The translations under genes were made by a program, and so were the position numbers. A DNA stretch of 63,961 bases, counting the filler, from Octopus bimaculoides (Eukaryota): NCBI RefSeq assembly GCF_001194135.2. It is 4 parts of 3 records of this genome, joined end to end, with 100 filler letters (N's around TTAATTAATTAA, not from the genome) between each part and the next. Parts side by side here need not be neighbours in the genome. Positions count along the whole stretch, not along the records: positions 1 to 23,295 come from NC_068992.1; positions 23,396 to 46,550 come from NC_068984.1; 2 more parts are not named here. One strand, given 5' to 3'. This document shows positions 1 to 63,961 of this stretch, piece after piece (positions within the stretch are counted from its first letter, which is position 1; each line of letters begins with the position of its first letter). The notes under the pieces are model-generated. The model ran no database searches, was not told the DNA's origin, and saw only the letters and a program-made list of their open reading frames with translations.

Positions 1-221
1 GTCTCATGCGGCCCGCTTTTCGTAAAAGGTTGCCCGTTTCTGCTATCAGGTGTCCTCTTAGATATGTAGTATTCTTGTTTGTTGAGGTACTTTGTCGTTG
101 CTCGATTACATGCCTTAAGTTTACTATAAGATGTCAAGGGAATTACTGTTTTTGAGGTGGTTGCTACAGCTGTTAGTCGTCTCTCCGTCCTTCGAGCAGT
201 GCCTTGGAGAAGCGGTAGCCT

Positions 222-261
<40 letters not shown>

Positions 262-570
262 CAGACATAGGTAGGAACAGATGAGTGAGTGAAAGACGAA
301 GAGAGAGGAAGATATATAAAGTGAGGGGAAAGAAAGAGAGAGAGAGAGAGAACAACAAAAAAAGAGTATGAGAAAGAGATTGACAAAGAGTGTGCGTGTG
401 AGAGAGAAAGGAAGAGGAAGAGATGAAAAGAGGGAGTGAGAGACATAATATCTGTGAAAATGAGAGAGAAAGAGTGAGATGGAAGCCGTCTGGATGTTAG
501 ATAGAAAGAGCTAGTAAAAGAGGAACGAGTGAAATAGAAAGACAAGGAGTGTATGTTAGAGAAGCAGAGA

Positions 571-635
<65 letters not shown>

Positions 636-1090
636 GTGGTAGAATTTAAAATAAATTAGGTTGCTGTGACAAGTCAGTCGTTTATTTAGTAGAAAACAGT
701 GTCGACTAGTTATATGTACGTACGTGTGTGTGTATATATATAGAGAGAATGAGAGAGAAAGAGAGTAACAACTTCACTATTTATGTGTGGACACAGACAT
801 CCACACCTACATTCACATATACATCCACATATATATTTATATCTGTATGTATGTAAGTATGATATATATATGCATGTGTGTGAGAGAGAGAGAAACTGTA
901 AAGATAGATATGTGTGTGCGCGCGTGTATGTGTAACTATGTATGCATGTATACATGTTAACGTCGGTGTGGGGGCTTTTGTGTCGTTCCCTAAAATACCC
1001 AGCCAAATGGGCTGTGAGTGTGTGTGAAATTGACGTGTTTGAGTTTATTCTTCCTAAAGACGTGATGTAGTTTCGGGTTTGATTCTTGAC

Positions 1091-1361
1091 CGATGGTTCT
1101 CAACCGGGGTCCTCCGGGGTCCACATGAACTTTATGGGGTCTATATGAGATTTTGTTGTTAAAATTTTATCTGCAATAAATTGGTTTATATTTCTACAAT
1201 ACACAAAATATTTCATACAATTTTTTTTTTTCATACAATTCCTAATAATATTTTATTATGACAATATAATAGGATTTTTAAAAAATACTGAATAAGTATA
1301 AGGGTCCAGTAAAATGGGAATCAAAAGGGACCTATACGCAAAAAATGGCCGAGAAACACTG
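1091..1361. mobile_element. hAT (Charlie-like) MITE with 8-bp TSD, followed by a second truncated copy from 1370
   Basis: Ends CGATGGTTCTC...GAGAAACACTG. Flanks TTCTTGAC (1083-90) and TTCTAGAC (1362-69) fit the NTCTAGAN preference. Confidence 0.65.
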
Positions 1362-1443
1362 TTCTAGACCGATTGTTCTCAACCGGAATCAGCATCACCT
1401 TTGTGGTCCCAAATAAGATTTTATTGTTAAGATTTACGTACGT

Positions 1444-2415
1444 CTTCTACAATAACCTAGAGCCGGCCAAAGCCTTGTGAGTGGATTTGGTAGACGGGAA
1501 CTGAAAGAAGCCCGTCGTATTGCCCTAACTCTTCGAAACGCCAGTATTAGAATAGTGGCAGCTGATGAAGGAAATGTTCTCTATGTGGCCTGTGTTTTCT
1601 GTACTTGTTTATCATTTTGTCTACGTTTTGTTTGCAATGTCCTGTACCCAGATATGCATCTATATATACAGGTAGATGTATGTACACACATGTACGTATA
1701 TATGCATATACTCATTTATTATTTGTATTATATATATATATATATATATATNNNNNNNNNNNNNNNNNNNNNNNNNNNNNNNNNNNNNNNNNNNNNNNNN
1801 NNNNNNNNNNNNNNNNNNNNNNNNNNNNNNNNNNNNNNNNNNNNNNNNNNNNNNNNNNNNNNNNNNNNNNNNNNNNNNNNNNNNNNNNNNNNNNNNNNNN
1901 NNNNNNNNNNNNNNNNNNNNNNNNNNNNNNNNNNNNNNNNNNNNNNNNNNNNNNNNNNNNNNNNNNNNNNNNNNNNNNNNNNNNNNNNNNNNNNNNNNNN
2001 NNNNNNNNNNNNNNNNNNNNNNNNNNNNNNNNNNNNNNNNNNNNNNNNNNNNNNNNNNNNNNNNNNNNNNNNNNNNNNNNNATATATAAACGTAAACAAA
2101 CAAACGAAGTTTGCTTTTAGAAGCGTTGAGATGTCTTAGAAAGTTAAAGAAATATATATGTGTGTGTATATTAGTATATGTATATATGTATATGTGTGTT
2201 TATATGGATATGTGTGTGTGATCTTTTAAGATCCGTGGTGTGTTTATGTCCGCCGTAACTTAGCGGTTCGGCAAATAAGAGACTGATAAACTAAGTACTA
2301 GGCTTGCAAAGAATAAGTCCTGGGGTCGATTTCTTCGACTAAATATCCTTTACGACGGTGCTCCAGCATGGCCGCAGTCAAATTGACTGATACGTGTAAA
2401 AGAATAAAAGAATAA
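1444..2415 (+). mobile_element. 5'-truncated SINE family A with an extra internal module and a gap
   Basis: Body match at 1444-1520 and tail match at 2230-2415. The module at 1585-1735 recurs at 7150-7325. Confidence 0.75.
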
Positions 2416-2630
2416 ATTGGACATACTTCTACAGAAAGGCCATGAGGGTCCAGAAAAGTAAAACAGGAATCAAAGGGATCCATAGGTAAAAAGAAAATGG
2501 TTGGGAGCCACTAGACTAAATCCTTCAATGCAGTGCTCCAGCATGGTCGTAGTCGATGACTGAAACGAATAAAAGGTAAAGATTAACAATATTGTTGATC
2601 TGCTTAACCTCTCAACCTTTCATACACCCC

Positions 2631-2675
<45 letters not shown>

Positions 2676-3464
2676 CCTCTCTCTCTCCTTGTAATTCTAT
2701 CTGTCTATTTATCTGAAGAGGAATATTATGTTTCNNNNNNNNNNNNNNNNNNNNNNNNNNNNNNNNNNNNNNNNNNNNNNNNNNNNNNNNNNNNNNNNNN
2801 NNNNNNNNNNNNNNNNNNNNNNNNNNNNNNNNNNNNNNNNNNNNNNNNNNNNNNNNNNNNNNNNNNNNNNNNNNNNNNNNNNNNNNNNNNNNNNNNNNNN
2901 NNNNNNNNNNNNNNNNNNNNNNNNNNNNNNNNNNNNNNNNNNNNNNNNNNNNNNNNNNNNNNNNNNNNNNNNNNNNNNNNNNNNNNNNNNNNNNNNNNNN
3001 NNNNNNNNNNNNNNNNNNNNNNNNNNNNNNNNNNNNNNNNNNNNNNNNNNNNNNNNNNNNNNNNNNNNNNNNNNNNNNNNNNNNNNNNNNNNNNNNNNNN
3101 NNNNNNNNNNNNNNNNNNNNNNNNNNNNNNNNNNNNNNNNNNNNNNNNNNNNNNNNNNNNNNNNNNNNNNNNNNNNNNNNNNNNNNNNNNNNNNNNNNNN
3201 NNNNNNNNNNNNNNNNNNNNNNNNNNNNNNNNNNNNNNNNNNNNNNNNNNNNNNNNNNNNNNNNNNNNNNNNNNNNNNNNNNNNNNNNNNNNNNNNNNNN
3301 NNNNNNNNNNNNNNNNNNNNNNNNNNNNNNNNNNNNNNNNNNNNNNNNNNNNNNNNNNNNNNNNNNNNNNNNNNNNNNNNNNNNNNNNNNNNNNNNNNNN
3401 NNNNNNNNNNNNNNNNNNNNNNNNNNNNNNNNNNNNNNNNNNNNNNNNNNNNNNNNNNNNNNNN

Positions 3465-3625
3465 TCAAAGGACCAGCCTTGTTACACTCTGTTTCACGCT
3501 GAATCTCCCGAGAATTACGTTAAGGGTACACGTGTCTGTGGAGTGCTCAGCCAGTTGCCCTTTAATTTCACGAGCAGGCTTTTCTAATTGGATCAGCTGG
3601 AACCCCCGTCGTCGTAAGCGATGGG
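3465..3625 (+). mobile_element. SINE family D, 3' half
   Basis: Body match starting at a gap edge. Confidence 0.85.
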
Positions 3626-3639
3626 GTGTTATATATGTA

Positions 3640-3674
<35 letters not shown>

Positions 3675-3676
<2 letters not shown>

Positions 3677-3860
3677 CCATGATTGACCGCTAGCCACTAA
3701 AGCCTTACTCTCTCCCTTCTTTCTCGTGTTCCTTTCTGTTGAAGAGCGTAGGCTTGAAACGTTAAAGACTTTCTCACCTTCCCGAGCGTTAAACTAATAC
3801 ACCTGTTTGGTGTTTACACACCGGTCTTCGTCTTTTGTTTTTTGTAAATTCCAACTATAT
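3675..3860 (+). mobile_element. ~190-bp (TA)n-flanked repeat carrying a hammerhead-like motif (3732-3767), family E copy 1
   Basis: CTTT-CTGTTGA-A-GAGCgtagGCTT-GAAAC-GTT-AAAG. Alignable along its length to 13533-13732. Confidence 0.65.
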
Positions 3861-4185
3861 GTGTGTGTGTGTGTGTGCGCGTGTGTGTGTATACACACGC
3901 AGATACATATATGTATGAATATATATACACATATACATATATGTACGTGTGTGTATGTGTGTGTATTATGCATGCAGTATGTATGTATATATGTATGTAT
4001 GTATACGATGGGCTACCTGCCAGTTTTCTCAATTCATTCACAAAGCCCGAGGCTGTAGTTGAAGGCACTTGTCGAAAATCAAATATCTGATTATTATACG
4101 TTTGTAAAGTTAAAACACACACGTGCACGCGTTCGCATACACGCACGCACACATACACAAACATATACATACAGAGATGATATTT

Positions 4186-4334
4186 TAAGTATTTCAGTTT
4201 CCCGCTATCAACTCCACTCTAAAGGTTTTGGTCAGCCCGAGATTATTGTAGAAGAAACTTGCCCAATGTGCCGCGCAGTGGGACTGAACAGAAGGTCACA
4301 CGGCTGGAAAGCAAACTTCTTAATTATACAGCCA

Positions 4335-4336
<2 letters not shown>
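4186..4336 (-). mobile_element. SINE family A, 5' half
   Basis: Reverse-complement match to the head and body. Confidence 0.75.
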
Positions 4337-4393
<57 letters not shown>

Positions 4394-4394
4394 T

Positions 4395-4791
4395 ACAAAA
4401 TTAAGGGATCAGCAACAGTTGCTTCACCACATACCGAAGTTCAGAAATAGCAGCTAAAATGAGGGATGATGAGCTAGCTGGCCTATGTAAGTTTGGAGAT
4501 GTTTTCAAACTGTGCCGATTGTGTGATGGCGCTCGGTCACACATGCACATTTGCTAGCATCGTCGAATTTGCAACTGGAATATCATACTGATGAGGTAAT
4601 GAAGAGTTTTTCCTTCTAAGCCAGAAACATGTATATGATTAACTATGACTAGTTTAGTTCGTTATTCTTTTCTTCTTGTTTTGCCTTTGTGAGTTACAGG
4701 TAATGCTATCTGTTGGAGTTTCAGCATTTTAGCTGCTATTTCTGAACTTCGGTATGTGGTGAAGCAACTGTTGCTGATCCCTTAATTTTGT
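4395..4791 (+). mobile_element. 397-bp element with 67-bp perfect inverted repeats enclosing a hammerhead motif (probable non-autonomous Penelope-like derivative)
   Basis: 4395-4461 is the exact reverse complement of 4725-4791. The HHR lies in the spacer. The element abuts (TA)n and has no clear TSD. Confidence 0.75.
4582..4639 (+). ncRNA. Type I hammerhead ribozyme motif
   Basis: Stem I ATCATA(4582-87)/TATGAT(4634-39); core CTGATGA 4588-94; stem II GGT..GAAG/CTTC..GCC plus an extra A; GAAAC 4624-28; palindromic stem III ACATGT; GUA cleavage triplet (cut after 4633). A distal stem I helix AACTGG(4573-78)/CTAGTT(4649-54) is also possible. Confidence 0.75.
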
Positions 4792-5081
4792 TTATAAATG
4801 TATAAGAACTTTTAAATAAGTTCCTCACCGATAATGGTGCTTATATACCGAAGGGCTTGGTAAAAATTATTAATTATTAATTTATTAATAAATTGATAAT
4901 CCTTTACCCTTTTAATTGTGATATAGATAGAGAGATAGATAGATAGATAGATTAATGCATGTCTGTGAGACTGTATGTCCGTGTGCATCTATACATGCAT
5001 ACATAAATATATTCATCTTTACATTTATGCATACATACATACATACATACATAAATACATACATGCATATACATATTTACA

Positions 5082-5169
<88 letters not shown>

Positions 5170-5410
5170 TATGTGTATGTGTGTTTGTGTGTGTGTGTGT
5201 GTGTGCGTGCGTGAACCTGTGTGTCTGGATAGATATAAGGATATATATGTGTGTTATGTGTGTATGTATGAGTAATGTACATACACGTATTTACATAGAA
5301 AGTTTTGAAGAAATTTTTCGAAATAAAATCAAACATCAAGCAATTCTAAATAATTCGGAACAGACCAAACAAGGGAAAAGAGGGGGAGGAACCTCTCCCA
5401 CCTCCATCAA

Positions 5411-5457
<47 letters not shown>

Positions 5458-5467
5458 TAATAATAAC

Positions 5468-5518
<51 letters not shown>

Positions 5519-5927
5519 GGATAAGTAAAAAGCTAACAAGACCTAAAATCCCGACAAAACTAACAATAGTTGTTTTACTGTGCTTCTTGGAATGTAGTCT
5601 ATTTACACCATATGTTTAATACATAACAAGGAATTCTTCAGAATAAAAGGAATGGTTTTGTCTTTAGTTGGGGTAACGGGTTGCTGTTGTTGTTGTTGTT
5701 GCTTTATGTTTGTTTTAATTTTGACAGATATTATTTCTATTATTTAAGACGAGGAAACTGTGTTACTGTAATCTTAATGGTGAAATGTTTCTATTCGCTC
5801 GTCGTCGTCGTCGTCGCCGCCGCGGCCGCTGCTGCTGTTGCTATTTCGTCGCAGGCCGGTTCTGTACGAGCGCATCTACCATATTTATTTGGCATTCAAG
5901 TTGACGTAGTATTATACACTCTAAACT

Positions 5928-6472
5928 TGTAGTTCTCGATCATTATTTTTAACTATGGCCCCCTTTGATTACTATTTTTTTTAAAATTCAGGTGGATCCC
6001 CATTGCCATTCGATGTCTTAAAACCAATTTTATCGATACTTCTTTCCAAATTCCTATTTTGTGTGTCACACATTCCCTTGTGGAGGCTAAACTATGTAAA
6101 ACACCAGAGAAAGAAACGTTAGTGTTTCTAGTAATAAAATACATCTAAAGCAAAAAAAAAAAAAATTTCATGAACCCTTAAAATACTATAATGAACCCAA
6201 TTTACTATTTTGCTTGTNNNNNNNNNNTTTTTTTTTTTTTTTTTTTTTTTTGCTGGTTGTAAATTAGACTTGTAACTACAAAAACTTTGTACTTCCTATA
6301 TTCTAAGAAAAACATTGTCAACTTGAAAAAACACCTGATTCTCTTAAAACTCTATCGAACCTAAAATTTTTAGAAATTCAATATAATCATAGTTCTGGCT
6401 TTGTGGGGGGTCCACCAGAATAAAACGGTAATCAAATGGAACCACAGGTGAAAAAATGTTTGAGAACCAATA
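5928..6472. mobile_element. Degraded hAT MITE of the same family as 27274-27694
   Basis: Internal sequence aligns with the 27.3-kb copy (GATACTTC..AAATTCCTATT..AACTATGTAAAA..AGAGAAAG). Ends in TTTGAGAACCA. Confidence 0.55.
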
Positions 6473-7002
6473 ATTTATAGAAACAAGACTGAAATTAACT
6501 GACCTACTTTGACAGTTTTCCCTTCTGGCCATCCTTACTCCCATCCCTTTATCCACACTCTACCCGACGATCAAACATCATAGTGGGACGGCTATCAATC
6601 AAATTTCTGTTTTGTACTTTTTATGTTTAATTATACTGGCGGTGACTAAACTCAAGGTAGCTAGCCCTCTACCCCGTATGTCATCGACACATAATCATTT
6701 TTATTTCATGCTTTTCTTGTTGTAGTTGTTGTTTTGTTTAGGTGTTAATCGTGTCTGCCTTCTTAATATTCGAAGTAAAAACAGTGAACGGGAGAAGAAA
6801 AACAGCCACGGGAATAAGTTTCAGTTTTTGATATAGGGAAAAAGATAAGATATGACAAAAAAAAAACGATTTCACATTACTATAAATATATACTTTATAG
6901 TACACACACACATACATTATATTCATGCACACATATATACACACATGCATACATACAAACATACATACATACACAAACACGCACAAAAATTTATAGACAT
7001 AA

Positions 7003-7110
7003 ATGTACGTGGTTCCTGGTTCTGTTCCACTGCGTGGCACCTTGGGCAGGTGTCATCTACTATATCCTTGTGAGTGGATTTGGTAGATGGAAACTGAAAG
7101 AAGCCCGTCG

Positions 7111-7154
<44 letters not shown>

Positions 7155-7325
7155 GCCTGTCTGTTTTCTGTGCTCTGTTTATGTTCTGTTTTTCATTTTG
7201 TCCACGTTTTTTCTGTGACGTCCTGTACCCAGATATGCTTCTATATATACATGTAGATGTAGGTATGTACATACATGTACGTATATATGCATATACTCAC
7301 ATATTATTTGTATTATTATATATAT
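7003..7325 (+). mobile_element. SINE family A 5' part plus the same internal module as 1585-1735
   Basis: GTGGCACCTTGGGCAGGTGTC...GAAAGAAGCCCGTCG, then a CCTGTACCCAGATATGC-containing module. Confidence 0.75.
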
Positions 7326-8344
7326 ATTAAAATGTCCGCTTCCATTGATCCGGATACTTCCGCCTTCATAGATACTTATACATTCCTGGCTTAGCTACCT
7401 GTCTATTTCCTTCCCGTAATATTTCATAGCTGGAAATTCCCCCCACACCGCCACCAAAAAAATCCTCCGTAATAAATTCTTGGGTTATTGTTGACAAATA
7501 AGGTTTTTATGCTCGCTGGATCATTAAAATATAGGACTTAGGGAACGTCCAGCCAAAGTTTCTATTAGTATTCTGTTTTTATTTATTTATTTATTTTTCT
7601 TCCGTAATGAATTCTTGGGTTATTTTTGCCAAATGAGGGGAATATTTGTGGTTTCCGTGCCTGTTTATAGTTATCTTTTAAAAAAATTTTTTTAATGTAT
7701 CATATAGATGTAATTTTTGACGCTGAATCCGAATTTGTTATTCATTTATTCAAGAATAATGTTGCAAATATGTTACAGGTATTCAAAGTTTGATAATTTT
7801 CAAAATTTTCAGCCAATCACAAAACAGCACGTTCGCTGCCTCTTCCATCATNNNNNNNNNNGGGGGGGGGGGGCATCGGCATGTCAAAACATTAAACTAG
7901 TATTTTATAAAGTAAATTATCTTTTTCGTATCTCCTTGTCCTCCTTGTGCATATGCACAGCATCTTCGGTTAGTATGGAAACAGTTCTTCGCAATCAGCT
8001 ATGTAACACGAGGTGCTTCTTTGCTTTGGTTACTATGGAAATAGAAATTTTCGCCACGGTGATACATAAAATATTCGTTTCTGATTGGCTAAAATACACA
8101 AATTTTGCAAATTTCAAAGGCTAATAACTTTTTAATTATGGATTTATGGGAACAATAAATTTCATTTTCATAATTGGTATACAAAACTTAAGCCATCTAC
8201 CAAATTTGAAAACAACTGGAACGAAATTGTAAACACCGACGAAAGCCACAAAGACTCGAATGAGGTTCTATACTCGTTGGGTCATTAAAAAATGTTTATG
8301 TTGTTAAAATATGATTTGTTTTTGGTTTCATTATTTCATTCAAA

Positions 8345-8945
8345 GTAGCAGGCATGGCTATGTGCTTAAGAAGCTCACCTTGCTGTCACGCGGTTTCAGG
8401 TTCAGTCCCACAGTGGGAAACTTTTAACCAACTGTTTTCTATCATACTATAACACTATGACCACGGAATGGCCAAAGCCTTGTGAATGAATTTGATTGAC
8501 GGAAGCTGTGTGAAAGCCTGTTATATATTTGTGTGTGTGTGTGAGTGTGTGTATGTGTGTGTGCGCGCGTTTCTTTACGTTTGTTTGTCCACTACTATAT
8601 ATGATGGGCTTTTTCCAGTTTCTATCTACCAAATCTTTTTCTTGTACATACCCCAAACGTTTTCGATTCCTTTTGATCGTCGTCCCTACTATTTTTTTTT
8701 TACCTTTTTTTTTTCGCCCCCATCGAAAAGAAAAACTCTACATTGTATTTGTCCCATCTGTGTTCAGCCCTGTGTGGCTAATAAAGAAAATTATCTACCA
8801 AATCTACTCACCAAATCTATCTACCAAATCTACTCACAAGGCTTTAATCGGCCCGAGACTATTGTAGGATACACTTCCCCAAAGTTGCTACGCAGTGAGA
8901 TTGAATCCGGAACCATTCAAAATGGTTGGCACGCTGGACAAATTC
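8345..8945. mobile_element. Cluster of degraded SINE family A halves (8345-8525 on +; 8592-8945 on -)
   Basis: Head and body matches in opposite orientations. Confidence 0.65.
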
Positions 8946-8949
8946 TTTA

Positions 8950-9125
8950 ATGGCATTTTGTCCGGCTTTGCTTTCTGATTTTGAATTCCTGTGAGGTCGA
9001 TTTTTACCTTTTATCCTTTCGGAGTCGATGAAATATATACCGGTTGGGTACTTAGGTTGATGTAATCGACTAGCCCTTCCCACCTCGAAATTCCAGACCT
9101 TGTGCCTATATTATAAAGGATTATT
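8950..9125 (+). mobile_element. SINE family C, 5'-truncated
   Basis: Core and tail match. Confidence 0.7.
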
Positions 9126-9254
9126 ATTAATAGTACTCGTATTAAGAGTACCGCTACCTGGGATGCCCTTTAATGATCGGGGTGGTCCAGGTCGGAGCGT
9201 TCTTTGGTTGTCCGATATTATCTTCAATCTTTTATTTTTTTTACCAGTTTTAGT

Positions 9255-9400
9255 TATTAGACTGCGGCCATGCTGGGGAACCGTCTTCAAGAATTTTTAG
9301 TCGGATGAATCGACCCTGGTACTTATTTTATCGATCTCTTTTGCCTAACCACCAAGTCACAGCGAAGTAAGCACACCAACACCGGTTGTCAAGCGGTATT
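9255..9400 (-). mobile_element. SINE family A, 3' half
   Basis: GACTGCGGCCATGCTGG...CGACCCTGGTACTTATT...CCGGTTGTCAAGCG. Confidence 0.75.
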
Positions 9401-9507
9401 TAGGGGTATGAACACAGACACACACACACACACACACATAAATATATACATATACACATAACACAATATACATATACACACATATATATATACATATATA
9501 CACACGA

Positions 9508-9546
<39 letters not shown>

Positions 9547-9878
9547 NNNNNNNNNNNNNNNNNNNNNNNNNNNNNNNNNNNNNNNNNNNNNNNNNNNNNN
9601 NNNNNNNNNNNNNNNNNNNNNNNNNNNNNNNNNNNNNNNNNNNNNNNNNNNNNNNNNNNNNNNNNNNNNNNNNNNNNNNNNNNNNNNNNNNNNNNNNNNN
9701 NNNNNNNNNNNNNNNNNNNNNNNNNNNNNNNNNNNNNNNNNNNNNNNNNNNNNNNNNNNNNNNNNNNNNNNNNNNNNNNNNNNNNNNNNNNNNNNNNNNN
9801 NNNNNNNNNNNNNNNNNNNNNNNNNNNNNNNNNNNNNNNNNNNNNNNATCATGATCACGATCATCCTCATCCTCATCC

Positions 9879-9923
<45 letters not shown>

Positions 9924-10237
9924 ATATCACCACCATCAACGCCGTCGTTATTATTCAACGCTGAACTTGTTCTAAACTTCACTCACGCTCATATATTTAT
10001 AACGGTTTCTTTGAAGTTTCCATGTATTCTATGAATGATAGTTTTATGTTTAGAAACAAGATCGTAGTGGAAAAGGGGACATACAGTATGTTAAGGGCTT
10101 TCGTTTTGAAAGGAGTCGAGATGATTGTGGGAGGGGTATTCAACCTGACCCATTTCATTCAACTTGTCCCACTTCCGCGAACACCTGTGAGTACATGTAC
10201 GGTAATTCTGCATGTACCGAATCACTGTAACTTCTAA

Positions 10238-10295
<58 letters not shown>

Positions 10296-10374
10296 AAACA
10301 TACATAGCCAAACACCTATATATATATACATGCACATATACATATACAGATACAAACTCACACTTGCAAACGCA

Positions 10375-10523
10375 ACGTTCTGAGTTCAAATTCCGCCGAG
10401 GTCGACTTTGCCCTTTCATCCTTTCGGGGTCGATAAATTAAGTACCAGTTGTGTACTGGAGTCGATCTAATCGACTGCCCCACCTCCCACAAAATTTCAG
10501 ACCTTGTGCCTCTAGTAGAGCGG

Positions 10524-10603
<80 letters not shown>

Positions 10604-10793
10604 GGCCACGAGCTGGTAGAATCGTTAGTACGCCGGGTAAAATGCTTAGCGGTATTTTGTTCTGAGTTCAAATTGCGCCAAGGTCGACTTTGTCTTTCAT
10701 CTTTTCGGGTCGATTAAATAAGTACGCACTGGGGTCGATATAATCAACTTAATCCCTTCCCCCAAATTTGAGGCCTTGTGCTTCCAATAGAAA

Positions 10794-10797
<4 letters not shown>
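10375..10797 (+). mobile_element. Two tandem tRNA-derived SINE family C copies (10375-10527, 10604-10797), each with an (ATT)n tail
   Basis: GAGCTGGTAGAATCGTTAG A-box-like and GAGTTCAAATT B-box-like motifs, GTCGACTTTG..CTTTCATC core, GGCCTTGTGC..(ATT)n end. Confidence 0.9.
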
Positions 10798-10834
<37 letters not shown>

Positions 10835-10860
10835 ATGACCTTTCTTTTGGTATATTTCAG

Positions 10861-11285
10861 GACAGAAAACTATATTAACAGTTCTACTACATCGGAACCG
10901 GCCCCTAGTGCGGAAGCAGTAGGTGAGGGAATCGTACTCATCATCATCTGTTTGTTTGCGTTTTTCGGTAATACTTTGTTATGTACAGTAATACTAAGGA
11001 CACGTTCGTTAAGAAACAGCTCAACATATTTGATCCTTTGTCTTTCTATATCGGATATCGTAGTCACTGTGGTGAATATGCCATTGACCATTTTCTCTAT
11101 ATTCAAAGGAATTTGGCCATTCACGGAGGATGATTGTGTTGCGTTGGGCTACATAAATATGGTTAGTTTTATTGCCAGTGTCATGTCTCTCACTGCCATA
11201 AGTCTGAACCGCTATTTTAGAATATGTCGTTCCCTGCACTTCAAATCGATGTTTACTTTCAAGAAGACAATGATGATGGCTTTTG
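10861..11285 (+). CDS. Internal coding exon of a class A (rhodopsin-family) GPCR, N-terminus end through TM1-TM3 and ICL2; melatonin-receptor/Tre1/Moody-like
   Basis: Acceptor ttggtatatttcAG ends at 10860 and donor G|GTAAGT starts at 11286 (425 nt; phase 2 in, phase 1 out). Open frame reads TENYINSSTT...EGIVLIIICLFAFFGN (GN1.50)...YLILCLSISD (D2.50)...WPF...C3.25...SLTAISLNRYFRIC (NRY in place of DRY). The MLPIEILLLL start of the track ORF is intronic (ATT)n. Confidence 0.93.
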
Positions 11286-11340
11286 GTAAGTAGTTTTTTT
11301 ATCTTTCTTTTCTAACCTTCATTATTTAACTCTCTATTAA

Positions 11341-11560
11341 GGCGGTAAGTTGGCAGACTCGTTAGCACACTAGACGAAATGCTTAGCGGTATTTCGCCCG
11401 TCACTACGTTCAAAGTTCAAATTCCTCCGAGGTCGGCTTCGCTTTTCATCCTTTCGGGGGTCAATAAATTAAGCACCAGTGAAATACTGGGGTCGATGTA
11501 ATTGACTAGTCCTCTCTCCCCCAAATTTCAGGCCTTGTGCCTCAAGTAGAAAGGATTATT
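11341..11560 (+). mobile_element. SINE family C, full length
   Basis: GGCGGTAAGTTGGCAGACTCGTTAGCAC...AGTAGAAAGGATTATT. Confidence 0.9.
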
Positions 11561-11631
11561 TAACTCCCTATCTATCCTGCAAACTGTTTCTGTTTCTGTT
11601 GCCTGTATTCGCTACACCTTTCTATATAAGA

Positions 11632-12035
11632 CTCCTTTCTACTATAGACACAAGGTCTGAAATTGTTGAGTCGGGGCTAGTCGATTACATCAATCGCAGT
11701 GCTCACGCAGCTGGTACTTAATTTCATGAAAGCCGAAAGAATGAAAGTCAAGATCAATCTCGGCAGAATTTGAACTCAGAACGTAAAACCGGAAGAAATG
11801 CCGCTAAGTCCAGCGTGCTAACAATTCTGCCAGTTTACTGATTTATGATTCTGTCTGCTCCGCTTCTGATTTAGGCACAAGGCCAGTAATTTTTAGTCTA
11901 ACGGAAGTAATCAATATCATCATAGACCCGGAAACAATGAAAGGCAAAATTCGATGTTAGCAACATTTGAAATCAGAACGTAAAGTGCCAGAAAAAATGC
12001 TGCTTAAGCAGTTTGTCCAATGTTCTAACGATTCT
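11632..12035 (-). mobile_element. Two antisense SINE family C copies (11632-11836, ~11870-12035)
   Basis: Reverse-complement matches to the family C consensus. Confidence 0.8.
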
Positions 12036-13276
12036 CTCAGAAGGAAGAGGAAGCGAAAAAAAAAAAAAAGACTGGTCGTCAGTTTATGAAGAACATTCTG
12101 TTTCTAGATTCAAATAACTTGAATAAGCAATGCTCTTTTGTACGTTTCNNNNNNNNNNNNNNNNNNNNNNNNNNNNNNNNNNNNNNNNNNNNNNNNNNNN
12201 NNNNNNNNNNNNNNNNNNNNNNNNNNNNNNNNNNNNNNNNNNNNNNNNNNNNNNNNNNNNNNNNNNNNNNNNNNNNNNNNNNNNNNNNNNNNNNNNNNNN
12301 NNNNNNNNNNNNNNNNNNNNNNNNNNNNNNNNNNNNNNNNNNNNNNNNNNNNNNNNNNNNNNNNNNNNNNNNNNNNNNNNNNNNNNNNNNNNNNNNNNNN
12401 NNNNNNNNNNNNNNNNNNNNNNNNNNNNNNNNNNNNNNNNNNNNNNNNNNNNNNNNNNNNNNNNNNNNNNNNNNNNNNNNNNNNNNNNNNNNNNNNNNNN
12501 NNNNNNNNNNNNNNNNNNNNNNNNNNNNNNNNNNNNNNNNNNNNNNNNNNNNNNNNNNNNNNNNNNNNNNNNNNNNNNNNNNNNNNNNNNNNNNNNNNNN
12601 NNNNNNNNNNNNNNNNNNNTTGTATTTTTTTTAAATAAGCTGATTTCATTGGACCACCCAGTCAACTACACGCACGCGCGCACACTATCACTCACTCACA
12701 CACACACACACACACAAAGAAAAAAGATATATACACTATCTTGGAGCTGTCATCGAATATGGGATGAAATTTTGTGGGAAAGAGAATCGAGAGAGAAAAA
12801 AATATAGCGTTGATTATAAGGAAAATGTATTATAGTTTTTTGAAACGTCATTTTTTTCCATTTTTCTTCTGTTTTCCGTTTTTTTTCTTCAAAGATTGCT
12901 ATCACAAGATTAAAAAAAATATGGCGTGTCTAACTTCTTTTGAGATCTTCCCTAAATAAACACATGCCATTGGTCGTTTCTGTTAAAATGAGAGTTTTGT
13001 CGTCGACGTTTAGGTGTAGTTAGGACAAAAATATCAAAAGCACCATAAATATGTAAATAAATAAGATATAGACATTTAGACTATTAAAATGCAATGATTT
13101 CTCTTGGGTACATATTAGACATTTTGGGAATATCAAAAAACAAGGAAGTTCTTTACTTTGTAAGCCGATGGCCTCGGTATGGGTGCAAACTGTGGCAGTC
13201 TTGGTAACGATGTATGTCCAACTTCATGGAAAAATACACGTATGGTAATCAATCCTGCAAATGATACACACACACA

Positions 13277-13480
13277 CGAAGGAGTGCTGAAAAGTTTTTG
13301 GCTTTGGGTAAAAGAAAATACAGTAAGATCAGTTAATTACGATTATATTCAACACATTCTCCTCTCAGATTCACACACTTATTGCAGTGGTTCTTCAGTT
13401 TTTCTAAGCCCTGTAAAAGAACTCGGAGGGTTGGACCTCCAACCAGGCCTTTCGTGATATCTTTTTCAGCACCCTCATCG
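13277..13480. mobile_element. mariner-type MITE
   Basis: CGAAGGAGTGCTGAAAAG at the left end and CTTTTCAGCACCCTCATCG|TA at the right: imperfect terminal inverted repeats. Confidence 0.6.
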
Positions 13481-13496
13481 TATATACACACACACA

Positions 13497-13532
<36 letters not shown>

Positions 13533-13732
13533 GTCGCCATGATAGATCGCTGACCACGACATTGAAATTTTTTTTCTCCGTGTTTTTCTCCTTGTTTTCT
13601 CTTTATTCTTTCTGTTGAAGAGCGTAGCTCGAAACGTTAAAGACTTTCTCTATTACCGAGCGTTAAACTAATACATCCTTTTGTTGTTTACACCACCTGT
13701 CCTCGTCTGTTGATTTTATCGTAAATTCTCCC
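13533..13732 (+). mobile_element. ~200-bp (TA)n-flanked repeat carrying a hammerhead-like motif (13607-13643), family E copy 2
   Basis: TCTTT-CTGTTGA-A-GAGCgtaGCTC-GAAAC-GTT-AAAGA. Shares CGCCATGAT...GAGCGTTAAACTAATAC...GTAAATTC with copy 1. Confidence 0.65.
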
Positions 13733-14686
13733 ATATATATATATATATATATATATANNNNNNNNNNNNNNNNNNNNNNNNNNNNNNNNNNNNNNNNNNN
13801 NNNNNNNNNNNNNNNNNNNNNNNNNNNNNNNNNNNNNNNNNNNNNNNNNNNNNNNNNNNNNNNNNNNNNNNNNNNNNNNNNNNNNNNNNNNNNNNNNNNN
13901 NNNNNNNNNNNNNNNNNNNNNNNNNNNNNNNNNNNNNNNNNNNNNNNNNNNNNNNNNNNNNNNNNNNNNNNNNNNNNNNNNNNNNNNNNNNNNNNNNNNN
14001 NNNNNNNNNNNNNNNNNNNNNNNNNNNNNNNNNNNNNNNNNNNNNNNNNNNNNNNNNNNNNNNNNNNNNNNNNNNNNNNNNNNNNNNNNNNNNNNNNNNN
14101 NNNNNNNNNNNNNNNNNNNNNNNNNNNNNNNNNNNNNNNNNNNNNNNNNNNNNNNNNNNNNNNNNNNNNNNNNNNNNNNNNNNNNNNNNNNNNNNNNNNN
14201 NNNNNNNNNNNNNNNNNNNNNNNNNNNNNNNNNNNNNNNNNNNNNNNNNNNNNNNNNNNNNNNNNNNNNNNNNNNNNNNNNNNNNNNNNNNNNNNNNNNN
14301 NNNNNNNNNNNNNNNNNNNNNNNNNNNNNNNNNNNNNNNNNNNNNNNNNNNNNNNNNNNNNNNNNNNNNNNNNNNNNNNNNNNNNNNNNNNNNNNNNNNN
14401 NNNNNNNNNNNNNNNNNNNNNNNNNNNNNNNNNNNNNNNNNNNNNNNNNNNNNNNNNNNNNNNNNNNNNNNNNNNNNNNNNNNNNNNNNNNNNNNNNNNN
14501 NNNNNNNNNNNNNNNNNNNNNNNNNNNNNNNNNNNNNNNNNNNNNNNNNNNNNNNNNNNNNNNNNNNNNNNNNNNNNNNNNNNNNNNNNNNNNNNNNNNN
14601 NNNNNNNNNNNNNNNNNNNNNNNNNNNNNNNNNNNNNNNNNNNNNNNNNNNNNNNNNNNNNNNNNNNNNNNNNNNNNNNNNNNNNN

Positions 14687-14994
14687 GTGCAAGTGGCTGA
14701 GCACTCCACAGACACGTGTACCCTTAACGTAGTTCTCGGGGATATTCAGCGTGATACAGTGTGACAAGGGTGACCCTTTGAATTACAGGCACAACAGAAA
14801 CAGGAAGTAAGAGTGAGGGAAAGTTGTGGTGAAAGAGTATACAGCAGGGTTCGCCACCATCCCCTGCCGGAGCCTCGTGGAGCTTTAGGTGTTTTTCGCT
14901 CAATAGACACTCACAACGCCCGATCAGGGAATCGAAACCGCGATCCTATGACCGCGAGTCCGCTGCCCTAACCACTGGGCCATTGCGCCTCCAC
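14687..14994 (-). mobile_element. SINE family D, 3' end lost in a gap
   Basis: Near-identical to 43670-43976. Confidence 0.9.
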
Positions 14995-15077
14995 TGTGTT
15001 AAAATATTTATGCAAGAAACAACGACCAAAGCAGTAGCAACAACGACTACATTAACAGCAACAACACCGATGATAAT

Positions 15078-15246
15078 AGTCCTTGCTATTATAGACACAA
15101 GGCCTGAAATTTTGTGGGGAGGGTCTAGTCAATTGCATCAGCCCCTGTGCTCAACTGCTTTAAAGACCCTAAAAGGATGAAAGGTAAAGTAGTCCACGGC
15201 GGAATTTGAATTCCGGCATGGCAACAATTCTGTCCGCTCGCCGCCT
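15078..15246 (-). mobile_element. SINE family C, internally deleted
   Basis: Reverse-complement head and tail matches. Confidence 0.7.
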
Positions 15247-16035
15247 TATAATAAATATAATCGTTTATCTATTAGCCGGAAGGGCTCGAAGCGATATAGA
15301 AATACGAAAGTTTAACTAGAGATTACCAACAAGCAGATGGATATGGTGGAATGTGAAGGAAAATACATGACACGTTTACAAATTAGGATGGGGAGGGTTA
15401 AGAGACATTGTACAATAAATGGAAAGATGTATTTAAAAATGTAAAAGTGCTCACATATATACACACACACATAGAAGCACGTACATATGCTCAGGTATAC
15501 ACTATTGTATGAATGCACATATTTTATGAAGGCAACAGAACATGCAGTAATTATAATAGGACATGATTTAAAGAAATAAAAAAGCAAGGAGATATTTTGT
15601 ATGATTTAGTTTCCACTACTTTGCTCTCTTAACTATTTCTCAAATTGTATTCAAATGCACCAGTAAGCATTTTTCCTCTTTTTTTTCTTTTGTTTTTAAT
15701 TTTCGAAGATATTTGATACTGAAAGACATCAATACCTTGAGGCTATCCTTTTTCAATTTTGATATAATGCTATACTTATAATTTTACTATCAATCTATCA
15801 TTCGCATGTTGTTTATATTCTGAATGAATCTTAAAGGGTTTTTTTTTTCAGTGTGCCATTTAAACTTGTCACAGTATGCGTGGAATCAGAGATGTTTAAT
15901 TTTATCTATTAGATTTTTGATTTTCGAAGAAAATAATCTCTGTTCGTCTTTTGTCTTTCCGTTTTCTTCCTCATTTTAATGAAGAGTGATTTCGATGTTG
16001 AAGAAATTGTTCCTCCTCACCTGTTTTAGTTTTAT

Positions 16036-16175
16036 CTTTTATTTATTTATCTCAGTCGCTGGACTGCGGCTATGCTGGGGCACCGCCTTAAATGGTTTAG
16101 TCGAACAAATTGACTAATTTTAAGTCTGGTAGTATTCTGTTGATCTTTGTTGGTGAACTGTTAAGTTACAGGGAC
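16036..16175 (-). mobile_element. SINE family A, 3' part
   Basis: GACTGCGGCTATGCTGGGGCACCGCC match. Confidence 0.7.
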
Positions 16176-16801
16176 CTTCTTTTACTTTTTCTCATCTAAC
16201 TGGCTTATGTCATAGTCGACAAAAAGCACTAACCATAAATTGGAGTGTCGAGTAACGGGCATTAACCATATCCGGCGATTTAAATTCCTTCTACGCATTT
16301 TGTCTTCAATGTCTATGCACAACTTTCATAATATTGTCTAGCTTCTGTCGTATTACACAAGACACCCAATTAATATGTTCGTTGTCACATGAGCATTCCT
16401 ACATTTAACTTATTTATATTTACACAAGTAAATATAAAAGATGCAGGTTAATAAAATATTTTAAATATTCAAATAAAATTTAGTGTGCCCATTCTTGTCT
16501 TCATATGCAACCTACTTAACACTGCGTACTACCAACGAAGATTATATGACTAACCACCAAGCAAAAATGGTATATTTTAAATAGATTTTAAACAATTTTC
16601 CGAAATTTTATATCTACTCTCATTTTCCCCGACAGTAGACCATCAATATATTCCAGATTTTACTCTACTTTAATATCATTTAAATGAAGCAATATCTTAT
16701 TACACAATATGTTTTTAAACAGAATAAGTCTTTGTTTTTTTTTTTTAATTGTAGCTCAGCAAAACGGTTGCTAAAGTGTTGACAGCACGACATGCTCTGT
16801 A

Positions 16802-16836
<35 letters not shown>

Positions 16837-17104
16837 ATGATTGCTATAGCTATATGTAACGGCCAACCATTTGTTTCAGAATCACTCAATACGTTTCTAT
16901 AGAGTATATACATTTGTTTTATTTTTATATTTTTACATACTAATGCCAACTTTAAAGGTCAACTATCGTTCATACTTAAATCTAAGTTAATAAATACCAC
17001 ATTCTCGCTCCTAGTGTCGGTATTTTAAAATGGTGTCCACTTTCTAACACTGCATAGAAGCATGCGCACACACGCACGCACGCACGCAGACACACGCACA
17101 CACA

Positions 17105-17137
<33 letters not shown>

Positions 17138-17644
17138 GATATATTTTAAATAGATTTTAAACAAATAGATTTTAAACAATGCGTGTTCATGGCTGTGTAG
17201 ATATATATATATATATATATAATTTTATTGGGAGTATTTTGCAACAACGTTTGTTCGGAGAAGGTTGTTCAAGACAACAATGCAAAACCGTAACTTATAA
17301 AAACGATATTACTCATAGAATAAAGGCATCGACACAACGACACGCGTATACAAACACACTTTATTTCACGTTGCCTCAGTCCACGTACATGTAAAACGGG
17401 CCACCCTGCAACGAACTGGTGTACCGTTCAAAGGAGAATGTAGGCCTGCCCGCCTAGCGAGCGCAGTGACATTATTTCAAGGTTACAATAATGCGAGGTA
17501 GCGCATTGTGAACAGCGGTGTATGACATCTGATAGTATGGTCGATACAATGATCTATGATTTTAGAAGAGCTATTTAAGAAAGAACGGATGATTTACATT
17601 GCATTTTTATTACATATAAATCTTATTGTCCGTGCAATAAATGA

Positions 17645-17800
17645 GTAGTACCTGTAATTCAAAAGGCCAGCCTTGTCATGTTCTGTATCAGACTGAATAT
17701 CGCCTGAGACCTACGTTATGGGTATATGTGTCTGTGGAGTGCTCAGCCACTTGCACGTTAATTTTACGAGCAGGCTGTTCCGTCGATCAGATCAACTGGA
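17645..17800 (+). mobile_element. SINE family D, 3' half
   Basis: Body match. Confidence 0.8.
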
Positions 17801-18378
17801 AATCTTGATTTGATTGATTGAGTGATTGACTGATTGATTGATTGATCGATATCAATATATATATATATATANNNNNNNNNNNNNNNNNNNNNNNNNNNNN
17901 NNNNNNNNNNNNNNNNNNNNNNNNNNNNNNNNNNNNNNNNNNNNNNNNNNNNNNNNNNNNNNNNNNNNNNNNNNNNNNNNNNNNNNNNNNNNNNNNNNNN
18001 NNNNNNNNNNNNNNNNNNNNNNNNNNNNNNNNNNNNNNNNNNNNNNNNNNNNNNNNNNNNNNNNNNNNNNNNNNNNNNNNNNNNNNNNNNNNNNNNNNNN
18101 NNNNNNNNNNNNNNNNNNNNNNNNNNNNNNNNNNNNNNNNNNNNNNNNNNNNNNNNNNNNNNNNNNNNNNNNNNNNNNNNNNNNNNNNNNNNNNNNNNNN
18201 NNNNNNNNNNNNNNNNNNNNNNNNNNNNNNNNNNNNNNNNNNNNNNNNNNNNNNNNNNNNNNNNNNNNNNNNNNNNNNNNNNNNNNNNNNNNNNNNNNNN
18301 NNNNNNNNNNNNNNNNNNNNNNNNNNNNNNNNNNNNNNNNNNNNNNNNNNNNNNNNNNNNNNNNNNNNNNNNNNNNNN

Positions 18379-18418
<40 letters not shown>

Positions 18419-18423
18419 AATAA

Positions 18424-18830
18424 GGCGCAAGCGTGGCTGTGTGGTAAGAAGCTTGCTTCCTAACCACATGGTTCCGAGAATGGTTAAGAAGTACACTTTT
18501 TGGCCTCACGGTTTCCCGTTTCGCCCCACGGCAGCAACTTGAGCTATAGCCCCGAGCCGACCAATACCATTCCATTTAATTATAATACACGAAAACTATG
18601 CAGAAGTACGTTGCACGTGATATGTGTTTGTGTTTGTTCGCCCCACCGCCTCTTGACAACCAGTGTTGGTTTGCTTTCACTTCTGTAATTTGGTGCTTCG
18701 GTCAGTGACATCAACAAAATAAGTACAAGACGTAGAATGTGAACTGGGCTCATCGATGTGTTCGACTGGCCCTAAAACGCTATGCCCCAGTATGGCCGTA
18801 TTCCTTGTACTGAGATAAATGAGCAAAAAG
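18424..18830 (+). mobile_element. SINE family A, degraded
   Basis: GGCGCAAGCGTGGCTGTGTGGTAAGAAGCTTGC head and tail remnants. Confidence 0.7.
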
Positions 18831-19226
18831 GACACGCACACACACACACTCACACTCACATGCACGCACACGCACACGAAGAAGTTTGAAAACTTCCCTT
18901 TCTATGTTATCTTTGTATCAGCTTCCGTTTAGATGCTTGGGTGTGTATATTTGTTTTATATACGACAGCATTTACGATTGTTTGACGTATACAGTCGTGT
19001 ACAGCAGTATATATATTACATTACTATCTTATATCGGCAATGTGTACACGTACCAGGATATATGTTTCCATGTGTATGTTTGTATATGTATACTCTTTTA
19101 ATCTTTTATTTGTTTCAGTCATTTGACAGAATCCATGCTGGAGCACCGCCTTTAGTCGAAGACATTGACCCCGGGACTTATGTTTACATATATGTGTAAA
19201 CATACATGTTAACATATATTTATAAA

Positions 19227-19277
<51 letters not shown>

Positions 19278-19931
19278 GCTTACATAACCATTTATGCATA
19301 TATGTGTATATCTGTATGCAATTATTCAAATATGTATTCAATATATGCATTTCAAATATATCTAATATACATATGTAAATGCGCATGCACACACAAACAC
19401 ACGCATCGAAACTGCAAAGATAATCTGGAACTCGACTGACGAAAGAAAACTCCGAATGATCCGTCCTAGTTTTTTCTTGTCCCTTTTTGTATCATCCAAC
19501 TGTCTGGATGTCTTGTTCTCGCCTGTTGCGTTCTTGTCCCGTGTGTTCCTTTGATATGTAAGAATACTGTGTGGAGAATTTAAGAGCGCTACACAAAATC
19601 AAGATACAGAAGAAAAAAAAAGCAGATTACCATCTACAAACCAGAAATCAGCAACATCACGGTGTTTGTCTGTCTATACTGAACCAATATTTCGCCAGGT
19701 ATAAACAGATATCTGAACTTAGACCCCCCCAAAGTTCTCTGCAGTTTTCATCTATGAAAATGATCATTGAGGGTCATTTACATTTCGAGAAATTATCTAC
19801 AATTTTCATTTACAGAAAAAATTCTATCTGCCAGCGACCTATTTGTATAATCAGGATTATGCAACATGATCGTAATCATTGCAGATAATAGAGCAGGGGT
19901 TGCCAAAAGGTTCATCGGAAAATGACAGCCG

Positions 19932-19978
<47 letters not shown>

Positions 19979-20049
19979 AATCACTTGTTGGTGATCAGAT
20001 ATAATTTGTTGAGTCACATACCCTGCATAACCACACAATCGGATGTTCT

Positions 20050-20131
<82 letters not shown>

Positions 20132-20148
20132 CATCATCATCATCATCA

Positions 20149-20224
<76 letters not shown>

Positions 20225-20230
20225 CATTAC

Positions 20231-20275
<45 letters not shown>
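20050..20275. repeat. (ATT)n/(ATC)n microsatellite running into a gap
   Basis: Directly visible. Confidence 0.97.
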
Positions 20276-20850
20276 NNNNNNNNNNNNNNNNNNNNNNNNN
20301 NNNNNNNNNNNNNNNNNNNNNNNNNNNNNNNNNNNNNNNNNNNNNNNNNNNNNNNNNNNNNNNNNNNNNNNNNNNNNNNNNNNNNNNNNNNNNNNNNNNN
20401 NNNNNNNNNNNNNNNNNNNNNNNNNNNNNNNNNNNNNNNNNNNNNNNNNNNNNNNNNNNNNNNNNNNNNNNNNNNNNNNNNNNNNNNNNNNNNNNNNNNN
20501 NNNNNNNNNNNNNNNNNNNNNNNNNNNNNNNNNNNNNNNNNNNNNNNNNNNNNNNNNNNNNNNNNNNNNNNNNNNNNNNNNNNNNNNNNNNNNNNNNNNN
20601 NNNNNNNNNNNNNNNNNNNNNNNNNNNNNNNNNNNNNNNNNNNNNNNNNNNNNNNNNNNNNNNNNNNNNNNNNNNNNNNNNNNNNNNNNNNNNNNNNNNN
20701 NNNNNNNNNNNNNNNNNNNNNNNNNNNNNNNNNNNNNNNNNNNNNNNNNNNNNNNNNNNNNNNNNNNNNNNNNNNNNNNNNNNNNNNNNNNNNNNNNNNN
20801 NNNNNNNNNNNNNNNNNNNNNNNNNNNNNNNNNNNNNNNNNNNNNNNNNA

Positions 20851-21140
20851 GAACGTAACGGCGGACGAAATACCGTTGAGCATTTTGCCCGGCGTGCTAA
20901 CGTTTCTTATTTCTTTACTGCCCACAAGGGGCTACACACAGAGGGGACAAACAAGGACAGACGAAGGGATCAAGTCGATTACATCGATCCCAGTGCGTAA
21001 CTGGTACTTATTTAATCGACCCCGAAAGGATAAAAGGCAAAGTCGACCTCGGCAGAATTTGAACTCAGAACGTAACGGCGGACGAAATACCGTTGAGCAT
21101 TTCGCCCGGCGTGCTAACGATTCTGACAGCTCGCCACCCT
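20851..21140 (-). mobile_element. Two tandem SINE family C variant copies
   Basis: GAACGTAACGGCGGACGAAATACCGTTGAGCATT..CCCGGCGTGCTAACG occurs at 20851 and ~21069. Confidence 0.8.
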
Positions 21141-21712
21141 TAAGAAGAATTATTATAATTACCCGTTACATACTCGGCTTCTTACTGGAGATGCTTCGTG
21201 TACCAGCTGCTCACTTCTCGTGAAGCAAGGTGGTTTTTTTCTTTTTGTGTCTCAAGAACTTTGCGCACACTCGTTGCACTATCAAGTAACGCTGTTTTCT
21301 GGATGTGTCCTATTTTCCATTTTTAAACCTATATTTTCCAAGAAACTTTTAATAATTTCTTTTAATTATGAAGAATTACTATCTAATATTATTAGTAGTA
21401 TTAGTATTGTTATAACCATTATATCATTACTATCATCATCATCATCATCATTAACAGCAGCACCATCGTCATCATTATTAAACTTTTAAAACGTAATTTG
21501 AGGCCTTCTCTTAATGACGTGGTTACGTAGACGAGAAGGGCATGTGACCTTGTGTGTGTGTGTGTGTGTGTAACTGCGTTCGCATGTATATGCATGGGAT
21601 GTGTGTCTGTAACCTTCATGCGGAGATCCTTGACATTTTCAAATAACTGTAAAGAGATATTTTTCATTGAACCACCATTTCGTCTCAGTTCTATGCCTTA
21701 ATATGTGTGCGC

Positions 21713-21749
<37 letters not shown>

Positions 21750-22765
21750 CACGCGGGCATGTTTATGTGTGAATGCATATGTGTGTGAGTGTGTGTGTTC
21801 GTATGTTTGTGTGAGTATATATTTGTCTATGTGTGCGCACATGCGCGTGTATGTGCGTATGTCTATATATGTGCTTAGGTGTGTTTGTGTGCACGCTCGT
21901 GTGTGTGTATGCAAACATACATATATGCTCACATACATATATGCACACATACATGTCTATATATTTATGTGTTAGTTTTAAATATGTCTGGTATGTGCAT
22001 ATACATACATACATACATACATACATACATACATACATACATACATACATACATACATACATACATGCATGCATGCATTCATACATACATACATATACAT
22101 ACACACACATATACATACCCACTCATATGCACACATATATACATATATTTATTTTTTTACTTATATTTATATATATATATATATATGTCAGGTCGCTCTT
22201 GGGCGCTACTGGTAACATGTAACCCAGTACAGCCTGTTGCATGGTCGGTTCGTCGACGACTGAACTGGCAACCGCATCAAGTTTTCTTGGTGAGGAGGGT
22301 GATCGTTGGACGCCCTGCAGGACGAAAAATAAGGCCTATCATAGGGCGGAAGTGCTCATGAGCAGGCAACGGCCATCCAGCAATATGTGTACATGTGTAT
22401 GTATGCATGTATGTGAGCGTGGGGACGTGAAAATACCCGGTTTGGTGTCTAGGCTGCAGTTGGCCCACAGAGAATAGGAGGCCCATTGTTGTTACATCTC
22501 TCTTGGAGAGGGAAACTCTGAGAGGAAACCTGCGACACTGATAATATTCGATGATGTAGACTGGTTCTTCTTTTCCAGTTTATGTTGTCCATGTTCAGAG
22601 AGTGGGGTTGGATTTGTGCAAATTCTGTTTCCACTATTAAAAAAATCATCATGGACCGGCATCGCTTGAAAAAGAGCAAGATCTATCACAAAAATGGCCG
22701 GTTGTAGCCTTCGCATATGTGGAACTTTCGATCAGCCAATAACAATACTCGAACACGAGTTTGCA

Positions 22766-22809
<44 letters not shown>

Positions 22810-23295
22810 GTTATGAAGGGTATTGGAATCAACCAAACCGTAAAAATACAGGCAATAACGAGTAAGTGCTGTATACCGACTAGTTTTGCCCCTGTCGTGG
22901 TTGCAACATGAGTGGGGAATATAACATGGGTCGTGTATTAGCGTGTGTATATATATTCTTTCTTTATATATATATATGTATATATAAATATGAATAAAGA
23001 TAAAAAAGGGTTTTGTATGATCGTGCATATAGGAATATATTATTTAAAAGAGTTCATCAAGGTCCCGTCTGACAGCAGATGGGACCTTGATGACTGCTAT
23101 GAGGCAGGAAAGTATACTAGTCTTTATATATTTAATACTCAATATTTCATATATTCAATAAGACATTGAATACTTCATTTCATTTTACTATTTATATTAT
23201 ATATTCCATATTCTATATCCCACATTAATTTTATAAGAATATAAATAAAACATAAAAAAACAGACAGAGTTGGAACTCTTTTAAATAATATATAT

Positions 23296-23395
23296 NNNNN
23301 NNNNNNNNNNNNNNNNNNNNNNNNNNNNNNNNNNNNNNNTTAATTAATTAANNNNNNNNNNNNNNNNNNNNNNNNNNNNNNNNNNNNNNNNNNNN
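23296..23395. other. Artificial scaffold join (44 N + TTAATTAATTAA + 44 N)
   Basis: The identical 100-bp construct occurs three times; the 12-mer has stop codons in all six frames. Confidence 0.95.
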
Positions 23396-23505
23396 GATCT
23401 GATAAACTTGGCATTCGTAATTATTATCTTCGTTAACTGTATCATCTTTGTCATCATAGTCGGGGGTGATTGCCATTATCGTCGTCGTTGTGATCATCAT
23501 AATCA

Positions 23506-23542
<37 letters not shown>

Positions 23543-23550
23543 TGTCGCTG

Positions 23551-23587
<37 letters not shown>

Positions 23588-24630
23588 TATCATCACCACC
23601 ACCACCACCACCACCACCACTATCACAACAACAACCGTTGTCATCACCATTATCATATCATTATCACCATCATCATCATCATCCACATTATCATACTCAT
23701 CTTCATCATCATCATTGTCATCGTCATCATCATCACCATTTCTATCGTCGTCATCATCACCATCGTAATCATCACCATCAGTATCCTCATCATCAACCTC
23801 ATTACGATCATAAACTTTATAATCCATCATCATAATCGTCATAATCCATCATCCTAATCGTCATAATCCATCATCACCGTCATTACCATCATCATCATTA
23901 TCATCACCGTCATTGTCATCGTCTCATCAGCATCATCGTCATCATCGATGTCATCATCATCGTCTCATTACTATCATCATCATCAAAATTATCCTCCTCC
24001 TCCTTCTCATTATCATCATCATCAAAATCATCACTATCATCATCATCATCGTCGTCGTTGTCGTCGTCATCATCATCATCATCATCACTATCGCAATCAT
24101 TATCCTAATTCATCAATATTCACAACCATTGTCATGGTCGTCATTCTTCGTTATCGATAATACCACTATAATCCTATAATCACCACCCACCCAACGCTAT
24201 CGCCATCACAACTACTACCACCACAACTACAGCAAATACTAGCACTCCCTCTACAACTACCACCGTCACTATCATCACCTTTACTACGGCAACTACTCCT
24301 ACCACTAACACTACAACCACCACTACAAATATCTGCACCACTGACGCCACTTGTAGCACTACCAGTACCACTGCCAACTACTCAACAACCACTAGCTCTA
24401 CCACTACCACCACCAGAAATACTACCACCTTTACCACCTCAATTATACCACTACTTCTACCGCAACTATTGCTTCCACCACCTCCATCTCTACCACCACC
24501 ATTTCCAGCATCACTACCAGAATCATTACCACCACCGTAACTGTTACTACCACCGCTACGACTACTACCGCTACTTCCACCACCACCATAACTATTACTA
24601 CCACGTATGCTATTATCACTGCTAACCAGA
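23396..24630. repeat. Long compound, degenerate trinucleotide tract (ATC/GTC/ACC/ACT)
   Basis: Directly visible; the source of the poly-His/Ser/Thr/Asp pseudo-ORFs. Confidence 0.95.
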
Positions 24631-25579
24631 CGCTTGAGAGAGTAGCCTTGTTTTCTTTCTGTTTCTGAAATAGGAGCCCTTAAAGTTTTAGTAACAGGAA
24701 ACTTATTTCCTACGAGAGTGAGGTTTCAAACCCGGTTAAAGTATGTGTTCGGGAATGAAGATAAACAAAAAATTCTTGTCTTTGTTTCCTGTTTTGTTTT
24801 GTTGTTGTTTAGGTTTTTTTTTTTTTTTNNNNNNNNNNTTTTTTTTTTTTGTTCTTTGTTTTTTTTTTGCTTTTTGCTTTTTGAAAACGACCGAAGCAAC
24901 ACTAGAGGGTTAATGCGTTGCTATTGTTGTAGTTACTGTTGTTGTAGTTGCTGTTCATGATGATGATGATGATGATGATGATGATGTTGCCGCTGTCGTT
25001 GATGTTTCTGCTCTTGGAAGCAGTTTTAGAAAATCATATAATGTTGCATACATAGTGCGTCGTAATATAGAAGAATGCGTTATAATGTAGTGTAGTAACA
25101 TCATACTGTAGTTAGAGCATTATAATATAGCGTAAAACATAACGCAGCAAAGCGTATCTTAGTGAAGTTTCATGTAGCATAATGTAGTTTAGTGTAGCAT
25201 AATGCAACGCAGTGTTAATGCAGTAATGCAGCATAATGAAGGATTGTGCATCATAATATAATGTAACACAATATACTATAGTGTACGCGATGTAGAATAA
25301 TGTAGTGCACCATAATATAACATTGCGTTTCATAATGTAGTGCACCATAATATAGTATTGTGTTTCATAATGTAGTTTATTGTAGCATAATACAATGTCT
25401 ATCGAATTTTAGTGTAGAGTACCTTAACACGTTAACCGCCACATGTACTTCCGTGGGCTCGTTGCAAACTTCACAGAACCGTCATATGGGCGACCAGTGG
25501 TATTTGAGAAAATGTTTTATTCTCATTAGGAATGATCTAATTATATATCTCACAGAGAGAATTAAGCAGCAGTGTTACG

Positions 25580-26022
25580 ATAAAGCAGTTGTATACTGTC
25601 AACTTAATGTGACAGTCCCAATAAGGGAATCATACTGCTGCTATTTAGCCCTAGGAAACTGGACCGCTTACTGTCGGCCTTGACACATTTCCTGTGTCCT
25701 TATATTTGCGAGAGGGAGACAAGCACCTCCACCCAGCCTAGCCTGCATTCAGAGACATGTTTCTGAGTCATTGCTCGTCATCAGCCTGAAGTAGCAACAC
25801 TAGCTGGCTGAAAATGCATGTCAAACCCTCGCAAATATATATATTTTTAGTGAAAACACATTCACTGGTTACAGGGTGCTTGTCTCCCCCTCGTAAATAT
25901 AAGGACACAGGAAATGTGTCAAGGCCGACAGGAAGCGGTCCAGCTTCCTAGGGCTAAATAGCAGCAGTATGATTCCCTTATTGGGATTGTCACATTGAGT
26001 TGACAGTACACAACTGCTTTAT
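25580..26022 (-). mobile_element. 443-bp element with 148-bp inverted repeats enclosing a hammerhead motif (probable non-autonomous Penelope-like derivative)
   Basis: 25580-25727 matches the reverse complement of 25875-26022 at 141/148 by my alignment. The HHR lies in the 147-bp spacer. Confidence 0.78.
25748..25790 (-). ncRNA. Type I hammerhead ribozyme motif
   Basis: Minus strand reads TTCAGG-CTGATGA-CGAGcaatgaCTCA-GAAAC-AT-GTC-TCTGAA: 6-bp stem I with one G.U, intact core, stem II GAG/CTC with a C.A closing pair, palindromic ACATGT stem III, canonical GUC site. Confidence 0.75.
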
Positions 26023-26394
26023 TTTATTCTCATAATTTGAGAAAATATCTTATTCTGTATCTTTGACATGGTTTCGAGCATATTTAAATAGCATGAGCTC
26101 TAAATATTAAAGTCTAGTTACGAAATATTGTAAAAATGAAAATGCAAAAATAAATTACATTTCCTAGTTATCAAACAGTATGCAGTGTAACTGCGCGAAA
26201 TATGTGGCATCACCGGTAGGTTCCAGTAGCAAGCCGTGACGTTTAACGTGTTAAAGTAGGTTACTGCAGTGTAGTGCAGTGTAATGTGGTGCATCATAAT
26301 GCAATATAATATGTAATGAAGTGCAGCATGATATAGCTTACGGGAGTATATCATTGTGTATCATAGTGTTGTGTATCATAATGTTGTATAGTGT

Positions 26395-26805
26395 TGGCTG
26401 TGTGGTAAGTAGCTTGCTTACCAACCACATGGTTCCGGGTTCAGTCCCACTGCGTGGCACCTTGGGTAAGTGTCTTCTACCGTAGCCTCGGGCCGACCAA
26501 AGCCTTGTGAGTGGATTTGCTAGACGGAAACTGAAAAAAGCCCGTCGTATATATGTATATATGTATATATATGTATGTGTGTGTTTGTGTGTCAGTGTTT
26601 GTCCCCCCAACATCGCTTGACAACCGATGCTGGTGTGTTTACGTCCCCGTAACTTAGCGGTTCGGCAAAAGACACCGATAGAATAAGTACTAGGCTTACA
26701 AAGAATAAGTTCTGGGGTCGATTTGCTCGACTAAAGGCGGTGCTCCAGCATGGCCACAGTCAAATGACTGAAACAAGTAAAAGAGCAAAAGAGAGTAAAA
26801 GAGAG
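26395..26805 (+). mobile_element. tRNA-derived SINE family A, near full length
   Basis: A-box-like TGGCTGTGTGG, B-box-like GGTTCAGTCCC, internal (TA/TG)n after GCCCGTCG, and tail GTGCTCCAGCATGGCC..GAAACAAGTAAAAGAG. About 15 alignable copies in the window. Confidence 0.9.
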
Positions 26806-27273
26806 TGTAGCATAATGCCATTTAACAAAGTATACCGTAATGTATAGTAAAGTAGAATTGCACAGCATCAAGCAAGGAAGTACATCCTAGAGGTAACATG
26901 TATCCCCACTTAAACATGGGTGTTCTGTTATCACAAACTTTATTGCGGTAGTTGCCATGAGAGAAACTCTCGCATTGGCTTTTTGGTGCAAAAACATGAA
27001 TCGCTGCTGTTTCTAGCGGTCGAGTGCCCATCGTAGACAAGACCAAACAAGGTTGAAATCACCTGAATTCATGGTCTCGGCGCTGGAGGTAGTGGGGATT
27101 TTATCTCCTCGCTGTTTCTTGCTGATATCGTTATTCTATTTTGTTTGAAGCTGGATTCAGCAGAACAGATCTTTTGAGATCCTCCTATCTGTCGGGGTAT
27201 ATGTAGTTCAGCCAGTGGCGAGGTCGGCGTTGGAGCAAAATGAAGAAGGTGGGTATCAGAGGTTGCGCTACAA

Positions 27274-27694
27274 CAGTGGTTCTCAACCACTTTTAATCTA
27301 CGGATTGCTCTGATGACTATTTTATTCTAGTGAACCCCCATAGCCACACACTGTTTAAAAACTAGTTTTGTAGATACTTCATTCAAAATTCCTATTCTGT
27401 TCATCACATATTCACTTGTGTAGTTTGAACTATGTAAAATGCTAGAGAAAGGAACTGGGCTGTTTCTTGCAATGAATATATCTAAAATAAATTTTCTTCA
27501 TAGACTATTAAAAGTACTACCATGGATCCCCAATTTACTATTTTGCATGCATGGACCCTCCCGAATCTAATATGGACCCTCCCAAATTTAATATGGACCC
27601 TCCCAAATCTAATATGAACCCTCAGGGGTCATATGGACCTTCAGGGGTCATATGGACCCTCAGGGGTCATATGGACCCCGATTGAGAACCACTG
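27274..27694. mobile_element. hAT (Charlie-like) MITE with subterminal tandem repeats
   Basis: Perfect 13-bp TIR CAGTGGTTCTCAA/TTGAGAACCACTG. About three 22-bp and three 19-bp ATATGGACCC-containing units lie near the right end. Confidence 0.85.
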
Positions 27695-28769
27695 GACTAG
27701 AACTTCATTGACGCTGATTTTGTCAGGCCACTTAATATCCAGGATGCATTTCAGGTGGTGAAGGTGGAAAGCGCTGAAACGTCGATCTCATCCCAAGGCT
27801 CACAGCTGTAAAGCATTGATCTGAGAATGCAGCCGTTGTTAGATTTTTTCTCACATTTTGTATGATGTGGAATTATATGCATAGCGTGTTATATTGTAGA
27901 ATAGTGATATATTATGTATCACTACTATCGTAGGGTAGAGAGACATAATTTAGCGTGGTGCAGCATAATATAGTGTACTGTTATGTAATGTAGTATAGAA
28001 TACTAAAATTACTGTAGTGTTGCATAACATAGCTTAGTGTAGCTTTATGTATCATAATGTCGCATAATGTTCTGTGGTGTAGAGTAGCAGAAAGTACAGG
28101 GCGGAGTTGTATAATTAGGGGATTTTAGCATTGTGCAGCGGAGGGTAGCATAATGTAATGCAGTGAACTTGATATAGGGTAGCGTACGATGTAGTGTAGC
28201 ATATTTTTGTATAGTGATGCTTAATGTTGCGAGTTGTAGTAAAATGTAGTGAAATGTAGCATAATGCAGTCAAATGTAGCATAGAAGAGTATAGTGTATT
28301 GTAGTATTGTAGTATACTATAGTATTATGTAACACAATGTAATTTTGTGTAATGTAGCATAATGTAGAATAGTGTTGCATAATGTAGATTAGAGTTAGAT
28401 AAATTTGCACATAGACTGTACCGTAGTATAATGTGATGTAGCATTAAGTTCTCTTGAAAAAGTTAGTGTATAATAATGTAACGTAGTGTAGTGTTATTAA
28501 ATGTAAATATCTTCTAAGTATTGTTAGACGTTTAAGAAGCGGGTTGCCAAAAACAACTACTTTTATCGGCAGCTAGCCAATAAGATAGATGTTAAGAAAT
28601 TATTTGTTTTTTACACTGCACCCCTACAAACCAAACTCTGCATGATTGAGAGTAACAGACACTTTAAATTCCACACTCTAAAAGAAAAACACAAGAAACA
28701 ATCTACTAAAATCGCTTGAGTAAATAAAATACCAACTTAATTTTGAACGTTAGCAAAATTCTGCTTATG

Positions 28770-29155
28770 TGACCCCACGAAATTAGAGAGCACTTCATTC
28801 ACCGCATGCAGTACTCTGAATACTGCCAAAGAGACAGGATTAGAGTGTACAAAGGAGCTATGACAAAATTCAAGACCGCCATAGAGAATGATGTAAATGG
28901 GATCTGCCCTCTAAACAAGAGTAAAACATGGATTAGCATAGAAAGAGTTAAGAGGAAGATAGGTACGGTCAACTCATTGTATAACAGCCAAAAATGCCAG
29001 AGTGTCATGTTTGCTGATGCTACCCCTAAAGGCAAACTAGCGTATCATTTTAGAAAAGCCTCAGGTAAAATGAATCTACGGATAAAAGTAGTAGAAAGGC
29101 CAAGAACTCCTATAAAATTCCTGATCTGTAGAACATACCCATTCGAAAGAACTGT
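28770..29155 (+). pseudogene. Penelope-like element relic (RT thumb / linker upstream of GIY-YIG; Neptune-type-like)
   Basis: Translation EHFIHRMQYSEY...GICPLNKSKTWISIERVKRK...SVMFADATPKGKLAYHFRK...LRIKVVERPRTPIKFLICRTYPF follows the recalled PLE pattern RMQxSGY...GxRPLYRxxxW...SVxFVPxTPxxxL...KIKVVE..G..LK..L..xDPF. No catalytic RT or GIY-YIG motif is retained. Confidence 0.65.
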
Positions 29156-29608
29156 ATAGTTGCAATGTAAGCTCACAGATAACACTGTGTAACACGATTT
29201 TTGTCCTTGGATAGCAACTGTTATTTTCTATTTGCTTATCCCTAGAAAATATGAAAAATGACTAATATTACCTTCAAACTTTGCTTTTGTCATAATATTT
29301 ATTCAAACCCCAAAGAAGCCCTCTCAACACATGGCTATGATTCTCCCCCGTTACTCATGGTCAGAGATGCACATATTATCAGCCACTAAGGGACATGCTC
29401 AGGTGTTTACGGTCCAGCAACTGACAAGCAAATCTGTAGTATTGAGCAGAATATTTGATATAACGATATTTTTGAAATGTACCTACTCCAATTGGAAAAA
29501 CTGGTGAATGTGAACATTCTCGTTCACGCAAAGTAGAAACAAGACAACGTATGATTCAAATGTAGCATTTATTTATTCTAGAATTACTCAAAAGAGACCA
29601 TGAAAAAT

Positions 29609-30002
29609 TTAGAAGTGAGTAGTTTCTCGCGATTTACGCTTATACTATAAATTACTTTCACGAATCAGCCTCCGAATATAGTCCCCCATCATGTTTTCGT
29701 TATATGATCCTTGGTAGTGGCGTTCGAAATCCAGTATATACTGATGGAAGCGCTTGCCATGATCCTCCGAGTACGCTCCTATGTTTTCCTTGAATTTATC
29801 AAGATGAGTGTCAAAGATGTAGACTTGGAAGAAGATCCTGCAGCCCATTTTGCCGTAGTTTTTAACCAGGGTCTCAACAAGCTCCATATAGTTTCCGGCC
29901 TTGTGATTCTCCAGGAAGCCCCGAATCACTGCGATAAAGTTATTCCACGCTGCTTTCTCCGTCATAGTGATCTTCTTTAGGAATTCATCGCACTCTAATG
30001 TG
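29609..30002 (-). pseudogene. Chapaev3-like (CMC superfamily) DDE transposase C-terminal relic
   Basis: ILECDEFLKKITMTEKAAWNNFIAVIRGFLENHKAGNYMELVETLVKNYGKMGCR...HLDKFKENIGAYSEDHGKRFHQYILDFERHYQGSYNENMMGDYI...L*YKRKSRETTHF* matches the recalled SE(E/D)xGERFHQD family. It has an in-frame stop. Weaker upstream remnants may extend to ~30480. Confidence 0.75.
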
Positions 30003-31637
30003 GATATTGAAAATCAAATTGCTATTCTTTGTAAAACAGGCACATCATCTTCAAAAACCCAGATGCTACTGAAGAAAATCTCTAATTCGTAAAGAGAATA
30101 GATCTACACTTCCAGAAAACTGGTTCTATCGCAATGAAGAAAGAATTTGGCATGTCTAGAATGGTATAGGTGATGGGAGACTGAAATTTCTATTTCTTCA
30201 GAAAAGGAAGGAATGTTTTCAACAATTGCCAAGACTGTTGAAAACTAAACTGTTTCTAGAAAGACCATTATACGAAGGTTGAAAGATATCGGTTTTACCT
30301 GTAAAAGATGCGTTAAAAAACTTCTGTTAATCAAGTAAAAACAGATTGCACTTTTGGATCAGGTATAGTAACATAACTCAGGCTGATTTCAGAAAGTTTT
30401 CTCGTAATCTATATTTAGGCATGTTTTGGGCCCAAACTTTTTGCAAACTTGTTGCATAAATTTGAGAGATGCGAAACATGGTTGAGACAATATTAACTTA
30501 GTACAAAATCTATCTCTTAGGTGCCCAAAATACTAACTAAAGAAAGTTAAGAGTAAAGTTAATTGGGAGTAGTATCTACTACTCCCAATTAATTCAAAGA
30601 AGCAGTATTGCATAATCTTATTTTTTATGGTTTCTCTCATTTCAAAACCCATTGGCAAATTAACTCACGTTAATAACTGACTTTGAAGGCATAACAACTC
30701 TTTTGGATTACTAAATTATCTTTCTGATCATTTTCTCACCCAAAAGAAATCTCTCGTATTTTAAGTATTTTAAGTGATAGAATCTGTGATACAAATCCGA
30801 AAAAGCTTTGAGAGAATGTATTCACTCAAATGTTGATATAGTAGGTACATCTCTGAAATATCTCATGAAAATCTCCACCAACGGAGATTTTTTTCTCGAT
30901 TTTAAATCAAATAGGCGACACAATGACAAATGTGATAGAGTTAAAAAAAAAAAGAAAAAAAGAAAAAGGATGCTGACTTTACACAATAAAGGTTTCAAAC
31001 TTCGAAATAGAAACAGAGTTATGTTGGTCACATTTCCTGCCTGCAACAATATATTGGGAGTCACAAACAAACATTCTCGTGGCGACTCTTGTCAGAATTC
31101 TGTTTCAGTGAATTGTTTTCTAACACTATTTTCAGTCATTCAAAATAAATTTCTAGTCACAAACAACATCCCAGATTACTCAAACGTTTGTTGTTTGGAT
31201 GATTGATTTGAGAAATAAGGGTAAGCCTTAGCACAGACACGAAGTAATAACCATGTACTTAGTGACTGAAAGTAGTGCACTTGCAGCAGAAGAGATATTC
31301 CAACATTATGGAATAGCTACGTTCGGTTGCAGAAAGACATAACCGTGGTAGGAAATGTGCAGCAATACATTTTACTTCTGTCACGAACCTCTTAAAAGAT
31401 TTCCCCACCTACCATGTTCTCACATCTACGTCAGTCATGAACTTCATAGTTACATAGTTACGCGCTGCTCCCTACTTTCTCTCTCTGTTATTCTACCTCT
31501 CTTTCCTCCTTCCTCTCTGCACATACATCACCACACACTCACACACATATACACAAACACATATACACAAACACATACACATACACACACATACACATAC
31601 ACATACACACACGTACACATTTATATGTATGTATACG

Positions 31638-31673
<36 letters not shown>

Positions 31674-31686
31674 CGTATGTATACGT

Positions 31687-31775
<89 letters not shown>

Positions 31776-33046
31776 TACATAATATATGTGTATATAATGT
31801 GTGTATATTATATATATTATATATGTATGTATATATGTATGTGTGTCTATATATGTGTGTGTGTATCTGTGCCTCTGTGTGTATGTGTGTGTGTGTGTGT
31901 GTGTGTGTATACATATTGTCACTACCTACATCGCACACACGAAACAGATCCATAGGATATCCAATAATCTTATCATGAATGACCGGATATACATACATGA
32001 ACACAGCCAATACCATCACACACACACACACGTCCACGCACGCACGTACACTCATACACACACCCTGAATATCCATTTTGTTACTTCATGTTTCATTTAT
32101 GGAAGGATATCGATTCTATACAGCATGAGTCGGCGTTTCTTCATCATAGCGATATTGAATCAGATCTCATCACACACCCATATATGTATCTGTATGGCAC
32201 GTGTGTGACGAGGTTATTGAATTATGGAAGCCAAGGTCGTCTATACAGAATTATGACGGCGGCGGCGGCGGCAGCAGTGGCGGCGGTGACAACGACAATG
32301 TTGATGATGATAATGACGATGGGGGGGAGCAATGGTGGTGGGGGCCGATGGTAGTAAGGATTATGATAACGTGATACTTCATAGAGATAGATATCATAGT
32401 GATATAACATGGATATGAGGACAAAATATTGACGTACCACTGAAGCGACATTATGGTGATGTAATACAAAATCTCATGATTTTGTTACATTGAAACGAAA
32501 CAATAGGAATGTAACACGTCAATATTACAACGATGCCGTTTAAATGACGCTACGGTGATGCAACACAGCATGCTGTAATGATAAGGTAGCGCTGAAATGA
32601 TGTCAGAATAGTGTGCCACAGCATGTTACAACGGCAACGTTGAAACGATGTCATTAGCGGGTGATACATATAATGGCGACGTTAAAATAACATCATGAGC
32701 AGGTAACACGTTACTGGTCTACTGTTTTTATCGCAAGGTTCTACTGGTAGTTTTGATTTTTAAAGATATGTATGCATTTTCGTCTTAATGAACGTTTGAT
32801 ATAGCTGTCAGGAAAATCCTTTCTCCGGTTTGCATTGCGGACGGTTAAAATGAAAGGCCGTTTGGACTGATCTTATGCCTCTGCCTCCATTTCTCTGTTT
32901 GATATAAATCTTGTCAATGTCACTGTTGTGGAAGTTATCGTCAGTTTGAAGTGTCTTTGTAGTTCCGATGTCCAAGTTTAGTGACCAAAATGTTGGTACT
33001 GCGTCTTTGTTTTGCTGTGTTTCTCACCTGTTCGTTGGTTATTGCG

Positions 33047-33265
33047 ATGGTTCAAACGAAGGAACAGCGTACTTCCGTGAAATTCTGTTTTCTGCTGAGG
33101 AAAACGGCGACCGAAACAGTTGTCACGCTTCAAACAGCTGACAAGGACGCTGCCATGAGCAAAACACAAGTTTAGAAGTAGTTTCCACGCTTTAGGAATG
33201 CTCACTTGTCGCTTGAAAAAAACCAGCCTTATTCAGGACGACCGTCGACTTCCAGAACGAATGAA
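33047..33265 (+). pseudogene. mariner transposase N-terminal (HTH) relic
   Basis: MVQTKEQRTSVKFCFLLRKTATETVVTLQTADKDAAMSKTQV*K*FPRF...SGRPSTS fits the mariner EQRxxIKFC...W..RF...RSGRPST pattern, with stops. Confidence 0.8.
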
Positions 33266-33269
33266 ACCT

Positions 33270-33497
33270 ACGCTGAACTATTGAAAAAATCTGCAGTTAC
33301 TCTATCCAGATTACAAGTTCAGGTTTATACCTGTAATTACTGGAGCCCTGGGGTATGTAACACACTGCCTAAATACCGATATTGAGAAATTAGGCTTCTC
33401 AAAACCAGAAAGGAGAAAGCTAATTCGAAGACTACAGATACAATCCATCACTGGAAGTGTAAAAATTTGTAAAACTTTCCAAAGGTTTATCATTTAA
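33270..33497 (+). mobile_element. 3' end of an R4/Dong-like (RLE) non-LTR retrotransposon
   Basis: NLQLLYPDYKFRFIPVITGALGYVTHCL...KLGF...LQIQSITGSVKICKTF, ending in TAA at 33495-97. This is the typical C-terminal IP(I/V)xxGALG motif after the restriction-like endonuclease. Confidence 0.7.
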
Positions 33498-33815
33498 ATA
33501 TATATGAGCATGTCTAGATTTGCAACTATATTTATGAGAATACATACATAAAGTAAAACATACAAATCTACACATAAACATACAAACATACATACAAACA
33601 AAAATACCCTGTTGTTGATGTTGAAATTCCAATGAAAGAGCCTTGAAACCGGCTCTTTCTCTTTAGGCAAGAAATTTTTAAATAAAACTGAACAATGACA
33701 TACATACATACATACATATATACATACATACATACATATATACATACATACATACATATATACATACATACATACATATATACATACATACATACATACG
33801 TACGAACGTACGTAC

Positions 33816-33846
<31 letters not shown>

Positions 33847-33954
33847 CGCATATATATATTTGTGCGCGAAACATTTTTATTGTTTTCACACTTCAAGGCA
33901 ACCGAATTTATCAAATATCTACCAACTTTGCTTTCAATATTATAGTTGATGCTG

Positions 33955-34172
33955 GGGCAGTGAGCTGGCAGAATCGTAGCCCACAGGGCAAGATGCTTAG
34001 TGGCATTTCCTCCGTCTCTACGTTCTGAGTTCAAATTTCGCCGAGGTCGACTTCGTCTTTCATTCTTTCAGAGTCGATAAAATAAGTTCCAGTTGAGTAC
34101 TGGGGTCAATGTAATCGACATACTCCTTCCCCCGAAATAGTTGGCCGTGTGCCAAAATTTGAAATCAATATT
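33955..34172 (+). mobile_element. SINE family C
   Basis: Full-length match to consensus. Confidence 0.85.
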
Positions 34173-34836
34173 ATAGTTGGGGCTGTGTGATATAGCTTGA
34201 AATTACGCAATAGAAATGATATCATTGTCGTTTAACATATAAGTGATATTATGAAATATAAACTTAGATATAGCATCTTTAAAAGACGGAGAGAAGATAC
34301 CGAAACAGTAGAGTATCGCACTAATTGACTGACAGTAAGAAATTGGGCGCAAATGTTTAAGAGTTGTGTCATAAAAATACATGGATTTGAGTTAGATTCA
34401 GTTGTATACTGCATTTTAGGCAACATTTTTCTGCTGTAGTCTCCGGGCGGACAAAGCTGTGTGGATGAAATTGAATACAGGGGAACTAAATCGTCCATCA
34501 TCTGGTTTAACGGCATCATTTTGTCCTTGGGAGCCTCATGTGGAGTTCATCGCGTTGCTAGCATTCGGGTCAGGTTTTAAGTGGAATGATAACATCCTCT
34601 CTTGTGTCCACTAATCTCAGAGGACTTATACAAGGTCATCAGAGCTACCCCTACTCCTTTGATTCAATCGCACTATTTCTTTCCATGTTCAGCATTCAAA
34701 TACAACAGGGATCCTTTTTATCTTTCCCCTGAGAAGACAAAATAAATACCAGACAGGCTTTAGGGGTGAATAAATCAACAATACACCCTACCATTTACAA
34801 ATTTCAAAGAAATAATTTTCATATAAAGCAGGAAGA

Positions 34837-35052
34837 GGCGGTGAGTTGGCAGAATCGTTAGCACGCCGACCAACATGCTTAACGTCATTTTGTCCGTCTC
34901 ATCGCTCTGAGTTCAAATGCCGCTGAGGTCGACTTTACCTTTCATTCCTTCGAGGTCGATAAAATAAGTACCAGTCGAGCACTGGAGTCGATGGAATCGA
35001 CTTGCCCCCTTCTTCAAAATCGCTGGCCTTGCACCAAAATTTGAAACCAATA
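34837..35052 (+). mobile_element. SINE family C
   Basis: Full-length match to consensus. Confidence 0.85.
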
Positions 35053-35605
35053 TAGGAATCATTCAACCACATGGGATAGATACCAGAAGTTGTTATTGTT
35101 GCTGCTATCGCTGTTGTTGTTACTTAACCCTATGTCAACTCCGATCCTGCATAGACATATGGTCAAATATTTTTCCAGCCATCGATATCATTTCGTTTGT
35201 TTAAGTATATCCCAAACTCAAGTACTCAGTGTACCTTTCCCCAATTTAAGACAGTACAGTGTGGTTTGAGGGACATTTGGTTGGTCGAAAGACATCGTAT
35301 AGGTTCGTTGATTTATGAGAAAATTCTATGAGAAAACTAATCTGGAGAAGGTGGTGTTGCCAACAGTCTGACAGAGTTAACAAAAGAATTATTCATCAGA
35401 GGGTCCCATAGTCACAGCGGTTACTACGTCTACGTGTATATTTATGCTTTTGCCAGTTTTGGGAGGTGGTCGCTGTATGTTCGAGAGTGTATAAAAGATT
35501 GTATATTTCTATGTAAACAATCGCAGATTGTGTGTGTACCTCTACGTAAGAATGATTTTTCTTGTATATTTGCGTGCCTTTGCGTGTTTCCACATACGCA
35601 TATCT

Positions 35606-35674
<69 letters not shown>

Positions 35675-36148
35675 NNNNNNNNNNNNNNNNNNNNNNNNNN
35701 NNNNNNNNNNNNNNNNNNNNNNNNNNNNNNNNNNNNNNNNNNNNNNNNNNNNNNNNNNNNNNNNNNNNNNNNNNNNNNNNNNNNNNNNNNNNNNNNNNNN
35801 NNNNNNNNNNNNNNNNNNNNNNNNNNNNNNNNNNNNNNNNNNNNNNNNNNNNNNNNNNNNNNNNNNNNNNNNNNNNNNNNNNNNNNNNNNNNNNNNNNNN
35901 NNNNNNNNNNNNNNNNNNNNNNNNNNNNNNNNNNNNNNNNNNNNNNNNNNNNNNNNNNNNNNNNNNNNNNNNNNNNNNNNNNNNNNNNNNNNNNNNNNNN
36001 NNNNNNNNNNNNNNNNNNNNNNNNNNNNNNNNNNNNNNNNNNNNNNNNNNNNNNNNNNNNNNNNNNNNNNNNNNNNNNNNNNNNNNNNNNNNNNNNNNNN
36101 NNNNNNNNNNNNNNNNNNNNNNNNNNNNNNNNNNNNNNNNNNNNNNNN

Positions 36149-36202
<54 letters not shown>

Positions 36203-36959
36203 TTACTTTTATATGTATGTATATATCTATATTTATATATGCAGAGAGAAGAGGGTGGGAGGGAGAAGAGGGAGAAATATACACATATGTTGAAGCAATG
36301 TTGAAGCATGTGTGTACATTACATACATAAAAAAAAAATATACATCCTGACACGTAACTATTTATAAATCATTTTGAGATGTGTTTACTTATAAATTAGA
36401 TCATTATTTAGAATAGCCTGCTACGGTTTGGAACCTGGGTTTATTTCATCCACCATTGAAACACTTGAACAAGCTGAGAATGAAGCCATTAGGAGGAGGA
36501 GGAGAAGGAGGACGTTGGTGCTCTTGTAGTTGTTGAGGTCGTTTTTTGTTGCTACTGTTCAGTGTTGTTGTTCTTGTTGTTGGTGGTGGTGGTGCCGATG
36601 GTGCTGGTGGTTCTAATGGTATGGGAGCAGGTGCTGGTGCTGGTGTTCATCGCCTTTTACTGTATAGACTCATTTATCAACGAATTCTGTGTTACAGGTT
36701 TTAAATATATCAATTGACCCCTTTAAACATTTTCCCCCTTTTTTCATCCTAATTGATACCCCATACTCTGTTGAGGAAACTAATATCAATGATCACATCG
36801 TAAATGCTTGAATTATTCAAGGTGAACATTCTGATGCCTAGTAATTCTATTCTCTAGAGTATTAATAGCTAGGTTGGAAACATACGACTAAGTTACTGAT
36901 GTTAACTTCTACAATACAAAAAAACAGTTAAGTTAAAGCTTCCTCCTTGAGTCATGCCA

Positions 36960-37172
36960 GCTCATAAGGGCCGGTTTCCCGGTTTCCATGACGTATATAT
37001 TCCCCAGCTGGTCCGTCGCAGGATTACTCATTTTCGTCAGTTGAGCAAAACTGACGCAACATGAAATGAAGTGTTTTGCTAAAGAGAACAACACGTCAAC
37101 CGGTCCAGAATCGAAACCACAATCTTGCGATCATGAGTCCAACACTCTAACCACTAAGCCATGCGCCTCCAC
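36960..37172 (-). mobile_element. Further tRNA-headed SINE (D-like head, different body); a similar copy lies at ~57655-57790 (+)
   Basis: Minus strand GTGGAGGCGCATGGCTTAGTGGTTAGAGTG...GTTTCGATTC, then CACTTCATTTCA body. Confidence 0.7.
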
Positions 37173-37510
37173 ATTTTCACAGTACAGAAGAATACTTGCG
37201 TCCAGATTGCTAACCATTCAGTCTGGTTAGTTGATACATTTGCTACCTGATAACTGATACACGATGTTCATATCTCTAATATAACCAAAGTATTTAGAGA
37301 GTTCGAATTATACGACTTGGTTAAATGCTACATTAGTGACATGTTACGAGATAGTCCTTTCTGCAGGTACTCTGTTTAACTGTAGAATGTTACATCAATG
37401 ACCTGGACGTCGGCAAATAGTGAAACATTTTAATAATATATACTACTGAAGTCGTCGAAAAAGGACGGATAAAATAGTAAATATGACAGTGCGCTTAACA
37501 CTACAACTAT

Positions 37511-37845
37511 ATGTGGTTCCGGGTTCAGTCCCCCTACGTTGCACCTTGAGCAAGTGTCTTCTACTATAGCCTCGGGCTGACCAAAGCCTTGTGAGTGGAT
37601 TTGGTTGGCGGAAACTAAAAGAATCCTGTCGACGTGTGTATGTGTTTGTCTCCCGCTACCGCTTGACAACTGGTGTTAGTATGTTTACGTCCCTGTAATC
37701 AAGAGGTTCGGCAAAAGGGACCGATAGAATAAGTACCAGATTATAAAAATAAAATAACTACTGGGGTCGATTCATTCGGTTAAACAAATTATTCAAGGCG
37801 GTGCTCCAGCATGGCCGCAGTTTAATGACTGAAACAAGTAAAAGA
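37511..37845 (+). mobile_element. SINE family A
   Basis: B-box through tail, collinear with 26395-26805. Confidence 0.85.
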
Positions 37846-38400
37846 TACAAAGTAAATTAAACCAAAAAGCTTTATTGGTAATTTGTAAGATATCTGAAGA
37901 ATATACTGTGGTGTAAAATGATTAAATATTCTTAAACAGACACACGTTTATGCTAAAATTGAAAATTCAAACAATAATTAGGATTATTTTGCATGAAATG
38001 AAGTTAAATGCTTTTGCAGATGGCTTGTCCTACAACTTGGTATGTTAGGTAGAATGCCAGCAACCAAAATACCACCTCAGGTATCTAGTGGCAACACCGA
38101 CCCAGACACACGCACACGCACATACTTGAACCTGGATATATTCGTGTATGCATCTGTAGAAGCATGAGTTTATGAACATGTATGTATTTATATGCTTGCT
38201 GGTGTGCAGGTGCGGTTTCATATGAATGCACATGCATATGTGTACGTATGTGGATCCATATATCTAAATACGTACGTGTATTTACGTACCGGTATATATG
38301 CTTATATATGTGCATCTGTATAAAGGTATCACTGTATGTAATACTACAGTATATAAAGGCCTGCTTAGAGAGTTTCACAAGTTAAATCTGATATGTATAC

Positions 38401-38519
<119 letters not shown>

Positions 38520-38936
38520 GGTTTGACCGCTAGATTATGTGATGGTATTTGGTTGCTGGCCTAGCAGCTAGCATATCGAATTACAGGTCAAGGCATCTGT
38601 AATATTATTTGACTTGATTTCATTCAATATTACTATGATTATTGTTTGAAATAATTCATTTTAATTTGAATGTGGAACTATTTAAGTATATTCAGACATT
38701 TAGCCTCAAATAAAATCTGTAAGATTTAGTTTCACATTAAAGTTATTAAGTTTTATTATACAGTAACTACGTTGGTACAATTTGGTAGGACTTGGAACAA
38801 CAACAGCAATCAGTCAAGCTTAGAACCTCTTCCTGCATCACATATTTTCTCTCTTCTCCAGTCGCTGTTTAACGTTTAACGCTGTACCACTTTCTTATTC
38901 GCTACGCCCAGGAAATATATATACATATATACATAT

Positions 38937-39140
38937 AGGCAAATCGAAAATGAAAATGAAAGTAAAACAACAAAAATCAGTAAGGCGTATAGAGTAAATG
39001 TTTTAAGTTGACGTTCAGTTTAAGATGGGGGAAAAGAGGTGGTGTGCAACGTTTCGAGCAGGGCTCTTCGTCAGAAAGAAGAAGAAAGGTTTGGAGAGAA
39101 GGAAAAAAGTTCAAGAAAAGTGCGTGCGTGGTGACATGTC
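38937..39140 (-). mobile_element. Related (TA)n-flanked repeat carrying a hammerhead core (39048-39080)
   Basis: Minus strand reads TTT-CTGACGA-A-GAGCcctGCTC-GAAAC-GTT: intact core and stem II, but stem I does not pair. Same overall layout as family E. Confidence 0.55.
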
Positions 39141-39153
39141 TCTATATATATAT

Positions 39154-39221
<68 letters not shown>

Positions 39222-39400
39222 AGTTTGTGTGGGTATGTATACATACATACACAAACTCACACACATATATAAAAAGAGAGAGAAAGAGAAAGAGCGAGAG
39301 GGAGAGAAAGAGCGAGAGAGAGAGAGAGAGAGCCATGTGACCATGCACGTACTTTTCTTAGACTTTTTAACTTCTCTCCAAACCTTTCCTCCAGACCATA

Positions 39401-39445
<45 letters not shown>

Positions 39446-39729
39446 GTAAGATTTTTAAAAATGAATTATAAAAATACAGCTGTCGGTCATGTGCTTCCTA
39501 TGTCACAATTTGCTTCATTTGCATTCCTTGTTTAATGCTGTGCTAATGGTATTTGTTGTTTCTTCTCAATTCGCAAAGAACAAAACAGAATTAACTGTGT
39601 ACACTGCAACACAGCTTGGATAACTGAAAAAAAAAGGTTGGATGGTCACGACTCGAATAACTTTCACCTCGAACTAAACAACATCAGCAGTTAAATATCA
39701 GAACGTATATAACGATCAGGATGCCAAAC

Positions 39730-39771
<42 letters not shown>

Positions 39772-41444
39772 AAGAAAGAGCGGAGGGTATGAATGACGCC
39801 GACGATGAAACGGTTCATGATAATGAAGACGATGGCGGCGGTACAGATGGTGCTGAAGAGAAGTAGAACGAGGATGAGGATCGATCGAAGAGGATAGCTA
39901 TAGCTTTCATTGCTAAGAGATAATACAGCCAAATAAATAAATACACACGTACACATACACACCACGTACTGAAACACATATACATACTGAAACACACGCA
40001 TAGCACACATACACACATGTATACACATACACACACACACAAATACTCACATATCCAGGGACAGGCACGCAGACACTCTCATAAGCGATCTCAACCACAC
40101 ATCCATGCGTTTGTACAACGATACACTAAGACAACCACACACACACGCACACACACTTGTGGGCGCACGCCGCACACAAACAACCATACACATACACAAC
40201 CACACAATAACAAACATATGCATTTGCGTACACACATTTTCACACACATAAATGTACCATTGACTCTGTAATAAAGATGGTTTTTCCTCCATCACATCAA
40301 CCAAGATACCTCATACAACATGCACGTTTCCCTTCTGCCTCCATCTATCCAGCCGTCTAATGATGATGGTGGTGNNNNNNNNNNNNNNNNNNNNNNNNNN
40401 NNNNNNNNNNNNNNNNNNNNNNNNNNNNNNNNNNNNNNNNNNNNNNNNNNNNNNNNNNNNNNNNNNNNNNNNNNNNNNNNNNNNNNNNNNNNNNNNNNNN
40501 NNNNNNNNNNNNNNNNNNNNNNNNNNNNNNNNNNNNNNNNNNNNNNNNNNNNNNNNNNNNNNNNNNNNNNNNNNNNNNNNNNNNNNNNNNNNNNNNNNNN
40601 NNNNNNNNNNNNNNNNNNNNNNNNNNNTGGATGGTGGTGGTGGTGGTGGTGAAGAAGAAGACGACGATATTGTTTTGTTCAGAATAATTTTGAAAGAAAG
40701 GATAGTAATGATATTGTTAATGTTGCTCTATGCATACTGATGATGCTTTTTGTTGTTGTTCCCGTTGTTGTTGATGTTGATGTTACTGTTGATGTTGACA
40801 TTGATGCTATATCTGCTGCTACTGCTGCTGCTGCTGCTGCTGCTGCGGTTGTTGTTGTTGTTGTTGTTGTTGTACTTGTTGAAATTGTTGTTGTTGTTTA
40901 TTGATGTTTTTGTTGTTGTTCCTGTTGATGTTGTTTCTGCTGCTGCTGCTACTGCTACTGCTGCTGCTGCTGTTGCTACTACTGTTGTTCTTGTTGTTGT
41001 TGTTGGTGGTGGTGGTGGAGTGTTATGTTAATGATGTTGAATAGCCCTGGAGATCTTTGCTTCAGTTGGCGTACGGCAAGAAGATAGCTGAGTGAAAATA
41101 AAATAAAATAAATAAATAGATAAATAAATAAATAAATAAAATGAATTTCGAAAAAGAAAGCAGATATTGCTTGACGAGTGTTCTATCTGTAAGCTGTGCT
41201 GTGCCTTCCTTAATATGGAACATATCTGTCTTGAGATTTAAGACATAAAACATGCGATTTCGATCCCTAAAGACCATAGAGAGATTGTTGGGGGAACAAT
41301 CGGCGGCCATATTGGACTGATAGAAAGACATGGTCCATTCTGCCGTATATTTATTGTATTGCATTATATATATATATATGTGTGTGTTTGTGTGAGTGTG
41401 TGTGTGTGTGTGTGTGTGTATAGACACACACACACTTATATATG

Positions 41445-41529
<85 letters not shown>

Positions 41530-41904
41530 TCATACATCTATACAGATATACATACACACACACGCACACATATATATACTGTGTAATGTATATTATATTG
41601 TATATTGTATTGTATGTATAATATTTTGTAAAGCGTATATAATACATAACTTGTGTATTATATATCGTATATTTATTGTATTATATGTGTGTGTGTGTGC
41701 GTGTGCGTGTGTGTGTATGTATGTGTATAATGTTTTATACTATATTGCACGCTTTATACATTGCATATTTATTGTGCGTGTATGTTCATATCTTCATGAA
41801 TATAACCATATATAAGTATATATATATGTATATATATATGTGTGTGTGTGTGCGTGTGTGCGTGTGTGTGTGTGTGTGTGTATGTATGTATACATGTATG
41901 TATA

Positions 41905-41952
<48 letters not shown>

Positions 41953-42596
41953 GGGAGAGTGAGGGAGAGGGAGACAGGTGCATACGTCTCCACTGCTTCA
42001 TTCCCTAACAACTGAATCCGATGACTATTGACGCCACAAGGGTAACAGTACTGTCTAAGGTATCGATATCGTAAAAATCCCCAGAGAAAAGGCTGACGAG
42101 GGGTAGCTTTTCGCTTGTTTTGTCCGTTATGCATTCTCATAGTTTGTATCTTAACTCCATTTATGATATTGATACGTATAGACTCATTTTCTTGCATATC
42201 ATGATTACATATGTGTGACTGTATGTATATACATGAGCGTGTGTGTATGTGTTTGCGCGTGTGGATGTGTGGGTTGTGTTTGTGCGTGCGTGTGTGTGTG
42301 TGTGTGTGTGTTTAAGCGTGTGTATGCGTTTGAGTGTGACTGTTTATGTGAGCGTGTGCATGTGTTTACAACTGTAGTTAAGAACGGAAGAAATCGTATC
42401 TAAAATAAGCTACTCATTACATTAAATAGAGAATATGCTGATATATTTAATGATAAATGACTCTTCTGTTGCATTTCTGGAGTATTTATCAGAGTATATA
42501 TATATAGTACTGGGGTCGATAGTATCGGTTAATCTCCTCCCCACAAAGTTCTTGGTCAAAATTTTATTAATACTATTATTATTATCATCATCATCA

Positions 42597-42655
<59 letters not shown>

Positions 42656-42656
42656 G

Positions 42657-42815
42657 GATTAGCGAATCGTTAGAGCATCGGACAAACTGACTTATGTGAT
42701 GTTTTTATATGACTATTTATGTTCTGGATTCAAATCCCGCCGAGGGTCAATAAAATAAAGTACAAGTATAGTACTGAGGTCGATGGTTCCCTCAAAGCTG
42801 TAAACCTTGTGCCAT

Positions 42816-42865
<50 letters not shown>

Positions 42866-43135
42866 ATATGGGTGGATGTGGAAAAGAAGATCAACAAAAA
42901 CAACACCAAATATTATTGCTGCTTCTAAGGCTGCGAGCTGGCAGAATCGTTAGCATGCCGGCCAAAAAGTTTCGTCCGTCTCAGCATTCAGAGTTCAAAT
43001 TCCACCGAGGTGGACTTTGCCTTCCATCATTTTCGGGCTCGGTAAAATAAGTACCAGTTGAGTACTGGGATCCATGTAATCGACTTACCTCCTCCCCAGA
43101 AATTACTGGCCTTATGCCAAAATTTAAAATCTATA
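42657..43135 (+). mobile_element. Two SINE family C copies (42657-42815 deleted; 42929-43135)
   Basis: Head, B-box and tail matches. Confidence 0.75.
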
Positions 43136-43595
43136 TTATTACTGCTACTGCTACCCTTGCTACTGTTAAAACTAAAGCAACCGCTGCTATAATATCACAA
43201 GCCGAAGCGAGTACCTCTACAGTGTCAACCTGCAAGGAATAGCAGCCAGCTCTCCCTCAAATTACACTCCGACTTGCAAAAGGTAAAAGGCATATATGAG
43301 GTTATGTAATAATCGCTGTCTCAACCTTCGAAATAATAATAACGGGATGGTCATGGCTAGAATGTCTTTGTATCACATATCTGCTTGATTAGCGTTGACC
43401 TGGGGGCTAATCAAAGAACATAGAACAGCAATAGCAACAATATTATCATTAATGTTCACGTTAAACAGCACCAACATCATCAACATCAGTGTCATCATCT
43501 TCAGCAATCACAAAAATAACAATACCGCCAACAACTTCAACAACAACGACAACAGCAAACAGCATCAAGAACAACATCAACGTCAACAATGTTGC

Positions 43596-43976
43596 TGGCA
43601 CTCCGTCGGTTGCGACGACGAGGGTTCCAGTCGATCCGATCAACGGAACAGCCTGCTCGCGAAATTAACGTGCAAGTGGCTGAGCACTCCACAGACACGT
43701 GTACCCTTAACGTAGTTCTCGTTGATATTCAGCGTGACACAGAGTGTGACAAGGCTGACCCTTTGAATTATAGGCACAACCGAAACAGGAAGTAAGAGTA
43801 AGAGAAAGTTGTGGTGGAAGAGTACAGCAGGGTTCGCCACCATCCCCTGCCGGAGCCTCGTGGAGCTTTAGGTGTTTTCGCTCAATAAACACTCACAACG
43901 CCCGGTCTGGGAATCGAAACCGCAATCCTATGACCGCGAGTCCGCTGCCCTAACCACTGGGCCATTGTGCCTCCAC
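43596..43976 (-). mobile_element. tRNA-derived SINE family D, full length
   Basis: Minus strand GTGGAGGCACAATGGCCCAGTGGTTAGGGCAGCGGACTCG...GTTTCGATTCCC head; body TACGTTAAGGGTACACGTGTCTGTGGAGTGCTCAGCC shared with other copies. Confidence 0.9.
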
Positions 43977-44019
43977 TTACGTCAACAATACGAACAATAA
44001 TACCAACATTTGTGAAGGT

Positions 44020-44652
44020 GAGTGTGTTCGGCTCACGATTATAAGGTCGTGTATTCGATTCCCGGCAGCGCGTTGTCTTTGAACAAGCCACTTTATTTCA
44101 TGTTGCTCCAGTTTACTCACCTATCAAAAATTGGTTGTACCTGTATTTTCGAAGGGCCAGTCTTGTCACATCCTGTGTCACGACCAATCTCCTTGGGAAC
44201 AATGTTAAGGGTACACGTGTCTGTGGAGTGCTCAACCACATGGACGTTAATTTCACGAGCAGGCTGTTCCGTTGATCGGTTCAATTGGAACACTCGTCGT
44301 CGTAATCGACGGAGTGCCAGTTAATACTAACATAAGAAGTAAACAGTAACATCACGCCATCGGTTACAACGATGAGGGTTCCAGATGATCTGATCAACCG
44401 AATGGCCTGCTTGTGAAATTAACTCGCAGGTGGCTGAGCATTCCACAGACACGTGTACCCTTAACATTGCTCTTTAGGATATTCAGCGTGATACAAGGCT
44501 GGCCCTTTGTATTACAGGTACAACTCACTTTTGTCAGTTAAGCTGACTGAAGTAACGTGAAATAAAGTGTCTTGCTCAAGGACACAACGCGTCGCTGGGA
44601 ATTGAACTCACGACCTTACGCTAGTAAGCTGAATACTCTAACCACTAAGTTA
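44020..44652. mobile_element. Two tail-to-tail SINE family D variants (44020-44322 on +; 44350-44652 on -)
   Basis: Shared 3' body with alternative tRNA-like heads. Confidence 0.75.
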
Positions 44653-45269
44653 TGTGCCTTCATATAGTAATATCAACACAATCATTAGCAACATTAACAA
44701 GAAGATCGATAACGATAATATCAGCAACAACAACAACATCGACAGCATTAATGAAAACAAGAACGATAGCAACATCAATTGTATGAACAACAATACCACC
44801 ATCAACAACAATAAAAAAAATAGCAATTGCAAGGCCAGCTTTAACAACAACATCAACACAACCATCAACATCAATAACGTTAGCAACGAGATCCTCGACA
44901 ATAACATCAATAGCAACATCGACAAGATCATCGACAACAACGCTGGGAACAAAGTCAACAAAAAAAAAAGGGCCAACCAACATCAACATCAAAAACATTA
45001 CCAGCATCGGCAACAACAACAACAACAACAACAACAAACAACAATATGAACCATAACAAACCACGTCAACAGCATCAACATCATTGACATCAGCATCATC
45101 ATCAACAACAGCAACAATAACAATCAAAATGCTGTCCCTCTACAAAGTCAACGATTCTATCGACATTACATCTGAACTTTAAACATTTTCTCATTCTGTC
45201 AGCTTGATTTGATTTTATTGTTATTTCGGCTGAATAATCTTCCATCTTTTAACTTATTTTTCATTGTTA

Positions 45270-45312
<43 letters not shown>

Positions 45313-45549
45313 CGTTATTATTATTATCATTATTATTGTTGTTATTATTATTATTATTAATATTATTATTAATATTATTATTATCATCATCATCATCATT
45401 ACTATTATCATCATTATTATTATTATTATTATTATTATTAATATTATTATTATTGTTATTATTATTATCATTATTATTATTATTATTATTATTGTTATTA
45501 TTATTTTTATTATTAATATTATTATTATCATCATCATCATCATCATTAC

Positions 45550-45600
<51 letters not shown>

Positions 45601-46550
45601 TATTATTATTAACAATGTTATTTTTTGTTATTTTTTTTCACGTTGCTGTTGTTTTCCTTTTGTCCTTGTTGATTTTTCTTCATGTTCTTGTGATGATTGT
45701 AATTCTTGAAATTGTTGTTCTTCTTATTGTCGTTGTCATAGATTTTATTTTTATCCTCAATATTATTCTTATTGCCGTTTCTGTTCTTGTTCCTGTTATG
45801 GTTATGGTTACCGTTGTTGTTGTTGTTGTTGTTGTTGTTGTTATTGATGTTGTTGTTGTTGCTGTGGTGGTGGTGATGGTGGTGGTTTTTGGTTATTGGC
45901 TATGATTTTCAGTAATCAGTGTAATTTCTATTTAGACTCTGTGTACCTTACCAAGACATCCCTATGTAGGTGCACTTGCAGCTCACCACCTTAACATCGC
46001 AACATCACATCCACCGCGCGCGCGCGCACACACACACACACACACCTCCGTTACACGCCACCACATCACCAAATACCTCACACTACCACCACCACAGAAC
46101 CACAACACCACCACACTCCCGCGACACCAACCCATCACAAAACCAAATACTAACTACTACATGTCCATATCACCATCATGTAACCACAATACTGTGACAC
46201 ACCCATCGATCCAGCTCCCAGCTTCACGCTACGCTACCACCAAACCACCATGCTTGCAACACACTGCCTACCATACCTTCACCCCACCGCCACATTTCCA
46301 CTAGATTCCCATACCTCCACCATACTGCTAGGCTTCCACTACACCACCACACCTTCACCATACCTCCACCACTCACGCGTACCTCCATTATTGTACCGCC
46401 AACACAACGTCATTCTTCCACCATATTTCCACCACACTACCCGCCATATCTACACTACACCACCCGCTATGCTTTCTCCAAATTACCCGGCATACCTCCA
46501 CCACAACCCCCCTACGCCAGCACACTCACATACCTCCACTACACCGCTAT
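44650..46550. repeat. Compound low-complexity block: degenerate (AAC)n, (ATT)n, (GTT)n, (ACC)n
   Basis: Directly visible. Confidence 0.9.
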
Positions 46551-46650
46551 NNNNNNNNNNNNNNNNNNNNNNNNNNNNNNNNNNNNNNNNNNNNTTAATT
46601 AATTAANNNNNNNNNNNNNNNNNNNNNNNNNNNNNNNNNNNNNNNNNNNN
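46551..46650. other. Artificial scaffold join
   Basis: Same 44N-TTAATTAATTAA-44N construct. Confidence 0.95.
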
Positions 46651-47577
<927 letters not shown>

Positions 47578-47820
47578 GTAACGGAAAATACACATACATC
47601 TCACTGAAAATATGTAGTTTAATATATCATACTTTCAATGAGATTAGTGATTCAGTTGGATGTTTTTTACTTCCATTCTCTAGCAAGTTGGTGCTTCGTG
47701 TACTCTCTAATATAATTAAGAATTCATTGTATAACTGTTTAATGCTAATATCGCTTGATGCCACTTATGTTACTGTTGTTGTTGTTGTTGTTGTTGTTAT
47801 CAATTATTTGGATTTGCCGC

Positions 47821-47856
<36 letters not shown>

Positions 47857-47885
47857 GCAGCAGCACTGAGGGCTTATTATTATTA

Positions 47886-48785
47886 CCTTCAGTGCTGATA
47901 TCAGAATGGAGTTCGGACTGAGAAAGTGTGGTGTGTTAGTATTGAAAAGAGGCAAAAATCAAATTTAGTGACGGACTAACGATACTGTCGGGAGAGGTTA
48001 TGAAGCAGATAGAAGAGACGGGGATTTTGGAAATGGATAAATTAATGAAAAAAGAATTGACAGAAAAATTGAAGGTGGAGTACTTGCGCAGACTGAGACT
48101 GATCCTCAAGTCGAAATGAAACGGAAGGAATAAGATCGAAGCTATCAACACCTGGGCAGTTTCACTCCTTAGATATGGAACAGATGTAATCATATGGACA
48201 GTAGACCGACTAAACAATTTAGACAGAAAGACAAGGAAGTTGCTAACTAGGTATGGGTCACTCCACCCAAAAAGTGACACAGACAAACTGTATGTACCAA
48301 GAAAAAGAGGGAGAGAGGACTTATTGGATGCGAACACAGCATTAGAGCAGAAGAAAACAACATAGCATGGTATGTAAAAAATGCCACAGAACCGCTATTA
48401 TTAGAAGTAGGAAGGTCAGGCCTGTGTACGGTGAAAGATTGCAAAGATAAAGCACTATACAAGAAATTGAAAACTAATGAAACTGAAAATATACAAGCAA
48501 AGAAAAAAATGCATGGACAATTTCATACGAACATTGAAGATATGACAGAGAAAAATATAGCTGTGGATGACTAAAAGCGACTTAAAACCGGAAACGGAGG
48601 TCCTAATCTGTGCTGCCCAAGAGCAGGCACTAAGAACAAAGTACATAAAATACGGAATAGACAACACATCAGAAAGTGCTAAGTGCAGAATCTGTGGACA
48701 AAACGGTGAAACCGTATTGCATATTACCAGCCAATGTACGCTACTACCCCAGAAGGAATATAAGAGAAGAAAATCAAACAATACC
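47886..48785 (+). mobile_element. R4/Dong-like non-LTR retrotransposon fragment (RT C-terminus, thumb, CCHC knuckle), disrupted
   Basis: FSADIRMEFGLRKCGVLVLKRGK...EYLRRLRLILKSK*NGRNKIEAINTWAVSLLRYG...LDRKTRKLLT...LHPKSD...WMTKSDLKPETEVLICAAQEQALRTKY...KCRICGQNGETVLHITSQC, with frameshifts and stops. Confidence 0.9.
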
Positions 48786-49073
48786 AACTAAGCGATTCTC
48801 ACATAGTATGAGCCCACAAACATTTCCAATTTACAAGAATGAAAAACAGAATAATAAGACTAGGATATAAGAAATTAACAATTGAGCATAATGTTATGTG
48901 CATTCGTCAGCAGCCCAAACGGGTACCATTATGGTTTCGAGACCTTATGCGTACCATTCAATATGGCGATTTCTACGGCGTTAAGAACATAAACGCTTCC
49001 CGGGGAGTCATCAACCTATTACTACGTGTAAATAAGTAAATATATAAAGATAGAAATATAGATAGATAGATAA

Positions 49074-49112
<39 letters not shown>

Positions 49113-49960
49113 CGATCACCAATATTTGATCCTACCTTGTTTTTCTGTCATATTTATAAGTTCTAAAATTGCAGAAGAATTCGTTGCTGAGCAGTTTAGT
49201 TTAATGGTAAAACACTTGACGCGCAATCATAGAGATGTCAGTTCGAGTTTCATGTAACGTATTTTTCTGCAATGTATGGATAATTTATGCTGATCACGCT
49301 ATCTATAGCATTATCACGCGTTTGAGAAATAAATTTGTTTCTGTATATTACAATGCATCTCAACACTTCTAAAAGAAAAAAAATTTGTTTACTTTCATCG
49401 TAAAGTTGAATATATATATATGTATATATACATATATATATGTATATGTATATATAAATGTGTGTGTGTGTTAACCGTTATGTGTCGTGTAACTTTGAAA
49501 GCACGTTTTTGCCACCGTGGGTGCTATCAGGAAATATGACATACATACAATAGTGTTGTTTTGTAATTTAACATTTTCTCAAATATATTGGCGCTGATGT
49601 GAAATAATGAAATCAAAATTTATTTAAAATGTACAGTATTTATTACTTTACCGAAAACAATTTTGTAATTTCTGTACTTCTCATAGATATTTTGTCTCTC
49701 TCACTTCTCCCCCTCCTGGCTTTCATTCTGCGTATCTGTCATTTTTTCTCTTTCGATGTTTGTGCGTAGAATTCCTTTAATTATCTCCTGCCAACAAGCC
49801 TACTATGTGTATTCATCCTTCACCTCTTATGTTTACTCTCTCTCTGTCTCTCTCTCTCTCTCTCTTTGTAGGATGTAAAGCGGATCATGAATAAATCAAA
49901 TAACGAACCAACATCTATATTAGATATTATTATTTATTATTATCATCATCATTTTATGCT

Positions 49961-49997
<37 letters not shown>

Positions 49998-50035
49998 ATA
50001 CATATATATATATACATATATACACACATATACAT

Positions 50036-50068
<33 letters not shown>

Positions 50069-51157
50069 TGCATNNNNNNNNNNNNNNNNNNNNNNNNNNN
50101 NNNNNNNNNNNNNNNNNNNNNNNNNNNNNNNNNNNNNNNNNNNNNNNNNNNNNNNNNNNNNNNNNNNNNNNNNNNNNNNNNNNNNNNNNNNNNNNNNNNN
50201 NNNNNNNNNNNNNNNNNNNNNNNNNNNNNNNNNNNNNNNNNNNNNNNNNNNNNNNNNNNNNNNNNNNNNNNNNNNNNNNNNNNNNNNNNNNNNNNNNNNN
50301 NNNNNNNNNNNNNNNNNNNNNNNNNNNNNNNNNNNNNNNNNNNNNNNNNNNNNNNNNNNNNNNNNNNNNNNNNNNNNNNNNNNNNNNNNNNNNNNNNNNN
50401 NNNNNNNNNNNNNNNNNNNNNNNNNNNNNNNNNNNNNNNNNNNNNNNNNNNNNNNNNNNNNNNNNNNNNNNNNNNNNNNNNNNNNNNNNNNNNNNNNNNN
50501 NNNNNNNNNNNNNNNNNNNNNNNNNNNNNNNNNNNNNNNNNNNNNNNNNNNNNNNNNNNNNNNNNNNNNNNNNNNNNNNNNNNNNNNNNNNNNNNNNNNN
50601 NNNNNNNNNNNNNNNNNNNNNNNNNNNNNNNNNNNNNNNNNNNNNNNNNNNNNNNNNNNNNNNNNNNNNNNNNNNNNNNNNNNNNNNNNNNNNNNNNNNN
50701 NNNNNNNNNNNNNNNNNNNNNNNNNNNNNNNNNNNNNNNNNNNNNNNNNNNNNNNNNNNNNNNNNNNNNNNNNNNNNNNNNNNNNNNNNNNNNNNNNNNN
50801 NNNNNNNNNNNNNNNNNNNNNNNNNNNNNNNNNNNNNNNNNNNNNNNNNNNNNNNNNNNNNNNNNTATATATATATGTATATGTATGTATATATATATAT
50901 ACATACCTACAAAAAATACATACGCACCTGTATGCACACATGCAGAGGATCAATTTATATCCTGCAACGTATATTAATAACATGACTGCTGTCTAATTTT
51001 AAAACCACTGATTGAGTATATTTCGTTCCAAAAGTTGGTGTTTTATCGTCGATATATTTGTATTCCATATAGCTATGCTGACTTTCATAAAAGCTTAACT
51101 TTTACACGTATAGGGGAGTGTAAAATTGCACGAAATTGTATGTATACTTATAAGCAC

Positions 51158-51194
<37 letters not shown>

Positions 51195-52021
51195 AGTGTT
51201 AGTGCATCATGGAATAAATTGGCCAATATTTTATGTGAATATTTCACTTTTGATCATTTGGCAACCACTTTTATATTAGTTTATATGCAGAAATATATCT
51301 CTAGTGAGAGGGTACAGATATCAGGTGCACAAATATTATGTCTCACATCAAAACAACAACAGATGAATGAAACACCCGTAATAAAATAGATAAAACTTAA
51401 TCTCAGATGCGTTTTTAATAATACAAGTTTAAGAGATAATCTGTTGTGAATATACGCCAATATAAAATTCGTTGTTTATTATTTTGTGCTTAATATATAT
51501 TTATAAGAAGTGCAGTAAGGGTAAACGTTGAAATTACTGCTTCCCTCTCCTTCTAAATGTTTAATAAGGATGTACTGTTCTATAAATCATTGAATAAATT
51601 TCTCCACTTTAATGTAATTTTTTAAATGTAACATGACGAGAGAACAAACACCATTACNNNNNNNNNNNNNNNNNNNNNNNNNNNNNNNNNNNNNNNNNNN
51701 NNNNNNNNNNNNNNNNNNNNNNNNNNNNNNNNNNNNNNNNNNNNNNNNNNNNNNNNNNNNNNNNNNNNNNNNNNNNNNNNNNNNNNNNNNNNNNNNNNNN
51801 NNNNNNNNNNNNNNNNNNNNNNNNNNNNNNNNNNNNNNNNNNNNNNNNNNNNNNNNNNNNNNNNNNNNNTATATATACATGTATGTGTGCACATGAATGG
51901 ATGCATCCAATAGTAATATAGGCGCTGCGAAAAGTATATAATTAGGGTTTTACTAGCAATAGATCTCGGGGCGAAGTTAGCTATAAATATTAGCGTATAA
52001 TATATTGAATTAAAAAACTCT

Positions 52022-52078
52022 TAGGCGGAAGTGTAGGTGGAAGTGTAGGCGGAAGTGTAGGCGGACGTGTAGATGGAA
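52022..52078. repeat. 12-bp tandem repeat TAGGCGGAAGTG, ~4.5 units
   Basis: Directly visible. Confidence 0.9.
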
Positions 52079-53830
52079 AGCTTCCTGCCGGATTTAAATC
52101 ACGTAGATTGGCTTGTTATGAATTATACTAAAACGATCTTGCGTCTTACTTTTATCTAATCGTACACTTTAATTTTACCCACGTACTTACATTGAGAATA
52201 CTAACGTATGATCGAGAAATGTGCAAATAAATCTTTATTACCGAAATACGACAACTTTAACACGAAATAACTTCGAAAATATAGAATTTTCTTTAAAAGG
52301 CCAAGAGTAAATGATGTTTCAAATGACACATTCTACCGGTATACGAAATTTGAAAGTGTTTAGTCACAAAAAATTATTCTTTCTATGTGCCGGCCAAAAC
52401 GAAAAGTTCCAGAAGCCGAGTAGCAGAAACAAAATTTAACCATAGGTTAATCTTGCCGATGATCAATCGGTGGTAGAAATTTCAATTTCATTACAATTGC
52501 AAAGTTATCACCCTTGAAATATACTCTTATAGCAAACGTATATTTGATAAAACATTTCATACATATCTTTTAAAAATTCGTATTTCCCTATCAGTACCAG
52601 CGGTTTACTGTGTCGTTAAAAATATGAATAGTTTGGTTTATTAAATGGCAGTGTCTATGAGTATCAAGGTAAGCCACTATTAACTTAGCTGGTGGGGCAC
52701 TATGTAGACAAAAAAAACACATTGTTGACTGAGTCGGAAATGCAGAGAAGATAGAGAAGGAGTGTGAGTGAGAGGGTAAGAATTGTAAATACCGTGTAAC
52801 AAAAAGAGCAGACGGCATAGATATCATATTTTTTTAAAACAAAACTTTTAAGATATATGGTAGTATTGAAAACGAACTTTTGAAGTAAAATCTGTACAGA
52901 AAATGTTTATTAAAGGAATATTGACTTCAGAACTGTTAAATGCAATAGAAATGCAATAATCTGCTGCGATAAACGGAATGTAACATATTCAAGCAAATAA
53001 TAGCTTTTGTATTGGTGATATTTACAATGGTTTTAAATGATATATCATGAAATTATATTATTGAAACTGACAATTTCAGGCTGCAACATCAATTTATAAG
53101 AGTATATCGGTGATTTTCTAAACAATTTTAGTACTACAATCATATGAAGTAGTGATGAAAGAGTAGATAACTATAGCTAAATTGTTGGTGCATATATGTA
53201 GTGTTAAGAACGTCTGCTAAAACGAAAAATTAGGGGAAGTGTAACTCAATTGAAAATATTGAAAATTGTATATCATTTGTAATAATTTGTTTCCATACTC
53301 CATTATCTGAATTTCGCAATTGTATATATACAAATGAAAATATTTTTCATTAGACCTAATTTTAAGTTACCAAATCTGATTTTCAAAATTTGATTGATTT
53401 CGCATTTTGTATGAGCACCATGGAAATGGAAAGTAACAAAGCTATATTTGTTACACTTATGTAACCTTTTATAATTAATCATAAATAAAACACGCATATA
53501 TGAATAAAACATTTTTTTTCATATATTAAAACTTAAAATTTAAAGATAAGTATAAACTGAGCAGTTACTATTCTTCGTATGACAAAAATATGTTATTAAA
53601 TAAAGTCATAAAAATACAAGACAGTCTAGTAGGAAACGAACATACAAAATACAACGGCGCACTTCAGCGGTTCATTTGACATTTAGCGATTCGACTATGA
53701 TGTTTAATGGGGTAAAGATACATATACATATAAAAGCCTATGCCCACCGATTTAAACACCTACGAAAACACCCCGCTGCCTCCATCTCACAGATACCCAG
53801 TTGTTCGTCTAGCATGCATACCCATATATA

Positions 53831-54011
53831 TTCTTTTATTCTTTAACTTGTTTCACCACCTTTAGTCGAATAAATCAACCCTAGGACTTATTTTTTGTAA
53901 GCCTAATACTTATTCTATCAGTCTCTTTGTCGAACCGCTAGGTTACGGGGACGTAAATACACAAAGATCGGTTGTCAAGTGATAGTGGGGTGGGTCAAAC
54001 ATAGACACAGA

Positions 54012-54055
<44 letters not shown>

Positions 54056-54945
54056 NNNNNNNNNNNNNNNNNNNNNNNNNNNNNNNNNNNNNNNNNNNNN
54101 NNNNNNNNNNNNNNNNNNNNNNNNNNNNNNNNNNNNNNNNNNNNNNNNNNNNNNNNNNNNNNNNNNNNNNNNNNNNNNNNNNNNNNNNNNNNNNNNNNNN
54201 NNNNNNNNNNNNNNNNNNNNNNNNNNNNNNNNNNNNNNNNNNNNNNNNNNNNNNNNNNNNNNNNNNNNNNNNNNNNNNNNNNNNNNNNNNNNNNNNNNNN
54301 NNNNNNNNNNNNNNNNNNNNNNNNNNNNNNNNNNNNNNNNNNNNNNNNNNNNNNNNNNNNNNNNNNNNNNNNNNNNNNNNNNNNNNNNNNNNNNNNNNNN
54401 NNNNNNNNNNNNNNNNNNNNNNNNNNNNNNNNNNNNNNNNNNNNNNNNNNNNNNNNNNNNNNNNNNNNNNNNNNNNNNNNNNNNNNNNNNNNNNNNNNNN
54501 NNNNNNNNNNNNNNNNNNNNNNNNNNNNNNNNNNNNNNNNNNNNNNNNNNNNNNNNNNNNNNNNNNNNNNNNNNNNNNNNNNNNNNNNNNNNNNNNNNNN
54601 NNNNNNNNNNNNNNNNNNNNNNNNNNNNNNNNNNNNNNNNNNNNNNNNNNNNNNNNNNNNNNNNNNNNNNNNNNNNNNNNNNNNNNNNNNNNNNNNNNNN
54701 NNNNNNNNNNNNNNNNNNNNNNNNNNNNNNNNNNNNNNNNNNNNNNNNNNNNNNNNNNNNNNNNNATATATATATATATATACAACGGGCTTCTTTCAGT
54801 TTTCGTAATTGAGATCCACTCACTAAGCTTTGGTCGGCCCAAGACTATAGTAGAAGACATCTGCCGAAAGTCACACGTAGTGGGATTGAACCTGGAACCG
54901 TGTGGTTGGGATGCAAGCTTCTTACCACACAGCCACTCATGCACC
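53831..54945 (-). mobile_element. SINE family A spanning a gap in its internal (TA)n
   Basis: 3' half at 53831-54015 and 5' half at 54780-54945 flank (TA)n-N709-(TA)n. Confidence 0.85.
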
Positions 54946-55881
54946 TGTATGTATAGCGTGCGCACGAGAGAGAGGGATGGGGGTAATATAGACAACGCGT
55001 GTTACCTGCTTGGTTATATGAGAACAGAATCCTTTCTGTAGGCTTATGAAATATTTGAAATTAAGAAATGTTTCCAGTGGATCAATATTTATGAAGCACA
55101 GCGTACTGGTTTGATCCTGATAAATCAAAACAAAGTACATCGAATGTAACTACGCAGTAATGATATCTATGATCAGTGAGCACTAAGCTGTCATGATGTA
55201 TTCTCCAGATTTTCAAGGCATTGTATTTGTCACGAGTATATAACAAATACGATCGTATGACCATTTGAATATTAAGTAGGAAGTTTATACAATACTACAA
55301 CACGAAAGTAGGTTTAACCAGAAAAGAAAAGAAAAAAAGAGAAAAAATACACGCAATATTTTCTTGTTTTCGATAAAGCAAAATATATTGCCTGAAAGGT
55401 GAAATGTGATGGGAATATTCATTCATGTAAACTATGAAAATACTGACCGATTTCACATCGTTTTGAAGATAACTATGGCGTGGCATATTCTACAATCAGA
55501 GAAGGTCACAGCTGGCATCCTAATGCATTATGATATTATTTAATATATAATGATTGCTGCACGCCTAATATCAACCAATGATTCTAATCAGCAAATATCT
55601 CAACTCACATATATATTCTTACTACTACGATTTACCAAAAGTCAGACTTAAATCCATTTTCCCATCGCTTTCTCTTTCTTCCTTACCTTCTTTCTCTCTC
55701 TCTCCACACTCACATGCAGACACAGGTAAACACATACACACATTATTATCTATGTGAATATACATACATATACATATCTATGTATATATATACACATATG
55801 TATGTATACTTACATATACATTTGTGTTTGTGTACCTGTCTATACATACATACATACATACACACACATACACACACACAT

Positions 55882-56172
55882 ACTTTTACTCTTTTACTTG
55901 TTTCAGTCATTTGACTGCGGCCATGCTGGAGCACCGCAATTTTAGTCGAGCAAATCGACCCCAGGACTTATTTTTTGTAAGCCAAGTACTTATTCTATCG
56001 GTCTCTTTTGCCGAACCGGTATGTTACGGGGACGTAAAAACACAACCATCGGTTGTCAAGCGATGCTGGGGGGGACAAACACAGACACACAGACATATAC
56101 ACACACATACATACATATATATACATATAAACGACGCGCTACTTTCAGTTTCCATCTACCAAATCCACTCCC
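55882..56172 (-). mobile_element. SINE family A, 3' two-thirds
   Basis: Reverse-complement match from tail to body. Confidence 0.85.
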
Positions 56173-56237
56173 GAATCCACAGCCGAATAAAGAAAATTTG
56201 GACCTCATAACTCTCTGCGTTCAATGAAACACTTGCT

Positions 56238-56878
56238 CACAATGTGTTTGCAGTGCCAGTACTCTTATCAACATTTAGGCTGCTTATTGGACAGTTGATG
56301 AGATCCGAGCTATTGATGTAAAAAAGCCCAAAATACTAAGAAGTACACATAATTACCAGATAAACAGTGACATAGACCACCTCTGCCTAAAATGAAAACA
56401 AGGCGGCAGAGGCTTAACATTGATCTAAAATGCCGTTGAATGTCGTATCATATCCCTTCGGCAATATCTTTTAACCACCAAGTGTCGAGGTGCATCCCTT
56501 GACCAGGTTTGCATACAAGAAGCTAATGACATTACAAAACTTGGAAGGCAACTCCTTGAGCAACATTCCTTGTCTGATAACCTAGAATACATACCCAAAG
56601 AAGTCGCACGACTCTACCCCAAAATATCAGCAGATGAAAAGATGAGCCTGTATGAGCAGAAGACTATGCATGGATATGTTAGTAGAAAGCACTGAGATGA
56701 TAATAACATCGATCATCAAAGCAGTTTATCATGGACGAATAGCCAGATTATTACCTCCCACCTTGAAGGGTATGCGTTTGCAAGCCAGAAACAGGAAATA
56801 ACCAAGTACCTAATGCACAAAAGGGATAGAGATGCAGGAAAAGCAGTAAGATGTGACAACCGATGCAGACTTTGTGAG
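56238..56878 (+). mobile_element. Second R4/Dong-like family, degraded thumb-to-CCHC fragment
   Basis: HNVFAVPVL..WTVDEIRAID...SDIDHLCLK*KQGGRGL...EGYAFASQKQEI.TKYLMHKRD...CRLC. Confidence 0.75.
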
Positions 56879-58905
56879 TTTTAATATCTATAAAACATAT
56901 TCCTTTACAATTCTGTCAACTATTTGAAATGCCCATGCCAGAATTAATGCTGCAAATAAACAAATACATTGTGGAATATTTTCTTTTAGAGAGAAAATTT
57001 TAACTACTATGTCTTTTTAAGGATCACAAGATTAAATAAGTTAGATTGTTGTACGTGAGAGGTGTGACGCTTCATTATATTTTTTCCTCTCGGTAATCTA
57101 ATTTGTGGTTTATTCCTACCTCATTTCAATTTGTGTCCGATGCAGTCCATCGCTATTTTTCTCGGACTCTACAATTTTACTTCGATATTTTTTGAAGCCT
57201 AACAATATTCTTTTGACAATCCTTTGTTTCTCATAACAATTTAGATATTTATACGACTTTGCATGAGACAGGAAATATTAAGAGAAACTATATCGTCTTC
57301 TTTGAAACATTCTGCTGCCCAAATATCTTTCATATAGCAGTTTATGTTGTTTCTCGGTATTCTAGATATTTCCGATGTAGATCTGAAAGTCGACAACAAA
57401 GAAATTATGGATCACATTCATGCTTCTTATTGTTGTCAAGCCAAGTATATAATTGATGTATTTAGATAAAAGGAAAGAGAGTGAATTTAGACTACAACAA
57501 ATAAAGCACAGATATTTTGTTTCCTTGAAGTTTTCCTTTTGAAAGATTAATAAAATCAGGGACAACTGTTGTGCTTTTACTTATACTGATTGATCAAGTC
57601 TACATAATTTTAATGATAGACATTAAGGCATTAGGTCCTTATTACCAAATCCAGCGAGTGATTAAGGTTCAGCTCAGGGTCGTAATGTTGTGGATTCAAT
57701 TCCTGGACTTGGCGGCAGGTTGGAGTTTTGAGCAAGGCACTTCATTTCATTGTTACGCCAGTCTACTCAACTGAATATGAGCATCAGCCGCGTATTGGTT
57801 GGTTCACCTTTCTCTCTCCTTCTAGCTGTCACATTCGGTGGATACTTTGGGGCTAATGAATGGGAGAGACGAAAGTATTTCTACATCTAATCGCGAACAT
57901 CGGCACCTAAAACAATTAGCGAAAGTATAGTGCAAGTTACCAGATCGTATTCATTCGCGGGTGAGGATTGGCTCTTTAAATTTTTGTTTTCTCTTTGCAA
58001 ACAACTCATCCCTGCAGTTTCTGAGTCAGTGTTAACTCTGAAGATTTTGTTGGTGACGAAGGCTATGATGAGGCTGGAGAACCTATTAGCTGCCTGTAGC
58101 TTTTGTCCATTCACACAGACCTGGCATTATATGTATGGATTATCCATTACACAGGCCTAACATTCCTTATGTGCCCAAGTATCTTTTATTCCTATTTTAA
58201 TTCTAAAATGTCCAAAGCTGTTAAAACTGATCCTTCCCGTCTATGTTTATTATTACTCATCAAAAACGTTGATACAGCAGCCGTCGTTGAACATTACGTT
58301 CATGAGATTAGCCCCTTTTATTTTAGTCATTATTAAAAAGAGTAGCTGTTGTCAAATTGTTTACCATGGATTCTACCATCAAATGTATCGTTTATCATTA
58401 CTACAAACGTCTTTAAAAAAAACAATGGGATCTACGACACAGATTTGTTGAACGTTACTGGGAAAGTGTACTTAAATTTTGAGATTACTATACAATATGC
58501 AATATATAATGACTAATACCGAGTCTTTTTCTATACTAGTCACTTACTTAATTTTATCTTACCAAATTTCTTCTGTTAAAATACGCAAAAGTTTATAATC
58601 TCATCAATACTTTGCTCTGGATATCAGATTTTGCTTACGCAGTTCCGAGATTCAAATTGAATTCTAATTTTTAAGCTAGCCACGAGATTTCTCTAGGCGT
58701 ATATGGAAAGGTCTTGAAAATATCGCAATGTTTTAAGGGTGTTTTAAAACAGTAATCTGTTACTAGCCGCTTATTTCATGTTTACCAAAGACAGTCGAAC
58801 GTAGAAATCGAAAATATACTTTTCAAATGTTATAAGGAAAGACAATGTCACCAAAAATTGTGTGAAATTTTCTTGATTTCCATATCATACGCAAACACAC
58901 ACATA

Positions 58906-59474
58906 CACAGACATGCAAGAAGTAAATAGACACCTTTAATTTTCAAAATCTTTTATTTGATATTAATTGGTTAAAGGGGAGGTTTTCTTCTAGCTGCTCG
59001 TCCATAATACCCAAGCTTATGCAGATATGTAACACACGTTCTTGGACTAACTTCTTGCTGTCTTGCAATGTCAGAAGCCTTCGAACGGGGTTCGTTTTCC
59101 ACAATTCTCTTCAAACAGCGAAGCTTCCTTTCCGAGGTCCCAGGTTGGCCGGGACGAGAATCTGTTGATTTTTTTTCCGTGGCTTTTGAATTGCACTATA
59201 ATTCTATTAACAGTAGCAAGAGGAATTTGAAGATTTTCGGCAATTTTTCGCTGGCTAAGACCAGCCTCAGATTGTCCAACAATACGAGCTCTTTGAAAAT
59301 CTGACAGTTCTGCTGAATGTTTTGTGCATGGCATAGTTACACTTCGCAAATGTTTAATATGGAATGAAAAAGAATAATTACATGGAAAATTCTACACCGC
59401 TGAAAACATATTAACATGCTTAAATCAGAAATTTTGAAAATTAAAGGTGTCTATTTACTTCCTGCATGTCTGTG
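58906..59474 (-). mobile_element. Internally deleted Tc1 element with 44-bp TIRs and TA TSD
   Basis: TA|CACAGACATGCAAGAAGTAAATAGACACCTTTAATTTTCAAAAT matches the reverse complement of 59431-59474 with 1 mismatch, followed by TA. Internal minus-strand [38 protein letters not shown]...SPRTCVTYLHKLGYYGRAARRKP gives both Tc1 HTH motifs but no DDE domain. Confidence 0.9.
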
Positions 59475-60744
59475 TACACATATCCACACACATACACATA
59501 TGTGTGTGTATGCATGTGCAAGTATGCTTAATTGTCTGTATGCATGTATGTTTGTATGTATTTACACACATACAAATGCATATTTTTAGTGATTTCTTAC
59601 AAATGAACAAATCTTTAAATTTGTGAAATCGGGATAGTTGATTATATAAGGCCCAGTGGTTGAGTATTTTATGTGGTCGATCCCGGACGATGGAAGAGAA
59701 AGACATCGACACGGTTTCAACTCAGAACATACCTACGATGAAAGGCTTTTGCCAATTTTCCGTGTTTGTGAATGTTTGTATACATGAGTTTTCATGTGAG
59801 ATGTATATGTGATATACGTGTATATACAATAAACAAACATGCATACTAGTATCCGTATATAGAAAACATGATACATTTTGTAAAATGCCATTCGTAATAC
59901 GCAATTTTGTGTAAGAAGCTGGAACCGTAAATGGTTTTAAAAATTAAATCATATGCAATATTGTGCAACTACCAGAAAAGTGGATGATTTATCATAATCC
60001 AAAATATTAGTTTTAATATATTTGACATAAAACTTACTGATATTAATACAAAAATACTATATTAATACGAAAAATCATTAAGATTTAATGCATTTTTTTT
60101 CTTGAAGAAACGGTGTTTGGAAAATATACGGACTAATACTTCGTGATATGTGTCGCTTAATTTAAATTTGAGTTTTTGCGAGGAAATTACACATTGCACA
60201 TTGGAGTTTTACTGTATGTACATATTGAGAGAGGTAGTTAAGGGGAGAGTAATGAAAGGAGAGACTGCTTTCTAACTGTACATGCATTTACATACGTATG
60301 AATATAATTAGAAGCACATTCATGTGTGCATGTGTTTATCTATACATATATGAATGGAAATATATAGGTATACTGAAAGACATTCATTCACACAAACAGA
60401 CACTCAAATGTATGAATGCATGTGTGTGTGTGTGTGTGTTTTTGTTTTATGTATGTATATATTGATACACATAAACTCATACACCTACACAATTCAACCC
60501 ATACTCCTGAACACGCGTGCATTCTATCTCTCGATCCCTTTCAATTTCAAAAGCAAACATATACATGCACATCTATCTATCTACGTCCTTCTCTGTTCCT
60601 GTATGTGTGTATTAATGCCTGCTTTCATTACAAGTTATATAAAAAAATATTTTACATTTTTATGTATTAACCTTGGCAAGAAAAGGATCAATACATGCAT
60701 ATGCATACATACATATATACATACACACATATATATATATATGC

Positions 60745-60816
<72 letters not shown>

Positions 60817-60947
60817 CATATATACAGGCAAATTTGTTGTTGAAAATGCTGTTAAATGTGACGAAAAAGTTGTAATTGTTTTTAAAATAAATTTATTTAC
60901 ATATATACCAAACTAGTTTCAACAATATTTTATGTTTATCAATGGTA

Positions 60948-61308
60948 GGCGCAGGAGTGGCTGTGTGGTAAGTAGCTTGCTTACCAACCACATGGTCCCG
61001 GGTTCAGCCCCAATGCGTGGCACCTTCGGCAAGTGTCCAAAGCCTTGTGAGTGGATTTGGTAGACGGAAACATATATATGTATGTGTGTGTATAAGTTTG
61101 CGTGTTTGTTTGTTCCCCTCCCCCCAGCATCGCTTGTCAACAGATGCTGGTGTGTTTATGACCCGTAACTTAGCGGTTCGGCAAAAGAGACCGATGAAAT
61201 AAGTACTAGGCTTACAAAGAATAAGCTCTGCGGTGGATTTGCTCGACTATAAAAGTGGTGCTCCAGCATGGCCGCAGTCAAATGACTGAAACAAGTAAAA
61301 GGGTAAAA
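60948..61308 (+). mobile_element. SINE family A, near full length
   Basis: GGCGCAGGAGTGGCTGTGTGG head through the GAAACAAGTAAAAG tail; collinear with 26395-26805. Confidence 0.9.
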
Positions 61309-62635
61309 TTTTAGAATTATGAATTAGAAAAACATGTGTAAAATTTTCAATGTTGACAAGTTTAAATGTTCATAACAGTGAATAATATAAAAAAACTGTG
61401 GATAAACTTGTTTAAATGTACAAAATTCAATGGTGTAAGTAGTGAGCGACAAGAAATAAATATCGTCAAAGTTTCAGCTATACTGAGTTAAGAGGGAGAA
61501 AAACAAGGAAGAAATGAAGATAGTAAAAAATGGGATCTGGTTTACAGTTTCTGTGATTCTCTTTCCGTCGTGTGAAGGAACTTTTGCTTGTAACGGTGCC
61601 TTTTGGGAATCCGGTGTATTTATAATATTCTCCCGTGAACGGATCTGAATTTTGATTCGCTAAAGTCCTGGTGAAGTCTTGTTTTTTCTGATGATCAAGT
61701 TTGTTGTTCTGCGTGGTTGGCTTCCCTGCGGGGAGCGGCCATCAGTCGCTCCAGTTGGTTAATTCTTATAACACTAGTTGCTGACGTCACTTAACACTAG
61801 GTCAATGAAATTTTACATCCCATCAAAACCGAACGTCAGCAAATACAACAAAATGTTGCCTTATGTTTATGTTTATACTTGCATAAAAACAAATTCTCAC
61901 TTGTCTACTCAATAATCTATTGCATACTTTTCATTATTTTAATACTTTACTTTATTTTAGGCTTCTTACATTTTTATCTCATTTCTATTGTGTTTATATT
62001 ATAATGCACCTAAATTTGCACTTTTATTAGTTCACTGTAATATTAATTTAAATACTGCTTATCTATAATATTAATAACAATTTATAATATACTGCTATTA
62101 CATTCTTATAACTGCATTCACAATTTCTTTTATTTACTACTGTAGAGAGATATACTGTCTTAATACCATATCCTATTATTTATTTATTCATTTTTTATAA
62201 TAGCTTCAATAAATATACTACTTTCCTCCCCTTTATAAGGTTCATACCACGCTTTTCTATACAACATTTATCAGTTAACGGTTTGGAGCCGAACACTCAA
62301 CACACTAGAGCATGAAAATCTAATGTTATATCTTTAGCTCCTTCCAATGAGATTCAGCTTTAGAATGTTTTTAATTATGCTAATTAATTTCTAAATGTCT
62401 TGAATCGAAACAACTGTCAGAGATGATGTCCTATTCTATAATAAATAAATAGTTATTAATTTCATTATCTCTCTATTTTCTTATTTTCTTTGAAATATAT
62501 ATAAAACTCGATTTATCCAGTTACCCTACAGTTGAATATTAATTGTAATATACAACATTTCTTGTAATAGGTAATAAATCAGTAAATCCCGTGGATTTTA
62601 TTATCCCTTAATGAGGTTTCTAACCTTTATTTGAA

Positions 62636-62672
<37 letters not shown>

Positions 62673-62773
62673 CAAATACAGTGTACATTTAAACACATCA
62701 GAGATGTCCATAATAGGACATCTAACCCGCTAGAAGGAGCAGTCAAAACTCCACACCACAAATTAGGGATAAT

Positions 62774-62873
62774 NNNNNNNNNNNNNNNNNNNNNNNNNNN
62801 NNNNNNNNNNNNNNNNNTTAATTAATTAANNNNNNNNNNNNNNNNNNNNNNNNNNNNNNNNNNNNNNNNNNNN
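62774..62873. other. Artificial scaffold join
   Basis: Same 44N-TTAATTAATTAA-44N construct. Confidence 0.95.
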
Positions 62874-62875
62874 AC

Positions 62876-62932
<57 letters not shown>

Positions 62933-63730
62933 CACTCATACGTCCACACTTATACGTATGCACATACGTACCCACGCACATACAAATATACACATGTGTG
63001 CGTGTCCCCATATACACATATCTATCCATCTACATATACACACATGTATAAATAGAAATAGATTCATGCACATACCCATAGCTATACATCTACGCCTATT
63101 ACCTAATCAAATAAACAGATTCGCATATACATATACATACATGTATACATACGTAAACACACGTTTATGCATGTGCGTGTAGGTGTGTGTGTGTGCGTAT
63201 GCGGGTGTGTATATGTGTATGCGTGGGGTTGTGAGTGTTAGGTATGTGTGCGTTCATATGCGTGCGTGTGTATGTGTCTATATGTGTATGCGTATGTGTG
63301 TGTATGTATATACTGTGTGTATGCGTAGGTTGTGTAGGCGTATATGTGCGTACCTGTGAGTGTGTGTATGTGCGTGTGTGTGTGTATGTGCGTGTGTGCA
63401 TTTTGTTGCATGTATGCGCGTGTGCTTGAGTATGTATATGTATGTGGTTGTGTGTATTTATGTTTGTGTGTGTGTATAGGTATATGTGTCTATGTGTGCG
63501 TGGGGTTGCGTGGGTTAGGTATCTGTGCATTCCTGTGCGTGTGTGTGCGTTTGTGCACGTGTGTGTGCGCGTGGGAGTACGTAGGTGTGTGTGTGTATAT
63601 GTGCATGTATGTGTGTCGTATGTGTGTGGTGTGTATGGGAGGTGTATGTGCGTTCATGTGTGTATACGGGTGCGCGTGTTTTTTCGTGTGTGGATATGTA
63701 CGTATGTGCGTGTATGTGTGTGTGTATATA
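62874..63730. repeat. Degenerate (CA)/(TG)-rich low-complexity block
   Basis: Directly visible. Confidence 0.9.
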
Positions 63731-63961
63731 GAAAAAACAATGAATCTATATATATAAAAATGAGAATGTGTGTCTGTCTGTGTGAATCCCTAAAACTCGA
63801 GAACTACGCAACCAATTTCATTCAAATTTTATTACTTAGGGTTCCAGTTGTGTTTTAGTCAAAAAAATTTTTAACTTCTTGCAGAGTTCGAGCCCACGGC
63901 AACATAATATCTCCTCCACTATTTAAGTATTACGTGTCAAAAGTGAAACAAAAACACTCAT

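Follow-up and report, generated by a model that had tools for sequence, protein, structure and literature searches.

Two hammerhead-bearing repeat families in Octopus bimaculoides, likely passengers of Penelope-like retrotransposons

The non-LTR retrozymes of metazoans are short, non-coding units of 150-450 bp arranged head to tail, with units of 350-390 bp in mussels and 330/350 bp in the axolotl (Cervera and de la Pena 2020, PMC7229834), and those of Xenopus are related to the pLTRs of Penelope-like elements (PLEs; Li, Clavereau and Pollet 2026, 10.64898/2026.07.22.740005). A helper for animal retrozymes has been proposed from co-occurrence and pLTR similarity (PMC7229834; 10.64898/2026.07.22.740005). 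Insertions of PLEs have an inverted 5'-truncated copy and a one-sided tail (Craig et al. 2021, PMC8557442), as well as target-site duplications (TSDs) of 8-10 bp (Arkhipova et al. 2013, PMC3846280). The tail, 30-40 bp in print, corresponds to the distance between two reverse transcriptase (RT) start sites, with both target strands being cut and extended (Frangieh et al. 2024, PMC11167929). An inverted partial copy with a tail is not described for retrozymes in the main texts of PMC7229834 and 10.64898/2026.07.22.740005.

We analysed a stretch of 63,961 nt, filler included, from Octopus bimaculoides (GCF_001194135.2), hereafter the window, which contains two elements, A and B (Table 1). Each has a hammerhead motif, for which self-cleavage is predicted, and was inserted together with a partial copy in mirror orientation, a tail and a duplicated target, so both are likely parasites copied by Penelope-like retrotransposons. 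A and B each represent one genomic copy of a separate repeat family, and both families are high-copy, non-coding and hammerhead-bearing. We consider it probable that these families are non-autonomous passengers (retrozymes) of endonuclease-bearing PLEs, and that their inverted arms are by-products of insertion, not terminal repeats. The class (non-LTR retrozymes or non-autonomous PLEs) is already known from other animals, and A and B are new octopus members. A first-pass annotation had described two elements of 400-440 bp with long inverted arms around a hammerhead. The arms and both type I motifs were confirmed but the lengths were not, since contigs continue to about 4920 and to 25525, giving about 525 bp for A (4395-4920) and 497 bp for B (about 25525-26022).

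Table 1. Features of elements A and B, in window coordinates.
Feature	Coordinates	Strand	Basis or remark
A left TSD copy, candidate, ATATAGATA	4387..4395		end of (TA)n tract
A inverted partial copy, 67 nt, identical to 4725-4791	4395..4461	-	sequence comparison
A forward copy, 459 nt, non-coding, GC 0.35	4462..4920	+	contigs, ORF search, alignment
A type I hammerhead motif	4582..4639	+	stem I 4582-4587/4634-4639, core 4588-4594, stem II 4595-4622
A motif, 3' part	4623..4633	+	extra A 4623, GAAA 4624-4627, palindrome 4627-4632, predicted cut after 4633
A one-sided extension, about 129 nt past mirrored segment	4792..4920	+	arm-level depth; contigs crossing 4791; loose ends behind 4804 and 4917
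A right TSD copy, candidate	4921..4929		(GATA)n then follows
B left TSD copy, 12 bp, TTTTATTCTCAT	25515..25526		last 2 nt possibly tail
B one-sided tail, 53-55 nt	25525..25579	-	contigs (X1); carried by minority of family copies
B forward copy, 349 of 351 nt, non-coding, GC 0.42	25525..25873	-	unit junctions in contigs, ORF search
B type I hammerhead motif	25748..25790	-	stem I 25790-25785/25753-25748, core 25784-25778, 3-bp stem II
B motif, further features	25748..25790	-	predicted cut after 25754 (GUC); an extra A, GAAA and the ACATGT palindrome
B inverted partial copy, 148 nt, 95% to 25580-25727	25875..26022	+	inverted-repeat search, alignment
B right TSD copy	26022..26033		sequence comparison
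Older short-TIR DNA element flanked by TTAA, insertion host of B	25424..26254		contig joints

Both elements contain a type I hammerhead motif, as retrozyme units do, with CTGATGA, a stem I of 6 bp and a 3' part of the form A-GAAACATGT-H. A relaxed type I descriptor has exactly two matches in the window, at 4588-4633 (+) and 25754-25784 (-), compared with a mean of 0.22 in shuffled sequence. A strict descriptor, tailored to these two motifs, also has two matches, compared with none in each of 100 shuffles. No hammerhead family is among the 150 of 166 matches listed from an Rfam scan of the window, only microsatellite-driven miRNA-type matches. Further copies of A (4381-4830) or B were not found within the window, where 4831-4920 was covered by whole-window self-comparison only. 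Exact-pattern scans also gave no match: metagenome and viral contigs were scanned for the B hammerhead, and metagenome contigs for the A arm.

The motifs resemble the minimal hammerheads of PLEs (Cervera and de la Pena 2014, PMC4209133) in the CUGANGA core and in a palindromic 15.2-16.2 region predicted to act as a dimer, and B also has an unpaired base after A9. Both depart from the minimal consensus by an additional A that separates stem II from GAAA; it can also be read as an N-A mismatch in the lowest position of stem II, comparable to the U-U mismatch of an axolotl motif (PMC7229834). Stem I is extended into a long predicted rod, and U4C, reported as activity-lowering (PMC3088659), is common in family A (30-48% of contig depth over the ribozyme). 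The predicted cut-site triplet of A is GUA, and in most family copies it is GUC (4633 is C in 65-82%). Stem III of family A occurs in two palindromic forms, ACATGT and ACGCGT. The changes 4629 A>G and 4630 T>C have matching fractions in public sequencing runs (37/48% in X1, 68/68% in X2 and 51/49% in X11), and the palindrome is therefore kept.

The lone active fold is predicted to be unstable (-2.6 versus an MFE of -9.0 kcal/mol in A, +1.5 versus -8.3 in B). Units minus the inverted arm have predicted folds with z of -5.4 (A) and -6.2 (B) relative to 100 shuffles, which, together with a GC content below 50%, fits the low-GC, highly self-paired RNA of retrozymes. The forward copy of A is predicted to form a rod (4462-4672) bearing the ribozyme, then a branched 3' domain. 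Among the variants listed, 5 keep a predicted pair in B, 3 break one and 9 are unpaired; in A, stem III pair aside, 10 single changes keep a pair and 5 break one, and the double change 4523/4540 keeps one. Fold-keeping variants carry little weight because transitions often keep pairs by chance. Three short motifs occur in the same order in A and B, with alignment scores that are not significant (42-135 of 1000 shuffles reach an equal score), in agreement with the first-pass statement that the two lack obvious similarity outside the hammerhead.

The layout of both elements, a shorter inverted copy, then the forward copy, a one-sided tail and a target duplication of 9-12 bp, is the published PLE insertion footprint, not the terminal repeats of a MITE. 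An inverted copy had been placed upstream of the forward one from the outset, correctly, although the mirrored part is a sub-terminal segment and not the very 3' end, as had been thought. The arms have 0/67 mismatches in A (4395-4461/4725-4791) and 7/148 in B (25580-25727/25875-26022). As in insertions of EN+ PLEs (PMC3846280, PMC8557442, PMC11167929), the inverted 5'-truncated copy is joined head to head at the 5' end and varies among copies, the tail is one-sided, the TSD is about 10 bp, the targets are AT-rich or (TA)n, and the hammerhead lies near the 3' end. The TSDs also fit the retrozyme trait of more than 4 bp: the 12 bp of B were reached by 0 of 3000 random pairs, and the 9-bp candidate of A is weak because it lies in a microsatellite. 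In contrast to EN+ PLEs, no ORF for RT and GIY-YIG lies between the TSDs of A or B, so these copies are not autonomous PLEs, and the forward units contain no ORF in six frames, as first described.

The one-sided extensions are longer than the 30-40 bp in print, being 53-55 nt and optional in B, and about 129 nt and present in many copies in A. The depth of X1 contigs is 2,200-4,500 over the B tail versus 62,000-109,000 immediately inside it, and loose contig ends before 25580 are TA-rich. In A, contig depth is 27,000-38,000 over 4784-4909 (X1), contigs bridge 4791, and family ends occur at 4804 and about 4917-4929, then TA, with loose ends behind 4917. Both extensions (4792-4920 and 25525-25579) had been overlooked in the first pass. 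That the A extension is a direct duplication of the A 3' part was rejected, there being no meaningful alignment.

Long, near-perfect inverted arms about a non-coding spacer could also be the long terminal inverted repeats of DNA-transposon MITEs or of fold-back elements in which a hammerhead-like motif occurs by chance. Some arm-to-arm joints may be internal deletions, several having unknown letters between. This explanation is largely refuted, and we regard it as exceedingly unlikely. Fixed TIRs with an abutting TSD are absent: the tail sets the TSD apart from one arm, and the arm junctions vary. Of 70 joints in B, 15 are listed, and seven of these connect the two arms, each at a different position and never at the 25727/25875 of the window copy; of the 15 listed in A (of 20), 10 connect the left arm with varying positions and 4 switch strands. 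Within its family, the junction between arm and spacer seen in each window copy is rare (in A, the X1 depth is 67 immediately within an arm that has 21,000-60,000), family contigs ending at 25873 continue into the tail, and the second palindromic form of stem III also argues against a chance motif. The DNA element that hosts B, with short TIRs, looks quite different; we take it to be piggyBac-like. Its other copies lack B, with contig joints from 25475-25501 to 26026-26031. Elsewhere in the window, the four longest inverted repeats (50029-50905) are artefacts that span an N run. Variable inner junctions, the one-sided tail, the 9-12 bp duplication and (TA)n-adjacent ends bear out the first-pass view of several PLE-type families and not ordinary MITEs.

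In public contigs, A and B are high-copy families with variable inner junctions. A head-to-tail junction of a 351-nt B unit occurs in three runs (depth 45 in X1, where the flank has about 8-9, 36.6 in X7 and 34.9 in X2), joining 25873 to 25525 with 2 letters between (X1, X7) or 25859 to 25525 (X2). The B copy in the window is thus a complete family unit except for 2 nt. For A, the 15 joints listed (of 20) include no unit junction. The miniature non-autonomous unit first proposed for both elements is upheld for B by its junction and the lack of an ORF, and is more tentative for A. The contigs are short, and neither locus has two consecutive hammerhead units, each being a monomer with one hammerhead. 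B, with the size of a mussel retrozyme, and A share with non-LTR retrozymes a type I hammerhead, a short palindromic stem III, a non-coding low-GC unit, strong predicted self-pairing, TSDs of more than 4 bp and dispersed monomers, and B shares the head-to-tail junction. They differ in their octopus host and in that the monomers have an inverted partial copy and a tail.

The same footprint is expected of PLEs themselves (PMC8557442, PMC3846280), and A and B could be 5'-truncated stubs (pLTR ends) of protein-coding PLEs, in which the hammerhead is the PLE's own and has no separate small-RNA life cycle. PLE hammerheads are mostly single motifs from truncated PLEs (PMC4209133), and octopus PLEs exist (PMC8557442, PMC8967140). 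In A, depth climbs toward the 3' end as in 5' truncation (X1: 67-115 at 4460-4531, 1,400-3,800 at the ribozyme, about tenfold below the 3' part, and 19,000-53,000 further 3'), although diverged subfamilies, with loose ends before 4668 and 4679, could also explain this gradient. RNA reads of family A also extend beyond 4917 into further sequence. In B, however, the tail joins directly to 25873 in three runs, and an ORF would not fit into those copies. Such stubs are more plausible for A than for B. Neither motif has a coding frame upstream or downstream, whereas the pLTR and tail of Pen2a and PAc include the ORF start (PMC11167929, PMC3846280). The hammerhead of Hydra-1_Obim is unlike both motifs. 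Overall, we consider truncated coding PLEs an unlikely source.

No match to named autonomous PLE families was found in a comparison restricted to the Hydra-1_Obim hammerhead and four short motifs, and short motifs of A and B are absent from the octopus entries in the supplement of Craig et al. 2021 (PMC8557442). An ORF near B (28773-29159), considered as a PLE remnant, has no Pfam match, no longer homologue and atlas scores of at most 0.76, and its motifs are absent from the Naiad/Hydra supplement. The non-autonomous Chlamys PLEs, such as MRC1 (PMC8557442), are likewise passengers of PLEs that do not code for protein and whose copies include pLTR-like and head-to-tail forms, but they are algal, mostly lack canonical hammerheads and are paired to autonomous partners by 3' similarity.

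Copying of A and B as SINE-like non-coding elements by a LINE (non-PLE) enzyme, with inversion by twin priming, appears very unlikely. Twin priming by LINEs inverts a non-overlapping 5' part, but the inverted part of A and B duplicates sequence of the forward copy and begins at a second fixed inner end, and no poly(A) or simple-repeat tail lies inside the TSDs. TSD length is compatible with a LINE enzyme, LINE partners have been named as possible helpers (PMC7229834), and RTE, Dong-R4 and CR1 LINEs abound in octopus genomes (PMC8967140).

For passengers of PLEs, we infer the following cycle. The unit (351 nt in B, at least 459 nt in A) would be transcribed from tandem copies, and two hammerheads may pair via the palindromic stem III and release monomers, perhaps circularised. 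In AT-rich or (TA)n DNA, the RT-endonuclease of a PLE would make nicks in the two strands, 9-12 bp apart, and reverse transcription would begin inside the RNA at two fixed sites. A long cDNA from the outer site and a short one from the inner site, joined head to head, would then leave the inverted copy, forward copy, one-sided tail and target duplication. In about 6% of each run examined, 591 RNA reads fall on B (X21) and 523 on A (X22), in both directions; 75-78% continue into unlike sequence and 5 per run are 99% alike. The results listed for these standard cDNA libraries include neither an accumulation of read starts or ends nor an RNA unit junction, and a sequencing-run search with B had no RNA run among those listed. 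Insertion of PAc in vitro did not require cleavage (PMC11167929), and 8/9 Xenopus dimers were without cleavage (10.64898/2026.07.22.740005).

A more tentative and rather doubtful possibility is that B is a fossil of one complete reverse-transcription turn by a Penelope enzyme on a 351-nt ribozyme-made RNA circle, and that the extra-A hammerhead is an octopus core variant common to unrelated families. Synthesis would have begun 229 nt downstream of the cut, at the tail site, passed the cut/ligation site and stopped 2 nt before its own start. If true, this would, in combination with the TSD, tail and inverted copy, provide direct genomic evidence for the copying of retrozyme circles by PLE machinery, which has so far only been proposed. 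Elements like A and B are prone to misannotation as MITEs. The link that they add is that a retrozyme-sized unit itself bears the PLE insertion footprint, with two mappable start sites that make the helper question testable.

Elements A and B, two repeat copies each carrying a hammerhead (see table), are probably non-autonomous units copied by Penelope-like elements (PLEs). In both, a target-site duplication (TSD) is followed by an inverted partial copy, a forward copy, a one-sided tail and the second TSD. The inverted arms proposed in the first-pass annotation do enclose the two hammerheads (67 nt with 0 mismatches in A; 148 nt with 7 mismatches in B). Its size of 400-440 bp holds for the span from arm to arm and falls short of the full extent, as B has a further 53-55 nt tail and A reaches approximately 4920. 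The two elements show no significant similarity outside the ribozyme, as had been claimed (42, 94, 112 and 135 of 1000 shuffles score equally high in four tests). The direct repeat outside the tail and arm of B is 12 bp long, a length reached by 0 of 3000 random pairs; the 9-bp candidate TSD of A is weak and lies in a microsatellite.

Features of the window, with positions and strands
Feature	Position	Strand
A, inverted arm	4395-4461
A, forward copy	4462-4920	+
A, relaxed-descriptor hammerhead match	4588-4633	+
A, candidate TSD	4387-4395, 4921-4929
B, forward copy	25525-25873	-
B, relaxed-descriptor hammerhead match	25754-25784	-
B, inverted arm	25875-26022
B, direct repeat	25515-25526, 26022-26033
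Extra A of the motif	4623 (A), 25764 (B)
CCT-AAT-T-run-GT motif	4780-4791 (A inner end), 4908-4919 (A outer end), 25525/25873 (B unit junction)
Host element of B	25424-26254
Near-duplication in host element	25502-25523, 26035-26056
TA-adjoining repeat	3711-3851, 13587-13728
Its hammerhead-like motifs	3736-3763, 13612-13638
Abundant family	43595-44524, 14687-14995, 3465-3628, 17645-17801
GPCR exon	10862-11284	+
128-codon frame	28773-29159	+
183-codon frame	46595-47146	-
Helix-turn-helix remnant	59071-59391	-

The accessible text of PMC8557442 gives endonuclease-bearing PLE insertions this same layout, an inverted 5'-truncated copy with a 30-40 bp tail. PLE insertions have 8-10 bp TSDs, with mobilisation in trans between pseudo-LTRs (PMC3846280, in part). 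According to the available portion of PMC11167929, tail length equals the gap separating two internal RT start sites, both target strands are cut and extended, and ribozyme cleavage is dispensable in vitro. In our model of A and B, two cDNAs, one per start site, would be joined head to head. Copying by a LINE helper is improbable. A similar CCT-AAT-T-run-GT motif recurs at the inner and the outer end of A and at the B unit junction, and could be a start or nick signal.

Public data were matched to each element at 85% likeness, using 6 of 24 listed runs: RNA reads X21 and contig sets X1, X2 and X7 for B (query 25400-26260), and RNA reads X22 and contig sets X1, X2 and X11 for A (query 4388-4925). 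Summed contig depth in X1, which does not equal copy number, is approximately 8-9 on the outer flanks of B, 62,000-109,000 across 25574-25631 and 88,000 at the hammerhead; B is therefore a member of a very large repeat family. Depth of 2,200-4,500 across 25516-25573 indicates that a minority of copies have the tail. Contigs extend family A beyond its arm to approximately 4920, and TA follows the copy ends, which lie at 4804 and around 4917-4929.

These data bear on whether A and B could be MITEs, which we consider very improbable. Seven of the 15 B joints listed (70 in all) connect left with right arm, at seven different places, and this copy's own arm junction is absent among those 15. Of the 15 A joints listed, from a total of 20, 10 likewise connect the arms and 4 are strand switches. 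Such variable joints count against MITEs in a supportive, not decisive, manner because the letters inside some of them are unknown, and a deletion or a diverged relative could account for these. In addition, depth at the spacer start of A is 67 beside an arm at 21,000-60,000 (X1), and B is inserted in an older, TTAA-flanked element that has short TIRs and whose other copies lack B. Together these bear out the annotation's view that A and B are not ordinary MITEs. We take the host element to be piggyBac-like; a local near-duplication within it overlaps the TSD of B. One X2 contig has the left junction of B (94% identity), and because it overlaps the tail by fewer than 31 letters it only suggests that the insertion is shared with organism B, which would fit the 5% divergence of the B arms. 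A, whose arms are identical, is a young insertion.

Contig joints define a 351-nt head-to-tail unit without an ORF in the B family: 25873 is linked to 25525 across two letters in X1 (depth 45) and in X7 (36.6), and X2 has the corresponding link from 25859 to 25525 (34.9). The forward part in the window is this unit minus 2 nt. Were truncation uniform, a 5' end would fall no more than 2 nt from the junction with a chance of about 5/351, for a single instance spotted post hoc; other family copies are truncated elsewhere. This near-unit length fits one turn round a circle, and also a tandem transcript with copying halted where that site next occurs. The unit fits non-LTR retrozymes as described in the accessible part of PMC7229834, a group for which derivation from PLEs, as non-autonomous forms, has been argued (10.64898/2026.07.22.740005, in part). 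No head-to-tail unit junction was found for A among 15 joints listed (20 in all). That the copies, mainly A, are instead stubs of coding PLEs is unlikely, though less so than a LINE helper.

Hammerhead motifs are commoner in the window than in shuffled sequence: a relaxed type I descriptor gives 2 window matches versus 0.22 per shuffle, and a strict one, fitted to the A and B motifs, 2 versus 0 in 100 approximate first-order shuffles. Hammerheads are absent among the best 150 of 166 matches in an Rfam scan of the window. Both motifs comprise a 6-bp stem I, CTGATGA, stem II, an extra A, GAAA, a 6-nt palindrome and UH. The extra A, invariant among the family variants listed, is absent from the minimal PLE hammerhead consensus in the available text of PMC4209133 and from the insertions given in the accessible part of PMC3088659. 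The family A changes 4629 A>G and 4630 T>C occur at matching fractions (37/48%, 68/68% and 51/49% in three runs), giving a second palindromic stem III, as judged from per-run fractions and not single-contig linkage. Position 4633 is C in 65-82% of contig depth, and the catalytic-core change U4C (4589) accounts for 30-48% in three runs. Among the B variants listed, the only changes in the core region are one in loop II (25770) and one in stem I (25753), the latter pair-keeping. Lone active folds of both are predicted to be unstable, as expected for dimer-type motifs (PMC4209133, in part). Without the inverted arm, the units are predicted to fold much more stably than shuffles (z -5.4 for A, -6.2 for B), with stem I capping a long predicted rod (z -4.3 and -5.7).

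From approximately 6% of each RNA run, 591 reads matched B (X21) and 523 matched A (X22), in both orientations; 78% and 75%, respectively, continue into unlike sequence, and only 5 per run are 99% alike. There is no start or end pile-up among the matches listed from this fraction, and few X22 reads span the A ribozyme. The reads look like copies embedded within other transcripts, with no sign in X21 or X22 of processed monomers or circles, which such libraries may lose.

Other repeats in the window have hammerhead-like motifs. The two TA-adjoining copies (83% alike), each with a minimal motif with one core mismatch, GAAACGTT and a 4-nt palindrome, are probably a third PLE-related family. An abundant family with direct and inverted copies may be another decayed PLE-type fold-back; its half hammerhead-like core (GACGA...GAAATTAAC) fails both the relaxed and strict descriptors.

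Coding sequences include one exon of a Rhodopsin-family GPCR, with no further exons found within the window; it is 94% identical to an alpha-2B adrenergic receptor-like protein named for Octopus vulgaris and marks the window as octopus DNA. There is also a helix-turn-helix remnant of Tc1/Sleeping Beauty type (PF25787, E 3.4e-08, under the curated cut-off). The 183-codon frame may hold the N-terminal portion of an ORF from a non-LTR retrotransposon; a Pfam search gave no match. The 128-codon frame resembles, in our estimation, the stretch that follows the RT thumb in Neptune-type PLEs. Database searches gave no support for a PLE origin, and motifs of this frame are absent from the PMC8557442 supplement.

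We did not find a published description of either family, although Repbase, Dfam, subscription papers or supplements may contain one. The A and B families are real and new, and of an already known kind. What B adds, in testable form, is a unit-length copy carrying a PLE footprint.
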